From Alphaproteobacteria bacterium (GTDB lineage Bacteria > Pseudomonadota > Alphaproteobacteria > RF32 > CAG-239): a stretch of 64,000 nt of DNA. The notes beneath the pieces were generated by a model that saw only the letters and a list, made by a program, of their open reading frames with translations, was not told the origin of the DNA and searched no databases. A program made the position numbers and the translations under genes. Positions within the stretch are counted from its first letter, which is position 1. Each line of letters opens with the position of its first letter. This document shows, piece by piece, positions 1 through 64,000 of this stretch. Location: the NCBI GenBank assembly GCA_045602545.1, contig JAZSBR010000022.1:17696-81695 (forward strand), given 5' to 3'.

Positions 1-1
1 C

Positions 2-802
2 GAGCAATTTTATAAATATTTTGCAGACGGGTATAAGTTTGAAGAATTTTTGAAAACCTACCTTGAAAAAATAGGTCTTGATGAAGTTGTTGTTACTCAA
101 CGCTCACGTGATGGTGGTAGAGATTTAACTGCAATCCGTACCGGAATTGGTGATTTGGGAGGACAAGATTTTAGGAGGTATTATGTACAAGCTAAACGAT
201 ACAAGCCGTCCACCAGTATAAGAGTTAAAGATGTAAGGGAATTATATTGTGTAGCAGGAAGAGCTCAAGCGGTGGGTATTTTTATTACAACTGCTAAATT
301 TTCGGAAAATACGAGAAATGAATTTAAAGATGATCAAGTAACTCCTATCATTTTGATTGATGGCAAAGATTTGGTTAGTAGCTGCATAGATAATGAGCTT
401 GGTTTTATATATAAACCTATTTTTAATGCTCAAGCTATGGATAAATTGATGCCGTTAAAGAAAGAAGTATCTAATGATATACCGGATGATAATACCAAAA
501 TTCCTGTTTCAGATGCTATTATTGTTGAAAAGAGAATAACGGCAAATGATATTAGGGCAAGGATATTATCACTACCGAAGATAATACTGGATAACATTCC
601 GGCAGAAAAAACATCTATTTCTGTTTGTTTTAATAATGAAACTAATCAAGAGCTTTCTATCAATAAAGGAAGAAATTATCTTGCAAGAGTAACAGAAATT
701 TACCGTAATTATGGATTGTTATCAGATGATGGCACCATTACTCCCGCTACAGCGATATGGCAATTAAAAGATGGGAAATTGAGCATTTTTATTAAAGTAT
801 AA
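2..802 (+). CDS. Mrr-family (type IV) restriction endonuclease, 5'-truncated by the window edge
   Basis: The frame is open from base 2 (EQFYKYFADGYKFEEFLKTYL). It has Mrr_cat motifs FEE, SRDGGRD, VQAKRY and GIFITTAKFS, plus an extra C-terminal domain. Confidence 0.85.
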   Translation, partial: EQFYKYFADGYKFEEFLKTYLEKIGLDEVVVTQRSRDGGRDLTAIRTGIGDLGGQDFRRYYVQAKRYKPSTSIRVKDVRELYCVAGRAQAVGIFITTAKFSENTRNEFKDDQVTPIILIDGKDLVSSCIDNELGFIYKPIFNAQAMDKLMPLKKEVSNDIPDDNTKIPVSDAIIVEKRITANDIRARILSLPKIILDNIPAEKTSISVCFNNETNQELSINKGRNYLARVTEIYRNYGLLSDDGTITPATAIWQLKDGKLSIFIKV

Positions 803-957
803 CACACTTCATTCAAAAAAAAGCCTTTCCAAGCACTTACATAAATTATCCATATTGAGTTTGCTTACTTTTCAAGAAATTATAAAAAATATGGTCAAAA
901 AGATGATGAATTGAAATTTCGAGATAATGGGATAATGATTATAGTCATACTTATCTA

Positions 958-2439
958 TTATGATTTACTCGCTGATAATTTTATCTTTCCATCAATAATT
1001 ACTATTTCACTTTCTATGTTAAGTTCTTTTTTTCTATTGAATAATTTTTGTATCCTTTTATCTGATTTTTTTTCATCCTTTTCTAAATCTATGTATATAT
1101 AATAAGCTTTAGTGACATGTCCTGTACATTTTTTATATATTTCTAATTGATTATCTAAGCCCTTCAAATAGTTAGGACTAGATGATAATTTCAATTCTAT
1201 TAAAATTTTAAAGCAATTACCACGAGATAATTTAAAATCTACTGGGCCCAACCCAGTTTCTGCCTCTGGAGAAATGTCTATATCATTCTCTTCACAAGTC
1301 CTTTTGCAGTATAAAAGAAAAGCATTTTGCCACGAACATTCTTTTTGTTTTTCTAGACTACGTAAAATTTTATTGTTATTTTGCATTGTATCTGCAAATC
1401 CATAAATTACGCTATCTATAATTTCTAGAGGGGTTTGTTTTTGACTAATTTGAAGCCGGATATTCGGAAATATTTCTTCTAATTTAGATAAAATATTAAA
1501 ACCTAAACTATCTTCCGAAAAGTCATATGGAACTTTTTTATCATTATTAACAAAAAGTCTTAATGCCTTTAAAGCTTCTTTATCTTCTTTTATGTAATCT
1601 TTTGTTTCTCTCTTTATTTCTGATATACTCTCCTTATTTTCAGCAGCTCTTTTTAATATTTCTGCTATATCTTGGTTAATCCTTTGCCTAATAGCGTCGT
1701 TATCTTCATTAATTGCACAAAATCTACCCAATACATCTTTTACATCAAGAACTTTATCTAAAGGAGATAATATATCACGAGGTACAAAAAATAAATATGT
1801 ATCATATAAAGGATGCTTAGGTAATTTATAATAGCATCCTTCTATTCCATATATTTCTGTATTTATTCCCATTTCATTTGCTATCTTCTCAGAAAAAGAT
1901 GCTAATTCATGAATTATAATATGAGCAGTCATATCACTAACGTAATCTGGACCAAATCCTTCTTCCAATAAAAACAAAACTGAAAATATTCCTGTGTTAT
2001 TTGAGCCTTTTAAAATGAGTTTTTCAGCAGAATTATATAGCATTTCAGCGATTTTATGTCCTGTTCCGCGTCCTGCAGTCCCATAACGAGAATAACCAAG
2101 TCCTAATCCTTTTTGCTCTCCAAATCTCAAATCATTCAATATACCTTGTTTAGCTTTTTCTTTATCTATTCCTGTTAGCTCTTTAGTCAGTAATATACGT
2201 TGGCATAATTTCTGAAAAAAATCTTCGTATTTACTGCGTGCATTTTCGCTAAAAATTTTATGACTTGAAGTCTTTAATAACATAGGGTCAATAAAAAGCC
2301 TAACATCTTTATTAAATGTTGGATTTAATAATTGTCTTTTCTCAAATTCATTCTTATCCAGTTTCAGATAATCAGATAAGATTCTTGTTTGTAATTCTAA
2401 ATTATTCATACTACATTCCTTTATGATTACCTTTAGCAA
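958..2439 (-). CDS. Hypothetical protein with a C-terminal PD-(D/E)XK nuclease-like domain; candidate defence protein
   Basis: 493-aa ORF with the C-terminal pattern EAETGLGPVDF...ILIELK...QLEIY. The true start may be the second Met (MNNLE). Confidence 0.6.
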   Translation of the reverse strand: MLKVIIKECSMNNLELQTRILSDYLKLDKNEFEKRQLLNPTFNKDVRLFIDPMLLKTSSHKIFSENARSKYEDFFQKLCQRILLTKELTGIDKEKAKQGILNDLRFGEQKGLGLGYSRYGTAGRGTGHKIAEMLYNSAEKLILKGSNNTGIFSVLFLLEEGFGPDYVSDMTAHIIIHELASFSEKIANEMGINTEIYGIEGCYYKLPKHPLYDTYLFFVPRDILSPLDKVLDVKDVLGRFCAINEDNDAIRQRINQDIAEILKRAAENKESISEIKRETKDYIKEDKEALKALRLFVNNDKKVPYDFSEDSLGFNILSKLEEIFPNIRLQISQKQTPLEIIDSVIYGFADTMQNNNKILRSLEKQKECSWQNAFLLYCKRTCEENDIDISPEAETGLGPVDFKLSRGNCFKILIELKLSSSPNYLKGLDNQLEIYKKCTGHVTKAYYIYIDLEKDEKKSDKRIQKLFNRKKELNIESEIVIIDGKIKLSASKS

Positions 2440-2575
2440 TATGATGTGCTATGCTTATTTTACATGATTGTTCTTTATGTTTCAAGACACTGCTGACAAT
2501 CATTTAAAAATTTAGGATTTCTTTTTTCATGAATTCATACTTTTAGAAGAGAATAATATCATAATAGCAAGACAA

Positions 2576-4636
2576 TTATATTACTTCTAATCCTATACTC
2601 TTCAAATATTCAAATGTCCCGTCATAGTATTTTGGATTTCTAGTCCCATCTTCTGGATTTCCCTCCGGAACACAAATAATCATACCCTGTCTAGCACGCG
2701 TTAGCAAGACCCTATAAGCATTTATTTGAAAAGCTTTTCTTTCCTCTGAACGAATGTTTTGCCACTTATTTCCTGTAAATGAATAATTACCCCAGGTATC
2801 ATTTTCACGTCGCAGATCTCCATCCCAAACAATACAAGTCCAGTCTAGTTCCAGGCCTTGAACATCAAACTCTGAGGCAGCATCTTCTAAGAACAAAGAT
2901 GACCTGATATCATCAATATCATCCAAAAACCAATGCACTGTATCCGGTTTACAACGTACATCGATAGATAAAGGCCTTAAGCGTTGAGCCTGAGATGATA
3001 CTAACATACCATAACGTTCAGAACCTCTTTTCTGCTGTTTAAGCCAAGCCTTTGCTTTATCCAGTGAACGTGTTAAAACTATTGGATATCTATCTTTTAG
3101 GGATCCATACAATCTTTTTGCATCCTCTACATCAGAAGCCAAAAGCGCATGAACGAATTCAGATAACTGTTCGGCACGAAATGATCGCATAGACACAGCC
3201 AGGTGTAAATCTGATTTCTTCCGAACTCGAGTGTTATTCTCCAATAATTTATCAATTTCCCCTGTTGCATACTCTTTATCTCTCAATTTATCAGAAATAA
3301 AGACATTCCAATTAGAAAAACTACTATTGATAGCTCTAAGCCATTCAGAAATGCCTGCTTCACCGGTATTAATTTCCTGACCACCGCCAACTAAACAAAT
3401 AATGACAGCCCAATCCTCACGCAAATCCAATGACCAAATCAAAAATTCTGGTTCAGACATTGGAAAATCTTTAATTCCCTGTTTACGTGATAACCAGTTA
3501 GCTAACTGTTGCTGTGTCCATGCACGTTGGGCTTCATCGAAAATAGCGACGTGCTCAACTTCTGAATAACCATCTTCCTGATGCTTTTTAACTTTTGCTG
3601 GATCAATTTCCAAAATTCCATCGCGAATTGGCGTCTTAATCTTGCTTAAAGAGGTATTGCGGTAATGGTGCACAATTTGAATAAAGGATTTTACATTCCG
3701 CCTTGCCTCAGTAAGTGTATAATGCTTTTCTGGATTTTTCTCATTTTCCTGTCTTTTTTTATCCCGAGCCAGCGCTTCGGTTAAAACATCCACCAACGGC
3801 TGATTGCCGGACAGATATACCGCTAAATCACCTTGGTTGAATTGTTGAACAGCAACATTTAAGCCTACTAAGGTCTTTCCGGCTCCCGGCACACCAGTTA
3901 CAAAACAAATAGATTTTTCGTGATTATCCCGGGAATATTGTATAATTTGAGAGATAAAATCTGTTGTTTGCTGTAAACTTTGACCGGAAGCTTCTGTACG
4001 CGTAATATCTTTCACCGAGTGATTTAGATAAAGCGAACTTGCCGCCTGAATAATTGTCGGTGTTGGCTTATAACGGCTGTTTTTCCAATCGCTCAAGTCA
4101 ATATTTACAGCGTGTTGAGCTTTTATTTTTTGAATTACATTGCTGAATTCATCCGCATTACATAAAATAGGTTCAAAAACAAGGTCATTATAGTGACTAA
4201 ATTGCTGAATTTGTGAACTATCTTTAGCATTTGTGGCAATTAAAATCGGAACAACCATCAAATTATGGCTAGCTTCATGAAAATTTTTCAAATCCAACGC
4301 GTAATCCCATACCTGTTCTATATCTTGACGCAGATATTCAGTGGAATTAACCTTAAATTCCAAAGCGTAAACAATTCCGCTTATCAGTAAAACAACATCT
4401 ATTCGCTTGCCCAATCGTGGAATATCATATTCAAAGATAATTTGTCCTTTGTCATTTTGCAGAATTGACCTCAACAGGTTAATTTCTTCTTCCCATGCAT
4501 TTCTTTGCAGATCAGTAATATCAAATGGCGAATTTCTCACGAGCGAGCCTAAGATATAGTTAGAATCACTCTTTATAAAGTTCTCAATTGTATCTGCGTA
4601 AAAATATCTGTTCATTTTAATGGTCTTTCTGCTCAA
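2576..4636 (-). CDS. DUF2075 / Schlafen-group-3-like helicase with an N-terminal nuclease-like domain
   Basis: N-terminal FEY..RIDVVL..LEFK, Walker A GVPGAGKT, DEAQR, QGLELD and NAYRVLLTRARQG. Confidence 0.85.
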   Translation of the reverse strand: MSRKTIKMNRYFYADTIENFIKSDSNYILGSLVRNSPFDITDLQRNAWEEEINLLRSILQNDKGQIIFEYDIPRLGKRIDVVLLISGIVYALEFKVNSTEYLRQDIEQVWDYALDLKNFHEASHNLMVVPILIATNAKDSSQIQQFSHYNDLVFEPILCNADEFSNVIQKIKAQHAVNIDLSDWKNSRYKPTPTIIQAASSLYLNHSVKDITRTEASGQSLQQTTDFISQIIQYSRDNHEKSICFVTGVPGAGKTLVGLNVAVQQFNQGDLAVYLSGNQPLVDVLTEALARDKKRQENEKNPEKHYTLTEARRNVKSFIQIVHHYRNTSLSKIKTPIRDGILEIDPAKVKKHQEDGYSEVEHVAIFDEAQRAWTQQQLANWLSRKQGIKDFPMSEPEFLIWSLDLREDWAVIICLVGGGQEINTGEAGISEWLRAINSSFSNWNVFISDKLRDKEYATGEIDKLLENNTRVRKKSDLHLAVSMRSFRAEQLSEFVHALLASDVEDAKRLYGSLKDRYPIVLTRSLDKAKAWLKQQKRGSERYGMLVSSQAQRLRPLSIDVRCKPDTVHWFLDDIDDIRSSLFLEDAASEFDVQGLELDWTCIVWDGDLRRENDTWGNYSFTGNKWQNIRSEERKAFQINAYRVLLTRARQGMIICVPEGNPEDGTRNPKYYDGTFEYLKSIGLEVI

Positions 4637-4801
4637 CTTGGATAAATACTATCTCCGGTAATGTTTTTTTGCAAGAATTAATTAGGAAATAACACACGAT
4701 TACTGCGAAAATCATCCAAGATATCATATCATACATCTGAATTTATGAATAATTATAATTTTCCCTCCAACGGTAAAAATGTTTGAATTTTGCCGGCCAT
4801 G

Positions 4802-5260
4802 TTATTTAATTTTATGATTTAAGGCGCTCTTTGGTAAATATTTATTGCAACCGCCAGTTTTAAGCATATACTGATTAACATCAATCACACCGGCAGATTT
4901 TATATCATCTAAATAGACTTTGCCTAAAATACGACCGAAAGAATCACGTTTTCCCCATTCAACTCTTATGTATCTATGGTCTTTAAGTAATTTTTTTAGT
5001 ATTTTCCGTGACTGTTTACCTTTTTCAAGCACTTCATCATAAGATAATCCATAGTATTTTTGTTGAAACTTTGCTCTTGCATTTTTCTTGGTTTCATAAC
5101 AATCAACATCAAGCAAGCGGATCTTTGTATTTTCATTATTAACCAGAGCCGTTAGTGTATCCCCATCATTTATTTTGATTATAGTTGCCACAAACTCATG
5201 CGCATAAACTATCTGCACATAAAATAAAGCGAAAAATGTAGTTGTTATAAACTTAAACAA
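4802..5260 (-). CDS. Thermonuclease (SNase family) with a probable signal peptide
   Basis: DGDT, IRLLDVDCYE and DSFGRILG motifs. The start was moved to the TTG at 5260, which precedes a hydrophobic signal (LFKFITTTFFALFYVQIVYA). The ORF-track extension to 5416 runs through a structured RNA. Confidence 0.8.
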   Translation of the reverse strand: MFKFITTTFFALFYVQIVYAHEFVATIIKINDGDTLTALVNNENTKIRLLDVDCYETKKNARAKFQQKYYGLSYDEVLEKGKQSRKILKKLLKDHRYIRVEWGKRDSFGRILGKVYLDDIKSAGVIDVNQYMLKTGGCNKYLPKSALNHKIK

Positions 5261-5261
5261 T

Positions 5262-5489
5262 GACAAACACCAATCAGCCCAAGTAAAACGCACTAGGCGG
5301 TGGATGTCGTTAACTGCAATCAACGCGAGATGCAGCTCACATATTCGTGCAAGCCTTATTTTTGTGAGCATCCACCATATCGGTGTCTGCCCTATGACGT
5401 AATATCCTATTGACATTAAACAATAGTTATTACCGCCCGCGTTGATTAGGTTTAACGATTACCTGTTGAAGTTCGGGCATTCCCCAACA
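5262..5489 (-). ncRNA. Unassigned highly structured leader RNA/ncRNA upstream of the thermonuclease
   Basis: Several helices whose G-U wobbles work only on the minus strand: 5482-5489/5464-5471, 5436-5447/5318-5329 and 5379-5391/5262-5274. Also 5452-5458/5307-5313, 5369-5376/5299-5306 and 5363-5369/5335-5341. The 5' end matches a predicted promoter. Confidence 0.65.
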
Positions 5490-5494
5490 AGTAC

Positions 5495-5523
5495 ACTATA
5501 AGCATATAATCTTAACAAATCAA
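5495..5523 (-). promoter_or_regulatory. Sigma70-type promoter for the structured RNA/thermonuclease
   Basis: Minus strand TTGATT-17 nt-TATAGT; predicted TSS ~5489. Confidence 0.6.
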
Positions 5524-5551
5524 TAAAAAAGATGTTTTACGTAAAATAGAG

Positions 5552-5583
5552 CTTAATTTATACCCTCAGAGATACAAATTAAA
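5552..5583 (-). repeat. 32-bp quasi-palindromic site, copy A (inverted relative to B and C)
   Basis: Reverse complement TTTAATTTGTA-TCTCTGAGGG-TATAAATTAAG; 3 mismatches to the consensus TTTAATTTGTA-TCTCTAAGGG-TACAAATTAAA. Confidence 0.75.
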
Positions 5584-5637
5584 TATGTAAACTTTAATTT
5601 AAGCCTTTACTGTTAATCTAACTTTAAGAGGTATATT

Positions 5638-6834
5638 ATGGCACGTATAAATATCAGAGACTCATATAAACAATGGCTTATAAAGCAAGGCTTAAAGACT
5701 GAAACACCGGGCAAACATTCCAGCACGGTGACCGAATATTTACGACGGATTGATCGTATTTGCGATAAACATTATAAAAGCCATGACGCTACTGCTTGGA
5801 ATAAATTAACTAAAAACATTCAGGCCTTATTAATTTCTTATCATGAATGCCAAACCAAGGAATATCTAATCAACAAACAAAACATTGATGCTTTTCTAAA
5901 ATATTTTAATGATATTTCAAACAGTAATCAAATTAATCTAAATTTAAAAGTCAAGCTTAGTTTTATCAGCCAGAAAGAAAGCCAATTCATCACTATAACG
6001 ACTTTCAAAGAGCTTATTTCTTTTGTTTTGGTGTTTAAGGGCATTTTAGATATTGCAAAAAATATATCGAAATTAAGCGAAATTCATGATGTTCTCACCT
6101 TTTACAAGTTGACTTTTTCTAATGGAGCTCCGGAACGACAAATTTCATTATACCAAAACGCTATTGAAAAATTATCATGTAGCGATTCTCTGATCGAAAA
6201 TTTAATATTACACGTCGAATATATGAATGATTATACGGTTAAAGGCTTGGCCGGCTTAAATAAATTTTATACCTTTTTAAGTAATCCGCCGGCAAATGAT
6301 AACAATCGAACCTCATTACATCTTGTAAAACTAAAAAAAGACCGTGATGATGATAAGATTAATAACTGCCTTATCATTATTTCCGGTTATCGTGATAATT
6401 TCATGAAATGCCTTACCCAGACCAATCAGACAGGAAGCACGGCATTACAAATAAAAGCGCATTCTCAAACAGGAGGTTATCTACGTGCTGATGAAGTTGC
6501 TAATGTATTTGGTATTGATCCTAAAACACTTTGGAGATTAAAAAAAGACGAACTTTTTATGCCTGACTACGATACTTTTTATCATGAAGATAGAATTAAT
6601 CAATATCTACAAGAGCATTTTCATAGAGCGCAACCGCCATATTCCGATGTAGATTACTCTAGAAAAAATCTTAAATGGCATAATCGCCGTGATGTTGCCA
6701 GAATTCTCGGCGTAACAGAAAGAACAATTCTTAATTACACTAAAAAGGGCATATTAACCTATACAGATTATGCCCCCAAAGCTCCGCGATACTATCCCCC
6801 AGAAATAGAATTCTTGACAAATAAAAGATCTTAA
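5638..6834 (+). CDS. DNA-binding protein with an N-terminal integrase core-binding-like helical domain and two C-terminal MerR/excisionase-type HTHs
   Basis: HTH-like segments YLRADEVANVFGIDPKTLWRL and NRRDVARILGVTERTILNYTKKG; N-terminal YKQWL...STVTEYLRRI; RBS GAGG. Confidence 0.65.
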   Translation: MARINIRDSYKQWLIKQGLKTETPGKHSSTVTEYLRRIDRICDKHYKSHDATAWNKLTKNIQALLISYHECQTKEYLINKQNIDAFLKYFNDISNSNQINLNLKVKLSFISQKESQFITITTFKELISFVLVFKGILDIAKNISKLSEIHDVLTFYKLTFSNGAPERQISLYQNAIEKLSCSDSLIENLILHVEYMNDYTVKGLAGLNKFYTFLSNPPANDNNRTSLHLVKLKKDRDDDKINNCLIIISGYRDNFMKCLTQTNQTGSTALQIKAHSQTGGYLRADEVANVFGIDPKTLWRLKKDELFMPDYDTFYHEDRINQYLQEHFHRAQPPYSDVDYSRKNLKWHNRRDVARILGVTERTILNYTKKGILTYTDYAPKAPRYYPPEIEFLTNKRS

Positions 6835-6996
6835 TTTTTCTGAAAACAAAAAAAATTAAAAAATTTTTCTCTTATTTTCCTACATTCCCGATTCAATGAT
6901 TTTACTTATCCAATTTTAAAATATATATTAAGAGTATAGCGAGGCATAAAAACCAAGCTATAGAATCGTAACATATTTTATAAAAGGATTAAAAAA

Positions 6997-8829
6997 ATGA
7001 ACACAAATTTAGTATTAAAATCTGAAGTTTTGGCAGATGCAAATTTTTCAGAAGAAAAAATCATAGGCAACCAACATGATTTTGAATTGCCGGGCAATAT
7101 AAATATTACTTCGGTGATTGATATTATTAAAAACAACAACTTATCTGAAGATAAATTAAAAGATTTATTGAAAAATCAGGCTAATGATAACCTCTTTCCT
7201 GTATATACAAAGAGCGAAGATCAGCAAAATTTATCTATTATTGAAATTGAGCAGAAAATTCAGGCTGAAATAAAAAATTTACAAACCGCCCCTTTATCCA
7301 AAGACGCTTATAAGAACAGAATTATGTCAGCTCAGAACAAAGCAGCATATCTCTTAATTGCGGAATGTGCATTAGCTGAAGAATTGCGCGCGATTCCAAA
7401 GAAGCAAGGAAAACACAATAATCCTGAATATAAAACAAAATTGCAATATATAAAGGATACGTATGGCTTAACGCGCAAGCCTGCACTGGCTATACAAAAA
7501 TTACAATGGGAAAATGTTATTGCTGCTATCACATGGGCATATAAAAATGAGGAAATTCCCACACGTTCTTTAGCTCTCTCAAGTAATAAAAAGATAAAAA
7601 ACGAAAAAGAGAAAAATAAAAATCTTGCCATTGACGCAATAAAATTATCTTTGGATCCTAAGTATGAAAATGAATATAAGACACTTAATCTGTCAGAACC
7701 ATTGTACGCTACTTCATTATTTGCTTGCATTGGCTCCGGAACTTCAAGACTTAAAGAATTAAATATACATTGTGCTGTAGCTAATGAATATTTATCGGAA
7801 AGAGCTGAAATTCATAAAAAATTAGATCCTGATTGTTTAATGATACAAGGTGACATAAAAAATAAAAAGATATTAAAACAGATTGTAGCGGCAAATAAGC
7901 AAAAGGGCTGTAAATTGCTTTTGGCCTCTCCTCCTTGTCAGGTTGCATCTCAATTAAATACTGCTAAAGATAAAGAAGAAAAAATAGAGTCTACCTTATT
8001 TTATGATACAATCAAGTTCATTAAATCCACACATAACGACTTTATTGTCATTGAAAATGTGCCGCAATGGTTAAATTCTTGCCCTAAAGCTGCTAAAAAA
8101 ATTTTATGGAGTAAAGACAGAAAAACATATATCACAATCGGAGAATATATGAAACATCAGCTTGAAATGTTGGGATACAACGTGAATATTGAAATTGTAA
8201 ATGCAGCTGATTATTGGACCGGAGAAGAAAGAAAACGCTGTATAATTCTTGCATGCAAAAGAAAATACGGTGTTTGGAAATTTCCGAAAAAAGCTTTACG
8301 CAAACTTTCGTTATGGCAAGTAATTGGTGATTTACCGAGTATTGAACCGGGGATGTCTGTATCATCTTATAAATGGCATTACGCTCTTCCTTTGGAGCCA
8401 TGTAAAATAAGATTTTTAGCTCATACGCCGACTGCCTGTTCTGCATTTGATAACGCCGGTGAATATCAACCGGTTAATACAGATGGAACACCAAGCAAAG
8501 CACAATTTGAAGCCGCTTTCACAAGATTAGACTGGAATAAGCCTTGTAAAACAATTACAACAAGCAGCAATTATATCGGTGGAACTTATACTTTGCATCC
8601 GGGATATGCATTAACCGATGGTACATATTCTGATTGCCGTGTTTTATCTATATTAGAATTATTAAGAATTATAGGTTTACCTGAAGATTTTCTCGAACCC
8701 TTAGACCTTCCGATGGATAATAATAACATGTTAACCCCAGATGATGATAGCTTTATCAGAGAAGTTCTTGGTGAACACGTTTGTCCAAAAATGTATAATG
8801 CCTTAATGACTACCCTACCATTAAAATAA
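6997..8829 (+). CDS. DNA (cytosine-5)-methyltransferase with a ~230-aa N-terminal extension
   Basis: Motif I SLFACIG, motif IV SPPCQ, motif VI ENV, motif VIII ERKR, motif IX RVLSILE and motif X GEHV. Confidence 0.9.
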   Translation: MNTNLVLKSEVLADANFSEEKIIGNQHDFELPGNINITSVIDIIKNNNLSEDKLKDLLKNQANDNLFPVYTKSEDQQNLSIIEIEQKIQAEIKNLQTAPLSKDAYKNRIMSAQNKAAYLLIAECALAEELRAIPKKQGKHNNPEYKTKLQYIKDTYGLTRKPALAIQKLQWENVIAAITWAYKNEEIPTRSLALSSNKKIKNEKEKNKNLAIDAIKLSLDPKYENEYKTLNLSEPLYATSLFACIGSGTSRLKELNIHCAVANEYLSERAEIHKKLDPDCLMIQGDIKNKKILKQIVAANKQKGCKLLLASPPCQVASQLNTAKDKEEKIESTLFYDTIKFIKSTHNDFIVIENVPQWLNSCPKAAKKILWSKDRKTYITIGEYMKHQLEMLGYNVNIEIVNAADYWTGEERKRCIILACKRKYGVWKFPKKALRKLSLWQVIGDLPSIEPGMSVSSYKWHYALPLEPCKIRFLAHTPTACSAFDNAGEYQPVNTDGTPSKAQFEAAFTRLDWNKPCKTITTSSNYIGGTYTLHPGYALTDGTYSDCRVLSILELLRIIGLPEDFLEPLDLPMDNNNMLTPDDDSFIREVLGEHVCPKMYNALMTTLPLK

Positions 8830-8851
8830 AATAGCTCAGAACCTCGAATAT

Positions 8852-8881
8852 AAAGGGCAGAATGCAAAGTTCTGTCCTTTT
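8852..8881 (+). terminator. Intrinsic terminator after the methyltransferase
   Basis: AAAGGGCAGAA-tgcaaag-TTCTGTCCTTT hairpin ending in a T run. Confidence 0.65.
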
Positions 8882-8910
8882 AATTTGTATCACTAAGGGA
8901 ACGAATTTAA
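8879..8910 (+). repeat. 32-bp quasi-palindromic site, copy C
   Basis: TTTAATTTGTA-TCACTAAGGG-AACGAATTTAA; 4 mismatches to the consensus. Confidence 0.7.
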
Positions 8911-9424
8911 AGCGTGATAAATCAACATTACTCTTGATTTTGAAGTTATAATCTGATTATACTCAAATCAGATATAGTAAAATATATCTTGAGTGCCAAT
9001 AGGTGCAAGAGAGCTTTGAACGGCTCATTATACATCGCGGTACGGATGATACCGATAGGCTTATTTCTTGGATTTAAGCCACATTGCCTTGACATTTATG
9101 GTCGAGGAGCTTGTGGCATATGTCCAGAAGCTGTACTTGACAATGAAAGATTGGTTTTAAAAGCCACAAGAGTCATCACGATGTATATGATTGTTCAACT
9201 CCTCGACCACCTCTATTGGGTGGTTTTTGCTTTTTATATAGTATTTGTTGGAGCAATTGAAAAGTGGCTGAAAATATAAATAAAAACTTTTTGAATCCTG
9301 ATTGGTGGAAAAGAGCACTTATTAGAACTATTATAGATGAAATAGATAAGGGTATAGATGTAGATGAAATGGATAACAAGGTTTTAAACTGTGCCATTAA
9401 AAAGTTCAGCCGATAGTATTAAAG

Positions 9425-9637
9425 ATGAGAGAAACAACGCATTGTTTCTCTAGTGATATTTCAAGCGAAATTATGAAACAAATAAGTATTACACATAAAC
9501 AAAATGAGAAAATAAAAAAATTAAACGATAAAAATAAACAAAACGAAATGAACATAAGTAAGTTAAGGGCTGATATACAACGATGGAGTAACAATTTCAA
9601 GAATCAATCAGCAAACATAGAGGAATATGAATTATGA
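9425..9637 (+). CDS. Small coiled-coil hypothetical protein (possibly a gene fragment)
   Basis: 70-aa ORF coupled to the next ORF by an ATGA overlap. Confidence 0.35.
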   Translation: MRETTHCFSSDISSEIMKQISITHKQNEKIKKLNDKNKQNEMNISKLRADIQRWSNNFKNQSANIEEYEL

Positions 9638-9978
9638 ATATTATCCCTTTGCTATTTACAATAATACATAAAAGAAAAAAAGATAAACTCAAAAAACTTT
9701 TAAATCATTTGAAAGCATTATCAACTTTCAAAAATAATCAAGAATTAATTGACACTCAAAATAAAATGATAGAACAACTTCAGAAGAAAAATATAAATGA
9801 CGAAAATGAGATAAAAAGACTAATACAAGCGAAATCGGTAATACAATCTAAACGAAGCGGATTAATAAGTGGAAACATTAAAGTTAGCGAGCAAGCTTAT
9901 TCTGGAGACCATATTTTTCAAACCAAAAGCCCTTTCTATAAACCCATTGAAAAAGATCATAATGATGAAGAACAGTAA
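9634..9978 (+). CDS. Hypothetical coiled-coil protein
   Basis: 114-aa ORF with RBS GAGG and translational coupling. Confidence 0.5.
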   Translation: MNIIPLLFTIIHKRKKDKLKKLLNHLKALSTFKNNQELIDTQNKMIEQLQKKNINDENEIKRLIQAKSVIQSKRSGLISGNIKVSEQAYSGDHIFQTKSPFYKPIEKDHNDEEQ

Positions 9979-10004
9979 TATAACATTTTGAAAGGACGCA
10001 TTCT

Positions 10005-10982
10005 ATGAAAATTGAAATTGGGGAATCATTATTTTATTCTTGGTTACGACATATTAAGAACTGCCGAATAGTCCAAACAAATTGGAAAACTTCTAGTTCT
10101 TGGAAAATTTATCATGAAGAAGAATTGGAAAAACTTTATAACGCTGCCTTAATAGAGTTTTCCGATTGTTTAATAAAAAAAGATAAATTACCTCTCGGAC
10201 AGTTTTTGAAACAAGCTGAAATTGATGTTATCGGGAAAAGTGAAAATAATGAATTTTACGTAATAGATGTTGCTTTTCATAAAAATACCTGCAACTATAG
10301 CGGTAATGGAAATAGTAATGAAAAAAACATAACAAAAAAGTTAATAAGAGCTGCTTTTTGTTTATATGGTTATTTTGATACCAAAAAAGGTTTTATTATA
10401 TTTGCCACCCCAAAATTTGGAAAAACTTCTTTAGATAGAACACAACAATGCATAACAAAAGTCAAAGAGTTCTTTTCAAATAATGGTTTTAAATTTAATG
10501 TGGAATGCATTTGTAACGAAGATTTTAATAATAAAGTAGTTATTCCCGTTACAGAAAAATGTAATGATAATAGTGATACCGCAGAATTGTTTATGCGTGC
10601 TTATGATTTATGCACACTCACTTCTAATGTGAAAAGAAAATCAAAAAATTCTCCAACAGAACCCAAAACGAGCAAAATTAAAAGTACATCTATAAAAATC
10701 GGGCAAATTGTAAAAAACTATCTGATTCCAACTTTACTTAGTAATCAAATATCAATGGAAGAAATTCAAAAACTGCAAGATGCTGACTATTCTAAACAGA
10801 TATTTGATATAAATTATCCTCTTTTATCTAAAGAACGTATTATAAATGGTCGTGCTCGATATTATGTTAGTCCTTTATTAATTAAAGGTGTTAAATATTA
10901 TGTATGCCAAGAATGGTTTAATAGAAATTACCAAAAACTGGAAACTTGGCTTAAAGCACATAATGTAACAATTAAGGACTGA
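10005..10982 (+). CDS. Putative PD-(D/E)XK-type nuclease with a C-terminal DNA-binding-like domain
   Basis: EIGESLFYSWLRH, QAEIDVIG and VIDVAFH; C-terminal RYY...YYVCQEW segment of the kind seen in restriction-associated proteins. Confidence 0.55.
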   Translation: MKIEIGESLFYSWLRHIKNCRIVQTNWKTSSSWKIYHEEELEKLYNAALIEFSDCLIKKDKLPLGQFLKQAEIDVIGKSENNEFYVIDVAFHKNTCNYSGNGNSNEKNITKKLIRAAFCLYGYFDTKKGFIIFATPKFGKTSLDRTQQCITKVKEFFSNNGFKFNVECICNEDFNNKVVIPVTEKCNDNSDTAELFMRAYDLCTLTSNVKRKSKNSPTEPKTSKIKSTSIKIGQIVKNYLIPTLLSNQISMEEIQKLQDADYSKQIFDINYPLLSKERIINGRARYYVSPLLIKGVKYYVCQEWFNRNYQKLETWLKAHNVTIKD

Positions 10983-10985
10983 TTT

Positions 10986-12449
10986 ATGCTCCTATCTAAA
11001 ACTGACTATATTCTCGGCATGGATTGCGAAAAGGCTCTTTGGCTGATAAAACATCATCCGGAGTTAGTGCCTGATGTCGATGTAATGCTACAGCGTCGGT
11101 TTGACATCGGTAATGAAGTGCAAGAATATGCTCGTAAATTATTTCCTTCAGGTAAAATGGTTGGCGATGGTGATATTGAGTACATGACTCATAAAACCGA
11201 GCAGATGTCACAAGAATATAATGTTTTATTTGAAGCGACCGCAATATTGCCAGATAAAGCCTTTTGCCGCATTGATATCATGGAGCGTGAAGGAAACGCT
11301 TGGAATTTAATAGAAATAAAGTCAGCAACAGAAGTTAAGGATAATTACATTGATGATCTTGCCTTTCAAAAATATGTATTTGAAAATGCCGGTTACAAAA
11401 TCAATCGCTTAAAAGTGATATATCTGAACAAATATTACGTACGCAAAGGCATTTTAGATATTCGAGAGCTCTTTGTGATTGAAGATGTTACTTTGCTTGT
11501 AGATGAAGTTTATTCTGATGTTGGTTATAATATTGACGTATTACAGCAATTAATTGAGCAAAACGAAGAACCGGAAGTTCTGTTGCACAAAACAAATCCG
11601 TGTAAAGGCTGCGGTTTTAAATCTTATTGTCGGCGCGATCTGCCTGAATACCCTGCTTTCAGACTATTTTACTATGATAGAGATTGGCAAAAATTTTATA
11701 ATCAGTACAATACATATATTGTTGAAGATATACCGGATAGCTATGAGTTACGCCCTAAAGAAATTATTGATAAGCAATCCTATCTAACAGGAAAAACACA
11801 TATTGAACCTGAAAAAATACAAAATTGGCTAGATACACTTGAGTATCCGTTATATTATTTGGATTACGAAACCGCACAATTAGCAATTCCGCTGTTTGAT
11901 AACTCTAGGCCATATGCTCAAACACCTTTTCAGTTTTCTCTGCATATACAAGAAACCAAAGGCGGAGAATTAAAACACATAAGTTTTTTGCATAAAGATT
12001 GTTCTGATCCGCGACGTGCAATAGCTGAATGTCTGGTTAATAATTGCGGCACAAAAGGCTCGGTTATCGTATACAATAAAACATTTGAAATGACACGTAA
12101 CAAAGAATTGGCCAGTCTTTTTCCGGATTTATCAAAACAGCTCTTGGCAATTAATGAAAGAATCGCCGACCAATATGATATTTTTGATAAACGCTACTTA
12201 TATTGCCCTAAACAAAAGAGTTCGGTATCTATTAAGTACGTTCTACCGGCATTTTGCGATTTGTCGTATCAGGGTATGGAAATAGCCAATGGTGGCGAAG
12301 CCATGAGCGAATATGAAGCTTTCTTAAAAGGTAAGCAAACACCAGAAGAAACGGCAAAAATGTTTAATGCTCTGGAAAAATACTGTGCTCAAGACACTTA
12401 TGCCATGGTTAAACTTATGGAAGTTTTATACCAATACGCCGAGAAATAA
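10986..12449 (+). CDS. DUF2779-containing protein (RecB/Cas4-like nuclease plus RNase H-like domain)
   Basis: LSKTDY..C.K.LWL, RIDI..IEIKS, CxxCxxxxxC, YLDYET, PFQFSLH and YCAQDT. Confidence 0.8.
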   Translation: MLLSKTDYILGMDCEKALWLIKHHPELVPDVDVMLQRRFDIGNEVQEYARKLFPSGKMVGDGDIEYMTHKTEQMSQEYNVLFEATAILPDKAFCRIDIMEREGNAWNLIEIKSATEVKDNYIDDLAFQKYVFENAGYKINRLKVIYLNKYYVRKGILDIRELFVIEDVTLLVDEVYSDVGYNIDVLQQLIEQNEEPEVLLHKTNPCKGCGFKSYCRRDLPEYPAFRLFYYDRDWQKFYNQYNTYIVEDIPDSYELRPKEIIDKQSYLTGKTHIEPEKIQNWLDTLEYPLYYLDYETAQLAIPLFDNSRPYAQTPFQFSLHIQETKGGELKHISFLHKDCSDPRRAIAECLVNNCGTKGSVIVYNKTFEMTRNKELASLFPDLSKQLLAINERIADQYDIFDKRYLYCPKQKSSVSIKYVLPAFCDLSYQGMEIANGGEAMSEYEAFLKGKQTPEETAKMFNALEKYCAQDTYAMVKLMEVLYQYAEK

Positions 12450-12453
12450 CTTC

Positions 12454-13191
12454 TTATTTCTTTGCTATACTCAATAAATAGTTTTTGTATTGCTGCAACC
12501 CGCAAGATATCGTATTATGATGATTTTTGTTGTTAAATGCCAAACGAATTTCCTGATCTTTAGGTGTTGCATCAGGACTATCTTTTGTTAAATAATCCAT
12601 TACTTTTTGAAATTCTTCATAATTTTCAATCAGCCAAAGATTTTTATTTAAAATCTCAGAAGTAACATTAATTGCACTCTTATAACTGTTAATAGTTCCC
12701 TTAGATGGATATTTTTTCTCTAGATACGCAATAAAATGTTTCTGCCTTACCGCTGATACAAAATCATCCCGACTTACTACTTTAAGCGGTGGAGTAAATG
12801 GATTTTTTTTCAAATCTTCTAAATAAGCTGTCGCAACTTGGTTTGAAACCAAAGGACATGATTTAATAAAACTAATAAATGCTCCGTTTAATATATACAC
12901 TTTATTTTCATCTGCATCAGCAAAATTAATGATAACTGTCAAAATATCTTCAATCTTTTCAAGCCAATTACAAAGTTCTTCATCGCTTTGAAAAGCTTTT
13001 GCAACTATTTCTTTTATATCTTCATATTGCGAATCGTTAAAATTTTCCCGTTCTTTAAGAATCTGCGCCAGTAATTTTGTGTTTTGCATCAGGCTATCAT
13101 CTTTTTTTAGATTCCTTGCTACTGCCGTAGGTATAATGCTTTCTGTTAACACAAACTTACACCAAATATTGCTTAAATTTCCATCAGTCAT
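12454..13191 (-). CDS. Hypothetical protein with a C-terminal integrase core-binding-like helical domain
   Basis: Start moved to the ATG at 13191 (RBS GGGAG). C-terminal FIAYL...GTINSYKSAI...SCGLQQYKNYL. Confidence 0.6.
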   Translation of the reverse strand: MTDGNLSNIWCKFVLTESIIPTAVARNLKKDDSLMQNTKLLAQILKERENFNDSQYEDIKEIVAKAFQSDEELCNWLEKIEDILTVIINFADADENKVYILNGAFISFIKSCPLVSNQVATAYLEDLKKNPFTPPLKVVSRDDFVSAVRQKHFIAYLEKKYPSKGTINSYKSAINVTSEILNKNLWLIENYEEFQKVMDYLTKDSPDATPKDQEIRLAFNNKNHHNTISCGLQQYKNYLLSIAKK

Positions 13192-13367
13192 TATTTTCTC
13201 CCTATCAGACAAACTCAATATAAAACGAAAACTATAAAAAATCAATATATTTATAGTAAAATAACATTTTAGCACCATATTTCGCACAAAATCTATAAAA
13301 AATAAAATTATAGAGTATTGATTTTACATAATAATTAAAAATTTTACTATTTTTTATAATTTTTTTC

Positions 13368-13396
13368 TTGACAACCGATTTTAAATAATTTATATA
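13368..13396 (+). promoter_or_regulatory. Probable promoter for riboswitch copy 1
   Basis: TTGACA-17 nt-TATATA directly upstream of the aptamer; the -10 is imperfect. Confidence 0.45.
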
Positions 13397-13400
13397 TGTA

Positions 13401-13493
13401 ATCAACCTATAAGGAGTTGTGCGAGGGACAAGCCCTATGACCACACAGCAACCGACAAAATGCACGGTGCTAAAGCTTGGATGATAGGTGGAT
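13401..13493 (+). promoter_or_regulatory. SAM-I (S-box)-type riboswitch aptamer, P4-less variant, copy 1
   Basis: P1 ACCTAT/ATAGGT; J1/2 AGGAG; P2 with kink-turn GA/GA; P2b GGG/CCC with loop ACAAG able to pseudoknot with CTTG; P3 AGCAACCG/CGGTGCT. Confidence 0.88.
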
Positions 13494-13500
13494 TTTTGAA

Positions 13501-13529
13501 GCCTATCGTTGTCGATGGGTTATTTTTTT
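13501..13529 (+). terminator. Expression-platform terminator of riboswitch copy 1
   Basis: GCCTATCG-ttgt-CGATGGGT followed by TATTTTTTT. Its 5' arm CCTATC can instead pair with GATAGG of P1 as an antiterminator. Confidence 0.85.
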
Positions 13530-13585
13530 ACTCTCGTTCTCTCCTTTGGGTTATTGTATTAACTTTTTTCATTAGGAGAAATTCT

Positions 13586-13993
13586 ATGGTAACAAATAAA
13601 AGATGGGCTTTCAAAAAAAATAAATCAGGTGTAGCAAGATGTTGCCGCGCTAAAGGAGTTAATGTTAATAATGATATTTGTCTCGCATCTATAAAACAAA
13701 CTCTTTACAAATTACAATATGTATATTGGGCAGATATGGATGACAAAACATTTTTAAATAGAGATTGGACATTTATTTTTCATGATCAATACAAAAAACT
13801 TTTTCATATATTCTCTATTCCTAAAGGACAATTGACGCCAGATTTAAGGAAAGCTAACAGAAAGCTTAATTTAGTCGACTGGAATATAAAAACAGCTTTC
13901 TATAAAGATGTAGATACTGGCTTTGATTTCAGTAATTTTTTTGTTAAAACAATTAGGTATGATGACCAAGATATTCTAAAATATGATAATTAG
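13586..13993 (+). CDS. Hypothetical protein (135 aa) downstream of riboswitch copy 1
   Basis: The ATG at 13586 has RBS AGGAG. The ORF-track start at 13460 lies inside the riboswitch. Confidence 0.7.
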   Translation: MVTNKRWAFKKNKSGVARCCRAKGVNVNNDICLASIKQTLYKLQYVYWADMDDKTFLNRDWTFIFHDQYKKLFHIFSIPKGQLTPDLRKANRKLNLVDWNIKTAFYKDVDTGFDFSNFFVKTIRYDDQDILKYDN

Positions 13994-14173
13994 CAAAACT
14001 TATATACTCGTATAAATGTATAAAAAATAATTGTCATTGACAGACATATTAATTGTCATTTTGGTATAATATAATGTCATAAAATATCAGGGAATGTTGC
14101 AAAAACAAAATGTTAGCACTTTTTTTGATATTTTAATATAACATAAAATAACTTTTTAAGAAAGGAATCGGAA

Positions 14174-14302
14174 ATGTGGTATGTAGTTGTAGAAGGAAAT
14201 AAACTTCCAACCCCTTATTTAACAATGGATGATGCAGTAAAAGCCATGAACGCTTTGAGATCCGTTTATCGCAATTGTTGCATGGATATTGTTTATGAAT
14301 AA
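14174..14302 (+). CDS. Small protein (42 aa, MWYVVVEGNKLPTPY...CCMDIVYE), below the ORF-track cutoff
   Basis: RBS AAGGA before the ATG; followed by the hairpin TCGGTT/AACCGA. Confidence 0.55.
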   Translation: MWYVVVEGNKLPTPYLTMDDAVKAMNALRSVYRNCCMDIVYE

Positions 14303-14331
14303 TATCGGTTAAATAAACCGAAAATATGGAA

Positions 14332-14414
14332 ACCTATAAAGAGTGTGCGAGAGACAAGCTCTATGACCACACAGCAACCGGCAAAAGCACGGTGCTAAAG
14401 CTTGAATGATAGGT
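14332..14414 (+). promoter_or_regulatory. SAM-I (S-box)-type riboswitch aptamer, P4-less variant, copy 2
   Basis: Same architecture as copy 1. P2b is GAG/CTC instead of GGG/CCC (a compensatory change); P2a is GTGTG/CACAC. Confidence 0.88.
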
Positions 14415-14423
14415 AACTTTAGA

Positions 14424-14453
14424 AGCCTATCGCTGTCGATGGGTTTATTTTTT
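14424..14453 (+). terminator. Expression-platform terminator of riboswitch copy 2
   Basis: AGCCTATCG-ctgt-CGATGGGTT followed by TATTTTTT. Confidence 0.85.
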
Positions 14454-14495
14454 GCCCTCTTTATAGGTTAATTTTATCAAAAACGGAGAGCAAAT

Positions 14496-15050
14496 ATGAC
14501 TTTAGAACAATATAATCAATGTTTACATGCGATAGATAAACAAATTGAAGAATTGCAACAGTCGCGTGAAGTTTTGATTACGCAAAATAAAGAAAAAATC
14601 GAAAAGCAAATCATTAAACGGCAGCAAGATGACCGCAAATGGTTTGTAAGCAATTTCGATGTGTTTTGGAACAATAGGCATAAATTTAATAAGAATACAC
14701 CAAATGCCGATATAATTATTGATTTTTTCAATATCTATACAAGAGGAAATAAGGCAGGTAGTAAGTCGGTTTGGCATATATCAATCAGCGACTTAATCAC
14801 CCTATGGGAGTTAGGTTATAAATATCAAGGCTATCCTATTGTTGAATATATCGGCCATGCTTTCGCCCATGAATTAACGTATATCAAGGACGGAAAATTG
14901 GTTACCGTTACCAATTTTAGAGAAGAATCACTAGGTTTTTCGCCGGTTTTATATGCAATCTTGGAATATTTAAGCACGCACAAAATCATTTCAAGTGGTT
15001 TTGAAGAATACAAAACCCTTAAAGGAATGAGAGATATTTTAGCAAACTAA
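14496..15050 (+). CDS. Hypothetical protein, paralogue 1 of a tandem triplet
   Basis: RBS GGAG; N-terminal coiled coil; motif IIIDF..YT...ISDLITLWELGYKYQGYPIV. Confidence 0.75.
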   Translation: MTLEQYNQCLHAIDKQIEELQQSREVLITQNKEKIEKQIIKRQQDDRKWFVSNFDVFWNNRHKFNKNTPNADIIIDFFNIYTRGNKAGSKSVWHISISDLITLWELGYKYQGYPIVEYIGHAFAHELTYIKDGKLVTVTNFREESLGFSPVLYAILEYLSTHKIISSGFEEYKTLKGMRDILAN

Positions 15051-15062
15051 AGGGAAAATGTC

Positions 15063-15545
15063 ATGTCTGAACAAAAAATTTATAATTTACCGGAAGAAAA
15101 TATAAAAGCTTTAGATACACTTTTTTCAAACATCAGCCTCATTGAGCAAAACAGAAATATAATTTATGAAACCGATAAATATTACAATATTTGTATTTCC
15201 GGTGTTGGCGTTTGTTTGGCTCACATGAAAACTGTGCCGTTGTTTTTAGGCGATTTATTGCAACTTTGGAAACATTCTGCATGGAAGCAAGATGACAATT
15301 ATTGCTACTTCGTTATGGGTTCACCGAGTTCAAACAGCAATATTTGCCATATATGGAACAGAAAATACGGATTTATTCAAAAATCCATCAAAGATATCGG
15401 AGAATTAGCTTTTCCGGCATTTTCATTAATAAATAACGGCACAATCAGTAATAAAATCTGCGTACAAAAATCAACTGCAGCCACTAAAACAAACTCACAT
15501 TTAAGTATTTTCAACTTAATTAATGAACTAAAGGAGCAAAAGTAA
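15063..15545 (+). CDS. Hypothetical protein, more divergent paralogue 2
   Basis: Motif LFLGDLLQLW, then GSPSS. Confidence 0.7.
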   Translation: MSEQKIYNLPEENIKALDTLFSNISLIEQNRNIIYETDKYYNICISGVGVCLAHMKTVPLFLGDLLQLWKHSAWKQDDNYCYFVMGSPSSNSNICHIWNRKYGFIQKSIKDIGELAFPAFSLINNGTISNKICVQKSTAATKTNSHLSIFNLINELKEQK

Positions 15546-16129
15546 TGAATATCAATGATTACAGAAAGCAATATCGCGAATTTGAAGAAAGAGCAGCCAA
15601 AGCAAAACAAGATTTTGAAATGTTTAAAGTGGCTGAACATCGTGATTTTTATGAACTATATCGCAAAGAGCAAGAAGAACATTTATTATGGCTTGCAGAG
15701 CATATTGATTATTTCCAAAAGCATAAAGAGTACATAAAAAACAGCCCTGGTTTAAGTAAAATTGTGATAGATTTTTTGCCGCTTTATACCGGTGGTGGCT
15801 TAGTTTCCGGTGCCGGATTTTGTCTTTGCAGTAAATATAAAATATATTTAGGAGATCTACTTGATGTATGGGACGCCGGATTTTGTTATAACGGCCATCC
15901 GATTGTTTCTTGTAATATCGGAATACATTGGAACACCGATTATCAACTCAAATATATCAAAAATAAAAAAATTGAGGGAGTCAGAGTAAGTATAAAAGGT
16001 CAATTTAGACATTTGCCTGAAATAAACAAGGAAGTATTTGCTAAGGTTTGCCAAGCAAATATAGCTAAGCAATTTCCGGATATGTCAACATATAAAAATA
16101 TCGACTTATTGATAAAGGTTTGTAAATAA
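15545..16129 (+). CDS. Hypothetical protein, paralogue 3
   Basis: TAATG coupling; motif IVIDF..YT...[21 protein letters not shown]. Confidence 0.75.
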
Positions 16130-16130
16130 A

Positions 16131-17009
16131 ATGAATGACAATTACTACAATGTACTAAAGGTTAAACCGGATGCTTCACAAGCTCAAATTAAGAATGCCT
16201 ATTATAAATTGGCTAAAAAATATCATCCGGATATTAATCGAAAAACCGAAGAAAAATTTAAAGCAATCAATATTGCTTATGAAGTGTTGTCAGATAAGCA
16301 AAAACGTCAGGAATATGATAATAAGCTAAAAGAAGAGGAAACTAAAGAACATGATATTAAGGATGAGAATATAACAACAAAAAATGATATACAGCCATTT
16401 GATGACAGTAAATTATATGACTTTGATGACAGTCTTTTCGATGACGAATTTTCGGCTTTTGAAAGAGAATATGAGAGACACAGCAAGACCGCAGAATGTG
16501 ATTTTTCAAATTATCATTATGTAGATAACAGCTCGATATTTGAAATTTTACAAAAAGCTAATTATCGTAATTTTGATGCTTCATATAATTCTATTTGGGC
16601 AAAAAATATGTTTGCTATGCTTGGAGCCTCAATTATCTATCTAACAGCAACATTGGTTATTGGATATAGAAAAGTATTTCATTTCAAAACATCGGCAGAA
16701 AAAGAAAGATATCGTGTTTATAAATACACCTGGTTGAAATCTTTTCATAATATTATAAATAAAAATAATTTCTGGAAGGCATTGATTATAACTATATCCC
16801 TTCCGTTTGTTGCTACACTTAAAATATTTCGCAATATGTTATACTGCTTCATATTTATACCGATGGATTATGTCATTAACAAGATTTTACTCCCATGTGT
16901 GGAAGAAATAATAAAGCTTCTTTTACGTCAAATCAAACGCATTATTGTGCTATGTCTTAAATGGGGTATTCCACTTCTGATATTATACGCACTGCTAACT
17001 CAACAATAA
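16131..17009 (+). CDS. J-domain (DnaJ-like) protein with C-terminal membrane segments
   Basis: NYYNVLKV...[15 protein letters not shown]...[13 protein letters not shown], followed by hydrophobic C-terminal stretches. Confidence 0.85.
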
Positions 17010-17020
17010 GGAAAACAGAT

Positions 17021-17578
17021 ATGACTACAGCAAATAATAAATATGAAAGCTCACTATGGGATATGCTTGACTATATCTCGCAGGATTTTGTTTTTAACCT
17101 GTTTTATATGATGATACATAAGCGATTTATACGTTATTTTGTTATAGATTACCACCGCATATATGACCTGATTCGTACTATACAGCGTATTAATCAATCA
17201 TTATCACCGTGCAAATTAGAAGAAAAAATCAATATTTTGTTTGCCGGTATCGAAACCGAAGAAGAAGTTTTAGATATGTTTAAGCTGTTTAGATATAATG
17301 CTATTGTGAAAGACGATAAAATCGTTATAACAAACGATACTGAACTTGATGATAATTACAATCCGGTTTATCCTGAACAAAGGGAAGAATATATTTTGCC
17401 GAGTTATATTCTTAAAAACTTTTTATTATTTCGTTCAGCTGTTAGCGATTGTGTTATGGGTAAATTTCCTAACAATCTGGACTATTGGCTCTACGCCTGC
17501 CGTTATTTACTTATGGATGACAAAGATTTTCATGATTTTGGCTTAAAGAATGACTTATTTCCATATATAAGTCAATAA
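17021..17578 (+). CDS. Hypothetical protein
   Basis: ATG at 17021 with RBS AAGGA; last gene of the riboswitch-2 operon. Confidence 0.65.
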   Translation: MTTANNKYESSLWDMLDYISQDFVFNLFYMMIHKRFIRYFVIDYHRIYDLIRTIQRINQSLSPCKLEEKINILFAGIETEEEVLDMFKLFRYNAIVKDDKIVITNDTELDDNYNPVYPEQREEYILPSYILKNFLLFRSAVSDCVMGKFPNNLDYWLYACRYLLMDDKDFHDFGLKNDLFPYISQ

Positions 17579-17743
17579 TAGTTATACATGCGGTTGTTTT
17601 CTGTCTGTTTATTAGTAATCCCGTCTAAACGGAAGCAAAATGTTACCAATAAACTTCATTTTAGGGGCTCGCGAAGGTGAATTTCCACGACATACTATTT
17701 AATGTAAATAGTTAATAACACTAATTTTGAAAGGAATAAAACC

Positions 17744-18016
17744 ATGCAAAAACAATTTGAACAATACCTACAATCAAAGAATTATAGTGCAACAACAGCT
17801 ATTGATTATCCGGCACGTTTAGAAAGACTTTGCAGAAAAGAGAAGTTTAGCTATGAACATCTGGCACAACATTTAGCTGAGATTATGCCTCAATATGAAA
17901 GAACAGGTAAAAAGTCATCTTATGGCAAGAGAAGCCATTCATCTGTCATCAATGCTTTGAGAAGATTTGCTGAATTCTTATCAGATTGCAACATCAAATT
18001 TGAAGGTGCGAACTAA
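17744..18016 (+). CDS. Stand-alone integrase core-binding-like helical protein
   Basis: FEQYL...SATTAIDYPARL...INALRRFAEFL; RBS AAGGA. Confidence 0.65.
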   Translation: MQKQFEQYLQSKNYSATTAIDYPARLERLCRKEKFSYEHLAQHLAEIMPQYERTGKKSSYGKRSHSSVINALRRFAEFLSDCNIKFEGAN

Positions 18017-18336
18017 TGACTGATATTGCAACGTTAAATGATAATTTCCGTAAAACATTTACCGGTGGTCAGGTGCTCTTGACTGCCGGTATTGCTGCCA
18101 TGAGTTCAGAAGATAAAGCAAATATTATATCACTAGTTCAAAATTTTGATAATTTTAATGAAGATAATGACCCTTATAAAGAACATGATTTTGGAAATTT
18201 TGACTATAAAGGCAATAAAATCTTCTGGAAAATAGACTATTACGACCGGTTTAATACACATTTTGCTTCTGAAAATCCAGCTGATATAAGCAAAACATTG
18301 AGAATACTCACCATCCTGTTGGCAGAAGAATATTAA
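18016..18336 (+). CDS. DUF3768-family protein
   Basis: IATLNDNFR, DNDPYKEHDFG, FWKIDYYD and RILTILLAEEY. Confidence 0.85.
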   Translation: MTDIATLNDNFRKTFTGGQVLLTAGIAAMSSEDKANIISLVQNFDNFNEDNDPYKEHDFGNFDYKGNKIFWKIDYYDRFNTHFASENPADISKTLRILTILLAEEY

Positions 18337-18360
18337 ACACAAACACCAAAGCTTGTTTTT

Positions 18361-18433
18361 TGACACCATAACAAGAGTTTCCAAATTTTATATATAAGTC
18401 TATATGAAACATGAATTCGTTGTTATGGTGTCA
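18361..18433. repeat. 73-bp element with perfect 14-bp terminal inverted repeats (MITE-like or bidirectional hairpin)
   Basis: TGACACCATAACAA (18361-18374) and TTGTTATGGTGTCA (18420-18433), with TTTT on both flanks. Confidence 0.6.
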
Positions 18434-19102
18434 TTTTATACAATTTATATAGTTATTTAAGAAATATTGCCAATTATCCAGATTTTGTTCCGCAAAAAAT
18501 TGTTGCAAAAATCTTACCATAAATTGATGCCGATTCTCCGCTTCTGTTTTACCTACTTCTGTTTGCATCGCTCCTTTTAACAGTAATAATTTCTCAAAAA
18601 AGTGATTAATCATATGCTTTTTATTGTTTTCCGGAGAAGGCAGTTCTTTTTCATTAAATAAAGGCTGATTGCGTGAGACACTGAAACTTAAGGCTCTACA
18701 TATACCAATAGCGCCCATAGCATCTAACTTATCAGCATCCGATAATAATTTCATTTCTAATGTCCTAAAATTGGGATTTGCACCACTTTTGGAAAAACTT
18801 ATAGCATCAATTGTTTCTAAAATTTCTTGAATGGTGTTTGTATCAAGATTTAGGTTATACAAAAACTTTTCAGCAACTTTACCATCTGTATTCATCTTAT
18901 GATCATCTACGTCATGCAATAATGCACTCATTTTGCAAATAAATTCATTTGCATTTTTTTCTTCATTTAGTAATTTATTGATATTTGCATAAACACGTTT
19001 TATATGCTCAAAATCGTGTCCGGAATTATCTCCGGAATGATATTCTTTGGCAAATTGATATGTTTTATTTAATATATCTTCCTGCATCATAATCCTTTCC
19101 AA
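18431..19102 (-). CDS. HD-domain phosphohydrolase (YedJ-like)
   Basis: GHDFEHIKRV, ALLHDVDD, DADKLDAMGAIG and HFFEKLL. Confidence 0.9.
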   Translation of the reverse strand: MERIMMQEDILNKTYQFAKEYHSGDNSGHDFEHIKRVYANINKLLNEEKNANEFICKMSALLHDVDDHKMNTDGKVAEKFLYNLNLDTNTIQEILETIDAISFSKSGANPNFRTLEMKLLSDADKLDAMGAIGICRALSFSVSRNQPLFNEKELPSPENNKKHMINHFFEKLLLLKGAMQTEVGKTEAENRHQFMVRFLQQFFAEQNLDNWQYFLNNYINCIK

Positions 19103-20289
19103 ATTTTACTTTTTCTTACTTGTTGAATAAATAAGTCGTTTTTATTAACAATATCACTTTTTGTAGCTGATAAAAAATCATAAATTATTTGTTTTTCTTC
19201 TTTTTCTGATAAAAAATTAACTTGTGTTTTTACAACCGAATTTCCTTGTTCTAAATTTGAGACGCACTTAAGCAACGCTGAAAATGTTAGATAAATGTAT
19301 GGAGACAACATTTCATTACATAATTGCGGATAAGCAAAATTTATAGCATTTCCCTTATTTAAAAAATTAACTTGCTGAACAGGATATATTTTGTTGTTAT
19401 TCTCAGGCATTTGATTTAAGCGGATTGAAGTAAAATTAAATTCATCTTCTGATGAGGTACAAGATGCAATATAACAACCTTGTTTTATGTCTGGCAAATC
19501 TGTATCACTTAAAGACTTATGTCCTGTTGCGCATATTAAAACATCAGAATTTTCAAGTATATTTGTTTTAGAAGAATATCGGAATCCTGATGTATCTATG
19601 AACTTTCTTACATTTTCATCATTATCAAAAATCAAAACATTCAATTTTAGCTTTTCCTTAAGATAAAAAGCACATCCTCGTCCAACCTCTCCAAACCCGA
19701 TAATTCCAATTCTTTTATTTTTCAGCATTATATGATTTTCGCTCAATAGTCGTTCTGTCGCCGAGGCTATTGAGCGGCCAATTAAGTAATCTTCAAAATC
19801 TTTGGCTCTACTCCTTGCTACAGAAAATATAGGTAAGTTATTTTCGGGATATTCTGATAATTTCTGTTCATACTTTTGTAATCCGTTTTCTGTATCTTCT
19901 ATAATTCCCAAAATATTAGAATATTGATTTAATTTCTTTAAAGATGGTGCAAAGTATCCTCCTGTATCAAAAATAATTAATTTTTCATCATTTTGTATTA
20001 ATGGTGATACTTTTTGACTGATAGTAGAATCAATGAAAAAATCTGTTCTTTTAAAATCAAGAATTTTAATACCACTACATGTTGCTTGTTTTTTAGTCTT
20101 TTCATCTACAGAATTTGGTTTTGCAATCAATCCAGCTACTCTACCTTTCTTAGAAAGAGTATTTAAGAAATCTATGGTATTATCAACCAAATGAGTTACC
20201 ACAATGAAACACTTTTTAGAATCTGAAAAATCAGATGTGATAGTGTCCATAAATTTCAATGCTTGTGTTTTTGGGTTGCAATTTTTCAT
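19087..20289 (-). CDS. Divergent adenosylhomocysteinase (AdoHcyase)-like NAD-binding protein
   Basis: DTGG, EDTENG (cf. EETTTG), K..ED..IG, Rossmann GFGEVGRG, ATG and G..IN. Confidence 0.7.
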   Translation of the reverse strand: MKNCNPKTQALKFMDTITSDFSDSKKCFIVVTHLVDNTIDFLNTLSKKGRVAGLIAKPNSVDEKTKKQATCSGIKILDFKRTDFFIDSTISQKVSPLIQNDEKLIIFDTGGYFAPSLKKLNQYSNILGIIEDTENGLQKYEQKLSEYPENNLPIFSVARSRAKDFEDYLIGRSIASATERLLSENHIMLKNKRIGIIGFGEVGRGCAFYLKEKLKLNVLIFDNDENVRKFIDTSGFRYSSKTNILENSDVLICATGHKSLSDTDLPDIKQGCYIASCTSSEDEFNFTSIRLNQMPENNNKIYPVQQVNFLNKGNAINFAYPQLCNEMLSPYIYLTFSALLKCVSNLEQGNSVVKTQVNFLSEKEEKQIIYDFLSATKSDIVNKNDLFIQQVRKSKIWKGL

Positions 20290-20301
20290 GATAAACTCGA
20301 A

Positions 20302-20913
20302 TCAATATTTCTTAATGTTTTTAAGTTGTAAAATAAAATTATCTAAACTTATATTTTGGGTATTATTGATTCTTGATATCATATTAGCCATTTTTTGAGG
20401 ATTAATATTTAAAGTATTAAAAAATACGACATTGTAATCGATTTTTTCTTGAAAAAATTCTTTATTTTTTTGATTAAATTTTTCATCTAAATAAAATGAT
20501 GGCATATCAAAATCACCTCTGTCATAACAACGATCTTTTCGCGTTTGAGTATCTATATCCAGAAAAATAATTATATCAGGGTTGATAACTTCTTTAAGTA
20601 AATCCTTGTTTTTTAATAAATTATGGCAATCATCATTATTTTTTGCATATTCAAACGCTAATAATGTTAAATATGATCTGTCCAATACCAAATTTACTGA
20701 TTTATCAAGAAACTCCTTCTGTCGCCTTTTTTCGATATTTAAAAGTAAAGGTAATGCGCTTTGCTTTGATTTTTGCAAATAATCTAATTCAAGTTGTTCT
20801 TCTTTTGTTATAAAATCCATATATTCCGGAACCATCAGAAATGAATGTTTTGACAACTCTTTTGCTAAAGTTGTCTTGCCGCTACATATTCCACCCTCTA
20901 ATGCAAGTATCAT
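20302..20913 (-). CDS. Deoxynucleoside/dNMP kinase-family P-loop protein
   Basis: LEGGICSGKTT, VPEY, LDRS and PDIIIFLD...R...RG. Confidence 0.8.
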   Translation of the reverse strand: MILALEGGICSGKTTLAKELSKHSFLMVPEYMDFITKEEQLELDYLQKSKQSALPLLLNIEKRRQKEFLDKSVNLVLDRSYLTLLAFEYAKNNDDCHNLLKNKDLLKEVINPDIIIFLDIDTQTRKDRCYDRGDFDMPSFYLDEKFNQKNKEFFQEKIDYNVVFFNTLNINPQKMANMISRINNTQNISLDNFILQLKNIKKY

Positions 20914-20918
20914 TAAAC

Positions 20919-21515
20919 TTACTCCAACATCTGTAATAAATTTAAAACATCATTTTCATTTCTAACACAAAAACTATTTCCTCCTATTTTTTTAAAAATT
21001 TCACAGTTGCTTTTCGAGTTATCTAGTAAAATTGATTTTTTGATGTCAGATTTTGTATCCTTTAACGCTTTTATGAAAAGAGATTCCTCTTCATCGCCTT
21101 TCAAAATACCCAAATCAGCAGAATTATAAATTCTATCAAAGTGTTGACCAAGCTTCAATTGCGGCTCAGTATATATTGTAAAACTGTCCATATTATCTGT
21201 AATTAAATAAACATTATTATTTTTTCGACACCTATCTATAGCTCTTAAAATATCAGCACTAACCGTCATTGTTTTACAATCGGCTACAAAGATTGAAAAA
21301 ACATCTTTAAAATCAACCTCTAAAGAAAGAGCAACAAATTTACAAATTTCTTCAGAAGTTAATTTACCCCGCATCCAGTTCTCTAGAGTTTCACCATTTC
21401 CACCGCGAAAAAGAAAATCCTCAATTTTTCGTTTCAATGTTTCAGGAGCTGTCCGCCAAAAAGTATCAAAACATATTGTTCCGTCAAAATCTATGAATAT
21501 ATTTTGTTTTTTCAT
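20919..21515 (-). CDS. HAD-superfamily phosphatase
   Basis: DFDGT, ITDN, K and LLDNS motifs. Confidence 0.85.
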   Translation of the reverse strand: MKKQNIFIDFDGTICFDTFWRTAPETLKRKIEDFLFRGGNGETLENWMRGKLTSEEICKFVALSLEVDFKDVFSIFVADCKTMTVSADILRAIDRCRKNNNVYLITDNMDSFTIYTEPQLKLGQHFDRIYNSADLGILKGDEEESLFIKALKDTKSDIKKSILLDNSKSNCEIFKKIGGNSFCVRNENDVLNLLQMLE

Positions 21516-21569
21516 CTTGTATCCTTTTTAGTTATATTATATTACTAATAATATAAAGAAAGGTTTAAG

Positions 21570-22265
21570 ATGCAAGCAATTTTTTTATCTCCGCATTATG
21601 ATGATATTGCGTTTTCTGTTAATTCATTTGTAGAAAAGGACGATATCATTATTGATGTATACACGGAAACAAAATACATTGAAAATAAAAACATATTTTT
21701 AAATATGTCCGTTTCAGAGTTAAGAAAACAGGAAGAAAGGATATATACAAATGGTAAAAATGTATCATTTATAAACTTGGATTTTTTAGATGAGTGCCCA
21801 AATATAACACCATTTTCGTTTTATCATAATATACAGCCGAGAACTATGATAGAAAATAAAATACTTGATTTATTAAAAACTTTATCTGATAAAGGATATT
21901 CAAAACTTTTCTCTCCTCTTGGCGTTGGTAAGCACTATCATCACATGGAAGTATTTGAAATCGTTCATAAAAACTACATTTACCTATCAAAAAAATTTGA
22001 GATATTCTTTTACGTTGATTTTCCATACATATCCTACAAAAATAACTTACGCCAAAGATTACGATACCTATCACGGTTTCTTAAGCAAAACTCTATTCAT
22101 CAAAAGAAATTGTTGTTAACTAGAGAGCAGATACAAAACAAACTAGTTTCATTATCTGCATACAAAAGCCAATTTATTGATACAAATCGACAAACCATAC
22201 TTCTTAAAATGAGAGATTTAAAAGGAAATTTTTCTGAAATCATTTTTTCTTCACATTTTGAATAA
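21570..22265 (+). CDS. PIG-L/LmbE-family N-deacetylase
   Basis: SPHYDD, R..EE, HYHH, DFPY and YKSQ. Confidence 0.8.
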   Translation: MQAIFLSPHYDDIAFSVNSFVEKDDIIIDVYTETKYIENKNIFLNMSVSELRKQEERIYTNGKNVSFINLDFLDECPNITPFSFYHNIQPRTMIENKILDLLKTLSDKGYSKLFSPLGVGKHYHHMEVFEIVHKNYIYLSKKFEIFFYVDFPYISYKNNLRQRLRYLSRFLKQNSIHQKKLLLTREQIQNKLVSLSAYKSQFIDTNRQTILLKMRDLKGNFSEIIFSSHFE

Positions 22266-23307
22266 GATTTAGAAATTCTTCACATACATTTCTCGTAAAT
22301 TTTTGACTACAGTTATACGCAAGATTTTGAAAATGCTTATAATTATTTTCGTTTTTACATATACTTATTGCCTTTATCCATAAGTTAACATCAAGATTAT
22401 CTAATAAAATACCAGCCCCATTTAATGCTTCAGATATTCCACCTATATTATGTGCAATCACAGGAATTCCACGTAGCGAAGCCTCAACAATTACCCGCCC
22501 GAAAGCTTCTTCTACCACAGATGGAACAACTAAAATCTTTGTCTGCTTCCAAATATTATCCATATCCATCTGTAGTGGATAGTATTTTATATTAGTAGAC
22601 ATATTATCATAAAATTCATCATTTTTGTACCATCCCTCTACTGCTAGAAACTGTTCTTCTGGCATATTTTTTGCGAGTTCTAAAACAAAAGTAGCACCTT
22701 TTTCTTTGACTGGATTAATAAATGTTATTTTATCTCCAGTATTTATCATTTTATTAATTTTACTAAATCCAGAATAAAAAACAAAATTTGGTATATTATA
22801 TAATGATAGAATTCTTTGTTGGATAAATTTTGATGTACTGAATAGTATATCTGGACGTCCTTTTGCTACAATAGTTCCCTCTATATTTGCAGAATGTAAC
22901 CATCCTATAGTAAGCTCAGTATATTTTTTCGCAACAGAAACAAGTTTATCAGCACCTTCCATTGATAGTATAATAGCTGTAATTTTATTATTAATTGTTT
23001 TCAATAAACTTTCTGCCTCATCTAATAAACTATTTTGAGGATATAAATAGCACGTAATCCCATTATATTGATATGAAATACATTTATTAGAGAAACTCAA
23101 ATTTTTGATATTATTTGCACACTTAATTGTCTGTCCATAAAAATTTTGCCTCTCTTTTGCCGGATAAGTTGGATTTTCTATGCTTCCAATAAAAATAACA
23201 TTGTGTCCATTTGCAGTCAATTGTTCCGCTAAAAAATTATGAGTAATTTCTGCACCACCCAAAAACAAAGGGGGAGTTGGACGTCGTGTAATAAAAATAA
23301 AAAACAT
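22240..23307 (-). CDS. GT4-family glycosyltransferase
   Basis: GGAE, KG and VPSVVEEAFGRVIVEA...GIPVI...GGISE. Confidence 0.9.
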   Translation of the reverse strand: MFFIFITRRPTPPLFLGGAEITHNFLAEQLTANGHNVIFIGSIENPTYPAKERQNFYGQTIKCANNIKNLSFSNKCISYQYNGITCYLYPQNSLLDEAESLLKTINNKITAIILSMEGADKLVSVAKKYTELTIGWLHSANIEGTIVAKGRPDILFSTSKFIQQRILSLYNIPNFVFYSGFSKINKMINTGDKITFINPVKEKGATFVLELAKNMPEEQFLAVEGWYKNDEFYDNMSTNIKYYPLQMDMDNIWKQTKILVVPSVVEEAFGRVIVEASLRGIPVIAHNIGGISEALNGAGILLDNLDVNLWIKAISICKNENNYKHFQNLAYNCSQKFTRNVCEEFLNLIQNVKKK

Positions 23308-23369
23308 TGCAACCTCATTTTTATTTTAGTATATTGTATGCAATAATAAGCAATTGGAGTTAAAATAAT

Positions 23370-24476
23370 ATGAAAAAGGTATATATAATATGTCCAACTT
23401 TTAGAGATAACACGCATAGTAAGTTGAGGGAAATTGGTATACTGGATTTAATTCATCAAACAATTAATAAATCAAACCTCTATCTGTGTATCATAGATTC
23501 TAGCAAATATCCTCTCAAACTATTTAATGACTTACCTGTAATTAACAATAATATTATCTATTTACATGTTCCATCTAAAAAAGTAGCTATAGATAAGTAT
23601 GCTAATACTTTTCCTTACGCAATGAATTTTTGCATAACAAAAAATCATAATAAATTTGATTATTATCTGAATATAGTGGATTCTTGGAGTAAGTTTGTAC
23701 CTTGGGATGATAATTTTCCGCATCAAAAAACACTAAAGGATCATTTTTTAGCTTCGCGCCCTTCTATAGGAATGAAAAGGAATATGGCTATTGCCGCACT
23801 AGAAGAAACTTTCGGGAATGGAGATATTATTTGCTACGCCGATGATGATGATTTCAGATCAAAATCTTATTTTCACGATATGATAGATTATATAGCTGAT
23901 AATGATTTTATCAGAATTTCTAAATGGTTAACTTGCTGCTTTAATACGAGTATAGATAACTCCGTTTATGGCTTATATGATATCCCGTTTATTCAAGACG
24001 TTAATGGTTTTTTCCATCTTAAAACTCGTGATACTGACATTTTATATAATTCACGCAATGCTGATTTTTGTAATTTTTCAGTAAAAGAACATTATTCCAA
24101 AATTAAGAATATGGCTTTTTCACCTATGTCATATGATGGAGCTGTACATGTATTTTCTAAAAAGCTTTGGGTTGATTCTATAGATGCTTTTGGAGGTATC
24201 ACACCTGTAAGTTTGGGTGAAGATACATGCTTTTTCAAAAGTTGCCAGAATTATTTCGGGTCAAGTTTTAAATATAATATGATTAATAATAAAAAATTAA
24301 ATTTTATAAGATGTGCCAATAATAATGCATCATTAATTCAATGGACTGAAAATATTGCTTTAGATGATATGCCTAAATGGGCTCAAAGTAAAATAATTGA
24401 TATTTATAGATTATTAAATAGTGAGCAAGAATTGAAAAAACGTAGCACATATATATTCAAAAACAATTTGCTTTAG
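23370..24476 (+). CDS. GT2/GT-A-like glycosyltransferase
   Basis: IICPTFR, IIDSS, SIGMKRN, YADDDD and GED. Confidence 0.7.
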   Translation: MKKVYIICPTFRDNTHSKLREIGILDLIHQTINKSNLYLCIIDSSKYPLKLFNDLPVINNNIIYLHVPSKKVAIDKYANTFPYAMNFCITKNHNKFDYYLNIVDSWSKFVPWDDNFPHQKTLKDHFLASRPSIGMKRNMAIAALEETFGNGDIICYADDDDFRSKSYFHDMIDYIADNDFIRISKWLTCCFNTSIDNSVYGLYDIPFIQDVNGFFHLKTRDTDILYNSRNADFCNFSVKEHYSKIKNMAFSPMSYDGAVHVFSKKLWVDSIDAFGGITPVSLGEDTCFFKSCQNYFGSSFKYNMINNKKLNFIRCANNNASLIQWTENIALDDMPKWAQSKIIDIYRLLNSEQELKKRSTYIFKNNLL

Positions 24477-24940
24477 ATTTGTCTTTTGGCCCTATACGCA
24501 TAGATTTATTTTTTACTATAAACTAACCAATAGAAATGAATCTTGATTGTATAGGACCATTTTTTATGACCATATCAATATTATATAATTTTTATATATT
24601 CACGATGATTTATAACAGCTTTATTGCTCTGATGTTATTGATATGTCGTGATTCTTATTGAATGTAAAACCGTTAATGAAAAAATTTTAAATTATTTTCC
24701 ATTACTAATTTGAGGCACACTTCTTTTCCCTTTGGAAAGGAAGTCTCGTTTTATGACCGCAGGACTCAATATTTATTTTTGGTATAGGTTTACTTATAAA
24801 AAATGAATCCGCTAGTCCGGTGGCTGTTTATTGAGTCATAAACAGTATTTTTTGCAGATAGCTAAGCTGAAAAGACAAACATCTGAGGATAAAAAGCATA
24901 TATACTATTTTGGTAAAACATTCTAATACTTGGTACTTTA

Positions 24941-25495
24941 TTACTTTATACCAAGATAGAATAAGTCAGATGAATCAAAGATAACACTACTATCATAATG
25001 ACCATTACGTCTATTTACTTTAATTTCTTTCAAGCAATAGAAGTCAGTATTTATAACTGAATCTAATAACGTATGTATATCATCTGCTGTAATATGCTGT
25101 AAATCTAAGCAATAATCAGACATTCCGCTTATAGTCCTAATAGTCTTCTTAATAGCATTATAAAGCATATCATCAGTAAAAGACAGTTGATTAAATAAGA
25201 CATTAAAATGCCAGTATATGCCACAACCTTTTTCAGCTGTCACAATAAATGGCAGATGATGCTTATTCCAATGATTCTTAATAAGACTTTTCTCAAATAC
25301 TTTCATAATCAGTCGCAATCTGCTTTTTGCATGGTCTAGTTTAGTTGATTCCCAATTCTGTGGCAATCTAACCACTAAGTAATGTGTTGGCATATATGTC
25401 GTATTAATGAAATTCACATACTCTCGCTTTATTCTTTCAGCTATATCATGCTTTGGCATACTTAGTGTGTGCTTGTGTCTTAATAGATTAGTCAT
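24941..25495 (-). CDS. HUH-endonuclease / rolling-circle Rep-like protein
   Basis: Motif I THYLVVRL, motif II-like EKG...WHFNVLF (HxN instead of HxH) and motif III YCLKE. Confidence 0.5.
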   Translation of the reverse strand: MTNLLRHKHTLSMPKHDIAERIKREYVNFINTTYMPTHYLVVRLPQNWESTKLDHAKSRLRLIMKVFEKSLIKNHWNKHHLPFIVTAEKGCGIYWHFNVLFNQLSFTDDMLYNAIKKTIRTISGMSDYCLDLQHITADDIHTLLDSVINTDFYCLKEIKVNRRNGHYDSSVIFDSSDLFYLGIK

Positions 25496-25737
25496 TGCTC
25501 TTACTTTCTTATTTATATTTACTTATTTTTGAGTATAGTTATCACAAAAGCATCAATTTAATGATGCTTATGGAAAAAAGCTAATTTCTTAGCCTAAATA
25601 CGTTATTGTTGAGACATCAAATCTCACGTATTTATGTTTCTTAGAACACAGATTTTCAGGATTTTTGTATAAATATTTTTCCATTTACTGCATTGAGATT
25701 GTTTTTCTATGCATATTATTACGCGCGTAAGACCCTT

Positions 25738-25769
25738 TTAAATTTGTTTCTCTAAGGGTACAAATTAAA
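25738..25769 (+). repeat. 32-bp quasi-palindromic site, copy B
   Basis: TTAAATTTGTT-TCTCTAAGGG-TACAAATTAAA; 2 mismatches to the consensus. Confidence 0.75.
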
Positions 25770-25874
25770 ATCATCATAATGGAAAATTAATTTTAAGAAC
25801 CTTTCATTAACGGTTTTACATTTCCCGTCACTCACGACAAAACAAAAATAAATCAACAAATATGGAGTGAAAAA

Positions 25875-26039
25875 ATGATTGATACATATACCGAACTTAA
25901 AAAAGAATTATCAACTCTTAATCCCAAAATTACAGATTTGGAACTAAACAATGCCACCTTCAATTTGCTTAGCTTATGCAAATTGGCTGCTCAAATCATT
26001 GAAGAAATCGATGATAATGAAACTTCTGATAAACAATGA
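25875..26039 (+). CDS. Small acidic protein (54 aa) upstream of the recombinases
   Basis: RBS GGAG; MIDTYTELKKELSTLNP...SDKQ. Confidence 0.55.
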   Translation: MIDTYTELKKELSTLNPKITDLELNNATFNLLSLCKLAAQIIEEIDDNETSDKQ

Positions 26040-26195
26040 CCTCATTTCCCAACGGAAAAGAAGTTAACATTTTGAAAATTCAGCAAATTATTAGCAAAAA
26101 AAACGTTAAAATGTGAAAAATAAACGCTTACAAATCAATATTCTCGCGACATAATAATATTATGATAAATCAAATGGTTAGTGAAAGACAAATAA

Positions 26196-27632
26196 ATGAC
26201 TAGAAAATATCGACATATTGAAGATGATTTTTGCAAAGAAGCAGTTATTTTTGCTCGTGTTTCCAGCGAAAAACAAGAAAAAGGCGCTTCTATTGATGCT
26301 CAAAAAGAAAGTGTCTATGAATATTGCAAAAATAAAGGCTTAAAAATCATCAAAGAGTTTATCATAACCGAGAGCACAATTCGCGGAGAACGCAAGCAAT
26401 ATAAAGAAATGCTTAAGTTTGTTGCTTCACGCACCAAGAAAACAGCTATTGTTGTAAATTGTGTGGACCGCTTGCAACGTAGCTACAAAGACACACCTAT
26501 TCTTGATGATTTGCGTAAAAAAGGCTTGATTGAAGTACATTTTCTCAAAGAAAACCTTATTTTAAGCAAAGATTCTCGCGGTATTGATATTCTTTTCTGG
26601 AATATGTGCGTTTTGATGGCTAACAGTTATATTTTAAGCCTGTCGGACAATGTTCGCCGTAGTCTTGAATATAATTGGAGCCAAGGTAAATGGCAGAGTT
26701 TGGCACCTATCGGATATCTCAATCAAAAAGATAAACATGGCAAATCCATTATAGTGATTGATGAAGAACGAGCACCGATTATCAAGCGTTTGTTTGAAGA
26801 ATATGCTACCGGTCTGCATACCGCACAAAGTTTACTGACATTGGCTTGTAAACTAGGATTAACAGCTAAAGAAACTTATTCAGAAGAAACACCTCAAAGA
26901 AAAAGATTTATCAGCCGTACCAAAATTTATGAAATTCTGCGTAATCCTTTTTATGCTGGCATTATGTGTGTCAAAGGCAAGTTAATGCCACATATCCACG
27001 GCAAAATCATTGATAAAAAATTATATGACAAAGTACAACAAATTATGGATGCCAAAGGTATGGAGAGCGAAATACATAAGCGGCAGCAAAAATACAAAGT
27101 TAGAAAGTTTGCATTTCGTGGACTTGTTTTGTGTGGCAGATGTCATCACTTGATGTCTCCGGATTGCAAAACCAAGACAAACGGCAAGCAATATACTTAT
27201 TTAAGATGTTACAACAAATGCGGTCAAATGCCGATTAATGAAACCATATTGCTTAAACAGCTTGAAACAGAGGTATTTGCTAAATTTTTCATACCACCGC
27301 AAAATCTTAATAAAATAAAACAATCTGTTATCAATCATTATAAACGCCCATCACATGCAAAAATAGAGCTTTTGAATAAACTGGTTATTTTGATTGGTAA
27401 TATGTCCACCATTATGCACCAAGCAGATGCCGGTACACAAAATGAAATACTGGTTATTCTGCTTAAAAATTGCACCTTAAATGAGCAAACACTCTCTTAT
27501 TCTCTTCGCTCGCCGTTTGATAAGCTGATTGAGGCAGATTATCACGATTGGAAGGATATTATTGCACACAACTTCAAAGAGTTATCGTCAATTGAATATA
27601 ACCTTAAAGCCATCAACTTAAAGGAGGATTAA
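26196..27632 (+). CDS. Large serine recombinase A (short coiled-coil region)
   Basis: ARVSS catalytic motif, VDRLQRS, APIGY, LRNPFYAG and zinc ribbon CGRC...YLRC. Confidence 0.92.
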   Translation: MTRKYRHIEDDFCKEAVIFARVSSEKQEKGASIDAQKESVYEYCKNKGLKIIKEFIITESTIRGERKQYKEMLKFVASRTKKTAIVVNCVDRLQRSYKDTPILDDLRKKGLIEVHFLKENLILSKDSRGIDILFWNMCVLMANSYILSLSDNVRRSLEYNWSQGKWQSLAPIGYLNQKDKHGKSIIVIDEERAPIIKRLFEEYATGLHTAQSLLTLACKLGLTAKETYSEETPQRKRFISRTKIYEILRNPFYAGIMCVKGKLMPHIHGKIIDKKLYDKVQQIMDAKGMESEIHKRQQKYKVRKFAFRGLVLCGRCHHLMSPDCKTKTNGKQYTYLRCYNKCGQMPINETILLKQLETEVFAKFFIPPQNLNKIKQSVINHYKRPSHAKIELLNKLVILIGNMSTIMHQADAGTQNEILVILLKNCTLNEQTLSYSLRSPFDKLIEADYHDWKDIIAHNFKELSSIEYNLKAINLKED

Positions 27633-27635
27633 ATC

Positions 27636-29228
27636 ATGCGTAAAAAATACCAGAAGAAAATCATTGAAAAATGTACTGAAGCCATAACTTTCGCTAGAGT
27701 CTCTAGCGAAAAACAGGAACGTGGCGCTTCTATTGATGCTCAAAAAGAATTGATTTATGATTACTGTATAGAGAAAAATCTCAAGATTATTAAAGAATTT
27801 GAGATTACTGAAAGTACAACTCGCGGCGACCGTGTAAAATATAACGAAATGCTAGATTTTATTCGTTCTCGCAACAAAAAGACTGCTATCGTTGTAAACT
27901 GCGTTGACAGACTTCAAAGAAGTGATGAAGATAATCCTGCACTTAATAAACTGCGCCGAGAAGGCAAAATTGAAATACACTTTATGAAAGAGCATATTAT
28001 CTTAGATGAAACGTCACCGGTACAAGATATTTTTGCATGGAAAATGAATGTGCTAATGGCCGGCAACTACACGGATTCATTATCATATAACGTGAAAAGA
28101 AGTTTGGTTAAAAACTGGAATTCAGGCAAATGGCAAGGCATGGCACCTCTCGGATATTTAAATCGCCATGCAGATGATGACAACAACGAAGCCATTATTA
28201 TTGTTGATCCTGTTCGCGGACCGATTATCAAGCATTTATTTGAAGAATTTGCAACCGGTAAGCATACTTTGAAAACATTGTGGTATTTATCCAAAGAATT
28301 AGGTTTATATACCAAAAATAAAAAGAAAAAAGGCTGTTTTGTAAGCAAAAACACGCTTTATGATGTTTTGACCAATCCGTTTTATCATGGTTTGATGTGT
28401 ATCAAAGGCGAGTTTTACAATCATATTTATGAGCCTCTGATAAGCAAAGAATTATTTGACCGTGTACAAGCCATTTTGACCGGAAACGGCAATCATAATC
28501 GCAACAACACCACAGAATATGCCAAAACGCCCTACACTTTCCGCGGTTTGATACATTGTAAAGAATGCGGTTGTTTGATTACGCCGGAAAAGAAAGTTAA
28601 AAAGAATGGCAATACTTATATTTATCTGCGTTGCGGACATCCATGCAAAGAATGTCATCAAGGAATAGTCAACGAAAATGTGATTATTGAACAGCTGAAA
28701 AAAGAAGTCTTGAATAAAATATCATTGCCGCCGAAATTGCAGGAAATCGTCAAAGAAAAGCTAACTCAAGAATTAAATGATACATCGGCTTTCAATAAAA
28801 CTATGAAAACAAATATCACAAATAAACTAAATGAATTAAAAGTAAAAGACAATAATTTACTTGATTATTATTTGGAAGGAGGATTGCCAAAAGAAACCTA
28901 TGAAGAAAAACATAAACAGATTACCGATCAACGAGCTGAACTTGAGCAGACAGCCGAAAAATACAAAAACATTGATGCTGATATGAAGAAAAGAGTTGTG
29001 CAGGTTATGGCTTTGGCAAATAATATCTCTAAGTTGTTTGATATGGCAACTCCAACCAGAAGAAACGAGTTATTACAATTACTTATTTCGAATTGTCAGC
29101 TTAATGGTTCAAAATTGGAATATACCATAAACGCACCATTCAACTGGATAATCAACAGCAATAATTATACCGAATGGACAACCGTCGTCATTCAGCATTT
29201 AGATGACTTTGAATGTGTGAAGGTGTAA
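27636..29228 (+). CDS. Large serine recombinase B (full length)
   Basis: ARVSS, VDRLQRS, APLGY, LTNPFYHG, zinc ribbon CKECG and coiled coil LLDYYLEG. Confidence 0.93.
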   Translation: MRKKYQKKIIEKCTEAITFARVSSEKQERGASIDAQKELIYDYCIEKNLKIIKEFEITESTTRGDRVKYNEMLDFIRSRNKKTAIVVNCVDRLQRSDEDNPALNKLRREGKIEIHFMKEHIILDETSPVQDIFAWKMNVLMAGNYTDSLSYNVKRSLVKNWNSGKWQGMAPLGYLNRHADDDNNEAIIIVDPVRGPIIKHLFEEFATGKHTLKTLWYLSKELGLYTKNKKKKGCFVSKNTLYDVLTNPFYHGLMCIKGEFYNHIYEPLISKELFDRVQAILTGNGNHNRNNTTEYAKTPYTFRGLIHCKECGCLITPEKKVKKNGNTYIYLRCGHPCKECHQGIVNENVIIEQLKKEVLNKISLPPKLQEIVKEKLTQELNDTSAFNKTMKTNITNKLNELKVKDNNLLDYYLEGGLPKETYEEKHKQITDQRAELEQTAEKYKNIDADMKKRVVQVMALANNISKLFDMATPTRRNELLQLLISNCQLNGSKLEYTINAPFNWIINSNNYTEWTTVVIQHLDDFECVKV

Positions 29229-29367
29229 GGATTATAATGAATTTACGCCTAATACAAGTTATAAAAAAATTATAGATGTATTGTATATTTCTAAATTTTT
29301 CTTTGCATCAAAAATTTTATATTGTTATAGTGAAGCGTGTTAGATATTTACAAAGGAATTTAAATCC

Positions 29368-29685
29368 ATGAAAAAGATAATGTTGATAATTTATATTTTG
29401 CTGAACATGACTCCAGCTATGGCTCAAGAGACAGAGAATCTTTTTGATTTTCGAAATTTTGATTATCAAGCTTATCAGATAAAATTACAAAAGTTTTTAG
29501 AAACACTGACCCCACAAGAAAGAATTATTTTTGTGATGTCTCAAAATAAAAACTCGTCAAATTCTTCTAAAGAATGTGAACTAGACAGTGGTATTGAAAG
29601 AAAAATAGATGATATTTATAAAAAGGTTAAAGATATAGATGATAATTTGTTTTATGGTATGTATTACAAAATCAAGTGTGAATAG
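29368..29685 (+). CDS. Small secreted hypothetical protein
   Basis: Signal peptide MKKIMLIIYILLNMTPAMA; RBS AAGGA. Confidence 0.65.
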   Translation: MKKIMLIIYILLNMTPAMAQETENLFDFRNFDYQAYQIKLQKFLETLTPQERIIFVMSQNKNSSNSSKECELDSGIERKIDDIYKKVKDIDDNLFYGMYYKIKCE

Positions 29686-29699
29686 AAAAGGTTAGTATT

Positions 29700-30200
29700 A
29701 TGCTACATACGGAAAATTGGTTATTTTATTTAAATATTTCAGATATTTCCGATAAAAATATAAAAGTAATAAAGTTTATGTTTTTATGGATGAAATATAA
29801 TGAATGGTATTCTAAATTTGGATTAAGAGATTCGGAAGGTGCTACGAAACTTTCCGATGATGCAAAAGCACGCGATTTATATGAACAGATGAAAGACGAA
29901 TTTTTAAATGGAGGGAGAAGCATAACAACTGGTTTTAAAAATATACCATTGGAAAATAATTCTAATACATCTCGTAAAGGTCTTTACAAAAAAGATGGGA
30001 AGCTATTGTGTGCATATAACGACGAAGTAAATTGTTTATGTAAATATCTGAAAGTGGTTTATAAAATTCGTTGTAATTTTTTTCATGGAGATAAACTTCC
30101 TTCTAGTACAAATGTATCTCTAATTATTTGGGCATATGAAACTCTAGATATGTTGTTACAAAAACTTATCAGAGAAAAGATAATTAATTTAAAACTATAA
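29700..30200 (+). CDS. HEPN-domain (Apea-like) protein
   Basis: F..LW..YN.WY helix and RxxxxH motif IRCNFFHG.K. Confidence 0.7.
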   Translation: MLHTENWLFYLNISDISDKNIKVIKFMFLWMKYNEWYSKFGLRDSEGATKLSDDAKARDLYEQMKDEFLNGGRSITTGFKNIPLENNSNTSRKGLYKKDGKLLCAYNDEVNCLCKYLKVVYKIRCNFFHGDKLPSSTNVSLIIWAYETLDMLLQKLIREKIINLKL

Positions 30201-30306
30201 CAAAATTAAAAACTTTTAATTAGTTTTAAAATCAACCTCGGGTTCTTAACAACCCGAAGTTAGACGGCTCAAAACAATCAAAATTATAGTCCGTGTATTG
30301 CAAGCT

Positions 30307-30317
30307 CACTCCAGCCA
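30307..30317 (+). mobile_element. Probable att duplication: tRNA-Gln-like 3' end (CACTCCA-G-CCA), right island boundary
   Basis: Acceptor-stem strand, discriminator G and CCA with no tRNA body upstream; followed by a terminator and an integrase remnant. Confidence 0.45.
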
Positions 30318-30328
30318 AGAAATTTGAT

Positions 30329-30360
30329 AAATCGCTGTTTTTACAGCGATTTTTTTATTT
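30329..30360 (+). terminator. Intrinsic terminator
   Basis: Inverted repeat AAATCGCTGT/ACAGCGATTT followed by a T run. Confidence 0.75.
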
Positions 30361-30424
30361 AAAAGACCCGAAAATGGCGGTAAAATGGTATTTACGCACA
30401 TCTGTGACACATGGGTGTGACACA

Positions 30425-30693
30425 ATGACATTAAAATATAACCATTTAGAACGCAGAAATCATACCTTTTACTTTAGGTATCGTGTGCCCTCATGGGTGA
30501 GACACATTATTGGAAAAACGGATTTTAGGTATTCTTTAAACACTAATGATTATAATATCGCTATACTAAAGTAAAACGGGAATCTTTTAAGTATGATTCC
30601 CTTATAAACGATATAAGGTGGCTGGTGATGGAAATTAGGAACGGAAAACTGCATTTATCGCAAGACGATATTGACAAAATATTTTATCTATGA
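30425..30693 (+). pseudogene. Tyrosine integrase N-terminal (DUF6538-like) remnant, frameshifted and truncated
   Basis: FYFRYRVP...GKTDFRYSLNTND with a frameshift near 30570. It is preceded by direct repeats TGTGACACA at 30403 and 30416. Confidence 0.7.
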
Positions 30694-30735
30694 TAAATAT
30701 TATATAGTATTCAAGTGTTTGAGGAGAAAAACGTA

Positions 30736-32682
30736 ATGCCGGATACTGGTTATAATTTATTACTATCAACAGTTCTCTCTGACCATTTTGATAAGATAAA
30801 GCACCCCGTTTCCGTATCATTGGGATTACATTTAAACGGGCAAACTGTAGAAGATGTTGTTAATTTGCTTAGAAAAGATGGAATTAATGCTGTTCCGTAT
30901 TATGATGAGAAAGTCAAAGATGATTTGAGTCTTTTTGTAGTTGACGGTACGGGCATTCGTACGCCATTTTTTAAGAGTCCGAAAGATGCCGTCAGAGCAA
31001 CGAGCGATATGGTTAAAATTATGCAACAGAATGGTATTGAAACCAGTCGTGCGATGCCGATTACCAAAGATAACTTAATTGAAGCCATACCGCACGCATA
31101 TACAGGTAATATTATTGACATTGCTAAGAATAATCCAGATAAAGAAAATGTTGATAAAACATTATCTGAGTATTTAAGATATGCTGCGGAAAAAATGCCG
31201 AGTATCCGTATTCCAAAAGAAGATGATAAAGACTTTACTTCAAAAACACACATTTATCGTGGCGGTTTTTTAGGTGATAAGCCTTATGCTGTTACTTTTA
31301 ATCGCCGCTATCGTGACTGTGCTTATGGCACAAATAGATTAACGGAAGCTATAAAATATTCCATAGGAGCTAACTTAGGGCGAGGCCTACATTATAAGGA
31401 GATTGAGGGCAAATCGTATGCTTTTGTATATGATTTTGAACAGCAAAAAGAGCAAAAATTTTACGATATGGCTGGAGCCGAAAGACCTTTTGCCACACCT
31501 GAAGAAAAACAAACTGCCAATCGACCAGATTACAGACTTGATTATGAAACACTTATTATAAAAGATAGAAATCCGCTATCTGCCATATACTTACGGGTTG
31601 ACGATAAATTGGTGCAAATAGCTGATAAAAATGGATACATCAAGAAGGACGGCGTAGATTGGGAAGAATTTGCCAAGTTGCATACACCGAAAAACACAAG
31701 TGAATTGAATGATTATTTGGTGGCAAGAACAAATAAACAAATCACGGAGTTTCCAACTTTTTCATATCCTGAAAAATCTGAGAATCTTCTTGATATATTC
31801 AAACGTAAAGGACAAACGGAAACACTTGAAACATATGACCGGAATTTGAATATTAACGGTTTGACTTTTAAAGATAAAACTAAAAAGACAGATGATGGTA
31901 TAGAGATTGAAAACGCTTCCTTAAATTCTTTAAAAATTTCTGAATCCATCAGTAAAGTGCGATTGACTGGAGATTTAACCATACGCAACTGTACCTTAGC
32001 GGCAAATGTTGATATGCTTGATATTGCCGATTGTAAAGGTGATATTTGTATGGCTCACATGCAATACATCAATATTAAACCACCTAAAGAATGCGAGAGT
32101 TTTACATTATCATGCGTTAAAATACCGCAAGGTGATACACTTGATTTAAGCGAAATGAAGTGCAAAAAGATGACGATTGAAGATGTTGATTTATCAGGGA
32201 TAAAAAACTTGAAATTACCTCAAGATATGGAAGAATTGAAATTCAGATATAATGTGAAGTTTCCCGAAAATATTGATTGCAATGGTGCAAAGCATATTGT
32301 TTTTGATAAAACAGCTAAACCTGATTATACGCATACGAAATCATTTATTGTTGCCAATGACACACGGATTGAAGTGGAAAATACTACTGACAAAGAACAA
32401 TTGTGCAGTAAACTGAAAAATGAAAATATTGATATTGTAACTAGAATTAAGGAACTGCCAGCAGCGCAAAAATTACGAAATATGATAAAGTCAAAAGAAA
32501 GCACTCAAGAAATTAATCTGAATGAAAGTGAAGCATTGACAATAATGCAGAAAAGCGGTAGAATTATGTCTCCGAATGTGCAAACAGTAAATATAGGTAA
32601 TAATAAAACGCAACAAACCACTGAAACAGAATTTGATAAATATGGTCGCATAAAAAATAGAAATTATCAGACGCGAATATAA
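30736..32682 (+). CDS. Large hypothetical protein with a putative ADP-ribosyltransferase-like domain and an LRR-like repeat region
   Basis: RBS GAGGAG; HIYRGG, YGT...AIKY and DYETLI; C-terminal LDLSEMKC and LKLPQDMEEL repeats. Confidence 0.55.
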   Translation: MPDTGYNLLLSTVLSDHFDKIKHPVSVSLGLHLNGQTVEDVVNLLRKDGINAVPYYDEKVKDDLSLFVVDGTGIRTPFFKSPKDAVRATSDMVKIMQQNGIETSRAMPITKDNLIEAIPHAYTGNIIDIAKNNPDKENVDKTLSEYLRYAAEKMPSIRIPKEDDKDFTSKTHIYRGGFLGDKPYAVTFNRRYRDCAYGTNRLTEAIKYSIGANLGRGLHYKEIEGKSYAFVYDFEQQKEQKFYDMAGAERPFATPEEKQTANRPDYRLDYETLIIKDRNPLSAIYLRVDDKLVQIADKNGYIKKDGVDWEEFAKLHTPKNTSELNDYLVARTNKQITEFPTFSYPEKSENLLDIFKRKGQTETLETYDRNLNINGLTFKDKTKKTDDGIEIENASLNSLKISESISKVRLTGDLTIRNCTLAANVDMLDIADCKGDICMAHMQYINIKPPKECESFTLSCVKIPQGDTLDLSEMKCKKMTIEDVDLSGIKNLKLPQDMEELKFRYNVKFPENIDCNGAKHIVFDKTAKPDYTHTKSFIVANDTRIEVENTTDKEQLCSKLKNENIDIVTRIKELPAAQKLRNMIKSKESTQEINLNESEALTIMQKSGRIMSPNVQTVNIGNNKTQQTTETEFDKYGRIKNRNYQTRI

Positions 32683-33006
32683 AAACCGGTGAGCGAACTT
32701 ATGGTTCAAACTTCAAGATAAACGTGCTTTATAACGAACTTTGCAAATTAAAGTTTCCGTTCTTGGATGAAAACTTGAAGAAAATCAGGGAGCGGCAAAT
32801 AACCCCTCGCCTTGCGCTGCAATATCGTCTCTATCCGAACGTGGATAGAACTCTGGACTTCGCCAAGAAAAAGAAAGAAAAGAAATAGAAAATTACCCCC
32901 CCTCGAAAAAATTCTGGGGTTAAATTTATTCAAATTTAAAAATGTTAAACTTTGTGCGGATTGAGAGGATTGTTTAACATTTTGAAGATTTTTTATAAAA
33001 TTTGCC

Positions 33007-33768
33007 TTATTCTGTTATTTTTTCTTTCGGATATGTCAACACAAAGGGTTGTTTTCTTTCATCTTCCGGCAGTATCTGATGGTCAAACCAAGACCAGAAA
33101 AAGTTTTCAGCGTTTTCAATACCATATCCGTCTTGATTATGGTCAGCCGTGTCATACGTATCGGTAAAAATCAGCACATCATCAGCGGTTTCTTTTGTTC
33201 CCATGGTATCATAGCCGATAATAACTCGCCAATGTCCGCCCTTAAATACATTTTCCACCATAATCGGGTGCCCTGATTTTAATTGCTCTTGCACAAAAGC
33301 CGCAAACGGTTCATAATCCTCAAGCGGTTGCCAATCATCAAGATTTGTTTTAACATTCCAACCAAGACTACGAAAGTAATTTGCCACACCCTTCACGGTC
33401 GTTCCGGTTTCAAAACTCGCTTCCATTTTTTCTATCAATTCTTTTTCGGTAGCACCATTTTTTCCATAATATTCTAAAACAGTTAAAGCCGCCGCCGGAC
33501 CGCATGAATATTCCGTTGTTTGCTGAAAAGTCGGATAATGACTCAAAATTGTTAAGTTTTCATTTGACTTCATTTCAAAAACATCCGGCATGGTGAAGTA
33601 TGGCGAATTGATATGATTTACGTTTACCGCATCTTCCTGTTTTATACCAAAATTATCTTTTTTAGTGTAAATATCACCATTACTATCATCAACCGGAAAC
33701 GCTTGTGCAAAAATTGCACTCAATCCGACTATGCCTAAAAACACTATAAAAACTGCTTTTTTCATCAT
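33007..33768 (-). CDS. Secreted C39-like cysteine peptidase
   Basis: Signal peptide MMKKAVF; QQTTEYSCGPAA and GHWRVIIGYD. Start moved to 33768 (RBS GAGG). Confidence 0.85.
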   Translation of the reverse strand: MMKKAVFIVFLGIVGLSAIFAQAFPVDDSNGDIYTKKDNFGIKQEDAVNVNHINSPYFTMPDVFEMKSNENLTILSHYPTFQQTTEYSCGPAAALTVLEYYGKNGATEKELIEKMEASFETGTTVKGVANYFRSLGWNVKTNLDDWQPLEDYEPFAAFVQEQLKSGHPIMVENVFKGGHWRVIIGYDTMGTKETADDVLIFTDTYDTADHNQDGYGIENAENFFWSWFDHQILPEDERKQPFVLTYPKEKITE

Positions 33769-33794
33769 TTTTACCTCATTTTGAGGTAATATTA
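33734..33794 (-). repeat. Dispersed repeat (RBS and signal-peptide start), copy 1
   Basis: 57/61 identical to 51783-51843. Confidence 0.85.
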
Positions 33795-34017
33795 GAGCAA
33801 TTTTGGTTAAAAAAGGCATAAAAATGAATTTATTACAAATCCCGTAACGATCTCTGAGTTGTTGAAATTTGACAATCTTGGAGAACGCGAGCAACCGATT
33901 TTAATCGGCGAAGCGGACTCCGGACCAGCTTGAAGCTGGGACGACTTTTGCGGACAAGAATGTTAATTCTGTGTGCAAAAGAAGTTTGCGGACACTGCCT
34001 GTAAAAACAGGCAGTCG

Positions 34018-34185
34018 TTCACTATGATTTGCGAGCCGTTGCACAATGCAAATATTCACTCCTGCATTGACCAATTTTGAAACAAACAAATGCCGTCCTA
34101 AATGGCTTGCTCCCTTGATTCCGAACTTGCTATAAATTGAACTGAATAAGCGGCTGATGCTTACACGGTTAAATTCACTTTTCGT
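34018..34185 (-). pseudogene. Tyrosine recombinase C-terminal remnant
   Basis: GASHLGRHLFVSKLVNAGVNICIVQRLANHS matches box II HxxRH...LGH; there is no catalytic Tyr region. Confidence 0.75.
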
Positions 34186-34339
34186 TTATGATTTAAACAT
34201 GCCCGAATCCACATGTCAAATACTTTTTTAATAAAAAATACACATAAGTCCATGATTCTGCATGATTTTCTTTTAAATTCAATGAGTTGAATCGGAAAAA
34301 TTTTTTCATAAATATTCTTATAAGGTATAAGGATTTGTT

Positions 34340-34759
34340 ATGAAAGTGCTGATTGAAACTATTACTAGCCGCAAAGGTTATAAATTCTTTGAAAACCGTG
34401 ATGAAATGGATGCTTATTTGGGCAGACATTGCGGCAAAATCGCCAGCTACGAGATTTTACAAGAAGACGATACTGCCTCCACAAATGACTTTTCTCAATA
34501 CGCTGAAAGGCGGATTGGCAGACCGGCAATGCCGGAATGCAAAGCGTAGCTTTAAGAATTGGACGTGCTCGGCTGATAAGCCGATGCAGGTCACATTTTG
34601 CAAAGTTTAGCCGACGAATGCGAAGTGTTGGAAAATAAACTATTCTATATATTCCGCCAGCAGGAAAAAATCAAAAAAGCCAAACAGTATGAAAAACTCA
34701 TCTATGCCGCAGGACGTTTAAGAGAAGCCAACGGTGCCATCAGAGGCTGTATAAAGTAA
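34340..34759 (+). pseudogene. Probable pseudogene with clustered in-frame stops
   Basis: RBS AAGGA and ATG. The same frame resumes with protein-like sequence after ECKA*L*ELDVLG**. Confidence 0.45.
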
Positions 34760-34832
34760 AAATTTATAAATTTGTTTCTTGCATTTTCTATTTTCTGTTA
34801 TAAAATACGGCAAAATTTAAGAAAGGACTGAA

Positions 34833-35099
34833 ATGCAAGACTACACAATTCAAACAAACCATGTTTGTGCCAAACAAATCTCATTTTCTTTAGAAAACGG
34901 AAAGTTACACAATATCAAATTTCACGGCGGTTGCCCCGGCAATACTTTGGCTATCAGTAAATTGTTGGAAGGTGCAGATGCGGTTAAAACCGTGCAAATT
35001 CTCAAAGGAAACGACTGCGGCGGCAAAGGCACATCTTGCGCCGACCAACTTGCCCGTGGTATTGAAGAAGCATTGTCGCAAATGTCCGAGGCAATATAA
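34833..35099 (+). CDS. TIGR03905-family TSCPD-domain protein
   Basis: VCAKQI, GGCPGN and CGGKGTSCADQL. Confidence 0.9.
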   Translation: MQDYTIQTNHVCAKQISFSLENGKLHNIKFHGGCPGNTLAISKLLEGADAVKTVQILKGNDCGGKGTSCADQLARGIEEALSQMSEAI

Positions 35100-35764
35100 T
35101 GAATATCGGCAGTAAAGAAATAACGATTTATCCGGCTCAAACCGATAATTCACCATTAGTTATTTTGCATATTTTTTCAGATGAAGGTCAGCAGGTTTAC
35201 GATGCGCTTAAAAAGTTGACAACTGTTGATTTTTCACTTGTTACCATCGGAAATTTGGATTGGGATGCAGATATGTCGCCGTGGGCTATTCCGCCGATTT
35301 ACAAAAATGACACACCTTGCTCGGGTGGCGCGGATGAATATTTGCATTTGTTACTCAATGATATATTGCCGCAAGTGTTACAATCTTTGTCATCTGCCCC
35401 GAAATATGTTGCGCTTGCCGGATATTCTTTGGCCGGATTGTTTAGTTTATATGCCATATATCACACCAATATATTCTCTCGGATTATGTCTGCATCAGGT
35501 TCTTTTTGGTTTCCTGATTTTAAGGAATATGTACAATCTCATAATCCGCAAATAATGCCGGAAAAGGTATATTTTTCACTCGGAGACAAAGAAGCAAAAA
35601 CGCACAATGCGTTTCTAAAATCTGTTGAAGAAAATACTCGCTTTTTGAAAAATCACTTTTCTCAAGCCGGAATTAAAACTACTTTTGAACTTAATGTCGG
35701 TAATCATTTTCAAGATACGACCAACCGTATGGCGAAAGGCATTGCTTGGATATTAAATGATTAA
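35099..35764 (+). CDS. Alpha/beta-hydrolase (esterase family)
   Basis: GYSLAG, SGSFWF and GNHF. Confidence 0.85.
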   Translation: MNIGSKEITIYPAQTDNSPLVILHIFSDEGQQVYDALKKLTTVDFSLVTIGNLDWDADMSPWAIPPIYKNDTPCSGGADEYLHLLLNDILPQVLQSLSSAPKYVALAGYSLAGLFSLYAIYHTNIFSRIMSASGSFWFPDFKEYVQSHNPQIMPEKVYFSLGDKEAKTHNAFLKSVEENTRFLKNHFSQAGIKTTFELNVGNHFQDTTNRMAKGIAWILND

Positions 35765-35791
35765 ACCGCCACAGGAGTTATGGCGGCTTTG
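35764..35791. terminator. Bidirectional terminator between convergent genes
   Basis: CCGCCA/TGGCGG hairpin flanked by A and T runs. Confidence 0.55.
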
Positions 35792-35812
35792 TTATTTTAG
35801 ATTACTAACGTA

Positions 35813-36661
35813 CTATTTTCCCATAGTATTGCGCATATATTGCAAGTCGCCGTACCAATAAGATGCAGTTGTGCCACCATCTATTAAAAAGTCACTACCG
35901 GTTATAAATCCCGCTTTATCACTCATCAAATACGCGGCTAAATCTCCGACTTCATCAGGTGTTCCGGCACGATGTGACGGACATAAATCTATCATTTTCT
36001 TATAATTTGCACCACGCGGACCATTCAGCTCATCGTTTGCCAACGGAGTAATAATAATCCCCGGTGAAATAGAGTTAATGCGGGCATTTTTCTTACCCCA
36101 TTTAACAGATTCAGCTGCCACACGCAAAACATTACAGCGTTTGGAATATTGATATGCTTCCAAAGTGTTGGAAATGTTTTTCAGCATATCCAATTGCAAC
36201 AATTCTTCAGTCGGTGTTAAGGCTAGTTTTTCATTTTCTTCTTGGCTCAATGCCCCCAAGCGATGTCCGGATTGTGAAGAAATCATAATGGCACTGCCGC
36301 CTTCGGATATGACTTTTCCGAACTCTTCCATTAAAACTGCTGTACCGTATAAATCAACTTTTAATACGGCTTCAATCGGTGCTTGGCTCGGGGACACGCC
36401 CGCCGCATTGATTAAATTGGTTATATTGCCGAACGATAAGGAATGTTTAATCAAAGCCAAAATTGATTCTCTTGATGACAAATCAGCTTTTATTGCACTT
36501 GTTTCAAATCCGGCATTATTTAAGTCTTTGGCAATTTGCTTAGCATGTTCTAAATTGATATCAGCAACCACTAAATGTTTACCATAGCTCACACGTCTGG
36601 CTATTGCCACGCCGATTAACCCGGCTCCCATTAAAACGACAACGTCTTTCATTTGCTCCAC
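35813..36661 (-). CDS. SDR-family oxidoreductase
   Basis: GAGLIG, NAAG, YQYSK, INSISPG and ITGSDFLIDGG. Confidence 0.92.
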   Translation of the reverse strand: MEQMKDVVVLMGAGLIGVAIARRVSYGKHLVVADINLEHAKQIAKDLNNAGFETSAIKADLSSRESILALIKHSLSFGNITNLINAAGVSPSQAPIEAVLKVDLYGTAVLMEEFGKVISEGGSAIMISSQSGHRLGALSQEENEKLALTPTEELLQLDMLKNISNTLEAYQYSKRCNVLRVAAESVKWGKKNARINSISPGIIITPLANDELNGPRGANYKKMIDLCPSHRAGTPDEVGDLAAYLMSDKAGFITGSDFLIDGGTTASYWYGDLQYMRNTMGK

Positions 36662-36663
36662 TC

Positions 36664-37299
36664 CTATCTAATGAAATTCGTAAACACGATTTCTTCTTGT
36701 TTAGGTATTTCAATTCCTGCTTTTTTACCGGCTTCCTGACATTTCAAATGCCAAGCCATATTGCGCGCTAAAATGCGCATATTTTGCAAGCCTTCTAAAT
36801 CTTGTTCTACATCTTTAGCATCTAGCCCGTGCACCATATTCCAATAACGTCCGGAAATAACCGGCATTTCGGTAATGGTAAAATATTTGTTGAGTTGGTC
36901 TAAAGTTGCTGTTGTTCCCGAGCGTCTGGCACAGGCGACAGCCGCCCCCGGCTTATGCTTAAAAATTTCTTCTCTACCGGAAATAAAAGCCGAAAAGAAT
37001 GCTCGGTCTAAGAATGCCGATATATTACCGCCGGCTGAACCGTAGTGTACCGGTGCTCCGAATACAAAACCGTCAAAATCTTTGGCTTTTTCCACAAATT
37101 CGTTCACATTATCATTGATAACGCATTTTTTCAATTTAGCACAAGCATTGCAACCGCGACATCCTGAAATAGGATTCATTCCGATATGATATATTTCCGC
37201 TCCGATGCCTTCTTCTTGTAATGTTTTAGCAATTTCTTGTAAGGCGCGATTAGTGCTGCCGTTTTTATGCGGACTTCCGTTGACAAGTAATACTTTCAT
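36664..37299 (-). CDS. Flavodoxin-like NADPH-dependent FMN reductase / iron-sulfur flavoprotein
   Basis: NGSPHKNGST and CRGCNAC...C. Confidence 0.9.
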   Translation of the reverse strand: MKVLLVNGSPHKNGSTNRALQEIAKTLQEEGIGAEIYHIGMNPISGCRGCNACAKLKKCVINDNVNEFVEKAKDFDGFVFGAPVHYGSAGGNISAFLDRAFFSAFISGREEIFKHKPGAAVACARRSGTTATLDQLNKYFTITEMPVISGRYWNMVHGLDAKDVEQDLEGLQNMRILARNMAWHLKCQEAGKKAGIEIPKQEEIVFTNFIR

Positions 37300-37313
37300 T
37301 TATTTTTCCTTTC

Positions 37314-38165
37314 TTAATCATGAACCTTATAGTTTTTCAATAACATTTCGCCAACACCTTCGGCTTCCGGATTATGCGTTCCTTTTCCGGTATCAAGTGC
37401 ACGAATTTGCGCCATTTCCTCATCAGACAATGCAAAATCAAACACATCTATATTACCTTTAATATGTGCTTCTGACGTTGCTTTCGGCAATGCTATATTA
37501 CCCTCTTGAATATGCCAGCGCAAAATAATTTGTACCGTGTCTTTGCCATATTTTTGCGCTAACTTTACCAAAATTTCATTATTCAAAAGCTCTTTGTTAC
37601 CATGCCCAAGCGGATACCATGCTTCTAAAAGAGTTCCATGTTTTTTTAGAACTTCCCGCAATTCCTTTTGCTGAAAATAAGGATTGCACTCAACTTGATT
37701 AACTGCAGGTTTAACATCTATTTGTGCAACAAACTCATTGAATAACTTCGGCGTCATATTACTAACACCGATGGATTTAATCTTTCCGGCCTTTTGTGCC
37801 TCAACCAATGCTTGCCATGCTCCAATGGTATCAAAATAAGGTTGATGTAACAAATATAAATCAATGTAATCCAGTCCCAGTTTTCTTAATGAAGTATCAA
37901 TTCCTTTTTTTGCCGCTTCATAACCATAATCTTGCAGCCATAGTTTAGAGGTTACAAATATTTCTTCACGTTTGATACCGCTTTCTCTGACAGCTTGACC
38001 AACTTCTTCTTCATTAAAATAGGCAGCTGCCGTATCTATGTGACGATAACCGGATTGAAGCGCCATTTTTACGGCATTATAAGTTGAACCGTCATTTGGA
38101 ATTAAAAATACACCAAAACCGATTTGAGGAATTACGTTTCCATCGTTTAATTTTAAGCCTTTCAT
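37314..38165 (-). CDS. Aldo/keto reductase (DkgA-like)
   Basis: GYRHIDTAAAY, DLYLLHQP, IGVSN and NQVECNP. Start at 38165 with RBS AAGGAG. Confidence 0.93.
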   Translation of the reverse strand: MKGLKLNDGNVIPQIGFGVFLIPNDGSTYNAVKMALQSGYRHIDTAAAYFNEEEVGQAVRESGIKREEIFVTSKLWLQDYGYEAAKKGIDTSLRKLGLDYIDLYLLHQPYFDTIGAWQALVEAQKAGKIKSIGVSNMTPKLFNEFVAQIDVKPAVNQVECNPYFQQKELREVLKKHGTLLEAWYPLGHGNKELLNNEILVKLAQKYGKDTVQIILRWHIQEGNIALPKATSEAHIKGNIDVFDFALSDEEMAQIRALDTGKGTHNPEAEGVGEMLLKNYKVHD

Positions 38166-38229
38166 TATAATCTCCTTGCTAAACAAATTAGAGTGTAGCT
38201 GCAAAACTACACTCCATAAAATTATTTAA

Positions 38230-39219
38230 TTAAAACGCACCTGTTTTGATATGCGGAACATAAGGTGCTTCCAATGCCTTAATTTCTTCATCGGATAATT
38301 TAATATCCAAAGCTTTAACGGCTTCTTCCAAGTGTTTCGGCGAAGTTGAACCGACAATCGGTGCGGTTACATAAGGTTTGGAAAGCATCCAAGCCAAAGC
38401 ATTTTGCGCCATAGAGTTGCCGTTCTTTTTAGACACTTCTTCCAAAGCATCAACAACTTTTTTATCTTGCTCCGGCGTCGTCCAAACCTGAGGCGAAACA
38501 TCGTCAATTTTGGAACGTTCGGTTTGCACACCCCACGGACGTGCACATCTTCCACCTGCAAGCGGTGACCACGGCACAACAGCAATCTTACGGTCTTGAC
38601 AAAGCGGCATCATTTCGCGCTCTTCTTCACGATATATTAAGTTGTATTGATTTTGCATGGAAACAAACTTCGTCCAGTTATGTTGCTCGGCGATATTATT
38701 TAAGCGCTCAAATTCCCACGCGAACATGGTAGAAGCACCGATATAGCGTGCTTTGCCTGCTTTTACCACATCATGAAGCGCTTCCATAATTTCTTCCATC
38801 GGTGTATTATGGTCAAGACGATGAATTTGATACAAATCAACATAATCCAGCCCCAAACGCTTTAAGCTGTGGTCAATTTCCGCCATAATATTCTTACGGC
38901 TTGAACCGCCGCCATTCGGACGGCCTGGGCGCATATCAAAATGCACTTTGGTTGCCACCACAATCTCATCTCGGTTTAATCCGAAATCTTTAATCAAACG
39001 ACCGGTAATTTCTTCCGATGTGCCCATCTGATAAACATTTGCCGTATCAAAATAATTGATACCCAAATCAACCGCTTTTTTGAAAATCGGTTTGGCGTCA
39101 TCATAATCTTTTGCCCACGGAAAAACGCCGTTTTCTTTGCCCGGCTTACCAAAACTCATACAGCCCAAGCAGATTCTTGAAACATCAACACCGGTATTAC
39201 CTAACTTCACATATTGCAT
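38230..39219 (-). CDS. Aldo/keto reductase (YajO-like)
   Basis: LGCMSFG, DTANVY, DLYQIHR and PWSPLAGG. Confidence 0.93.
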   Translation of the reverse strand: MQYVKLGNTGVDVSRICLGCMSFGKPGKENGVFPWAKDYDDAKPIFKKAVDLGINYFDTANVYQMGTSEEITGRLIKDFGLNRDEIVVATKVHFDMRPGRPNGGGSSRKNIMAEIDHSLKRLGLDYVDLYQIHRLDHNTPMEEIMEALHDVVKAGKARYIGASTMFAWEFERLNNIAEQHNWTKFVSMQNQYNLIYREEEREMMPLCQDRKIAVVPWSPLAGGRCARPWGVQTERSKIDDVSPQVWTTPEQDKKVVDALEEVSKKNGNSMAQNALAWMLSKPYVTAPIVGSTSPKHLEEAVKALDIKLSDEEIKALEAPYVPHIKTGAF

Positions 39220-39328
39220 TTTGCATCCCCTTAAAAATTTAACCTTTACAAATTAAATAACATTATATAATATAAAAGTCTAATTGAAAGATATAATAAC
39301 CGATAGAAAATTTTTATAAGAGAATATA

Positions 39329-40195
39329 ATGAATACCAAGCAAATTGATGCCGTTTTGGAGCTGGCGAAGACTTTGAACTTTAATCGGGCTGCGGAAAAA
39401 CTCTGTGTTTCGCAACCGACACTTTCGTATGAAATTAAAGAATTGGAAAACGAAGTCGGCTTTAAGATTTTTGACCGTTCCGGAAAAGGAGCAATTTTAA
39501 CACCGGCAGGAAGTCAATTTTGCCAAACACTTCATAACATTCGTGAGCAATTAAAAAGCGCTGTTGAACAAGGGCAGAATTTCAGTGCTAAATATTCCGA
39601 TAACATTACAATTGCGCTTCCGGTTCGTTCAATGCTAAAATTTTTACCGCAAGCAATAATGGATTTTGGCGCAAAATATCCCGAAGTATCAATTTCGCCG
39701 AAGTTTATAAATTTTTATAATACAGATGAGTTTTTGCACGGAAATGCCGATATTTTGATTGCCATGGATTTTGAGGTTAAACATATCCCCGACATAAAAA
39801 TTCATCCGCTTTATGAATGCGGTATTTCTCTTGTGATGCGCGATGATGATGAACTATCGGCAAAGAAAATCATACATCAGGAGGATTTATACGGACGCAC
39901 GCTTATGGTCGGCGGCGGTTCACCTCCGGCACTGCAACGTGTGCAACAACGTTTGATTCATACGCAAAAAATAAGCTATTTTAACTCTGCCGACCATGAT
40001 ACAACTTTAACCAATGTGGCGGCTAAAAAAGGTATTTGTTTATCTCCGGACTTTTTCAATGAAGATACAACCGGTTTTAAGCGCATTCCGTTTGCTTGTC
40101 CGGAGAAGTTCAAAATCGTTTTGTGTGCACACGCTAATGATAAACGCGAGAGTTTGGCATATTTCATAAGACTGTTGCAAAAATTACATCCGTAA
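39329..40195 (+). CDS. LysR-family transcriptional regulator, divergent from the oxidoreductase operon
   Basis: NFNRAAEKLCVSQPTLS..IKELENEVG...FDRS...LTPAG. Confidence 0.93.
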   Translation: MNTKQIDAVLELAKTLNFNRAAEKLCVSQPTLSYEIKELENEVGFKIFDRSGKGAILTPAGSQFCQTLHNIREQLKSAVEQGQNFSAKYSDNITIALPVRSMLKFLPQAIMDFGAKYPEVSISPKFINFYNTDEFLHGNADILIAMDFEVKHIPDIKIHPLYECGISLVMRDDDELSAKKIIHQEDLYGRTLMVGGGSPPALQRVQQRLIHTQKISYFNSADHDTTLTNVAAKKGICLSPDFFNEDTTGFKRIPFACPEKFKIVLCAHANDKRESLAYFIRLLQKLHP

Positions 40196-40598
40196 AAAAC
40201 CGCCACGTTTCCGTAGCGGTTATAAATGTTTTGTAGGTTATATTGTATGTTTTGATGATATTCTTTTTTATTCCATGGGCATCTCCTTATTATGTTTCCC
40301 TCACAAAAATATTTATCAGTTCAATTTTGCTGATTTTGATTTGAGCAATTTCACCTGATAAATATTTGTGTAGTCCTCCTTCAGACTATGTTTCTAATAA
40401 ATCTCACGAGAGCAGTATTTCCCAGTAATACTGCCTTTCATTTGTTCTTCTTTCTATTCTCCCATTTTCATTTGTTTCTATTATATCTCCGTATGCTGCT
40501 TTTTTGTTATCGTAATCTTTTTTTTCACAAATTTTGTAACATTTTTAATGATATTTTTAAAAAACGTGTTATATATCTATGTTTAAGGAGATTTATAA

Positions 40599-41012
40599 AT
40601 GCAAAAATGTTATAAATGCGGTTCAAAACAAATAGTTAAGAATGGTAAAGTTTTCGGATGGCAACGCTACAAATGCAAAGAATGCGGTTATCAATTTACC
40701 AAAAATGCACCTGCCGGAAAGCCATTACATATAAAACTTTTAGCACACACGATGTACTCGGCTGGATTTTCTATGCGACAAATCGCAAATATTATCGGTA
40801 TTACAGCTCAGTCAGTATCTCGTTGGATAAAGAGATGGCATAACACTTATACCGAAGAAATGATGTCTTCTGAAAATTTTACGAAAGTAACCTCTGATGA
40901 ACTGTTGGAAATAATGAATATCAGCCCGGATGACCAATATATTGTTTTGCGAGATGTATTATCTTCCGGTGCTGAAGTATATATTACGGTCAAGTTACCA
41001 CCACAAGAATAA
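40599..41012 (+). CDS. IS1 InsA-like zinc-ribbon plus HTH protein without a transposase partner
   Basis: CYKCGS..IVKNG...QRYKCKECG and SMRQIANIIGITAQSVSRWI. Confidence 0.75.
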   Translation: MQKCYKCGSKQIVKNGKVFGWQRYKCKECGYQFTKNAPAGKPLHIKLLAHTMYSAGFSMRQIANIIGITAQSVSRWIKRWHNTYTEEMMSSENFTKVTSDELLEIMNISPDDQYIVLRDVLSSGAEVYITVKLPPQE

Positions 41013-41106
41013 TATCATTAGAAAAGTTACATAACGTTTTTTGGACTTGATTTTCAAATTAAACCTCTTTAGTTTTCCAAGGATTACTTAAACAGGAAGG
41101 TATGAT

Positions 41107-42216
41107 ATGAAAGTCAAGAAAATCAAAAGCAGAAAAATTTACCTCAACGCATTTTATGCACTTTGTTTGATTATGTTCGGCTGGTGGCTGAATAATCGCA
41201 TGGCTCCGAAAAACGACGGATGGGTAATGCCAACTCCGTCAGTTCAGGTTCAAGGCTTAAAACAGCAAGATGTTGCAGCTAAAAAGAAGTATATTGCGCA
41301 AGTTGAAGCCATTAACAGCGTTGATGTCATTCCGCAAGTTTCCGGATATATTGAGCAGATTTTATTTCAAAACGGAGCTGAAGTAAAAAAAGGTGATGTT
41401 TTATTTATTATTGAACAACGCCGTTATAAAGACAATCTGAAAGCGGCATCCGCCACTCGCAAGCAATTGGCCGCCGATTATAAACGCTTGACTTCATTAC
41501 ATGAGAAAAAATTTATTTCCGACAAAGAAATTGAAGCAGCCGAAAGCGCCTTAAAGAATGCCGAAGCTGCTGAAGATTTGGCAAAACTGAATTTAGAATA
41601 TACCGAAGTAAAATCACCGATAGACGGTGTTATCAGCAAGGCTTTAGTAACTGTCGGTAATTTGGTTAATCAAGGCACGCATACCTTGGCACGAATTGTG
41701 CAAGAACGTCCGGTCAGAATTGTATTTTCGGTAACGGATAAAGAACGCTCGGTATTTATGGATAAACTCAATCAAGCCCAAGATGTTTTTGTTGATATTG
41801 AATTGCCAAACGGCGAAATACAAACTCAAACCGCACAAAATCTGTTTTTCGGTAACGAAGTTAATGCCGATACGGCAACTATTCCTGTTTATTTGGATGC
41901 CTTAAACGACAATAAATTATTGGTTCCCGGCAATTATGTTGATATTTACATGCGCTTTACCTCAAAACAGATGGCGCTTTTGGTTCCGCAAATGGCATTA
42001 GCCGAAGACGTTAACGGAACTTATGTAATGACAATTAAAAAAGTCGGGGACGAATACATTGCCGAGCAAAAATATATCAAACTCGGTGATGTGATAGATG
42101 ATTGGCAAATAGTCCTTTCAGGTTTAAATACAGATGATAAAGTAGTGGTGCAAGGATTGCAAAATGTTCGCGCCAATGCTCCTGTTTTACCGATTGATAT
42201 TGATAACGGCAAATAA
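41107..42216 (+). CDS. RND efflux periplasmic adaptor (MFP)
   Basis: PQVSGYI, YTEVKSPIDG, LVPGNYV and W.VLSGL. Confidence 0.92.
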   Translation: MKVKKIKSRKIYLNAFYALCLIMFGWWLNNRMAPKNDGWVMPTPSVQVQGLKQQDVAAKKKYIAQVEAINSVDVIPQVSGYIEQILFQNGAEVKKGDVLFIIEQRRYKDNLKAASATRKQLAADYKRLTSLHEKKFISDKEIEAAESALKNAEAAEDLAKLNLEYTEVKSPIDGVISKALVTVGNLVNQGTHTLARIVQERPVRIVFSVTDKERSVFMDKLNQAQDVFVDIELPNGEIQTQTAQNLFFGNEVNADTATIPVYLDALNDNKLLVPGNYVDIYMRFTSKQMALLVPQMALAEDVNGTYVMTIKKVGDEYIAEQKYIKLGDVIDDWQIVLSGLNTDDKVVVQGLQNVRANAPVLPIDIDNGK

Positions 42217-42227
42217 GAGGTAGCACG

Positions 42228-45200
42228 ATGTTTTCAGCATTTTTTATTAAAAGACCGCGCTTTTCGTTTGTTATTTCAATTGTTATTGTTCTGGTCGGTA
42301 TCTTAGCACTTTTTAACCTGCCTATTGCTTTATATCCGGAAGTTACCCCGCCGCAAATTACGGTTAAAGCGACCTATCCGGGCGCCAGTGCCGAAGTTAT
42401 TGCCCGCACGGTCGGTATTCCGCTGGAAAGCGAAATAAACGGTGTGGAAGATATGCTTTATATGAATTCTTCCTCGCAAGATTCCGCTTATACTTTAACC
42501 GTGACTTTTAAGACAGGTGTAGACCCTGATATTGCTCAAGTAAAAGTGCAAAATCGTATTCAACAGGCGACACCTAAATTACCGGACGAAGTAACACGTC
42601 AAGGATTATCCGTCAAACGTGAGTCAACCAATATTTTGGGATTTTTCGTCTTTTCTTCCCCGAAAGGAACAATGGATGAAAAACAAGTTGCCGATTATGT
42701 TTATAATAACGTGCAACAAACATTAGCCAAAGTTTCCGGTGTCGGCGGTGTTGATGTGTATGCCGCACAACTTTCTATGCGTGTATGGTTAAATGCCGAT
42801 AAAATGGCGGCAATGCAAATTAATGCCGGCGAAATATACAATGCCATTGCAGGGCAAAATTATCAACCGGCGCTCGGTAAAGTCGGTGCGGCTCCGACAA
42901 TCAGTAAGACACCGATGGTTTATACGTTGCAAACAAACGGACGCATGGAAACGGTAGAACAGTTTGAAAATATTATCGTTCGCACAGCAGAAAACGGTGG
43001 TTTGGTGCGCTTAAAAGATGTGGCAACCGTAGAACTCGGCCAAGAAAATTATTCCATTTCCGGACAATTTAACGGAAATGGCGCCGTATCAATGGCAATC
43101 AATCTATCCTCCGGAGCAAATGCCTTGGACACGATGAAAAACGTTAAAGAAACATTGGAAGAACTGGCACAATTTTTCCCTGAAGATATGACATACACTA
43201 TTGCTTATGACTCAACAAAATATATTCATGCCTCGGTTGAAGAAGTGGTCTTTACACTTTTGTTGACTTTGGCTTTAGTGGTTGGTGTTTGTTACTTCTT
43301 TTTACAAGATTTTTATTCAACACTTATCCCGACTTTAACCATTCCTGTTTCTATTTTAGGAACATTCGCGGTTATTTCGGCACTCGGATACAGCATCAAC
43401 ATGTTTACATTATTTGCGATGTTACTAGCCATCGGTGCTGTGGTTGATGATGCCATTGTAGTGGTGGAACGTGTGGTATTTTTAATGCAACACAGTAATA
43501 TGAATGCACGCGAGGCAACAATGAAAGCTATGAGTGAAATTACCGGCGCTTTGGTTGCAACATCGTGCGTATTGCTGGCAATTTTTGTTCCGGTCGGTTT
43601 TTTGGATGGTATTGTCGGTAAGATTTATCAGCAATTTTCGGTCACTATTGCCACGGCAATTATGTTTTCACTTCTGAATGCTTTAACTCTTTCTCCGGCG
43701 CTGTGTGCCTTATTGATTAAAAAGATAAAGCCGCGCAAATCCGGTTTTTGGTTCAATGTAAACAATTTTATTGCAAAAGCGATACATATTTACTCTCTGG
43801 TGGTATCATTTATCGCCAAGAAAAGTCGTGTCGTACTGGCTATTTTTGTTTTGTTATGTGTTTTGGTCGGTATTTTATTCAAAACCGCACAAACATCATT
43901 TATTCCTGATGAGGACCAAGGTGTAATCGTCATGAGTTTACAACTGCCTGAAGGGGCTGCAAAATCGCGTACAGAAGCATTGGTTGCTAAAGCTAACAAA
44001 ATTATTCGCCAAGAAAAAGGTGTGGAAAATGTTTCCGATGTTATCGGATTTTCGCTAATGGGTGGACGCGGCGAAAACGTAGCCATGTCGTTTATTGTGT
44101 TAAAACCATGGGAACAGCGTAAAAGTCTGGATGATTTTTCAACTAATATTATGAACCGTTTGCAAGGTGCAATGCGTCAATTTCCCGAAGCTCAATTCCA
44201 GTTCTTTGAAATGCCGGCAATTCCAGGGCTTGGTATGGCTAATGGTTTGGATATCCGTTTACAATCTCGGCAAAGTATGGATTATCAAAAACTTGATGCA
44301 GTTTTACAAGGATTTTTGGGCAAAATAAATCAAATGCCGCAAATTGCCTATGCATACACAACATTTAATGCCAAAACCCCAAATATCTTTCTTGATATAA
44401 ATCGCGAAAAAGCCGAAAGTATGAAGGTTTCTATGGGTAACATTTTTTCCACGCTGGAAACATATCTCGGCTCAGCATATATCAATGATATAAATTTAGG
44501 CACACAGGTTAATAAGGTTATGATGCAATCAGATTGGAAATATCGTGATAACATTGATAACATTAACGAATTATATGTTCAAAACAATTTGGGACGTATG
44601 GTTCCGATGCGTGGTCTTGTTGATTTACATAAGGTTTTAGCCCCGCGTGTGGTAGAACGTTATAATCAATATCCGGCGGCTGCGGTAACGGCGGTGCAAA
44701 AACCGGGAAGTTCTACCGGTCAAGCGATGAAAGCTGTGGAAAATCTCATTAAAAGTTTACCTAAAGGTTTTAATATTGAATGGTCAACGATGAGTTATCA
44801 AGAAAAACACACTTCCGGACAAATTGGCTTTTTATTGCTGTTATCATTGACTTTTGCATATTTGTTCTTGGTAGCACAATATGAAAGTTTCATTATTCCG
44901 GTGCCGGTTATTATGTCTTTAACCGTGGCGGTCAGTGGTGCTATGTTGGGACTTTTCTTTAGCGGAGAGGCATTGAGTATTTATGCGCAACTAGGTATCA
45001 TTCTATTAGTCGGTATGGCTAGTAAAAACGCAATTTTGATTGTGGAATTTGCCAAAGATGAACGTGAAAAAGGAGCAACCATTGTTAATGCGGCTGTTCG
45101 CGGCTTAAATGAAAGATTCCGTGCCGTTTTGATGACAGCATCGGCATTTGTGTTGGGTGTGTTCCCGATGATTATTGCCTCAGGTGCCGCAGCTGCCAGC

Positions 45201-45335
45201 CGTAAAGCCATCGGTATTCCTGTATTCTGGGGAATGCTTATCGGAACATTGGGCGGATTGTTTGTTATCCCTATGTTTTATACCTTGGTGCAGGAAAAAA
45301 GCGAACGTCTTACTAAATGGCGCAGAAAGAAGTAA
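42228..45335 (+). CDS. RND efflux permease (AcrB/HAE1 family)
   Basis: FIKRPRF, YPGASAE, VDDAIVVVE, KNAILIVEFA and RFRAVLMT. Confidence 0.96.
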   Translation: MFSAFFIKRPRFSFVISIVIVLVGILALFNLPIALYPEVTPPQITVKATYPGASAEVIARTVGIPLESEINGVEDMLYMNSSSQDSAYTLTVTFKTGVDPDIAQVKVQNRIQQATPKLPDEVTRQGLSVKRESTNILGFFVFSSPKGTMDEKQVADYVYNNVQQTLAKVSGVGGVDVYAAQLSMRVWLNADKMAAMQINAGEIYNAIAGQNYQPALGKVGAAPTISKTPMVYTLQTNGRMETVEQFENIIVRTAENGGLVRLKDVATVELGQENYSISGQFNGNGAVSMAINLSSGANALDTMKNVKETLEELAQFFPEDMTYTIAYDSTKYIHASVEEVVFTLLLTLALVVGVCYFFLQDFYSTLIPTLTIPVSILGTFAVISALGYSINMFTLFAMLLAIGAVVDDAIVVVERVVFLMQHSNMNAREATMKAMSEITGALVATSCVLLAIFVPVGFLDGIVGKIYQQFSVTIATAIMFSLLNALTLSPALCALLIKKIKPRKSGFWFNVNNFIAKAIHIYSLVVSFIAKKSRVVLAIFVLLCVLVGILFKTAQTSFIPDEDQGVIVMSLQLPEGAAKSRTEALVAKANKIIRQEKGVENVSDVIGFSLMGGRGENVAMSFIVLKPWEQRKSLDDFSTNIMNRLQGAMRQFPEAQFQFFEMPAIPGLGMANGLDIRLQSRQSMDYQKLDAVLQGFLGKINQMPQIAYAYTTFNAKTPNIFLDINREKAESMKVSMGNIFSTLETYLGSAYINDINLGTQVNKVMMQSDWKYRDNIDNINELYVQNNLGRMVPMRGLVDLHKVLAPRVVERYNQYPAAAVTAVQKPGSSTGQAMKAVENLIKSLPKGFNIEWSTMSYQEKHTSGQIGFLLLLSLTFAYLFLVAQYESFIIPVPVIMSLTVAVSGAMLGLFFSGEALSIYAQLGIILLVGMASKNAILIVEFAKDEREKGATIVNAAVRGLNERFRAVLMTASAFVLGVFPMIIASGAAAASRKAIGIPVFWGMLIGTLGGLFVIPMFYTLVQEKSERLTKWRRKK

Positions 45336-45352
45336 AATTAGATAATTTAATG

Positions 45353-45388
45353 AAAAGTGCCCTTGCTAACAACTTGAGGCACTTTTTG
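45353..45388 (+). terminator. Terminator after the RND operon
   Basis: AAAAGTGCC...GGCACTTTTT. Confidence 0.65.
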
Positions 45389-45690
45389 TTATATCCGCCC
45401 CACAAAAAGCCCCTCACCCACCGAATTTCCGTCTTTCCTTTGATTTTGTTATCCGTTAATCTGACCTTCGGATTTTATACGAGTCATTTGTTGTCAATAT
45501 TATTTTCTCTATAAAAAGAATAAAAAAATTAATATTATACTTTTTTTGCTGTTACCACTGTTATCTGACTGTTTGCTATTAAAGCATTAGAATTTGATTG
45601 ATTTCATATTTTTAATTGATTTCAATAAAATAAATATTGCATACGAGAAAGTTATAGCTTATAATCACGTTAAAAATTGCGGAGTAAAAT

Positions 45691-46503
45691 ATGAAAAAAG
45701 CAGTATTTTTTTTAATTGTCGCCATAATTGTTTTGAGCGGAATTTATTTGTTCAGTCAACCACAGCCCGACGAACAACTAGAGCTTTACGGTAATGTTGA
45801 TATTCGACAAGTCAATAGTGCTTTTCGTGTAGGCGGACGCTTACAAAAAATGAATTTTGAAGAAGGTAATATAGTTAAAAAAGGTGAAATCATTGCCGAA
45901 CTTGATACCGATCCTTTAAAAAACACTCTCAACCAGGCTGAAGCAAAAGTGCGTCAAGCTCGAGCGGCGCTGAAAAATGCCGAGCAAATCAATAACCGCA
46001 AGCAAGCATTATGCCGTTCAAAAAATGCCTCTCAGCAAGATTGCGATACGGCACTTGCTAATTATGATATTGCCAAAGCTGACTTAGAATACGCTCTGGC
46101 CAGTTATGATGTTGCAAAAACCGCTTATGACGATGCTTTTTTGAAAGCTCCGGCCGATGGAATTATTCTTATCCGTATTGTTGAACCGGGAACGTTGCTT
46201 TCCGCCGGTGTACCTGTTTATACTATATCTCTGAACAATAAAATGTGGGCACGAGCTTATATAAAAGAAACAGAACTCGGCAAAGTTAAAATCGGTTCAA
46301 AAGTTAAAATTATAACAGATTCAACAGATAAAATTTATCATGGTCATGTCGGTTTTATTTCTTCAACTGCCGAATTTACTCCAAAAAGCATTGAAACAGC
46401 AAGTTTGCGCACTGATTTAGTTTATCGTTTACGTATTGTAATTGACGACGCCGATAACTTTTTAAAACAAGGTATGCCTATAACCATTCATTTGGCAGAA
46501 TAA
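45691..46503 (+). CDS. HlyD-family secretion protein (YbhG-like)
   Basis: YGNVDIRQV and AEFTPK.IET..LRTDLVYRLRI. Confidence 0.9.
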   Translation: MKKAVFFLIVAIIVLSGIYLFSQPQPDEQLELYGNVDIRQVNSAFRVGGRLQKMNFEEGNIVKKGEIIAELDTDPLKNTLNQAEAKVRQARAALKNAEQINNRKQALCRSKNASQQDCDTALANYDIAKADLEYALASYDVAKTAYDDAFLKAPADGIILIRIVEPGTLLSAGVPVYTISLNNKMWARAYIKETELGKVKIGSKVKIITDSTDKIYHGHVGFISSTAEFTPKSIETASLRTDLVYRLRIVIDDADNFLKQGMPITIHLAE

Positions 46504-48198
46504 ATGGAAAATATTGCTGAAATAAACAATTTATATAAAGATTTTAAGGGCTTAAATGCTCATGCTTTAGACAATGTTTCATTTTATTTACCTAAAGGAC
46601 AACTCATCGGCTTAGCCGGACCGGATGGCGCAGGCAAAACAACTCTTATTCGATTATTGTTGGGATTGTTTAAACCAACAAAGGGTAGAATCTCGGTATT
46701 AGGATTAGACCCGATAACACAAACACACCAATTGCATCAAAAAATCGGCTATATGCCGCAAAAATTCGGTCTATATGAAGATTTGAGTATTGCTGAAAAT
46801 ATGAATTTGTATGCCGATTTGAAAGAGCTTTCGCTAAAAGAGCGGCAAGAGCAGTTTGCACAACTGTTAAACCTGACCGGCTTGGCACCTTTTACCAGGC
46901 GATTGGCCGGCCGCCTTTCCGGAGGCATGAAACAAAAACTCGGATTAGCATGCACACTTCTGGGGCGACCACAATTTTTGTTGCTTGATGAGCCCGGAGT
47001 TGGTGTTGATCCGATTTCAAGGCGTGAGCTAATGAAAATGGTGTTCGATCTGCGTAACGATGGCGTCACTGTTTTATGGTCTACATCATATTTAGATGAA
47101 GCAGAAAAATTTGACAGCGTTATTTTACTTGACGGTGGAAAATTAATTTTTCAGGGTAATCCGCAACAATTAACCAACCAACTTAACGGACAGGTTTTTA
47201 TAACCAAAGATGCAGGACCGAACCCAAGACAAACACTCAGACAAATGATGAAAGATCAACTGAATTTTGTTGATGCGACTATTTTCGGGCGCCAAGTGCG
47301 TTTGGTTATTAAAGATAAAGCCACGCAAACGTTATTAAAGTCGAAGATTAAGCCGGTTACGCCGCGATTTGAAGATGCCGTCATTGATATTTTAGGCGGG
47401 GCACCGATGCGCCCGTCAACCATTGCTAAACGAATAAATTTGGAGCACACACCGGATATTGTGATTGCTGCCGATAAACTGACAAAGATGTATGGCAATT
47501 TTGCCGCTGCCGAGAACATTTCATTTAAAATCAAACGCGGTGAAATTTTCGGTTTACTCGGACCAAACGGAGCCGGAAAATCAACAACATTCAAAATGTT
47601 GTGCGGTCTTATTAAACCAACTGCCGGCAGCGGATTTATTTTAAATACCGATATGATTAATAATTCGGCCCAGGCTCGGGCGGCCATCGGCTATATGGCA
47701 CAAAAGTTTTCGTTATTCTCAACATTGACTGTAATGCAGAATTTGCATTTTTTTGCCGGTATTTACGGCTTACTTGGCTTAAATAAACAACGGCGCATCA
47801 AACAAATGATTGAAGTGTTTGAATTGCGACCATATCTCAGGCAAAAAGCCGGCGACTTACCGCTCGGTTTCAAACAACGTTTGGCTCTGGCCTGCGCCAT
47901 TATGCATAATCCGCCTATTTTATTTTTAGATGAGCCGACCAGCGGGGTCGATCCCCTCACCCGTCGCGAGTTTTGGAATCATATCAACTCGATGGTGGAA
48001 AAAGGTGTTACAGTCATGGTTACCACACACTTTATGGATGAGGCCGAATATTGTGACCGGATTGCCCTTATCTATCAAGGTCATGCCATCAAAATTGGTA
48101 CGCCTGACGAGCTGAAAAAAGCCGGCGAAACTATGGAAGATGCCTTTATTCGCTTAATTGAAGAATACAATCCGGAGGATTATTATGCAAATAATTAA
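46504..48198 (+). CDS. Double ABC ATPase (YbhF-like)
   Basis: GPDGAGKT, LSGGMKQK, GPNGAGKS and DEPTSGVDP. Confidence 0.93.
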   Translation: MENIAEINNLYKDFKGLNAHALDNVSFYLPKGQLIGLAGPDGAGKTTLIRLLLGLFKPTKGRISVLGLDPITQTHQLHQKIGYMPQKFGLYEDLSIAENMNLYADLKELSLKERQEQFAQLLNLTGLAPFTRRLAGRLSGGMKQKLGLACTLLGRPQFLLLDEPGVGVDPISRRELMKMVFDLRNDGVTVLWSTSYLDEAEKFDSVILLDGGKLIFQGNPQQLTNQLNGQVFITKDAGPNPRQTLRQMMKDQLNFVDATIFGRQVRLVIKDKATQTLLKSKIKPVTPRFEDAVIDILGGAPMRPSTIAKRINLEHTPDIVIAADKLTKMYGNFAAAENISFKIKRGEIFGLLGPNGAGKSTTFKMLCGLIKPTAGSGFILNTDMINNSAQARAAIGYMAQKFSLFSTLTVMQNLHFFAGIYGLLGLNKQRRIKQMIEVFELRPYLRQKAGDLPLGFKQRLALACAIMHNPPILFLDEPTSGVDPLTRREFWNHINSMVEKGVTVMVTTHFMDEAEYCDRIALIYQGHAIKIGTPDELKKAGETMEDAFIRLIEEYNPEDYYANN

Positions 48199-49294
48199 AG
48201 CCCTGATTTTTAAAGAATTTTTGCAAATAATCCGTGATCCGAGCAGTATTATGATTGCGATGATTTTACCATTTATTTTGATTACAATTTTTGCCACGGC
48301 AATTAATTTGGACAACAATTCCATTCGTACCGGACTGGTGATTGAAGGTGATCGACAACAAATTAACGAGATATTAGCTTCTTTTGACGGTTCGGCTTTT
48401 GTGGATATTGTGCGTTATGACAATCGTAAAGAGGCACAAAATGCCTTGGTGGCCGGAAATATTCGCGCCATTGTTGTTATTCCGAACAACTTTGCTCAAT
48501 CATTTTCCGGCGGGCAAACGGCTTCGATTCAGGTTTTAACCGATGCTTCAGATCCGAATATTGCCTTGTTTGCCTCAGCCTACGTGCAGGGTATTGTGGC
48601 AACGGCTCAAAAAATTTTGCTGACCACCTATGGTTATAATAAATCGGTTGGTATTCAGATTGAACAGATTTCATGGTATAATCCGGAACTGAAAAGCCGA
48701 AACTTTATTTTACCGAACTCCATTGCCATTATTATGACCTTAATCGGTATGTTATTAACGGCTTTGGTTATTGCCCGCGAGTGGGAACGAGGCACGATGG
48801 AAGCTCTTTTAACCACAAAAGCATCAAAATTGCAGATATTAATTGCCAAATATTTTTCTTATTATTGTTTAGCAATCTTTTCAGCTGCATTTTGCACCTT
48901 TTTAAGCGTCATCATTTTTAATGTGCCTTTTCGGGGTTCATACTTAGTGTATTTTGTAACATCCAGTTTGTTTTTGTTTGTTTCTATCGGTATGGGGTTT
49001 ATTATTTCAACCTTAACCAAAAATCAGTTTTTAGCTTCTGTTGCTGCCGCCATGTTCGGCTTTTTACCTGCAATCATGCTGTCAGGAGGCTTGTTTGAAA
49101 TATCATCTATGCCGACAGCCATTCAGCCATTGACACACCTTATTCCGGCCACTCACTTTATTCCTATTATCAAAAACTTATTCATAGCCGGTAATATTTG
49201 GCCGATAATATTATCCGAAAGCGGTTATTTGCTGCTTTACGGCCTTGCAATGTTTATTCTATTGTATCACGTGAGCAAAGAAAGGCTTGAGTAA
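48185..49294 (+). CDS. ABC-2 permease (YbhS-like)
   Basis: KEFLQIIRD and AREWERGTME; ATG at 48185 with RBS GGAGG. Confidence 0.9.
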   Translation: MQIIKALIFKEFLQIIRDPSSIMIAMILPFILITIFATAINLDNNSIRTGLVIEGDRQQINEILASFDGSAFVDIVRYDNRKEAQNALVAGNIRAIVVIPNNFAQSFSGGQTASIQVLTDASDPNIALFASAYVQGIVATAQKILLTTYGYNKSVGIQIEQISWYNPELKSRNFILPNSIAIIMTLIGMLLTALVIAREWERGTMEALLTTKASKLQILIAKYFSYYCLAIFSAAFCTFLSVIIFNVPFRGSYLVYFVTSSLFLFVSIGMGFIISTLTKNQFLASVAAAMFGFLPAIMLSGGLFEISSMPTAIQPLTHLIPATHFIPIIKNLFIAGNIWPIILSESGYLLLYGLAMFILLYHVSKERLE

Positions 49295-50418
49295 TGAATG
49301 GATTTATACAACGATGTGCTGCCGTTTGGGCGCTGGTGATTAAAGAATTTCAAGTTATTTTATCAGATCCGAAAAACTGTGGAATGATTTTAATGCCACC
49401 AATTTTGATGCTGGCGATTTTTGCCTTTGCCGCCACATTTGAAGTCAACAGTATTTCAATGTTGATTTATGACAAGTCAAACACACAAATTTCACGCAGC
49501 TTGATTGATAAACTGGCACATACACCTTATGTTAAGCATATTTATATGGTTGACAATCCTAAAGAACTCACTGAAAAAATGGATACCGAAAAAGCCTTTG
49601 TCGCTTTAACAATTCCCGAAAATTTCTCCAAGCAAATTTACTTAGGACAATCTCCGACCATCCAACTGATTACCGATGGTCGAAAATCAAATACGGCACA
49701 AGTGGTCAGCGGATATTTAACCTATATTCTCGGCGCTTTTCAATATGAGATAGACGATGCAAAAATAGCCACCATACCAATCAATATTAAGGTTCGCAAT
49801 TGGTTTAATCCGCAACTTAATTATCAATGGTATATTGTGATTTCATTTATGGGAGTTTTAGTGACGGTAATGATGTTGGCAATTACCGCACTATCGGTGG
49901 CACAAGAAAAAGAACTCGGCACATTTGATCAGGTTTTAATTTCACCGCTAAAACCATATGAAATTTTAATCGGTAAAACAATTCCAGCCATCAGCGTGGC
50001 TTATTTTGACCTGACAATAATGATTTTGGCAGGACATATAATATTTCATATTCCGGCCGAACATAGTTATTTATTGATTTATGGCTGTATTTTCGTATTC
50101 TTATTATCTATTGCGGGTATCGGCCTTTTTATATCAACCGTTTGTCAAACACAACAGCAAGCAATTTTCGGTGTGTTTTGTTTTTTAGCGCCAACATTTT
50201 TACTTTCCGGTTTTATTACTCCACTGGAAAATATGTCACCATTTTTGCAAAAACTCAGTTTTTTCAATCCGCTGACATATTTCTTTAATTTAATGCGAGG
50301 TCTTTTTTTAAAAAATATTGATTACTTAACCATTTGGTCAAACATCTGGCCTTTGATGTTGATTGCCATCATTACTCTGAGCTTTGCCTGTTGGTTTTTC
50401 AATAAAAAAATCAACTAA
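49294..50418 (+). CDS. ABC-2 permease (YbhR-like)
   Basis: DGRKSNTA, EKELGTFDQ and LSGF.TP.ENM. Confidence 0.9.
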   Translation: MNGFIQRCAAVWALVIKEFQVILSDPKNCGMILMPPILMLAIFAFAATFEVNSISMLIYDKSNTQISRSLIDKLAHTPYVKHIYMVDNPKELTEKMDTEKAFVALTIPENFSKQIYLGQSPTIQLITDGRKSNTAQVVSGYLTYILGAFQYEIDDAKIATIPINIKVRNWFNPQLNYQWYIVISFMGVLVTVMMLAITALSVAQEKELGTFDQVLISPLKPYEILIGKTIPAISVAYFDLTIMILAGHIIFHIPAEHSYLLIYGCIFVFLLSIAGIGLFISTVCQTQQQAIFGVFCFLAPTFLLSGFITPLENMSPFLQKLSFFNPLTYFFNLMRGLFLKNIDYLTIWSNIWPLMLIAIITLSFACWFFNKKIN

Positions 50419-50515
50419 CCGACAGCCAAATTCCTTTGTTTTTTATCCGACACAAATATCAATTTCTCCATTTCCAATTATTAACCTTAAAAAAAAGTCC
50501 TCAAAAATTTTCAGC

Positions 50516-51313
50516 TTAAAATTTTTTCAAAAATCCCAAAATATACGGAATATTTTTGTTTTCAAAAAACACCGAATGGTGCGTTTCATTATCCAGCAGT
50601 TTTAGTTCTTTATCTGAAGAATTCGCATTTTCAAAAAGCGTTTCGGCATGATGATAAGGAATCAATTTATCATTTTTTCCGTGAACAATCAAAAGCGGTC
50701 CGCTATATTTTTTTAAGTAGTCAACAGACATATATTTATCTTTCAAAACATACTTGGCAAAAGGCACGGGCTTTTCCGAAACAAGCTGATATAATGAAGA
50801 AAAAGGAGCCGTTAAAATCAAGCCGTCAACACTTCTGACATTAGTCAATGCAGATGAAAAAGCTGTTCCGAAAGAATAACCGTACACCACAACTTTTGAA
50901 TAACCTTTGTTTTTTAACCAATCAAAAGCAAGCGTTGCATCCTCAACCACCGCTTTTTGCGATATTTTTCCCTTTGTTTTTCCGAAACCGCGATATTCCA
51001 TCATTAAGATAGTATAACCGGCGTCTGAAAGAGGCAACATTGCCGGTGCCAAATATGCAATTTGTCCGGTATTGCCGTGAAGGAACAAAATCGCCGGCTT
51101 ATTCTCATCGCCTTTATGATACCAGTTCATTATTTCCGTGCCGTCAGAAGCTTGCAGCAAAACTTCGGAAAACCCGCTTATTGATATATCTTCGGCAGAT
51201 TGATATTTTTTATTCGGTTCGAACAGCAAATAATCTTGAATAGAATATAGTACTCCTAAATAGGCAACCAATATTCCGATACAAAATAAAAAAATTTTAA
51301 GTACTTTTTTCAT
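50516..51313 (-). CDS. Alpha/beta-hydrolase (Bem46/ABHD-like) with an N-terminal membrane anchor
   Basis: LHGN, EYRGFG, GYSFG and HGKND. Confidence 0.88.
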   Translation of the reverse strand: MKKVLKIFLFCIGILVAYLGVLYSIQDYLLFEPNKKYQSAEDISISGFSEVLLQASDGTEIMNWYHKGDENKPAILFLHGNTGQIAYLAPAMLPLSDAGYTILMMEYRGFGKTKGKISQKAVVEDATLAFDWLKNKGYSKVVVYGYSFGTAFSSALTNVRSVDGLILTAPFSSLYQLVSEKPVPFAKYVLKDKYMSVDYLKKYSGPLLIVHGKNDKLIPYHHAETLFENANSSDKELKLLDNETHHSVFFENKNIPYILGFLKKF

Positions 51314-51817
51314 TTATTCCTCGTCATACTTCGGGGCTTCAGCTTCTTCCAGCAATTTGTAAAAATATTCAATATCCTGCAAGTTTAAGCCCTCATCGCA
51401 AATAATGCTGTAATAGCCGGTTTCGGCCGCAAAATTCACAACTTTATAATTGTTTTCCTCGCCTCGCACGGCAAATTTAACGCCGTTATCAAGCGTAATC
51501 GTTTTATTGACCGGATATTGATTATAATCACCGGAAATATCTATGATTCCGTTTTCATCCGCCTCGCCTTGCGCTGTTACCGACTTGCGCAAAATCACAT
51601 TACGATTGCCTGAAACAGGAAAGCGCAATTCCAACATTCCGTTCATTGCCCGAACCGTATAATTTTCCACTTTTAGCGGAAAGTCAAAACCTGCTTTTTC
51701 AGCTCCGCAAGTGATATCGCTTCCGCAATCAATCCAAGGATTTATCATGCTTTGCGCCGAAATTGCGCTCATTCCTGCAAGCCCTAAAAACACTATAAAA
51801 ACTGCCTTTTTCATCAT
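51314..51817 (-). CDS. Secreted hypothetical protein
   Basis: Signal peptide MMKKAVFIVFLG; mature region begins MINPWIDC. Confidence 0.75.
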   Translation of the reverse strand: MMKKAVFIVFLGLAGMSAISAQSMINPWIDCGSDITCGAEKAGFDFPLKVENYTVRAMNGMLELRFPVSGNRNVILRKSVTAQGEADENGIIDISGDYNQYPVNKTITLDNGVKFAVRGEENNYKVVNFAAETGYYSIICDEGLNLQDIEYFYKLLEEAEAPKYDEE

Positions 51818-51843
51818 TTTCACCTCATTTTGGGATAATATTA
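51783..51843 (-). repeat. Dispersed repeat (RBS and signal-peptide start), copy 2
   Basis: 57/61 identical to 33734-33794. Confidence 0.85.
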
Positions 51844-52008
51844 AGGCAACTAAAGTAAAAATTTCATAAATCAGCGGAATATTTTTTCTCCGCCGTTATT
51901 TTTTTGTTAAAAAAATTCTTGACAACAATAAAAATTTGTCCATAATAAGAATGTCTTTATATTAAAAATAAATTATTAATAAAAAGTCCTCGAAAAGAGG
52001 CAAAAATT

Positions 52009-52614
52009 ATGAACAAAGAAGAAATTAAAAAAATTGTCAGCCTCATTGAGGCCGGTCAGAAGTTGAAAGACGACACCGTTATCTTCCAAGTTCCCGTTGA
52101 AACCTTTGAGGTCTATGTGCTGGATAATGAGCACCCTTTGTCTGTCAAGGCTCAGAAGATGCTCTTTGATGCGGACAAGCGGGATTACTACAACGTGTAC
52201 GCCGGCTCCGGTAACCTGAGCATCGAGGCTTTCAAGATGATGCTTGATGCAAACGACGAGAGTTATTTCGCAAGATATTGCTGGAACAGCTTCTTTTCGT
52301 TGGAGCAAAAAAAGCTTATCGTCGCTCACAAGAAGGCCCTGCGTTTCATCGAACTGATGATGGACAATAGCGGCTCAGAAACAACACAGTGGCTGGAGGC
52401 ACCGGAAGCAGATGTCCCCTTCGTCAAAATGGAAGGTTCTGAGGCAGACAGGGTGCTTGACCGCTATATGCGTGATAACCTGCCCCTGTCTGATGAAGCT
52501 CAACTCGCCCTCTTTGAGAAGAAGGATGCCAAGAAGTGGGTCAAGCGCTATGATGAGCTAAAGGGACTCACAGGTAAGGCCAAAGAACTAGCCAAAGAAA
52601 AAGGCTGGATTTAG
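52009..52614 (+). CDS. Hypothetical helical-repeat protein with GC-richer codon usage
   Basis: Own promoter-like TTGACA (51919) and CATAAT (51941), RBS GAGG, and a downstream terminator. Confidence 0.75.
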   Translation: MNKEEIKKIVSLIEAGQKLKDDTVIFQVPVETFEVYVLDNEHPLSVKAQKMLFDADKRDYYNVYAGSGNLSIEAFKMMLDANDESYFARYCWNSFFSLEQKKLIVAHKKALRFIELMMDNSGSETTQWLEAPEADVPFVKMEGSEADRVLDRYMRDNLPLSDEAQLALFEKKDAKKWVKRYDELKGLTGKAKELAKEKGWI

Positions 52615-52626
52615 CCTCTAATAAGA

Positions 52627-52658
52627 AAGACCGGAGATATTTTGTCTTCGGTCTTTTT
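52627..52658. terminator. Bidirectional terminator
   Basis: AAAGACCGGAGA...TCTTCGGTCTTTTT. Confidence 0.75.
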
Positions 52659-52672
52659 GTATCTTGATGTTT

Positions 52673-53215
52673 TTATAACAAATCTTTTATTTTTGCTTCA
52701 ACTTTTTGCATATCGGCAGTCGGTTCAAAACGCTCCACAACCTCGCCTTTACGATTTATCAAAAACTTGGTGAAATTCCATTTGATATCAGGTTTTGATG
52801 CCCAATCTTTATCAGCTTTTTCCAGCATATCTGCCAAAACTGACGCCAATTTATGCTCGCCGAAACCCTTAAAACCTTTTTGTGATTTTAAGAAGGTATA
52901 AAGAGGTAATTCATTTTCTCCGTTGACATCTGATTTTTTCATCTGCGGAAATTGTGTTTTATAGTGCAGTTGGCAAAATTCATGAACTTCATCATCACTC
53001 CCCGGAGTTTGATGACCGAACTGATTGCACGGAATATCTATAATTTCCAAACCTTTTTCGTGATATTTTTCATAAAGTGCTTCAATTACCTCATATTGAG
53101 GAGTGAAACCGCAACCGGTAGCTGTATTAACAATTAAAATAACCTTTCCTTTTAAGTCGCTTAATTTTAATTCTTCGCCTTTCGGCATAGGTACACTATA
53201 ATCATAAATATTCAT
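52673..53215 (-). CDS. Glutathione peroxidase (Cys type)
   Basis: VNTATGCGFTPQY, PCNQFG and IKWNFTKFL. Start at 53215 with RBS AAGGAG. Confidence 0.93.
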   Translation of the reverse strand: MNIYDYSVPMPKGEELKLSDLKGKVILIVNTATGCGFTPQYEVIEALYEKYHEKGLEIIDIPCNQFGHQTPGSDDEVHEFCQLHYKTQFPQMKKSDVNGENELPLYTFLKSQKGFKGFGEHKLASVLADMLEKADKDWASKPDIKWNFTKFLINRKGEVVERFEPTADMQKVEAKIKDLL

Positions 53216-53422
53216 TTTTTTCTCCTTTTTCATAAATTTCTGACTTACAATATAATTCCGCTCCCTTATTTGAGTCAACATTTTTAATTTTTTATGTTAG
53301 TGTTTTTAAGAACATAAAAAACTTTACACACATATCGCCGGCTGTGCTTTAAATGCTTTACTTGAAAAAATTTTTATTCTAGGATATTTAATAATTCAAT
53401 CTGATAATGCAAAGAAAAACAA

Positions 53423-54358
53423 ATGCAAAACATACGCAATTTTTTTATTAAATACATGGCGCTGATTGTGCTGATTATTGCCACAATTTCGCTTTTTGCC
53501 CCTAAAAGCGCTTTATGGATTTCAACCTCATGGATAAATTATCTTCTTATGGTTGTGATGTTCGGTATGGGTTTAACCTTAAAGCCGGAAAGTTTTGTCT
53601 TGGTTTTCAAGCGCCCGAAAGATGTTCTCTGCGGTATTTTTGCTCAATATACGATTATGCCGATTCTTGCTTTTGCTTTAAGCCGAATACTGGGTCTTGA
53701 TACTGCTTTGACTGCCGGTGTGATTTTGGTCGGAACTTGCCCCGGTGGCACTGCCAGCAATGTCATTACCTATTTTGCCAAAGGCGATATTGCCTTGTCA
53801 GTTTCCATGACCGGCATAAACACCCTGCTCGCCCCTATATTAACACCGCTTGTAACTTATTTATTGCTCAACACAACGGTTGAAGTAAATATGATAAGCA
53901 TGTTGCTTGCCATAGTTAATGTAATTTTAATCCCGATTGTTTTCGGACTTGTGATAAATCATTTTTTCTCCGGCATAACGCAAAAGTTTGTTGATTTATT
54001 ACCCGTCATTTCAGTGGTGGCAATTTGCATGATTGTGGCAACCGTTGTTTCACACAATGCCGAAAAAATATATACTTGCGGATTTTTGGTTTTGAGTGCT
54101 GTTATTTTGCATAATCTTTTGGGATTTTTATGCGGTTTCACGCTCGGAAAAATATTGAAAATGCCACCGCAAAAAATAAAAGCGTTTTCCATTGAAATCG
54201 GTATGCAAAATTCGGGACTGGCAACAAGCTTGGCCGGAACTGCATTTCCGAACCTTGCCATGGCAACCGTGCCGGGAGCGATTTTTTCGGTATGGCACAA
54301 TATTTCCGGTGCTGCCTTAGCTGAAATTTATCGCCGTTGGAAAAATAAGGAAGAATAG
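53423..54358 (+). CDS. Bile acid:sodium symporter family protein (PanS-like)
   Basis: MFGMGLTL, CPGGTASNV, EIGMQNSGLA and FSVWHN. Confidence 0.92.
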   Translation: MQNIRNFFIKYMALIVLIIATISLFAPKSALWISTSWINYLLMVVMFGMGLTLKPESFVLVFKRPKDVLCGIFAQYTIMPILAFALSRILGLDTALTAGVILVGTCPGGTASNVITYFAKGDIALSVSMTGINTLLAPILTPLVTYLLLNTTVEVNMISMLLAIVNVILIPIVFGLVINHFFSGITQKFVDLLPVISVVAICMIVATVVSHNAEKIYTCGFLVLSAVILHNLLGFLCGFTLGKILKMPPQKIKAFSIEIGMQNSGLATSLAGTAFPNLAMATVPGAIFSVWHNISGAALAEIYRRWKNKEE

Positions 54359-54359
54359 T

Positions 54360-55193
54360 ATGAAAAAATTTTTCATTGCCGTATTTTTACTTTTTATTAC
54401 AGCTTGTTTAAGCCATATTCAAACAAACGAATTTTGGATTCAAAATCCGCAGAATCAAAGTATTTTCGTTAAAGCAGACGGGCTTGAAAATGCCTCGCAC
54501 CATAAGCTGGCAATCATTCAACACGGGCTGTCTTCCAATATGAATCACGTCGCCGTGCAAGAAGCAAAAAAAGCATTTTTGGATAATCATTATGTTGTAA
54601 TAACTTTTGATTCGCGCTATTCTTTAGGTGAAGGCAATAACGATGTTGAAAAAGTGCAATTAAAAACCTTTACCGAAGATTTGGAAACGATTGTAAATTG
54701 GGCAAAAAAACAGCCGTTTTATGCCGAACCGTTTGCTTTGGCAGGACATTCTCTCGGCGGTGCTTCCGTTATCAAATTCAGTGCAAAATACCCTGAATAT
54801 GTTAGCGTTTTAGTACCGATAACTCCTGTTATCAGCGGAAAGTCATGGGAAAAATCATGCATGAAAAATTTGGGTGATTTTTGCTTAAATTGGAAACAAA
54901 AAGGAACATATCAATACACTGATGAACAAAATCACAAAACCGCAACAATTCCTTTTTCGGTTGTAACAAGTTGCGCAAATTATAACGCCTATAAAATAGC
55001 AAAAGACATCCGTGCCGAAACTCTTTTTATCGGCGCCGAAAAGGATATTGTAATCAATCCGAATGATGTTATAGGACTTTCAAAAACTTTTTCTAAAGGA
55101 AGCATGTCTATCATAAAATCTGCAGGACACAATTTTGAGGATAAGCAAAATCAAACCGATTTGTATCAAGCAATAAACACATTTTTGCAATAA
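54360..55193 (+). CDS. Exported alpha/beta-hydrolase (possible lipoprotein)
   Basis: Lipobox-like ITAC; QHG, GHSLGG and AGHNF. Confidence 0.82.
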   Translation: MKKFFIAVFLLFITACLSHIQTNEFWIQNPQNQSIFVKADGLENASHHKLAIIQHGLSSNMNHVAVQEAKKAFLDNHYVVITFDSRYSLGEGNNDVEKVQLKTFTEDLETIVNWAKKQPFYAEPFALAGHSLGGASVIKFSAKYPEYVSVLVPITPVISGKSWEKSCMKNLGDFCLNWKQKGTYQYTDEQNHKTATIPFSVVTSCANYNAYKIAKDIRAETLFIGAEKDIVINPNDVIGLSKTFSKGSMSIIKSAGHNFEDKQNQTDLYQAINTFLQ

Positions 55194-55237
55194 ATAGAGT
55201 TTAAAATACGGCACTATGAGGACTTAACTATAAAGAC

Positions 55238-56290
55238 CTATTTTTGTTGACCGTTATATCTGGCATTTGTTATATCTGCCATGGCAAAAGCTTTATTATG
55301 CACTTGTTCTACATCCTTTGCCTTATTTACTTTTGATTTTTCTATTCCGGTTATATCAGCAATTCTGTCTTCTACATACTTTTGCATGGTATAGGCATGC
55401 ACTTCTTTTGGCATAAGTGAATATATATCGCCAAATTCGACAGAGTTTTTATTTATATTTTTTTCTTCAAAATCCTCAGCAGAGTGCATATAACATTCAA
55501 ATAATCTGTTTACTGCCTTGTCATTAAAATTTTCCCTATGTTGCCTTTTATGCGTAAATTCATGAAATACTACCGAAACACCCATATAATTGTCGCTGTT
55601 TTCCAATCGTTCCGTATTAAAAACTATTTTTCCTCCTTTATGATAAGCTCCCGGAACGTGAGCATTTTCATCAAGATTATTTTCTTTTCTAAATTCTTCC
55701 GGAGTATAAAAACCGATATCAAGTGAAGTATGATATGCATAATTTATAATTTTAGCCGTTTCCATTATTGTGGCTTTTTTATCTTCTATATCCAAATTTT
55801 TCCAGTTTCGCATATTATCGGTAATTTTTTTGTTGTTTGCTACAAGAGCAATAAAACGATCGGCTTTTCTTTCTTCTTCCTCCAAAAATTCTTTCGGAAA
55901 CTTAATATTATATAAAAGAGCAAGCATTTTATCTTTGTGTTTTAAACATAAATTTTTCAGTTCGCCATTTGTCAGGTTATAATCAAAAATTGTATTCAAA
56001 ATCTCAATTTTACTTTCCAACGGGAGCTTCGCTATATTTTCACATGATGTACTTATAAAACTCTTTATTCTTGTTTCACGCAGTTTGTTTTTTGTCTGAA
56101 TATAAGGTCTATACTGTTCGGCCATTTCTGCAAACTGAGCTTTTGTTATATCCTTTAAGTCATACTTATCTAACAGCTTTTCTATCGTATTTTCTTTTCC
56201 GGCGAAAGCATCAAAACTAAGCTTATCGCTGTTTGGGTCTGTTTCAATTATGCAATTTGAAAAAAGATAAATTAATTCTATGTTATCCAT
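55238..56290 (-). CDS. Putative zincin metalloprotease-domain protein
   Basis: HEFTHKRQ followed by Y...P.E..A; RBS GGAGG. Confidence 0.65.
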   Translation of the reverse strand: MDNIELIYLFSNCIIETDPNSDKLSFDAFAGKENTIEKLLDKYDLKDITKAQFAEMAEQYRPYIQTKNKLRETRIKSFISTSCENIAKLPLESKIEILNTIFDYNLTNGELKNLCLKHKDKMLALLYNIKFPKEFLEEEERKADRFIALVANNKKITDNMRNWKNLDIEDKKATIMETAKIINYAYHTSLDIGFYTPEEFRKENNLDENAHVPGAYHKGGKIVFNTERLENSDNYMGVSVVFHEFTHKRQHRENFNDKAVNRLFECYMHSAEDFEEKNINKNSVEFGDIYSLMPKEVHAYTMQKYVEDRIADITGIEKSKVNKAKDVEQVHNKAFAMADITNARYNGQQK

Positions 56291-56484
56291 ACTTGCCTCC
56301 TGTATTTTGTTTGCGAACTTTTAACAAATACCGGCTTTTGATAGTTTTGCTGCCCAATTTTGTCTAATTATAACAAAATTACCTTTTAATGTCAACACAT
56401 TTTTGCATAATCGTGATTTTGTATTTTACTTTAAAAAAAATACTGTTAAACTTTCAAGAGAAAATCGTTAAAAAGGAGATATAA

Positions 56485-56889
56485 ATGTACAAATATTTAA
56501 TTGCACTTTTTGTTGCTTGCTTTGCTTTTAATGCTTCGGCTGCAACATCAGAAATTTTGCAAAAATCGCAAAATTCTTGGAACAACACCCCTATAAAACA
56601 AATGAATTTGACCGAACCGGAAGTAACGGTTGTTCGCATTCAAATTCCGAAGGGCGAAAAACTTCCGTTGCATCAACACCCTATTTTGAATGTCGGTTAT
56701 TTAACCAAGGGAGAATTAACCGTTCATACCGAAAACAACGATGTTTTGGTATTAAAGGCAGGCGATCCGATTATTGAGGTTATAGACACTTGGCACTATG
56801 GTGAGAGTACCGGTGAAGAAGATGCCGAAATCGTGGTTGTTTATGTCGGCAATAAAGGTGACACCTTCACTCTGACTAAAGAAGAATAA
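56485..56889 (+). CDS. Secreted cupin-domain protein
   Basis: Signal peptide; LPLHQHP and E...WHYG. Confidence 0.85.
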   Translation: MYKYLIALFVACFAFNASAATSEILQKSQNSWNNTPIKQMNLTEPEVTVVRIQIPKGEKLPLHQHPILNVGYLTKGELTVHTENNDVLVLKAGDPIIEVIDTWHYGESTGEEDAEIVVVYVGNKGDTFTLTKEE

Positions 56890-56910
56890 TTATCAAAAAA
56901 AGGACTGAAC

Positions 56911-57210
56911 ATGAAAAAACTTTTGATTTGTATCGGACTTGTTTTATCACTCTCTGCTTGCGGAAGTGACCACATTATTCGTTTCAACTTGAAACCGCAA
57001 CAAAATGAAAAAGCAGAGCCTTCATACGAAGGAAGAAGCCATTTCTTCTTTTGGGGAATGTGGCAACAGAAAAATTATAATCTGCAAACCGTCTGCCCTG
57101 AAACAGGCATTAACGCCATAGATAACCATTGGACATTTTATGATTCCCTGATGGGAGGTCTGACAATGGGAATTTATGCACCTGAGAGCTATGCAATTTA
57201 TTGCAATTAG
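56911..57210 (+). CDS. Bor/Iss-family lipoprotein
   Basis: Lipobox LSAC; HFFFWG..Q, VC and T.GIYAP....YC. Confidence 0.85.
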   Translation: MKKLLICIGLVLSLSACGSDHIIRFNLKPQQNEKAEPSYEGRSHFFFWGMWQQKNYNLQTVCPETGINAIDNHWTFYDSLMGGLTMGIYAPESYAIYCN

Positions 57211-57250
57211 GTCCTGCATTTTTACCATCAGAGCATAACAACACTCATTG

Positions 57251-57820
57251 TTATGCTCTTTTTTTTGCCTTTACGGAATTTTCTGCGTTATATCTTAATT
57301 CTTTTATGTCTGCTTTGAATTCAACAATCAATATAATCAACCAGAACATAAATATAAGCGTTACAATATCATCGCACATACGATTTTCAATAATATCAAC
57401 AAGTGCAAAAATATATCCCTGCTCCGTTGTCACAAAAAGCATTGCCACTTCCCAAGCAAACATGGAAAAACGTTTATTTATAATTGGAATCAATTTATTA
57501 TTTTTATCATATATAATACTGCGAACCCGCTTTGTTTTATATGATAAATATTTTATTACGAAAATAAGAACGCAAATAAATACTTGAAATAAAACATTAT
57601 ACCAAATCCATTTTTTCTCGCAAATATTATTTGGAGTACCGGAAAAATCGTAATCATATTTAATCATATTCGGGATAGAATCCCAATATATGTGATACAT
57701 TGCAATTTCTATAATGAGAACGGAAAAGGTTATAATAATGGATAGAAACGTCCTAAACTTGATTCCTTTTAATGTACTTCCTGATATAAACAGTTTTATA
57801 AATTGGATAAAGGATGACAT
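57251..57820 (-). CDS. DUF1648-like membrane protein
   Basis: W..IP..I...YDFSG.P after a transmembrane helix; about four hydrophobic segments. Confidence 0.6.
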   Translation of the reverse strand: MSSFIQFIKLFISGSTLKGIKFRTFLSIIITFSVLIIEIAMYHIYWDSIPNMIKYDYDFSGTPNNICEKKWIWYNVLFQVFICVLIFVIKYLSYKTKRVRSIIYDKNNKLIPIINKRFSMFAWEVAMLFVTTEQGYIFALVDIIENRMCDDIVTLIFMFWLIILIVEFKADIKELRYNAENSVKAKKRA

Positions 57821-58119
57821 AATTTCTCCCGTTGAGCATAATCTTCACATGTATTATTGCAGAAAAAAATTAAAAAACAAGCCTATAATAATTTTTGCGT
57901 GGGCTTTTTATATTCATATCCGACAAATCCTTTTATCAAAATTATTTTTCTTTTAGTTATTTTCAAAAACAGGTTAGTGGCAACAGTGATACTTCCTTCA
58001 TATGCAACACGTATTTTCATTGGCAAATAATAATGAAATATTAAAAATAAGTATTTGCAATATAAAAATAACCATTGTATATTGAGAACAAAATTAAATT
58101 AAGCACATGGAGGTGTTTT

Positions 58120-59160
58120 ATGAAAATCAGAACATTTTGCGCATTTGGTATGGCAACATTAGGATTGATTTTTGCCACACCGGATAAAGCATTTAGTGCA
58201 TCAACAGATGCTTCTTGGGATAAAGTTTTTCCTCAATCCGATAAAGTTGATGTAAAAAAGGTAACCTTTAAAAATCGTTTCGGTATTGAGCTCGTCGGAG
58301 ATTTATATGAACCGAAAAATATAGGGCAAGGAAAATTACCGGCTATTGCTGTTTCCGGTCCGTTCGGCGCAGTGAAAGAACAATCTTCCGGACTTTATGC
58401 ACAAACGCTTGCCGAACGTGGTTTTGTAACTTTGGCATTTGATCCGTCTTTCACCGGTGAAAGCGGTGGCGTAGTTCGCAATGTTGCCTCGCCGGATATT
58501 AACACCGATGATTTTTCGGCAGCGGTTGATTATCTTTCTACACTGCCGGAAGTTGATGAAAATAAAATCGGTATTATCGGTATCTGCGGATGGGGCGGAT
58601 TTGCGCTCAATGCGGCAGCTCAAGATACTCGTATTAAGGCAACAGTAACCTCTACAATGTATGATATGACAAGAGTAACGGCAAAAGGCTATAACGACTC
58701 AATGTCCGCCGATGATTTGTATAAAATGCGTGAGGATTTAAATAATCAGCGCACTGCCGATTACAAGAATGGCTCTTTTGCCGAAGCAGCCGGCTTGCCT
58801 GATAAATTGACCGGTGATGAACCGCAATTTGTTCAAGACTATTTTAATTATTACAAAACAAAACTCGGTTTTCATCCGCGCTCAATCAATTCTAACGGGC
58901 ATTGGAATGTTACATCAGCCATTTCGCTGATTACGCAACCGATTTTGGCCTATGCTGATACCATCAAATCGCCGGTTTTGATGATTCACGGCGAAAAGGC
59001 GCACAGCCGTTATTTTTCCGAAGATGCTTTCAAAAAGTTGACCGGTGATAACAAAGAACTGATGATTATTCCGAATGCTAATCACACGGATTTGTATTAC
59101 AAAACAGATGTTATTCCGTTTGATAAAATAGAGCAATTCTTTAGGAATAATTTGAAATAA
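58120..59160 (+). CDS. Alpha/beta-hydrolase (YcjY-like), exported
   Basis: GPFGAVKEQ, FDPSFTGESGG, GICGWGG and ANHTDLY. Start at 58120 with RBS GGAGG. Confidence 0.9.
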   Translation: MKIRTFCAFGMATLGLIFATPDKAFSASTDASWDKVFPQSDKVDVKKVTFKNRFGIELVGDLYEPKNIGQGKLPAIAVSGPFGAVKEQSSGLYAQTLAERGFVTLAFDPSFTGESGGVVRNVASPDINTDDFSAAVDYLSTLPEVDENKIGIIGICGWGGFALNAAAQDTRIKATVTSTMYDMTRVTAKGYNDSMSADDLYKMREDLNNQRTADYKNGSFAEAAGLPDKLTGDEPQFVQDYFNYYKTKLGFHPRSINSNGHWNVTSAISLITQPILAYADTIKSPVLMIHGEKAHSRYFSEDAFKKLTGDNKELMIIPNANHTDLYYKTDVIPFDKIEQFFRNNLK

Positions 59161-59161
59161 A

Positions 59162-59548
59162 ATGAAAAAATCAGTAATTACTTTTTTATTTTTAATGCTG
59201 TTTGGAACAGATGCCATGGCAATAACGGTCAATATTTATTATACCGGCGAAAACGGCAATGCCCGTAAATTTGCCGAAGAAATGGAGCAAAGCGGAACTG
59301 TGGAGCTTATTCGCGCCGAAGACGGCAACATAAAATATGAATATTTTTATCCGAAAAATGATCCGGAAACCGTGCTTTTGATAGACAGTTGGGAGAGCCA
59401 AGAAGCTATAGATAAGCACCACGCGACACCTATGATGGATAAAATATCCGAACTGCGCAATAAATATGACCTGCATATGAAGGTTGAGCGCTATATTGAA
59501 GATACCGCCGGTGTTCCGGACAAAGACAAAAACTTTATCAAGGAATAA
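59162..59548 (+). CDS. ABM-domain (antibiotic biosynthesis monooxygenase-like) protein
   Basis: IRAEDGNIKYEY and LLIDSW...AIDKHH. Confidence 0.85.
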   Translation: MKKSVITFLFLMLFGTDAMAITVNIYYTGENGNARKFAEEMEQSGTVELIRAEDGNIKYEYFYPKNDPETVLLIDSWESQEAIDKHHATPMMDKISELRNKYDLHMKVERYIEDTAGVPDKDKNFIKE

Positions 59549-59551
59549 AGA

Positions 59552-60562
59552 ATGAAAAAATTTTTAATAACATTGGCAATGTCTGTACTTTTAGGAGGAA
59601 ATGTAATGGCAAACGCTTTGAATACTGAACAACAAGCTATTGCTTTAGTTTCGGCTTATACGGCTCTGGGCAATCAGAAAGAATTAAAGCAAGCCTTAAA
59701 TAACGGGCTTGACAATGGTGTTACCGTGAATGAATTTAAAGAGATTTTGGTGCAGGCTTATGCCTATTGTGGTTTTCCGCGCAGTTTGAATGCGCTTGCA
59801 ACCTTAATGCAGACCCTTGAAGAACGAGGCAATAAAGATGAAAAAGGCAACGAGCCGAGTGCAAAACCTGATGGTGATGCTTTAACTTATGGCACAAAAA
59901 ATCAAACTAAACTTGTCGGGACGGAAGTCAAAGGCAAATTGTTTGAATTTGCCCCTGCCATTGATGAATACTTAAAAGCACATTTGTTCGGCGATATTTT
60001 TGCGCGTGATAATGTCGATTGGAAAACAAGAGAGCTCGCAACGATTGCCATGCTAGCTGTTCGTGATGGTGTGGAAAGTCAATTAAATGCACATATAGGT
60101 ATCGGAAAGCATAACGGTTTAACCGATGACGAGGTGGCGGAAATTTTAAATATTGCCTCAAAAGCAAAAGCCAAAAATGTTGTCTTCGGTTTCGGAGAAT
60201 TAAATCCTTATGGCAAGTATTTTATCGGCAAAAGTTATTTGAAAAAAATAACTACCGAAAATGGTGTGCCGATGTTTAATGTGACTTTTGAGCCAAAATG
60301 TCGCAATAACTGGCATATTCATCATAAAGGCGGTCAGATTTTGCTCGTTACTCAAGGGCGCGGATATTATCAAGAATGGGGCAAACCTGCGCAAGAACTT
60401 CACCCCGGCGATGTCGTTAATATTCCACCGGAAACAAAACATTGGCACGGAGCAGCCAAAGACAGTTGGTTCACCCATATTGCCGTAGAAGTTCCGTCAG
60501 ATGGTGGCTCTAACGAATGGCTCGAACCGGTCAGCGATGAAGAATATAACAAATTAAAATAA
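59552..60562 (+). CDS. Carboxymuconolactone decarboxylase-cupin fusion protein
   Basis: YAYCGFPRSLNA and HLFGDIF.R; cupin motifs NNWHIH and KHWHGA. Confidence 0.88.
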   Translation: MKKFLITLAMSVLLGGNVMANALNTEQQAIALVSAYTALGNQKELKQALNNGLDNGVTVNEFKEILVQAYAYCGFPRSLNALATLMQTLEERGNKDEKGNEPSAKPDGDALTYGTKNQTKLVGTEVKGKLFEFAPAIDEYLKAHLFGDIFARDNVDWKTRELATIAMLAVRDGVESQLNAHIGIGKHNGLTDDEVAEILNIASKAKAKNVVFGFGELNPYGKYFIGKSYLKKITTENGVPMFNVTFEPKCRNNWHIHHKGGQILLVTQGRGYYQEWGKPAQELHPGDVVNIPPETKHWHGAAKDSWFTHIAVEVPSDGGSNEWLEPVSDEEYNKLK

Positions 60563-60846
60563 AGAAAAATAACCATAAAAATTAGTATATAAAATTTATG
60601 GTATTTTTTAGGTGTTATCAAAATTATATTTTTATACCTATAAATTTTATATGTTTATTACACACTAACCAAACAATATAATAAAATACACACCCTGAAA
60701 ACCTCTTTATTCTCCTTCTATTTTGATAGAAGCTATGAAAAATGAAAAAAATAGGAAAATTTCCTCTTTTTAACTCGATGAATGTTATTGACTCCGAAAA
60801 TTTCTGCGCTAATAATAGAACAGAAATAGAACATTGAAGAGGTAAA

Positions 60847-62004
60847 ATGCGCCAGCACGTTATAGCATTGGTTGATTGTGACTGCTTTTTCGTTTCTTGC
60901 GAGCGGAAAGATAATCCTTTATTGCAAGGAAAGCCGGTGTGCGTGATGACCGGCGGTGGAAGTAAAGGTATAATTGTATCACGTTCAAAGGAAGCCAAAG
61001 CACTGGGAATTAAAATGGGACAGCCGTATTTTCAGGTTAAGCCGAATTTACCGACCGCGATTTGTATTCCGGCCCGCCACCACCGCTATACCGAGATTTC
61101 AAAAGTTGTGATGGACACGATTAAAACGTTCAGTCCGGATGTCGAAGTAACCTCGGTTGATGAAGCTTTTATTGATTTAACTTCGCTCAACAAAGTTTAT
61201 CACTCCACCTATACCGATATTATCAAAAATATCCGGCAGACGGTTTGGAATAAAGTCGGAATTCCGGTATCTATCGGGTTAGGAACTTCTAAAACGCTGG
61301 CGAAATTGGCCTCGGATAAGGCCAAGAGTAACAACGGAATATTCGTTATTCCGCCGGATAAAATCTTGGATATTGTGGGTGAAATGCCGATTGAGGACGT
61401 CAGCGGTATCGGGCGCAAAAACAGCGAGCACATGAAGTTCAGCGGGATTTTTACGATTAAGGATTTTGTGGAGAAAGAAAACGGCTGGATCAGGAAAGCT
61501 TTTGGGATTAACGGCTTAAATCTCAAAAGTGAGCTGACCGGTGTTGCCACATCGTTGGTGAATAACGAGCCCACCGCGCCGCAGAGCATACAGGTAACGC
61601 GGAGTTTTGAGGATTTCACGCAGAGTTTGGAATATTTGGAACATGAATTGAATCGGCATGTTCACGAAGCATGTCAGAAGCTCAGGCGGTGGAACGGCTT
61701 TTGCCAAGGCGTGGAAGTTATGCTCCGCACAAAGGACTTCAAATATCTCGCTATCGAGGCGAAACTGCCGAACCCGACCAACGGCGACCAAGAAGTGCGC
61801 ATGACCGCCATAAACCTCTTGAAACAACTCTACCGCCCGAATTTAATTTATCGCTCAACCGGTGTAACTCTGACACATTTGACCTATGGCGAAGTGCAAC
61901 AGTCGCTGTTTGAGGAAGTAAAGCCGCACGACGACAAACTCTCGCACCTCGTCGACGAACTGGAAGCCAAATTCGGCAAAGGGATTGTTAAGACAGGGGT
62001 GTGA
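60847..62004 (+). CDS. Y-family DNA polymerase (DinB/UmuC-like)
   Basis: DCDCFFVSCE, SVDEAF, SIG...KTLAKLASD.AK and GIG. Confidence 0.93.
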   Translation: MRQHVIALVDCDCFFVSCERKDNPLLQGKPVCVMTGGGSKGIIVSRSKEAKALGIKMGQPYFQVKPNLPTAICIPARHHRYTEISKVVMDTIKTFSPDVEVTSVDEAFIDLTSLNKVYHSTYTDIIKNIRQTVWNKVGIPVSIGLGTSKTLAKLASDKAKSNNGIFVIPPDKILDIVGEMPIEDVSGIGRKNSEHMKFSGIFTIKDFVEKENGWIRKAFGINGLNLKSELTGVATSLVNNEPTAPQSIQVTRSFEDFTQSLEYLEHELNRHVHEACQKLRRWNGFCQGVEVMLRTKDFKYLAIEAKLPNPTNGDQEVRMTAINLLKQLYRPNLIYRSTGVTLTHLTYGEVQQSLFEEVKPHDDKLSHLVDELEAKFGKGIVKTGV

Positions 62005-62093
62005 ATTGGGATAAGCGAAATCGGATAATATTAAAGCCAAATTATAAAAGTTTGGAATAATACTATCTGATTTTTGCTTATAATGAGATGTAT

Positions 62094-62339
62094 CTATTTT
62101 TTAGGCTCTTTATCGTCTGTTTTATCAAAAACAATACAACCTTCACCTTTTTCCCACTTATCGCAGTCGTATCGGCATATTTTTTGGTCTTCGTCCCAAA
62201 CGCCGCCGGCATCAAGGCAGTTTCCGGCAGAATCAAAATAGAAAAAAGCCATTGTTGCTACAAAAGCGAAGCCTATCAAAGCAAAGCCGTATAGCAGTAT
62301 TTTAGAAAAAATTTTCAAAACAAATTTAGTATTTTTCAT
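62094..62339 (-). CDS. Small membrane protein with a Cys-containing C-terminus
   Basis: One transmembrane helix followed by CLDAGG.W...C; RBS GAGG. Confidence 0.6.
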   Translation of the reverse strand: MKNTKFVLKIFSKILLYGFALIGFAFVATMAFFYFDSAGNCLDAGGVWDEDQKICRYDCDKWEKGEGCIVFDKTDDKEPKK

Positions 62340-62529
62340 TTATTCCTCTGCTGACATTTTACAAGCTTATCAGTCAGTTGCTTGTAATAATATGGTGGAT
62401 ATTGATATTTATATACTAAAACTTCCTCTGAAGTAAAGAAAGATTTAAAATAATCCATATATTGCCGTCTTTCTAAATATTTAGTTCACGAGATTGGCTT
62501 GATTTTTGTTAAAAAATTGCGCCGCTGCG

Positions 62530-62763
62530 TCAGTTATGCCTTACGGCACCGGCACAACATACCCATTTTCTACCCCATCTGTCCGAAAGGCATCTGGTGG
62601 GAATTTCCAAAAGTGTAATGGATATATTCTGAATGGCAAAAAGGCTCATTGCTGCGACAAGATTACCGCAAACTTGTGCAAAAAACAAAATCTTTATCGG
62701 ATAGAAAAGGATAAAATTATCCCAGAAACTATACCAATGCAGATATTTTACATTCTTTTCCAT
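62530..62763 (-). pseudogene. Truncated MFS transporter N-terminus
   Basis: LLEIPT..LSDRWGRK (MFS motif A), stopping after 77 aa. Confidence 0.7.
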
Positions 62764-62843
62764 TTTTGCACTTTCTGTTTGTCTTTAGCCGACTTATATC
62801 ATCCACTGCCTTATAATTCAACGAAATTTTACATATGGCAAAC

Positions 62844-62885
62844 AAAAAAATCCCTCGCGGCGGTTAAGCGACGGGGGATTTCTTT
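62844..62885 (-). terminator. Terminator downstream of pepF
   Basis: AAATCCCTCG/CGGGGGATTT hairpin with an A run on the plus strand. Confidence 0.65.
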
Positions 62886-62989
62886 AGTTAAAGGATTATT
62901 CAAACTAGATGAGCCTGTTTAATTTTTCCATAAATTCTTCAACAGTCAGACTCTTATAGGTTTCTCTATAAAAGAATAAGCCTATACAA

Positions 62990-64000
62990 TTAGAAATTAA
63001 GTTGTTTTTCCAAAGTTTCAATCTCGCTCATTTCTTGCCTGACCAAATCTGCATTTTCTTTCCAGTAAAAAGCAATCTGCTCAAGCTCAGACAGTTCTTG
63101 CTCAAACAAGCGCATACCGTCTTGCCAGAAGGTCGGACTTGAAGCATCTATGCCAAACTTGGCGAGAGCCTGGCGATAGTTTTCAATGCCGCTATCAGTC
63201 AGCATTTCCATGTACTTCTCGGCAAAATTCTCTATAATTCCTGACTTATACACCTCATACAGTGAGTTGACCACACAGCACGAGAAGCAATAAGAATAGA
63301 CGTAGTAATCATACTCAAAGAAGTGATGGATACCTGCCCAGATATACTGCAAATTACTTGTATCGACACTTGACCCGAGATAGTTATCCATCACGGACTT
63401 AAACATCTCCTGCAGTTTTTGCGCCGAAACTTCGCCCTTGGCTCGTTCTTTGTGCGCCATATCTTCAAAACGATGGAACGCTATCTGACGATAAGTCGTG
63501 GCAATCGTTTCTTCAATATGTTTGGCGAGCAAAATAAAGCGACGCTTCGGATCGGTCTCTTTCTTCAAGAGAGCATCAAACACCAGTTGTTCTGCAAAAA
63601 TCGAAGCGGTTTCTGCCTGCGCACATGATTTTTCCCGACCAAGCTCGCCGTACTTCTTACTGACGTACTCATGCACGGCGTGCCCAAGCTCATGTGCCAA
63701 CGTATCAACATCCATGACATAACCGTTGAAATTGACAAACACGCGTGGCAAAAAGCCAACCGGCATTTCCATGCAATAGGCCCCATCAGCCTTGCCCTCG
63801 TAGGGGTAGAAGTCAATGCAGTCCTTATCGAAGAATTTTTGCGCAATGGCGGCGAACTCCGGAGAAAATTCGGCAAACGTAGCTAAAATCAGCTCTTTGG
63901 CTTGCTCTATCGTATAGCGAGAACCTTTCGCTTCAAACGGATACGGAGCCAACCTGTCCTGATACGGCAACTTGTCAACACCGAGCATCTTAGCCTTGAG
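62990..64000 (-). CDS. pepF: Oligoendopeptidase F (M3B), 5' part outside the window
   Basis: GKADGAYC, TLAHELGHAVH, AETASIFAE and HFF..YYVYSY. Confidence 0.9.
   Translation of the reverse strand, partial: LKAKMLGVDKLPYQDRLAPYPFEAKGSRYTIEQAKELILATFAEFSPEFAAIAQKFFDKDCIDFYPYEGKADGAYCMEMPVGFLPRVFVNFNGYVMDVDTLAHELGHAVHEYVSKKYGELGREKSCAQAETASIFAEQLVFDALLKKETDPKRRFILLAKHIEETIATTYRQIAFHRFEDMAHKERAKGEVSAQKLQEMFKSVMDNYLGSSVDTSNLQYIWAGIHHFFEYDYYVYSYCFSCCVVNSLYEVYKSGIIENFAEKYMEMLTDSGIENYRQALAKFGIDASSPTFWQDGMRLFEQELSELEQIAFYWKENADLVRQEMSEIETLEKQLNF

Follow-up and report, generated by a model that had tools for sequence, protein, structure and literature searches.

The window, by which we mean the whole 64,000-nucleotide stretch of DNA analyzed here, carries on its minus strand at positions 5262 to 5489 what is confirmed to be a real folded RNA leader of ~235 bases, lying ahead of an exported nuclease gene. 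We put at roughly 0.6 the probability that this is an attenuator- or riboswitch-like leader at the 5′ end of the mRNA encoding an exported nuclease of the SNase family, and that it is one copy of a large family. The family comprises leaders of 160 to 260 nt, is absent from Rfam, and occurs in one family of uncultured gut/rumen Alphaproteobacteria; it is filed here as a new family working by a known principle, in which RNA conformation controls termination or the initiation of translation. A complex, covarying leader RNA family with classical expression platforms that is missing from Rfam and counts well over 100 copies is a rare find, and it is directly testable as an orphan riboswitch or attenuator.

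Positions 5262 to 5489 are bracketed on the minus strand by an SNase-family open reading frame (ORF) and a promoter-like TTGATT-17-TATAGT. The initial annotation had described this region as a GC-richer patch encoding a structured RNA of ~230 nt with two crossing folds, A and B; the GC content is 0.42 to 0.46 in the patch versus 0.27 to 0.33 in the flanks, and every helix that was named lies where it had been placed. The minus strand has a minimum free energy (MFE) of −83.8 kcal/mol, compared with −62.3 ± 4.7 kcal/mol for shuffles (z −4.58; 0 of 200 shuffles as good), while the plus strand reaches only −63.4 kcal/mol (z −3.27). An inverted-repeat search recovered the long helix of fold A as arms of 21 nt (5307-5327/5438-5458, 81% complementary), and direct sequence reading gave the 13-bp outer helix of fold B (5379-5391/5262-5274), including three G·U pairs. 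The segments GGTGGATG/CATCCACC (5369-5376/5299-5306) are 100% complementary over 8 nt. Relatives were compared in two fixed alignments, one of 42 full copies and one of 79 copies aligned by covariance model, and the parts of the window copy, with the percentages and compensatory pairs that these alignments gave, are as follows.

5495..5523, minus strand: promoter-like site, with −35 TTGATT at 5523-5518, a 17-nt spacer, and −10 TATAGT at 5500-5495 (consensus scan).
5465..5488, minus strand: hairpin H1, 5488-5482 pairing with 5471-5465; 95.9% paired with 5 compensatory pairs (42 copies), 7 compensatory pairs (79 copies).
5448..5464, minus strand: hairpin H2, 5464-5461 pairing with 5451-5448, its loop being the 5′ strand of A1; 74.1% paired, 4 compensatory pairs (79 copies).
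5437..5458, minus strand: 5′ strand of helix A, in which A1 (5458-5453) pairs with 5312-5307 and A2 (5448-5437) pairs with 5328-5317.
5399..5433, minus strand: variable hairpin H3; 78% paired, 10 compensatory pairs (42 copies).
5379..5391, minus strand: 5′ strand of outer helix B1; 80.3% paired, 7 compensatory pairs (42 copies).
5369..5376, minus strand: putative switching strand X1 (GGUGGAUG), the 5′ strand of B2, pairing with 5306-5299; 100% paired (42 copies), 96.2% paired with 4 compensatory pairs (79 copies).
5336..5368, minus strand: hairpin B3, a covarying stem with 6 compensatory pairs (79 copies).
5307..5335, minus strand: hairpin B4, 5335-5332 pairing with 5317-5314, its loop being the 3′ strand of A2 (5328-5317), followed by the 3′ strand of A1 (5312-5307).
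5299..5306, minus strand: strand Y1 (CAUCCACC), the 3′ strand of B2 (complementarity and both alignments).
5262..5280, minus strand: 3′ tail, with GGGC at 5280-5277, the 3′ strand of B1 at 5274-5262, and the Shine-Dalgarno (SD)-like GGUG at 5271-5268 inside the B1 strand.
4802..5260 including the stop codon, minus strand: SNase-family nuclease gene (Pfam SNase, E 2e-8; NCBIfam EcnA-like, E 3.5e-12, below the curated cut-off).

Both of the crossing helix sets carry compensatory changes. Helix A is 93 to 94% paired in A1 and about 97% in A2, with 13 compensatory pairs in the 42 copies and 17 in the 79. In the 42 copies, B4 pairs in 100% of cells and shows 2 compensatory pairs, and B2 has a single compensatory pair (30 A-U, 12 G-C). 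Both lie outside the structure of the covariance model, and in the 79 copies pairing is still 96.2% for B2 (4 compensatory pairs) and 87.8% for B4 (3 compensatory pairs). The interior of B3 is nearly invariant (AAAUAAGG, a CUUG-type mini-loop, and CGAAUA), and this motif is kept in all subfamilies. H2 falls in a noisily aligned region, where stem variants are visible among copies, and H3 is missing from mini variants of ~165 nt. GCCC in the H1 loop (5478-5475) may pair with GGGC at 5280-5277; the pairing is retained in 98% of cells of the 42-copy alignment with zero double changes, and GGGC at two other places fits it nearly equally. A GGGCUGA-nn-GG motif is conserved in subfamily 1.

Taken over the combined structure, 89.7% of cells in the 42 copies are paired, versus 78.4% in column shuffles and 37 to 47% with slid partners, and double-change cells number 385 versus 136 in shuffles. 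In the 79 copies, the corresponding values are 91.7%, 66.0%, and 36 to 46%, with a covariation score of 0.627 versus 0.191. Covariation in homologues, proposed in the initial annotation as a check, is therefore present in both alignments, and it shows the architecture of H1, H2/A1, A2, optional H3, B3, B4, and B2 to be the conserved core. Helix cells of the 42-copy alignment hold 260 G·U/U·G versus 44 A·C/C·A, which identifies what folds as gene-sense RNA; this bears out the minus-strand-specific G-U pairs noted earlier.

The downstream product has a signal-peptide-like N terminus. Its start is TTG 5260-5258, with an alternative in-frame TTG at 5266-5264 (ATG in copy L046); other copies have GTG or TTG at the matching start-codon position. 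The proposal that fold B buries the SD-like GGUG just before the TTG start holds to the extent that B1 covers GGUG, 7 nt ahead of TTG 5260-5258, and is qualified by the alternative start. As to the transcript start, predicted near 5489 from the promoter-like hexamers, the hexamers that had been read as a start site are present and recur; they are found in most aligned leader copies with a varying spacer (L016, whose 5′ part is replaced, has none) and just upstream of every leader copy inspected. The hexamers alone are at chance level (8 sites in the region versus 6.3 expected). Contigs of four metatranscriptome runs from four studies lie inside the leader (5299-5475, 5304-5455, 5246-5402, and 5323-5436), and a metatranscriptome contig at 5159-5352 spans the junction of leader and ORF. 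These contigs, in which strand, ends, and true RNA origin are not readable and DNA carry-over is possible, lend weak support to transcription of the leader; they cover it and leave 5550-5700 and 4700-4800 uncovered, gaps that are uninformative because flanks differ among copies.

At the site, Rfam 15 gave no match, whether positions 4000 to 7000 were scanned at E ≤10 or the whole window at the gathering score, and no tRNAs were found. Tandem repeats of the kind expected for a ToxI-like type III toxin-antitoxin RNA number zero in 5100 to 5650, and no reverse transcriptase, as in a retron msr-msd, was detected by Pfam among the 10 ORFs scanned (2 to 13287). The leader portions of the seven loci in the window's own genome likewise had no match among the 4,227 models of Rfam 15 at E ≤0.1, the sole hits being to tRNA elsewhere in L068. 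The initial annotation, which did not recognize the family, is upheld on this point. The listings from a full-text literature search contained no description of the leader RNA.

A BLASTN search detected the element in 10 of 36 genomes from the same genus and in 0 of 24 from other families; across the genus, 14 of 50 genomes, that of the window (G000) included, carry it, some in two copies. BLASTN alone understated the size of the family, and a covariance model (R1, built on fold A) was needed. With this model, the window's own genome has two strong and five weaker full-length matches, and the alignments of these loci display the same architecture with new covarying sequences. Within the order, 73 of the 151 genomes have matches, with as many as six copies in one genome and 16 of the 20 genera represented; in family f1 the figure is 72 of 149. 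In the rest of the class, a match was found in 1 of 150 genomes. Short matches of 38 nt to the B3 hairpin proved to be complete mini leaders of ~165 nt, so these genome counts are lower bounds. A motif pattern for the invariant loop gave 23 loci in species-representative genomes and 26 metagenome loci (49 distinct versions together) and 0 matches in viral contigs. All 23 representative-genome loci are titled as uncultured Alphaproteobacteria, proteobacterium, or Rhodospirillaceae, mostly metagenome-assembled genomes, and most of the titles give a rumen, reticulum, or gut sample source. Identity between copies is 69 to 98%. Flanking genes vary between loci, which indicates that the promoter and RNA move together with their gene.

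What follows the leader was surveyed in a set of 78 chosen copies, with downstream ORFs sorted by simple motif rules. A same-strand ORF of at least 45 codons begins a short distance downstream in 75 of the 78; these are YpsA-like (25), SNase (9), lipoprotein-like (5), BspA-type leucine-rich repeat (LRR; 3), prepilin-like (2), Endonuclease I (1), and other or unassigned (30), and no ORF was found in the remaining 3. Pfam supports Endonuclease I behind leader L061 (E 7e-33) and YpsA/SLOG proteins (E about 4e-7 to 8e-7), and it also gives PEGA lipoproteins, HTH_3 regulators, an EcoRI-type methylase, a GT2 glycosyltransferase, and a SAM methyltransferase; 27 of the 46 downstream proteins scanned have no family. 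In the window's own genome, the remaining leaders stand ahead of one YpsA-like gene and five paralogues with ..ITFKK C termini.

These five paralogues (L069 to L073; G000 contigs C17, C14, C10, and C33) have 300 to 463 codons and end in ..(V/I)(T/I)ITFKK; four of the five have a BspA-type LRR_5 match, and each has its own terminator-type leader of the family. The conserved ITFKK C terminus may be a sorting or secretion signal. Eight loci (L004, L023, L045, L046, L053, L061, L064, and L066) carry a small HTH gene of the XRE type, located behind the SNase or Endonuclease I gene or overlapping its end; that of L045 matches Pfam HTH_3 at E 2.5e-14, and the window copy has no such gene.

Several loci are altered. 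The SNase-type leader of L006 (G007:C19) is intact, and its nuclease frame is broken after 47 codons. In L016, L047, L052, and L062, all SNase-type, the promoter-like site, H1, H2, and the 5′ strand of helix A are replaced by a common AT-rich sequence, and in L052 and L062 the nuclease frame is truncated as well. L082 and L097 have leaders without a gene directly behind and a strong promoter-like site next; L097 lacks the 5′ half and is followed by a SecE-like ORF. The mini leaders L148 and L149 (G076) and L150 (G079) share an identical foreign sequence with an identical junction ~20 nt past B3; it follows B4 and replaces the 3′ strand of A1 and B2, and its downstream part is reversed in L150. 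This looks like a site-specific insertion element targeting the leader.

Two kinds of leader end were seen. A GC-rich, terminator-like hairpin with a U-run closes the leader in 46 of the 78 copies (called with a simple purpose-written script), and in 45 of these 46 the 5′ arm of the terminator overlaps Y1, the 3′ strand of B2, by 1 to 8 nt, most commonly 3. In the other 32, including the window copy, the leader runs into an SD-like site and start codon. X1 has an upstream local hairpin partner of at least 6 bp in 45 of 78 copies, versus 20% of shuffles; in the window copy, CACC (5385-5382) in the 5′ strand of B1 has an alternative local pairing with GGUG (5376-5373), the hairpin Hloc. The local hairpin changes in step with X1 (CACC/GGUG, CGUC/GACG, CUCC/GGAG). 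In some subfamilies, conserved sequence extends beyond the terminator to the SD.

From these overlaps we infer conformational switching. X1 would have two competing partners: Y1, giving B2, and a sequence close upstream that mimics Y1, giving Hloc. In terminator-type relatives, Y1 would overlap the base of the terminator, such that B2 would act as antiterminator and Hloc plus terminator would form the off state. The window copy has no terminator, and its output would be translational, with two pairings open to the segment from GGUG to the start codon: one with the strand beside X1, which forms B1 and goes along with B2, and a weaker one with Y1. Calculated ensemble energies for the window copy are −84.9 kcal/mol with helix A enforced and −80.2 kcal/mol with B1 and B2 enforced, and by this folding model the gap would be small enough to permit switching. 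Pairings that strictly exclude one another are those competing for the GGUGGAUG strand (X1), Y1, and the upstream mimic. The initial annotation held that folds A and B are either alternatives or a pseudoknot; covariation backs both folds, and several of the helices could coexist as pseudoknots. Linker lengths suggest, on geometric reasoning, two H-type pseudoknots in which A1 could form alongside H2 and A2 alongside B4; folds A and B may in that case be largely one fold.

Several observations speak against reading the leader as a switch. GGUG is paired in both proposed states of the window copy, and no open on state is evident; B2 would turn terminator-type members on and the window copy off (via B1); the overlap of B2 and terminator is just 2 to 4 nt in most copies; and the genes served are very diverse, so that a global signal fits better than a single metabolite. 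The earlier claim of a novel cis-regulatory switch gating a nuclease thus stands as to a covarying, sense-strand leader directly before the start codon. It does not stand as nuclease-specific, and its switching part is the conditional scheme given above.

A more specific form of the attenuator- or riboswitch-like reading, which we advance tentatively and would not bet on at even odds, is a new riboswitch class: a multi-pseudoknotted aptamer of ~160 to 260 nt, acting as putative signal sensor, with terminator or SD platforms and a lineage-wide regulon. The regulon proposed as part of it, and equally tentative, would include secreted nucleases, YpsA/SLOG proteins, LRR adhesin-like proteins, lipoproteins, pilins, and small XRE regulators. 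The leader points to a hidden regulon in abundant, uncultured, small-genome gut/rumen Alphaproteobacteria and connects genes that are little annotated (YpsA/SLOG, BspA-type LRR proteins with ITFKK ends, and PEGA lipoproteins); the identity of the trigger would reveal what the carriers sense when remodelling surface and secreted proteins.

The leader could instead adopt one static, multi-pseudoknotted fold in which H2/A1, B4/A2, B2, and B3 form together, with a constitutive role such as docking of protein or RNA polymerase, stabilization of the mRNA, or, where a terminator follows, a stand-alone small RNA. Every crossing helix covaries, as such a fold would have it, and linkers of 1 to 3 nt beside stems of 4 to 11 bp resemble classical H-type pseudoknots, as reasoned from the sequences. 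The terminator in 46 of 78 copies would release an RNA of ~200 nt, and MFE folds of two terminator-type members place body and terminator side by side. X1, however, has two conserved and mutually exclusive partners; the overlap of terminator arm and B2 in 45 of 46 copies is unexpected if the modules are independent; and in some subfamilies the conserved sequence does not stop at the terminator but reaches the SD. A search of the genome for a specialized NusG paralogue or CsrA partner found one NusG and no CsrA, which also counts against a static role. We regard a static fold as unlikely, though it deserves to be weighed.

Control of surface and secreted proteins by a new class of c-di-GMP riboswitch is far less probable. 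The gene set behind the leaders (adhesin-like LRR proteins, pilins, lipoproteins, and nucleases) resembles what we take to be known c-di-GMP regulons, and the genome has a GGDEF gene but no PilZ and no match to RF01051 (c-di-GMP-I) or RF01786 (c-di-GMP-II), which made c-di-GMP look attractive. Five strong leader carriers that are 97 to 100% complete (G130, G138, G161, G174, and G175; E 8e-18 to 1.5e-29) have no GGDEF at E ≤1e-5, and in genus g30 the leader occurs in 8 of 19 genomes versus GGDEF in 2 of 19. On account of these five carriers, c-di-GMP was rejected as the trigger. For other second messengers, the genome has no DAC-domain gene for c-di-AMP and one RelA/SpoT gene; (p)ppGpp is a possible trigger.

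Slightly less credible again is a selfish MITE/REP-like repeat, with inverted repeats folding by chance and no regulatory role. Multiple copies per genome (up to six), the presence of copies plus gene in differing genomic contexts, and the four copies with a replaced 5′ half would all suit a mobile repeat. The copies, at 69 to 98% identity, are not near-identical and their orientation is not independent of genes, since a same-strand ORF soon follows 75 of 78; their changes are compensatory and not random, G·U exceeds A·C by 260 to 44 cells, and the promoter-like hexamers are kept despite a variable spacer. Translation of the leader as an N-terminal extension of the nuclease, for which an ATG at 5416 opens a frame of 204 codons (4802 to 5416), has a negligible chance of being right: 1-nt and other non-triplet alignment gaps, together with a frame that closes at different places inside the leader among copies (in L004 and L005 it reaches only ~14 codons ahead of the start), indicate that the leader is not coding, double substitutions are paired, and unrelated proteins stand behind the same leader.

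Set beside known systems, the leader as an attenuator- or riboswitch-like element has its closest parallels in pseudoknotted riboswitches, with which it shares a covarying, pseudoknot-rich 5′ untranslated domain on the sense strand, optional variable hairpins, nearly invariant internal-loop nucleotides, multiple copies per genome, and a closing helix one strand of which is also used by the terminator or SD pairing. As in riboswitches generally, the structured domain covaries in the sense of the gene and the platform shares a strand with it, through the terminator arm and B2 in 45 of 46 copies and through B1 over GGUG in the window copy. It differs in having no Rfam match, in serving genes without a common metabolic theme, and in being larger than most aptamers (~235 nt, with a long-range helix of 17 to 22 bp). 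Its chain of segments, namely Y0 (the upstream mimic), X1, Y1, and the 3′ arm of the terminator, in which Y0:X1 plus terminator excludes X1:Y1, is that of trp-type attenuators and T-box leaders. Unlike these, it serves genes other than amino-acid genes, and no leader peptide was apparent in those copies that were read; the Rfam T-box model had no match at the site or in the seven own-genome leaders.

Leaders of the JUMPStart/ops-RfaH, EAR, and LoaP types presumably also precede numerous genes for accessory, surface, or secreted proteins, in many cases with a leader terminator, and we take these elements to be short or structurally unrelated to the present family; here, moreover, there is a single NusG-family gene and no specialized paralogue is evident. 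With raiA and the metagenome-derived orphan RNAs of Rfam, the family has in common that it is a lineage-restricted, complex, covarying orphan RNA found comparatively. Unlike them, it matches none of the 4,227 Rfam 15 models and has clear expression-platform features.

The nuclease module lies within a defence-island-like stretch (2 to 12449) of the window. This holds an Mrr-type restriction endonuclease (2 to 802), a PDC-S41/Schlafen-type helicase (2576 to 4636; PADLOC E 3e-272), an HTH_17 protein (5638 to 6834), a C5 DNA methylase with an N-terminal extension of ~235 amino acids (6997 to 8829), and a DUF2779/Cas4-like protein (10986 to 12449). Beyond it, two SAM-I riboswitch aptamers lie ~900 nt apart on the plus strand at 13404-13521 and 14331-14445; their scores, 53.9 and 57.3 bits, exceed the gathering score. 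They are followed by ORFs at 13460-13993, whose listed start falls inside the aptamer, and 14496-15050.

Follow-up and report, generated by a model that had tools for sequence, protein, structure and literature searches.

Three copies of a 32-bp imperfect palindrome, with 11-bp arms around a 10-bp core, lie in a 64,000-nucleotide stretch of DNA (hereafter the window) from an uncultured gut alphaproteobacterium, and raise the question of what these sites do and what recognizes them. Copy A (5552–5583, minus strand) adjoins the 5′ side of a helix-turn-helix (HTH) gene, with about 54–56 nt between the site and the gene start (5638). Copy C (8879–8910, plus strand) begins 49 nt past the stop of a methylase gene (8829). 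Copy B (25738–25769, plus strand) occupies the divergent region between an HUH gene and an operon of small ORFs and recombinase genes, 243 nt before the former and with 426 nt from its end to the first recombinase gene (26196). The first-pass annotation had reported three intergenic copies at these places and on these strands, with two to four mismatches each, and re-reading together with a motif scan confirmed this count (mismatches to consensus: A, 3; C, 4; B, 2). All three lie outside every gene assigned, although short mechanically called ORFs overlap copy C (8862–8951, plus strand, 29 aa; a further ORF, 8586–8867 on the minus strand, is nearby).

The motif is rare. The window contains two matches at ≤3 mismatches, compared to a mean of 0.00 in 100 dinucleotide-preserving shuffles, none of which gave a match. 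A genome-wide scan for further copies, which the same annotation had proposed as a check, returned only copies A, C, and B in the draft genome (54 contigs, 1,604,272 bases, ≤8 mismatches). With three copies in a single island, the motif lacks the dispersed-repeat spread expected of REP/MITE-like families. The likeness among the copies ends at about 34 bp. Read from the sequences, differences from the consensus fall at 2 of 30 core positions and 7 of 66 arm positions, and conservation of the 10-bp core does not clearly exceed that of the arms. The sites can also be read by eye as an 11-6-11 layout (28 bp), in which 9/11 (A), 7/11 (C), and 8/11 (B) arm positions are complementary. The central 6-mers all differ, by 1–2 bases, and the central dinucleotide of the 32-mer in copy A differs from that in both C and B. 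Judged by their central bases, C and B are direct repeats.

The copies mark gene-module borders in a mobile defence island. The module border 5′ of copy A is at 5493, where homology with G261 and coassemble_38 ends. The 398-aa product of the HTH gene (5638–6834, plus strand) carries two HTH domains of the MerR/excisionase type, at about residues 275–303 and 352–375. Only HTH-type domains were recognized in it (HTH_17 in 6/10 family members), and among 5.8 billion clusters just 25 relatives were found, none with a name; it fits no named family. The following gene (6997–8829, plus strand) encodes a 610-aa C5 cytosine DNA methyltransferase with an N-terminal extension of about 240 aa. A terminator-like hairpin (8852–8880, plus strand) follows it and abuts copy C, and a promoter-like hexamer pair (8934–8963) lies 24 nt past copy C. 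The segment between C and B (8911–25737), which is inverted relative to the gene order of relatives, carries cargo, a gene pair for a 90-aa integrase-SAM-like protein and a DUF3768 protein (17744–18336, plus strand; core genes of the element family), a nucleotide-metabolism cassette, and the HUH gene (24941–25495, minus strand). The 184-aa HUH product is Rep-like, with three Rep-like motifs and an asparagine in place of the second histidine of the HUH motif; its homolog in L009 matches Pfam PF23343. A conserved 22-bp box lies 33 nt to the right of copy B at the start of the large serine recombinase (LSR) module (25802–25823, plus strand), and an inverted copy of the box is found downstream of the HUH gene (24660–24681, minus strand). 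A conserved 54-aa ORF (25875–26039, plus strand) precedes two tandem LSR genes (26196–29228, plus strand; 478 and 530 aa). The LSRs are not Ccr proteins, since their NCBIfam CcrA match scores 38.7 bits, far under the cut-off of 700. No complete tyrosine recombinase is encoded in the element, which has only the SAM-like N-domain of 90 aa; a DUF6538 fragment is found outside the element. A search of window positions 1–36000 against Rfam 15 (E up to 0.1) matched two SAM riboswitches and nothing else.

Related elements of this bacterial family share a constant gene order: HTH protein, C5 methylase, and HUH protein; DUF3768 and the SAM-like protein on the opposite strand; cargo and LSR. The methylase and HUH genes neighbor each other on one strand in 13/13 loci, and DUF3768 and the LSR occupy opposite strands in 10/10 loci. 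HUH-gene homologs occur in 53 and HTH-gene homologs in 35 of the 282 genomes of the bacterial family. The window motif was absent from 40/40 relatives examined, and among the other 281 genomes of the family it matched in G261 only, as copy A beside a 94% identical HTH gene. The arrangement is not private to the window: related elements have versions of their own, palindromes of 26–32 bp (layouts 11-4 to 11-7-11), at the corresponding borders, namely upstream of the HTH and LSR genes and downstream of the methylase gene (by about 50–75 nt) and the HUH gene. Ten distinct regions upstream of HTH homologs all contain one 48–92 nt before the start (at least 9 matched arm positions; in two of the ten it was not the palindrome listed first), and in 7/7 elements one lies 49–72 nt past the methylase gene. 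Copies flank the HUH gene on both sides in relatives, and one sits where the HUH and DUF3768 genes converge, between their 3′ ends. An unbiased scan of 23 loci yielded 35 within-locus pairs of similar palindromes versus 1.8 in block-shuffled controls. The earlier statement that the copies partition the island extends to the whole element family. Arm sequences vary from element to element, even in closely related hosts. Module content varies as well: a block next to copy A (−3740 to 5492) is gained or lost among relatives, and in L007 the LSR genes lie about 1.3 kb past the methylase gene and its palindrome, with two small ORFs and one of 164 aa in the gap and no HUH or DUF3768 homolog.

By sequence comparison, the palindrome follows the HTH-methylase module and not the LSR or HUH modules. 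G258 encodes HUH and SAM-like proteins 91% and 94% identical to those of the window, and its HUH module is 96.6% identical to window positions 24619–25667, yet no window-type motif occurs in its locus or in its whole genome; instead, a palindrome of G258's own precedes both its HTH gene and its LSR gene. Likewise, the LSR module of L005 is 95% identical to that of the window (LSR1, 97%; LSR2, 98%) and the LSRs of L006 are 94–95% identical, but the genomes behind both loci contain no motif copy at ≤3 mismatches. In all, 4/4 searched genomes with 94–98% identical LSRs had no copy, and the motif was found in none of eight LSR-relative loci. Because copy A adjoins the HTH gene, their joint divergence could be plain linkage, and the stronger argument comes from the distant copies. 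Copy B resembles A and C even though it is flanked by a G258-like HUH module and an L005-like LSR module, and it lies in a 136-bp stretch (25668–25803) common to neither. The sites are real and specific to the element lineage, they occupy conserved borders, and their sequence is linked to that of the HTH-methylase module.

These observations make the border palindromes most likely to be docking sites for an island-encoded DNA-binding protein. Our tentative choice, which is quite possible though short of probable, is that the three copies are binding sites of the 398-aa double-HTH protein and serve a regulatory role; we infer that the protein binds them and that binding regulates transcription. 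A dyad site stands at a conserved position in the HTH gene's own promoter region. The first-pass annotation had offered a shared operator for the 5638 HTH protein as one of two possibilities, and the palindromes in all ten distinct regions upstream of HTH homologs, together with the linkage described above, fit it better than inversion or excision. Bound at A, the candidate protein would control its own gene and the methylase gene; at B, it would act on the divergent HUH and recombinase promoters; and at C, it may control or insulate the cargo operon now located 3′ of the methylase gene. Several observations count against operators. No promoter is expected between convergent 3′ ends, where one relatives' copy sits. 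The post-methylase copy keeps a tight distance to the methylase stop (49–72 nt) and not to the start of the next gene, a pattern closer to that of a module border than of an operator. The ends of the inverted segment fall at C and B, and promoter-like hexamers are not enriched near the sites (16 versus 21.2 expected; 10 versus 13.8 expected). An alternative binder may be the methylase, whose N-terminal extension is unexplained and whose gene travels with that of the HTH protein.

A parallel is offered by repressors of mobile elements that act at multiple operators, for instance CI of phage lambda and the immunity repressors of ICEs: an HTH gene with a dyad site just 5′ of it and more copies near recombination and replication genes. 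The HTH protein differs in its size, its two MerR/excisionase-type domains, and its lack of a named family, its binding is predicted, and sites in relatives also occur at gene 3′ ends. The C proteins of restriction-modification systems are small, control a nuclease gene, and bind C-boxes. The island resembles these systems in having an HTH gene directly before a methylase gene and a dyad a few tens of bases 5′, but its 398-aa protein is larger, its methylase has no paired nuclease gene, and extra copies lie kilobases away.

The main rival explanation, which we consider somewhat unlikely, is that the copies are site-specific recombination sites bounding exchangeable or invertible modules, comparable to the pdif sites of Acinetobacter dif modules or the repeated att copies of composite SCC islands. 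They would be acted on by an element-encoded recombinase, possibly the HTH and SAM-like proteins together or else the LSRs with the HTH protein as their guide. Modules are tightly bracketed at conserved positions in several elements, site-adjacent modules are gained and lost (the −3740 to 5492 block; L007), C and B are at the two ends of the inverted segment, and homology between elements breaks within 35–70 bp of the sites. These breaks, however, are not inside the sites, and conservative recombination between direct repeats such as C and B cannot invert the segment between them. Inversion between A and C and excision of a C–B circle by the neighbouring recombinases, as first proposed, found no counterpart in the data: no assembly or contig checked contained a rearranged junction, although contigs drop rare variants and rare switching would be invisible in them. 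One metagenome contig carries all three copies in the order and orientation of the window, and Logan contigs from three gut metagenomes are collinear across C in 3/3 covering runs and across B in 2/2.

The dif modules of Acinetobacter plasmids are bounded by 28-bp pdif sites (PMC13141974; PMC6449649), which have a 6-bp spacer (PMC13141974). Host XerC/XerD use these sites, which are similar to the dif site of the host. The island copies share with these their short imperfect palindromes, readable in the 11-6-11 layout of pdif, their position at the bounds of discrete modules, and a module content and orientation that vary between related elements. Read as 11-6-11, the copies also have the arm and spacer dimensions of tyrosine-recombinase core sites (11–13 bp arms, 6–8 bp spacer). 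Their three central 6-mers differ, whereas pdif recombination was seen solely between sites with identical spacers (PMC13141974). Also unlike pdif, the arms are element-specific, no junction products were found, and the copies belong to an LSR-borne chromosomal island. The differing arms in closely related hosts argue against the host Xer system, the element has just its 90-aa SAM-like domain in place of a complete tyrosine recombinase, and LSRs 97–98% identical to those of the window reside in a motif-free genome. A broader version, which we regard as unlikely, is an undescribed module-shuffling system in which a double-HTH specificity protein directs exchange, inversion, or excision of cassettes bounded by element-specific dyad sites. 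The cassettes (HTH-methylase, HUH, DUF3768-cargo, and recombinase) would be bounded by 26–32 bp dyads in LSR-borne islands of gut Alphaproteobacteria, comparable to dif modules except that a variable recognition protein of the system itself would take the place of host Xer.

An improbable alternative is a role for the motif in single-stranded nucleic acid as a strand-specific hairpin, either as an RNA stem-loop at the 5′ and 3′ ends of module transcripts (stability, processing, termination, or protein binding) or as a ssDNA hairpin during rolling-circle replication or transfer. The motif-forward strand of every copy folds into a stem of 12–14 pairs that closes a 4-nt loop and uses G-U pairs in the “core” (−10.0, −6.3, and −5.2 kcal/mol versus −0.3, −2.4, and −2.4 kcal/mol on the other strand). 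Shuffled sequences folded as well in 1/200 (A), 9/200 (C), and 16/200 (B) cases, and the stable strand of copy A opposes the trend, being antisense to the HTH gene. Wobble mismatches in relatives favor the HTH-sense strand at the two sites around the HTH-methylase module (9 versus 2) and the opposite strand at the two flanking the DUF3768-cargo module, which is transcribed the other way (10 versus 4), but this grouping by site is post hoc and the copies share descent. All sites taken together show no strand bias (14 versus 16), and wobble pairs do not account for 23 of 53 arm mismatches. An intrinsic-terminator scan listed none at the three sites, no U-tract follows any copy, and Rfam 15 gave no match at the sites (window 1–36000, E up to 0.1).

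Still less probable is that the copies are functionless remnants carried along with junction DNA during rearrangements. The exact motif is confined to close relatives, in which the flanks are conserved as much as the motif, giving no sign of extra constraint. Against this, A, C, and B share nothing past about 34 bp, and many diverged elements have equivalent palindromes at these borders (35 pairs versus 1.8 expected).

We consider it very unlikely that the copies are attachment or inversion sites of the two adjacent LSRs. Copy B lies just before the LSR genes, an imperfect dyad of this size is within the range of LSR attB sites, and the tandem pair resembles the CcrA/CcrB arrangement. The sites are nevertheless unlikely to be the LSRs' own, given the absence of the motif from the L005 genome; it does not co-occur with cognate recombinases in L006 or the eight LSR-relative loci either, the central dinucleotide of A differs from those of C and B, contigs show no junctions, and the 22-bp box by the LSR module is a better candidate for an LSR site. 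Composite SCC islands combine CcrA/CcrB with repeated attachment-site copies, and they share with this island a tandem LSR pair at one end and repeated short sites that divide it into units; here, in contrast, the motif does not travel with the recombinases, which are not Ccr proteins. Equally unlikely is that the HUH protein uses the copies as origin or nick-site hairpins, as at a rolling-circle origin or in a REP/RAYT pair: the stem-loop layout has a kept loop, B is close to the HUH gene, and relatives have copies on both sides of that gene, but the hairpin does not co-vary with the HUH protein (G258), the window's HUH motif has lost its second histidine, and three copies do not make a dispersed repeat family. 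REP sequences with RAYT (HUH) genes and IS200/IS605 ends place hairpin palindromes by small HUH genes, much as short hairpin-forming palindromes flank the small HUH gene of the relatives; REP/RAYT differs in the co-variation and copy number noted above (only three per genome here), and IS200/IS605 in that the HUH domain here matches Rep family PF23343 and not the Y1 transposases.

If the sites are operators, they would define the regulon of an uncharacterized regulator family and reveal control of methylation, replication, and excision genes in widespread defence-carrying islands of animal-gut Alphaproteobacteria. If they are recombination sites, they would represent a new route for swapping defence cargo between islands. 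Under either reading, the conserved border positions provide a practical rule for dividing these islands into modules.

Three copies of a 32-bp imperfect palindrome lie in the mobile defence island of the window, at 5552–5583 (copy A, minus strand), 8879–8910 (copy C, plus strand) and 25738–25769 (copy B, plus strand), with three, four and two mismatches, respectively, to the consensus proposed in the first-pass annotation. Coordinates and flanking genes bear out the layout that it described. The gene for a 398-aa HTH protein starts 54 nt past the end of copy A, the stop of the C5 methylase gene is separated by 49 nt from the start of copy C, and copy B is flanked on one side by an HUH-type gene (24941–25495, minus strand) and on the other by a small ORF, after which come two large serine recombinase (LSR) genes. 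Likeness among the copies ends beyond ~34 bp, and no target-site duplications were seen around them by eye. The annotation had raised the possibility that the motif is common in the AT-rich background and had suggested a genome-wide scan for further copies. When the window was shuffled 100 times with dinucleotides preserved, no match at ≤3 mismatches arose, and a scan of the full draft genome (54 contigs, 1,604,272 bases) at ≤8 mismatches recovered copies A, C and B and no others. Thus, an AT-rich background does not explain the three copies. Compared with its own flanks in the metagenome loci L013, L016 and L017, copy B shows no extra conservation, the whole 24800–26100 region being ~90–99% identical.

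Of 282 genomes in the bacterial family, 53 encode a homolog of the HUH protein and 35 a homolog of the HTH protein. A comparison of 22 loci, fetched in two sets (14 and 8), revealed a remarkably constant gene order: HTH, methylase and HUH genes on one strand, next, on the opposite strand, DUF3768 and a gene for a 90-aa integrase-SAM-like protein, then variable cargo and finally an LSR gene on the same strand as HTH. The methylase and HUH genes are neighbours on one strand in all 13 loci holding both, and DUF3768 is opposite in strand to the LSR in all 10 loci holding that pair. Relative to this order, the window carries an inverted segment that begins immediately beyond the methylase gene and stops just short of the small ORF and LSR genes; copies C and B form its two ends. 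The inverted form is also found in one metagenome contig (L013–L015), with A, C and B in the same order and orientation, in L016 and L017, and in contigs of sequencing runs X1 and X2.

The exact motif is rare among relatives (0 of 40). Across 281 other genomes of the family it occurs once, as copy A in G261, next to an HTH gene 94% identical to that of the window; the remainder of the element was not found in G261, whose contig stops within the HTH gene. Pattern scans returned no matches in viral contigs and six loci in metagenomes. One of the latter, L018, has no homology with the island and was rejected as probably a chance match.

Relatives carry palindromes of their own. An imperfect palindrome lies 48–92 nt ahead of the start codon in 10 of 10 distinct regions upstream of HTH homologs, and the element's own palindrome recurs kilobases away, 49–72 nt past the methylase gene, in seven of seven elements; further copies in relatives lie directly past the HUH gene and ahead of the LSR. 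A scan blind to gene positions, run over 23 loci, recovered 35 pairs of similar palindromes lying within one locus, versus 1.8 in block-shuffled controls. A strict palindrome-pair scan of the LSR relatives L005–L012 yielded no analogue; a relaxed scan with shuffled controls detected pairs in L007 and in newly fetched loci. What the window carries is a lineage-specific form of a feature found across the family. Since own palindromes recur at the same borders in relatives, the partitioning of the island by the copies, as stated earlier, extends to the family as a whole, and the finding is both real and more general than was visible to the first-pass annotation. No aspect of it is dangerous or has clinical relevance. 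At a distance of ~50 nt from the palindromes, several relatives also have G+C-richer stretches with several short direct and inverted, iteron-like repeats and a kept 13-nt element (L007 3390–3560, and the regions upstream of the HTH homologs in L055, L058 and L075). A similar short element lies immediately left of copy B.

The modules flanking copy B have separate relatives. The genome G258 encodes HUH and SAM-like proteins 91% and 94% identical to those of the window (HUH module DNA, 96.6%), and the window-type motif was not found in it; its own palindrome lies ahead of its HTH gene (24% identical) and ahead of its LSR. The genome behind L005, with LSRs 97% and 98% identical, has no motif copies. 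Copy B sits within a 136-bp stretch between the HUH module shared with G258 and the LSR module shared with L005, and still matches A and C. The motif therefore follows the HTH-methylase module, which points to a trans-acting factor encoded there. In the HTH protein two MerR/excisionase-type HTH domains can be recognised, with invariant residues between them, and no enzyme domain. Its family is small and unnamed, with 25 relatives; homologs 83, 78, 67, 55 and 45% identical (P0013–P0018) were recovered. No hit with E below 0.01 came from a profile search against PDB sequences, and the best Atlas score, 0.82, is a lead only. We take this protein as the likely binder of the sites, with the methylase, whose N-terminal 240 residues are unexplained, as the alternative. 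Our best reading, offered tentatively, takes the copies to be sites at module borders where the island's own double-HTH protein binds, probably in a regulatory role.

The main rival, that the copies are recombination sites at module borders, we consider rather doubtful. The sites closely bracket the modules, modules adjoining them are gained and lost (e.g., the block from −3740 to 5492), and C and B delimit the inverted segment. However, homology breaks 35–70 bp away from the sites rather than within them. Judged by their central bases, C and B are oriented as direct repeats, an arrangement in which conservative exchange cannot yield an inversion. The central bases also differ among all three copies; for pdif sites, one study describes recombination only with identical spacers (PMC13141974). 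Furthermore, the element has no complete tyrosine recombinase, and LSRs are present in genomes lacking the motif. Logan contigs, which are blind to rare switching, run uninterrupted across C in three runs and across B in two. Of the joints and loose ends listed for contigs of four runs on 8000–27999, none falls at C or B, with 20 more joints and 413 more loose ends beyond those listed; this interval, barely covered in run X6, leaves out copy A, such that A–C and A–B junctions are visible there as loose ends only.

A minor rival is that the motif acts as a hairpin. On its forward strand the "asymmetric core" pairs via G-U pairs, and the stems of the three copies reach −10.0, −6.3 and −5.2 kcal/mol; the opposite strand gives values between −0.3 and −2.4. 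In relatives, wobble-type mismatches favour the locally transcribed strand in a post hoc grouping, but the overall wobble counts are even (14 versus 16, plus 23 other mismatches) and copy A runs counter to the trend. Taken literally, the recombinase proposal of the first-pass annotation would have the serine recombinases next to the copies use them as attachment sites; this is highly improbable, as LSRs 97–98% identical occur without the motif.

A better candidate for an LSR site than the 32-bp motif is a 22-bp box found at 24660–24681 (minus strand) and 25802–25823 (plus strand), the latter 33 nt to the right of B. The two boxes, with 0 and 1 mismatch, are inverted relative to each other and enclose the HUH gene and copy B. 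In relatives the box lies past the HUH gene and ahead of or past the LSR, with a kept hexamer 9 nt on; it could serve the LSR as its own site or else act as a promoter element. The two LSR genes (26196–29228) are paralogs. A single LSR is present instead in L013, L016, L017 and run X2, whose contig jumps from 26163 to 27625, and in L006 the first LSR is truncated and joined to DNA from near 17955. The HUH protein has His-Phe-Asn where its L009 homolog has His-Phe-His, and HUH relatives come in two lengths, ~190 and ~340 aa.

The mobile cargo contains two SAM-I riboswitch aptamers (Rfam RF00162) on the plus strand, at 13404–13521 (53.9 bits) and 14331–14445 (57.3 bits), both above the gathering score. 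They form a direct repeat, ~90% identical, and each lies ahead of an ORF of unknown function (13460–13993 and 14496–15050). A nucleotide-metabolism cassette at 18431–24476 (HD, AdoHcy-hydrolase-like, deoxynucleoside kinase, HAD and glycosyltransferase genes) is an insertion; L013, L016, L017, L020 and the run X1 and X2 contigs join ~18250–18440 straight to ~24480–24740. A contig of run X1 has ~5.5 kb of additional DNA at 17718/17720, directly ahead of the SAM-like gene.

The window belongs to a low-G+C region (~30% versus ~39% in other long contigs) that adjoins a tRNA-Gln gene and is dense in defence-type genes, including GmrSD, a type I restriction system, Abi, KAP NTPases, Mrr, a PDC-S41 helicase and a Cas4-like nuclease. 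The tRNA-Gln gene (contig C22 13675–13749; window −4020 to −3946) lies left of the island; right of the island, a piece resembling a tRNA 3' end (30277–30317) is followed by a DUF6538 integrase N-terminal domain fragment (30293–30574). Together, these three features suggest that the same hotspot once took up an old island of the tyrosine-integrase kind. A 9.2-kb block (window −3740 to 5492; contig C22 13956–23187), with two KAP NTPases, Mrr, a phrog_30194 protein, a PDC-S41 helicase and an SNase-like gene, is lacking in G261 and in the metagenome contig coassemble_38, where the tRNA-Gln flank is joined to window position 5493. The closest relatives are labelled as uncultured Alphaproteobacteria of animal or human gut origin, and the runs containing the stretch are labelled as sheep, bovine or gut metagenomes. 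A literature search centred on DUF3768 found no description of the element family. These elements are an apparently undescribed family of modular defence islands with element-specific border sites, and herein lies their interest.

Follow-up and report, generated by a model that had tools for sequence, protein, structure and literature searches.

Two riboswitches of a compact SAM-I subtype, borne by a mobile element and repressed by SAM (OFF switches), probably limit a set of accessory genes to conditions of low SAM in the 64,000-nt stretch of DNA from an Alphaproteobacteria bacterium analysed here (the window). The sensor would be a SAM-I core, recognized from its sequence and by comparison as P1, P2 with a K-turn, P3 and a P2-loop pseudoknot, and its ligand-binding form, to judge from relatives, a three-way junction in which P1 uses the strand that Rfam labels the 5' arm of P4. 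Without SAM, an antiterminator would arise from a downstream strand (B') folding back onto the 3' strand of P1, while SAM would lock P1 and free B' to form a terminator with strand A' beside a U-tract, ending transcription. In escaped transcripts, a further segment (X) would pair with the aptamer 5' strand when SAM is absent, leaving the Shine-Dalgarno (SD) region free; with SAM the 5' strand would be held, X would pair with the SD region and translation would be blocked. The gene orf135 and the operon p184-p160-p194/J-domain/p185 would thus be expressed only when SAM is low. Most likely, this would serve to tie the functions of the element to methyl-donor supply, that is, to DNA methylation capacity.

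Aptamers and leader architecture

A search of the whole window with cmscan at gathering thresholds (44.4 bits for RF00162) gave SAM-I matches on the plus strand as the sole two matches. This agrees with the initial annotation, which had described two SAM-I-type aptamers ~930 bp apart and suggested scanning them against the SAM-I model: both score above the cut-off, the copies are spaced by 924-926 nt, and they share 84-94% identity across three blocks. The compensatory pair change that it had noted between the copies is the middle pair of P2b, which is G-C in copy 1 and A-U in copy 2, and which across 51 related leaders is G-C in 26, A-U in 25 and never unpaired. All conserved core positions, terminators, X segments and SD sites are intact in both copies. 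On these sequence grounds both RNAs are genuine SAM-I-class aptamers and would be expected to sense SAM; SAM binding, termination and SD occlusion at the window switches are what we infer from the following features.

13368-13396, plus strand: promoter-like site of unit 1, with a perfect -35, a 17-nt spacer and an A/T-rich -10, recognized by eye
13404-13521, plus strand: riboswitch 1, full Rfam match (RF00162, 53.9 bits, E 1.3e-09)
13404-13490, plus strand: riboswitch 1, putative P4-less aptamer with P1, P2 with K-turn region, P3 and pseudoknot
13480-13529, plus strand: expression platform 1 (terminator scan and fold), with strands B 13480-13489, B' 13500-13508, A' 13513-13521 and U-tract 13522-13529
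13500-13521, plus strand: terminator-like hairpin 1 of 9 pairs, then the U-tract
13534-13579, plus strand: predicted translational layer 1, with X 13534-13553 and the SD region 13574-13579
14041-14070, plus strand: promoter-like site with an extended -10 (promoter scan, 10/12 matches with TG)
14174-14302, plus strand: orf42, a conserved 42-aa ORF upstream of riboswitch 2
14331-14445, plus strand: riboswitch 2, full Rfam match (RF00162, 57.3 bits, E 1.3e-10)
14331-14414, plus strand: riboswitch 2, putative P4-less aptamer, with P1 formed by 14331-14337 and 14408-14414 (fold)
14405-14490, plus strand: expression platform 2 (terminator scan and fold), with strands B 14405-14414, B' 14424-14432 and A' 14437-14445, then U-tract 14446-14453, X (anti-SD) 14453-14470 and SD 14485-14490
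14423-14446, plus strand: terminator-like hairpin 2 of 10 pairs, then the U-tract

The promoter-like site of unit 1 was missed by a consensus scan because the final base of its -10 is not T; the unit-1 transcript may be expected to start at about the first base of aptamer 1. Since orf42, with a promoter-like site of its own, separates the two units, aptamer 2 is probably transcript-internal. Homologues of orf42 adjoin orf135 or HNH-like genes in loci L116 and L155. In riboswitch 1, the two strands of P1 (13404-13410 and 13483-13489) are also paired in the minimum-free-energy fold of the leader, the pseudoknot joins the P2 loop with the junction, and 13396-13494 alone, cut before B', scores 48.6 bits against RF00162 (cut-off 44.4); the P4-less form of riboswitch 2 is presumed by analogy with riboswitch 1 and the relatives.

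The intrinsic terminator previously proposed to follow each aptamer is present as a predicted hairpin and U-tract, and a terminator scan over 6.1 kb found 5 such sites, compared with 2.7 +/- 1.5 in shuffles. In platform 1, B is the P1 3' strand, and B' pairs either with B (the antiterminator, which is Rfam's P4) or with A' (the terminator). X1 is complementary both to the aptamer 5' strand (P1 5', J1/2 and P2 5') and to the SD region, with RNAduplex energies of -16.4 kcal/mol (z -3.4 against shuffles) and -9.9 kcal/mol (z -4.0), respectively. The corresponding values in copy 2 are -20.6 kcal/mol (z -5.7) and -9.0 kcal/mol (z -1.6), the pairing with the SD being weaker there than in copy 1.

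Downstream genes and their island

Downstream of the switches the initial annotation had placed a 135-aa orphan and a five-gene operon coding for three paralogues, for a J-domain protein of the membrane and for a further orphan, with no Met, Cys or SAM genes among them, in a defence island that also encodes a C5 methyltransferase and an AdoHcyase-like enzyme. The ORFs are as described.

13586-13993, plus strand: orf135, first gated gene, a basic 135-aa orphan of pI 9.5 (ORF list)
14496-15050, plus strand: p184, paralogue of 184 aa
15063-15545, plus strand: p160, paralogue of 160 aa
15545-16129, plus strand: p194, paralogue of 194 aa
16131-17009, plus strand: membrane J-domain protein of 292 aa (PF00226, E 7.8e-24)
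17021-17578, plus strand: p185, last gene of the operon, an acidic 185-aa orphan of pI 4.8, with an alternative start at 16961
6997-8829: C5 methyltransferase (PF00145, E 9.4e-28)
19087-20289, minus strand: AdoHcyase-like protein (PF00670, E 1.3e-08)

The three paralogues share 21-24% identity and common motifs, form one BLAST cluster and belong to an unannotated domain family with 15 close homologues, none of them named; a profile search extended the family to 184 cluster representatives at E<=1e-3, some members being fusions with ankyrin repeats or with an HTH at the N terminus. An AF2 model (pLDDT 86.8) gave no structural match. In the 292-aa protein, an N-terminal J domain bearing the HPD motif is followed by an acidic linker and then by hydrophobic segments in the C-terminal part (hydropathy windows starting at residues 159-161, 239 and 268-273), a part that has 6 homologues only. 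For orf135 there are 5 homologues, all unnamed, Atlas yields unnamed clusters only, and a 158-nt metatranscriptome contig, weak evidence, is identical to 13613-13770 within the gene. Neither orf135 nor p185 matches any family in Pfam, PHROGs, PADLOC or NCBIfam, and the same four collections gave no Met/Cys/SAM family match for any cargo protein.

By look, the setting is indeed that of a mobile defence island: GC is ~30% compared with ~39% in the flanks, and the genes include two large serine recombinases, an Mrr-type nuclease, an SNase, a Cas4-like DUF2779 protein, the PADLOC candidate PDC-S41 (E 2.8e-272) and the C5 methyltransferase. The AdoHcyase-like enzyme holds up as a PF00670 relative but only as a distant one, scoring 64.5 bits against NF004005, for which the cut-off is 275. 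The window's two copies are the only SAM-I matches in this small (1.6-Mb), 100%-complete genome of a gut bacterium; SAM-I is present in 4 of 100 further members of the same family and in 0 of 7 from the same genus. This rarity, together with the low-GC, recombinase-bearing island, suggests that the switches are accessory and were brought by a mobile element.

Distribution of the subtype and what the switches may serve

A survey of the genes behind homologous aptamers had been proposed earlier. The subtype proves widespread: a strict pattern for it gave matches on 28 IMG/VR contigs of viruses and in at least 120 genome loci, and two GenBank phage records carry it as well. Behind 148 distinct leaders, the commonest switch-led gene encodes an unannotated ~100-aa phage protein family (61 first ORFs in one supercluster); smaller clusters are MetK (8), FGase (8), RNAP alpha-CTD-like proteins (4), IS1595 transposase (3) and the p160 family (3), and for 14 leaders no first ORF was called. 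Similar cassettes, in which the switch is followed by homologues of p184, p194 or p185, are found again in related genomes: relatives of p184/p160/p194 follow the same riboswitch in L134, L136, L034, L156 and L157, and a p185 homologue, 67% identical, lies within the L156 cassette. The cargo is not bound to the switch: an orf135 homologue in a related MAG (L116) has no switch upstream, and in G067 an aptamer lying before the remnant of a truncated p184 has degenerated to 39.8 bits.

We found no earlier report in the literature of phage- or element-borne SAM-I switches. Like the phage riboswitches on record, namely c-di-GMP-I in C. difficile prophages and glutamine in cyanophages (McCown et al. 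2017, PMC5473149), ours are metabolite-sensing RNAs on phages or prophages and not in host metabolic operons; unlike these, they are of the SAM-I class, show a conserved association with particular protein families that lack annotation, possess a dual expression platform that is likewise conserved, and are far commoner than that 2017 review suggested for phages. SAM-IV has been counted in 16 Mycolicibacterium prophages, targets and mechanism not being given in that part of the source (PMC8190616).

The presence of the same switch type on gut phages suggests that mobile elements monitor the cell's supply of methyl donor. Because the subtype elsewhere serves phage moron-like genes, transposase and metK, methyl-donor supply may well be what is read in the window too, and this context suggests coupling to methylation capacity as the likeliest purpose. 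Methylation-coupled control of a mobile element is familiar from Dam, which controls the IS10 transposase. As there, element expression would rise when DNA methylation lags, and the SAM-I leader stands before IS1595-family transposases in 3 leaders; unlike there, the signal would be the methyl donor, acting through a riboswitch, and not the methylation state of a promoter.

The boldest surviving reading, which was the main idea of the initial annotation and which we regard as unlikely, is that the switches detect a phage SAM lyase and derepress backup defence or abortive-infection effectors. They would then resemble guard-type immunity, in which PARIS senses Ocr and PrrC senses Stp, in firing once an invader disables SAM-dependent defences, although here a metabolite pool would be read by an RNA, where those systems have a protein that reads a phage protein. 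The OFF logic supported below would turn the genes on when SAM drops, and the cassette shares its island with PDC-S41 and the Mrr-type, SNase and Cas4-like nucleases. Related cassettes also lie in variable neighbourhoods, for example with a putative reverse-transcriptase-like protein in L136 (translation by eye), and in phage L003 the switch and a small gene form a stand-alone unit between opposite-strand genes, a layout typical of prophage morons. That phage SAM lyases disarm SAM-dependent restriction and BREX is documented (PMC7877911; 10.1101/2023.02.27.530186). However, the cargo had zero matches among 5027 PADLOC models, and no hint of a toxin or nuclease emerged from the folds and families searched. 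Switches of the metK type answer ordinary methionine limitation, so that a lethal effector would fire in starvation; transposase, alpha-CTD-like proteins and MetK are under this switch too, and it is missing before the L116 homologue of orf135. Coupling of element expression to methylation capacity, the broader alternative in the initial annotation, fits no less well than defence does, given that the subtype also precedes transposase, RNAP alpha-CTD-like proteins and, most often, a small phage protein.

A further reading, which we consider quite improbable, is that the cargo orphans, and with them the ~100-aa phage family, take a hitherto unrecognized part in SAM homeostasis, for instance by stimulating MetK, economizing on SAM or salvaging by-products. 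The switches would then be exerting their usual metabolic feedback, and phages might carry them as auxiliary metabolic genes, securing SAM for their own DNA methyltransferases. The same aptamer subtype does control MetK and FGase-family hydrolases (8 leaders each); viral contig L031 has the switch followed by an acidic 732-aa protein and then a MetK-like ORF, a DNA methyltransferase lies near the switch both in phage L003 and in the window, and the distant AdoHcyase-like enzyme is in the island as well. Yet no cargo protein has an enzyme or transporter signature, and the membrane J-domain protein, the ankyrin- and HTH-fused relatives, the transposases and the alpha-CTD-like proteins look non-metabolic. 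The families are, moreover, rare and patchy, with 15 (paralogues), 6 (J-domain C-terminal part) and 5 (orf135) close homologues.

Junction form and polarity

Rfam draws P1 between the 5' strand (A) and the last strand before the U-tract (A'), in which case bound SAM would keep the terminator from forming, giving an ON switch, whereas in relatives P1 joins the 5' strand to the strand that Rfam labels the 5' arm of P4 (B). A P4-deleted alignment of 84-90 nt is the model's best for 13 hits (L004, L136 twice, L116, L064, L066, L123, L113, L014, G005, G027 and G067 twice, one of the G067 matches being below the cut-off). One metK leader (L123) has neither B', A' nor any terminator, and its P1 is A:B, of 8 bp. 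Unrelated hairpins account for 14 of 100 detected terminators, which makes the four-way form impossible in those 14 leaders; our own script detected no terminator in 37 of 137 leaders, some of these possibly being misses. By comparison with these relatives, the window aptamers would be P4-less three-way junctions, and the apparent P4 helix is probably the antiterminator, with the terminator reusing the 3' arm of P4.

Two further metK leaders (L066 and L049) have a B/B'/A'/U-tract/X platform identical in layout to that of the window. Feedback repression of metK by SAM is established, and the shared platform hence argues for a SAM-repressed polarity. The claim that bound ligand means OFF thus probably stands, but the geometry of competition between terminator and P1, as drawn in the initial annotation, does not. 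Of 51 leaders, 45 have an X complementary to the 5' aptamer strand (z<-2) and 40 have one complementary to the SD region, and pairing with both gives OFF logic under either P1. Across the same 51 leaders, pairing reaches 94.3% for B:B', where 6 pairs have changed on both sides, and 96.1% for B':A', where 4 have, the observed covariation score being reached by 0 of 500 shuffles; since both covary, the antiterminator and terminator helices are both real. For P1, covariation fails to discriminate between the two pairings where both are present (A:B 78.7% paired, A:A' 76.2%, 51 leaders). By duplex energy, A:B is favoured in 54 of 86 leaders and A:A' in 17, with a tie in the other 15.

It seems very unlikely that a four-way form, with A:A' and a true P4 (B:B'), binds SAM and promotes read-through by sequestering the terminator 5' arm, the translational layer trimming the output to a possible band-pass response. 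Such a form is Rfam's best alignment for both window copies (53.9 and 57.3 bits), in copy 1 by ~5 bits over the P4-less one, B:B' covaries as a real helix, and A:A' pairing nearly equals A:B. However, metK leaders have the platform in common, and an ON switch at metK would mean runaway positive feedback; some relatives lack A' or have unrelated terminators, and since the X/SD logic is OFF, an ON terminator would leave no expression in either state. That the aptamers are decaying, horizontally transferred relics regulating nothing in the present host is hardly credible, for although one relative has a sub-threshold aptamer before a truncated gene and SAM-I is otherwise lacking in the host lineage, the core positions, terminators, X and SD are intact in both copies and their P2b difference is compensatory.

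The SAM-repressed switches proposed here share with canonical SAM-I (S-box) RNAs, such as B. subtilis yitJ/metI and T. tengcongensis metF, the core sequence, P1, P2 with K-turn, P3, the P2-loop-to-junction pseudoknot, OFF logic via competing antiterminator and terminator, and, in relatives, the metK target. They differ in that the subtype is probably a three-way junction without P4, that its terminator 3' arm copies the P1 3' strand, so that a pseudo four-way fold can be drawn, that it has a built-in second, translational layer, and that the window and phage targets are not sulfur, methionine or SAM genes. As in SAM-IV and SAM-I/IV, which are in Rfam clan CL00012 with SAM-I (architecture in part as outlined in PMC6890682), a SAM-I-like core has a junction without internal P4 and a hairpin 3' of P1; the subtype, by contrast, keeps the K-turn region, and its 3' hairpin is a terminator and not a structural P4. 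SAM-I was the best clan member here by cmscan, one lower-scoring clan match being omitted. It tells against the proposed mechanism in this host that the platform is Bacillota-like in appearance, whereas the host has an AcrB-type pump and the closest named carriers are labelled Alphaproteobacteria.

SAM-I aptamers and the genes they precede

A scan of the 64-kb window against all Rfam families gave two matches to RF00162 (SAM-I), both above its curated gathering score of 44.4 bits, and no match to any other family at curated thresholds:

13404-13521, + strand: SAM-I aptamer, copy 1, 53.9 bits
14331-14445, + strand: SAM-I aptamer, copy 2, 57.3 bits

The copies are spaced 924-926 nt apart and are 84-94% identical, and the cmscan alignments place the consensus letters of the SAM-I core (J1/2, the K-turn region in P2, P3 and the P2 loop-junction pseudoknot) in both. 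The initial annotation had read from the sequence two SAM-I aptamers about 930 bp apart, each followed by an intrinsic terminator, with a compensatory base-pair change between them. The Rfam scores bear out the aptamers, a hairpin and U-tract are present directly 3' of both, and the compensatory change, which lies in P2b, is genuine, the pair being G-C in 26, A-U in 25 and broken in none of 51 related leaders. Across these leaders the conserved core columns are invariant, and P2 and P3 show compensatory changes at a pairing of 100%. From the core identity with metK-associated members of the subtype we infer that the window aptamers would bind SAM selectively. A tRNA scan found no tRNA genes in the window, and the SAM-II model (RF00521) had no match in the window's own genome, a blank that carries no information, since the control likewise gave none in 14 genomes.

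The genes around the two switches (the cargo, and its neighbour downstream) are the following:

13586-13993: 135-aa ORF (orf135) behind copy 1, with a good Shine-Dalgarno (SD) site
14174-14302: conserved 42-aa ORF (orf42) a short way 5' of copy 2, preceded by a promoter-like site of its own
14496-17578: five tightly packed ORFs behind copy 2, namely paralogues of 184, 160 and 194 aa (p184, p160, p194), a 292-aa protein and an acidic 185-aa orphan (p185)
18016-18336, + strand: DUF3768 protein (E 9.8e-34), directly downstream of the gated operon

SAM-I switches usually precede genes for sulfur, methionine or SAM metabolism or transport, whereas the cargo had no match to Met/Cys/SAM families in Pfam, PHROGs, PADLOC or NCBIfam, which agrees with the absence of such genes claimed earlier; control of sulfur and methionine genes is the usual context of RF00162 and not a defining feature of the RNA family. 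Near the cargo the four libraries matched a J domain, DUF3768 and, weakly, an integrase-N-like segment in a 90-aa ORF, and nothing else. PADLOC-DB 2.0 matched none of nine window proteins (13586-18336) at E<=0.01, nor the one ~100-aa phage protein searched (the family is described below). A word-index search returned no named homologues of the cargo, only metagenomic ones (15 for p160, six for the C-terminus of the J protein, five for orf135), and in the ESM Atlas orf135 matched unnamed clusters, while p194 gave no usable result.

The 292-aa protein carries an N-terminal J domain (PF00226, residues 4-63, E 7.8e-24) with the HPD motif, followed by C-terminal hydrophobic segments. By domain and motif it is of the J-domain (Hsp40) type, with stimulation of DnaK as a predicted activity. 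Membrane J proteins of the DjlA type have an N-terminal membrane anchor and a C-terminal J domain; in the window protein this order is reversed, the hydrophobic segments lying after residue 159. Identity with DjlA was rejected on this order and on the NF006948 score (22.5 bits vs a cut-off of 162).

The p160-type domain defines a genuine family, though a sparse one (184 cluster representatives at E<=1e-3 out of 1.84 billion), and in some members it is joined to ankyrin repeats or an N-terminal HTH. The confident AF2 model of p160 (mcdbf351d3bf6; pLDDT 86.8) is an alpha/beta structure of 160 residues, for which Foldseek returned nothing from the PDB or BFVD libraries at E<=0.001. A wide VIA search found none of 48,161 chains at Z>=2, a blank so unusually complete that it is perhaps a tool artefact rather than a sign of a new fold. 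A DNA-mimic reading of the cargo was discarded because the proteins are not generally acidic, with pI values between 4.8 and 9.5 and, for the ~100-aa family, a median of 6.2. Common to the cargo genes are the regulator and a location on mobile DNA.

A probable P4-less aptamer and a proposed two-layer platform

Each leader includes four short strands with two alternative pairing schemes: A, the 5' strand of P1; B, just 3' of the pseudoknot; B', about 10-40 nt further on; and A', just 5' of the U-tract. In the Rfam alignment for the window, A:A' forms P1 and B:B' forms P4. The scanned terminator is B':A', and it is therefore incompatible with the Rfam four-way fold. The minimum free energy fold of both leaders combines A:B, P2 and P3 with the B':A' terminator downstream.

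Several observations favour A:B as the working P1. Copy 1 ending before B' scores 48.6 bits with P4 deleted, still above the RF00162 threshold, and a P4-less alignment of 84-90 nt is the model's own best for 13 related hits. Among related leaders (L numbers denote such leaders or their loci), the metK leader L123 has only an anti-SD segment and the SD site 3' of B, and the metK leader L064 and 13 other leaders have unrelated terminators without A'. P4-less aptamers of about 85 nt score 51-61 bits, above the Rfam threshold, in L123, L064, L113 and L014, and also in L136, L116 and L004.

In the 51-leader alignment, B:B' is paired in 94.3% (six pairs changed on both sides) and B':A' in 96.1% (four pairs changed on both sides), and the observed covariation score was reached by none of 500 shuffles. 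The terminator (hairpin and U-tract) is mutually exclusive with the helix that uses the 3' strand of P1, and both helices covary. Compensatory changes in both competing helices identify B' as a true toggle. Covariation does not separate the two P1 candidates where both are possible (A:B 78.7% paired vs A:A' 76.2%), and A:B was taken as the working P1 because of the relatives without A'. We consider it probable that the binding form is P4-less. Canonical SAM-I has an internal P4 between P3 and the 3' strand of P1; in the window a four-way fold can be drawn, but its B:B' helix, although it covaries, competes with the terminator, and relatives of the switch, metK leaders included, are without any P4. 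The RNA belongs to a known class; its architecture and regulon are new variants. No description of a P4-less SAM-I was found in the full texts searched, which cover part of the literature. The form of about 85 nt is a minimal SAM-I aptamer that occurs in nature and would be of use to structural and synthetic work, and the platform illustrates how a terminator can re-use strands of the aptamer. As a separate observation, the P4-less aptamer appears to control metK in some gut bacteria, and in L123, which has no terminator, this control would be purely translational.

With respect to polarity, SAM synthetase genes are feedback-repressed by SAM, and the platforms of the metK leaders L066 and L049 are identical in layout to that of the window. 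We propose that SAM would lock A:B and free B', upon which B':A' would form beside the U-tract and transcription would stop; in the absence of SAM, B would be captured by B' and the polymerase would read through. A second layer may be provided by X, an anti-SD segment 3' of the U-tract, which is complementary to the aptamer 5' strand in 45 of the 51 leaders and to the SD region in 40 (z<-2 vs shuffles in each case). In the window, the z values for the 5' strand and the SD region are -3.4 and -4.0 in copy 1 and -5.7 and -1.6 in copy 2, where the second is weaker. If the SAM-bound RNA keeps its 5' strand, X is left to cover the ribosome site, so that this layer points to OFF whichever P1 holds. 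We hold the OFF logic with considerable confidence. Read-through transcripts might, in addition, still adopt a pseudo four-way fold that binds SAM at a late stage, with silencing then exerted on translation.

Phages, gut genomes and the genes behind the subtype

A BLAST search of GenBank phages matched the aptamers in a Ruminococcus phage (L003) and in an unverified faecal phage record, both confirmed by Rfam, and the whole platform is common to the window and both phage leaders. In L003 the switch and a 98-aa gene form a lone + strand unit amid minus-strand genes, with a DNA methyltransferase 2 kb from the switch. A strict 27-position sequence pattern retrieved 28 IMG/VR contigs and at least 120 loci in species-representative genomes; among the genome loci listed, most are gut or rumen Bacillota MAGs.

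The survey of genes behind homologous aptamers that had been suggested at the outset rests on the first ORF (SD-like word, at least 40 aa), called in 134 of the 148 distinct leaders listed, some short calls being surely spurious, and grouped by BLAST single-linkage clustering among those leaders.

Table. First ORFs behind the related leaders (class; number of leaders among those listed; loci)
~100-aa family supercluster, including fusions to a second domain and MORN-like proteins; 61; L003 4175-4471, L005 4369-4644, L027 6348-6650 and about 40 more
MetK; 8
FGase-family hydrolases (N-formylglutamate amidohydrolase family, PF05013), Pfam-confirmed; 8; L048, L077, L087, L091, L097, L122, L129, L135
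RNAP alpha-CTD-like proteins (PF03118, E 1.9e-13), Pfam-confirmed; 4; L014 120-632 (-), L068, L108, L126
IS1595 transposases, Pfam-confirmed; 3; L029 357-1418 (-), L093, L099
p160 family; 3; window copy 2, L134, L136
Remaining first ORFs; pairs and singletons

The ~100-aa family is thus the commonest gene behind this subtype, in phages and gut MAGs, among the leaders listed; the second domain of the fusions is also of about 100 aa. Neither this family nor the p160 family had a Pfam match, and PHROGs gave nothing below E 0.007 for eight riboswitch-linked proteins, five of them from the ~100-aa family. The confident AF2 model of the ~100-aa family (pLDDT 89.5) had no fold match in the PDB, the best VIA Z of 3.2 being at noise level, and kinship with the p160 family was rejected (profile-profile probability 0.1%, no detectable relation). 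The common regulator of the ~100-aa phage family, the p160 domain, orf135 and the membrane J-domain protein points to a shared theme.

Several of the rarer classes are observations in their own right. IS1595-family genes behind the same leader suggest that transposase expression may be tied to the SAM level, and one of the four alpha-CTD-like modules (L014) lies on a viral contig. The PF05013 family is a recurrent target in host genomes, and its association with this subtype is not placeable in known SAM or methionine pathways. In the viral contig L031 two look-alike terminators stand in tandem behind the riboswitch; next come a 732-aa protein of extreme acidity and an ORF whose beginning resembles SAM synthetase (about 3057-5255 and 5277-5633, in riboswitch orientation).

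Riboswitches are feedback sensors of host metabolism. They were described as rare in phage genomes in a 2017 census, which, in the part available, names only c-di-GMP-I and glutamine examples (PMC5473149), and a 2021 survey, likewise available in part, counts SAM-IV in 16 Mycolicibacterium prophages, with no comment in that part (PMC8190616). No description of phage- or element-borne SAM-I switches was found in the full texts searched, which cover part of the literature; supplementary census tables could bear on this. In gut and rumen bacteria the subtype described here is carried by phages and islands, with a conserved two-layer OFF platform before unannotated families.

The island, its host and a proposed purpose of the switches

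GC content is about 30% over bases 1 to ~33,000 and about 39% beyond, rising at ~33-34 kb. Other features of the island are:

50-802, + strand: Mrr-type nuclease, flanking PDC-S41
2576-4636, - strand: full-length PDC-S41 PADLOC candidate (Schlafen-like helicase), E 2.8e-272
4802-5416, - strand: SNase-domain protein, flanking PDC-S41
low-GC part: 610-aa C5 methyltransferase
low-GC part: Cas4-like DUF2779 protein
18431-23307, mostly - strand: HD phosphohydrolase, AdoHcyase-fold NAD enzyme, dNK/dTMP-kinase-like protein, HAD phosphatase and GT1 glycosyltransferase
26196-29228, + strand: two adjacent large serine recombinases of 478 and 530 aa

The recombinase pair probably marks the integration module of the element. 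Of the two methylation-related enzymes that the initial annotation had placed in the island, the C5 methyltransferase stands, whereas the AdoHcyase-like enzyme is only distant (64.5 bits vs a cut-off of 275); the cluster in which it lies looks like a putative nucleoside or nucleotide modification pathway. The remainder of the contig carries ordinary genes, an AcrB-type pump included, which places the island in physical continuity with a chromosome of the Gram-negative type. The plasmid library gave only a chance-level 84-nt match, to a Mycoplasmopsis record.

The two window copies are the only SAM-I matches in the genome (1.6 Mb, 100% complete). SAM-I occurs in four of 100 other genomes sampled from the same bacterial family and in none of seven of the same genus. 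The switches are accessory, having been gained by horizontal transfer.

We favour the view that the elements read SAM as methylation capacity; at low SAM they would turn on accessory functions, for example to protect undermethylated DNA, to move or to manipulate the host. An alternative, which sharpens this view along the lines of the initial annotation and which we regard as unlikely, is that a compact SAM-I switch on mobile elements and prophages of gut bacteria acts as an RNA guard of the methyl-donor pool and releases effectors when an invading phage destroys SAM to disarm restriction or BREX, or when methylation capacity collapses; the ~100-aa phage protein, the p160-type domain and the membrane J-domain partner would then exclude the invader or shield the element's own undermethylated DNA. 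However, switches of the metK type answer ordinary starvation too, the cargo bears no toxin or defence signature, and an orf135 homologue occurs without a switch. If true, it would be the first immune or counter-immune module triggered by a metabolite riboswitch, and should the cargo prove to serve defence or counter-defence, metabolite-sensing RNA would be tied to the conflict of phage and host. The finding offers a testable entry to the question of how mobile elements gauge the methylation capacity of their hosts, on which the outcome of restriction, BREX and anti-restriction depends.

An index of sequencing runs lists 20 runs from 13 studies that contain part of the window, labelled (by label only) as ruminant gut or rumen. 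From one metatranscriptome (X20), nine contigs were aligned, among them a 158-nt contig identical to 13613-13770 and a 151-nt contig with seven differences over 15331-15481; transcript ends are not visible in these contigs and DNA carry-over is possible. Short X20 pieces over the aptamers were rejected as window transcripts, as they continue into unlike sequence and come from other organisms. Nothing aligned from three raw-read RNA runs (X21-X23), a blank that carries no weight as to expression.

Part of the window's DUF3768 gene has a counterpart of 74% DNA identity in the faecal phage record MT838658.1. In the four relatives within the sampled family and in MAGs labelled Alphaproteobacteria, shuffled homologues of p184, p160, p194, p185 and orf42 stand behind the same switch. 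One of these cassettes (L155/L157, on contig C40 of the family genome G067) has a decayed second aptamer of 39.8 bits, below the cut-off, before a 47-aa p184 remnant, which shows that the cassettes turn over.
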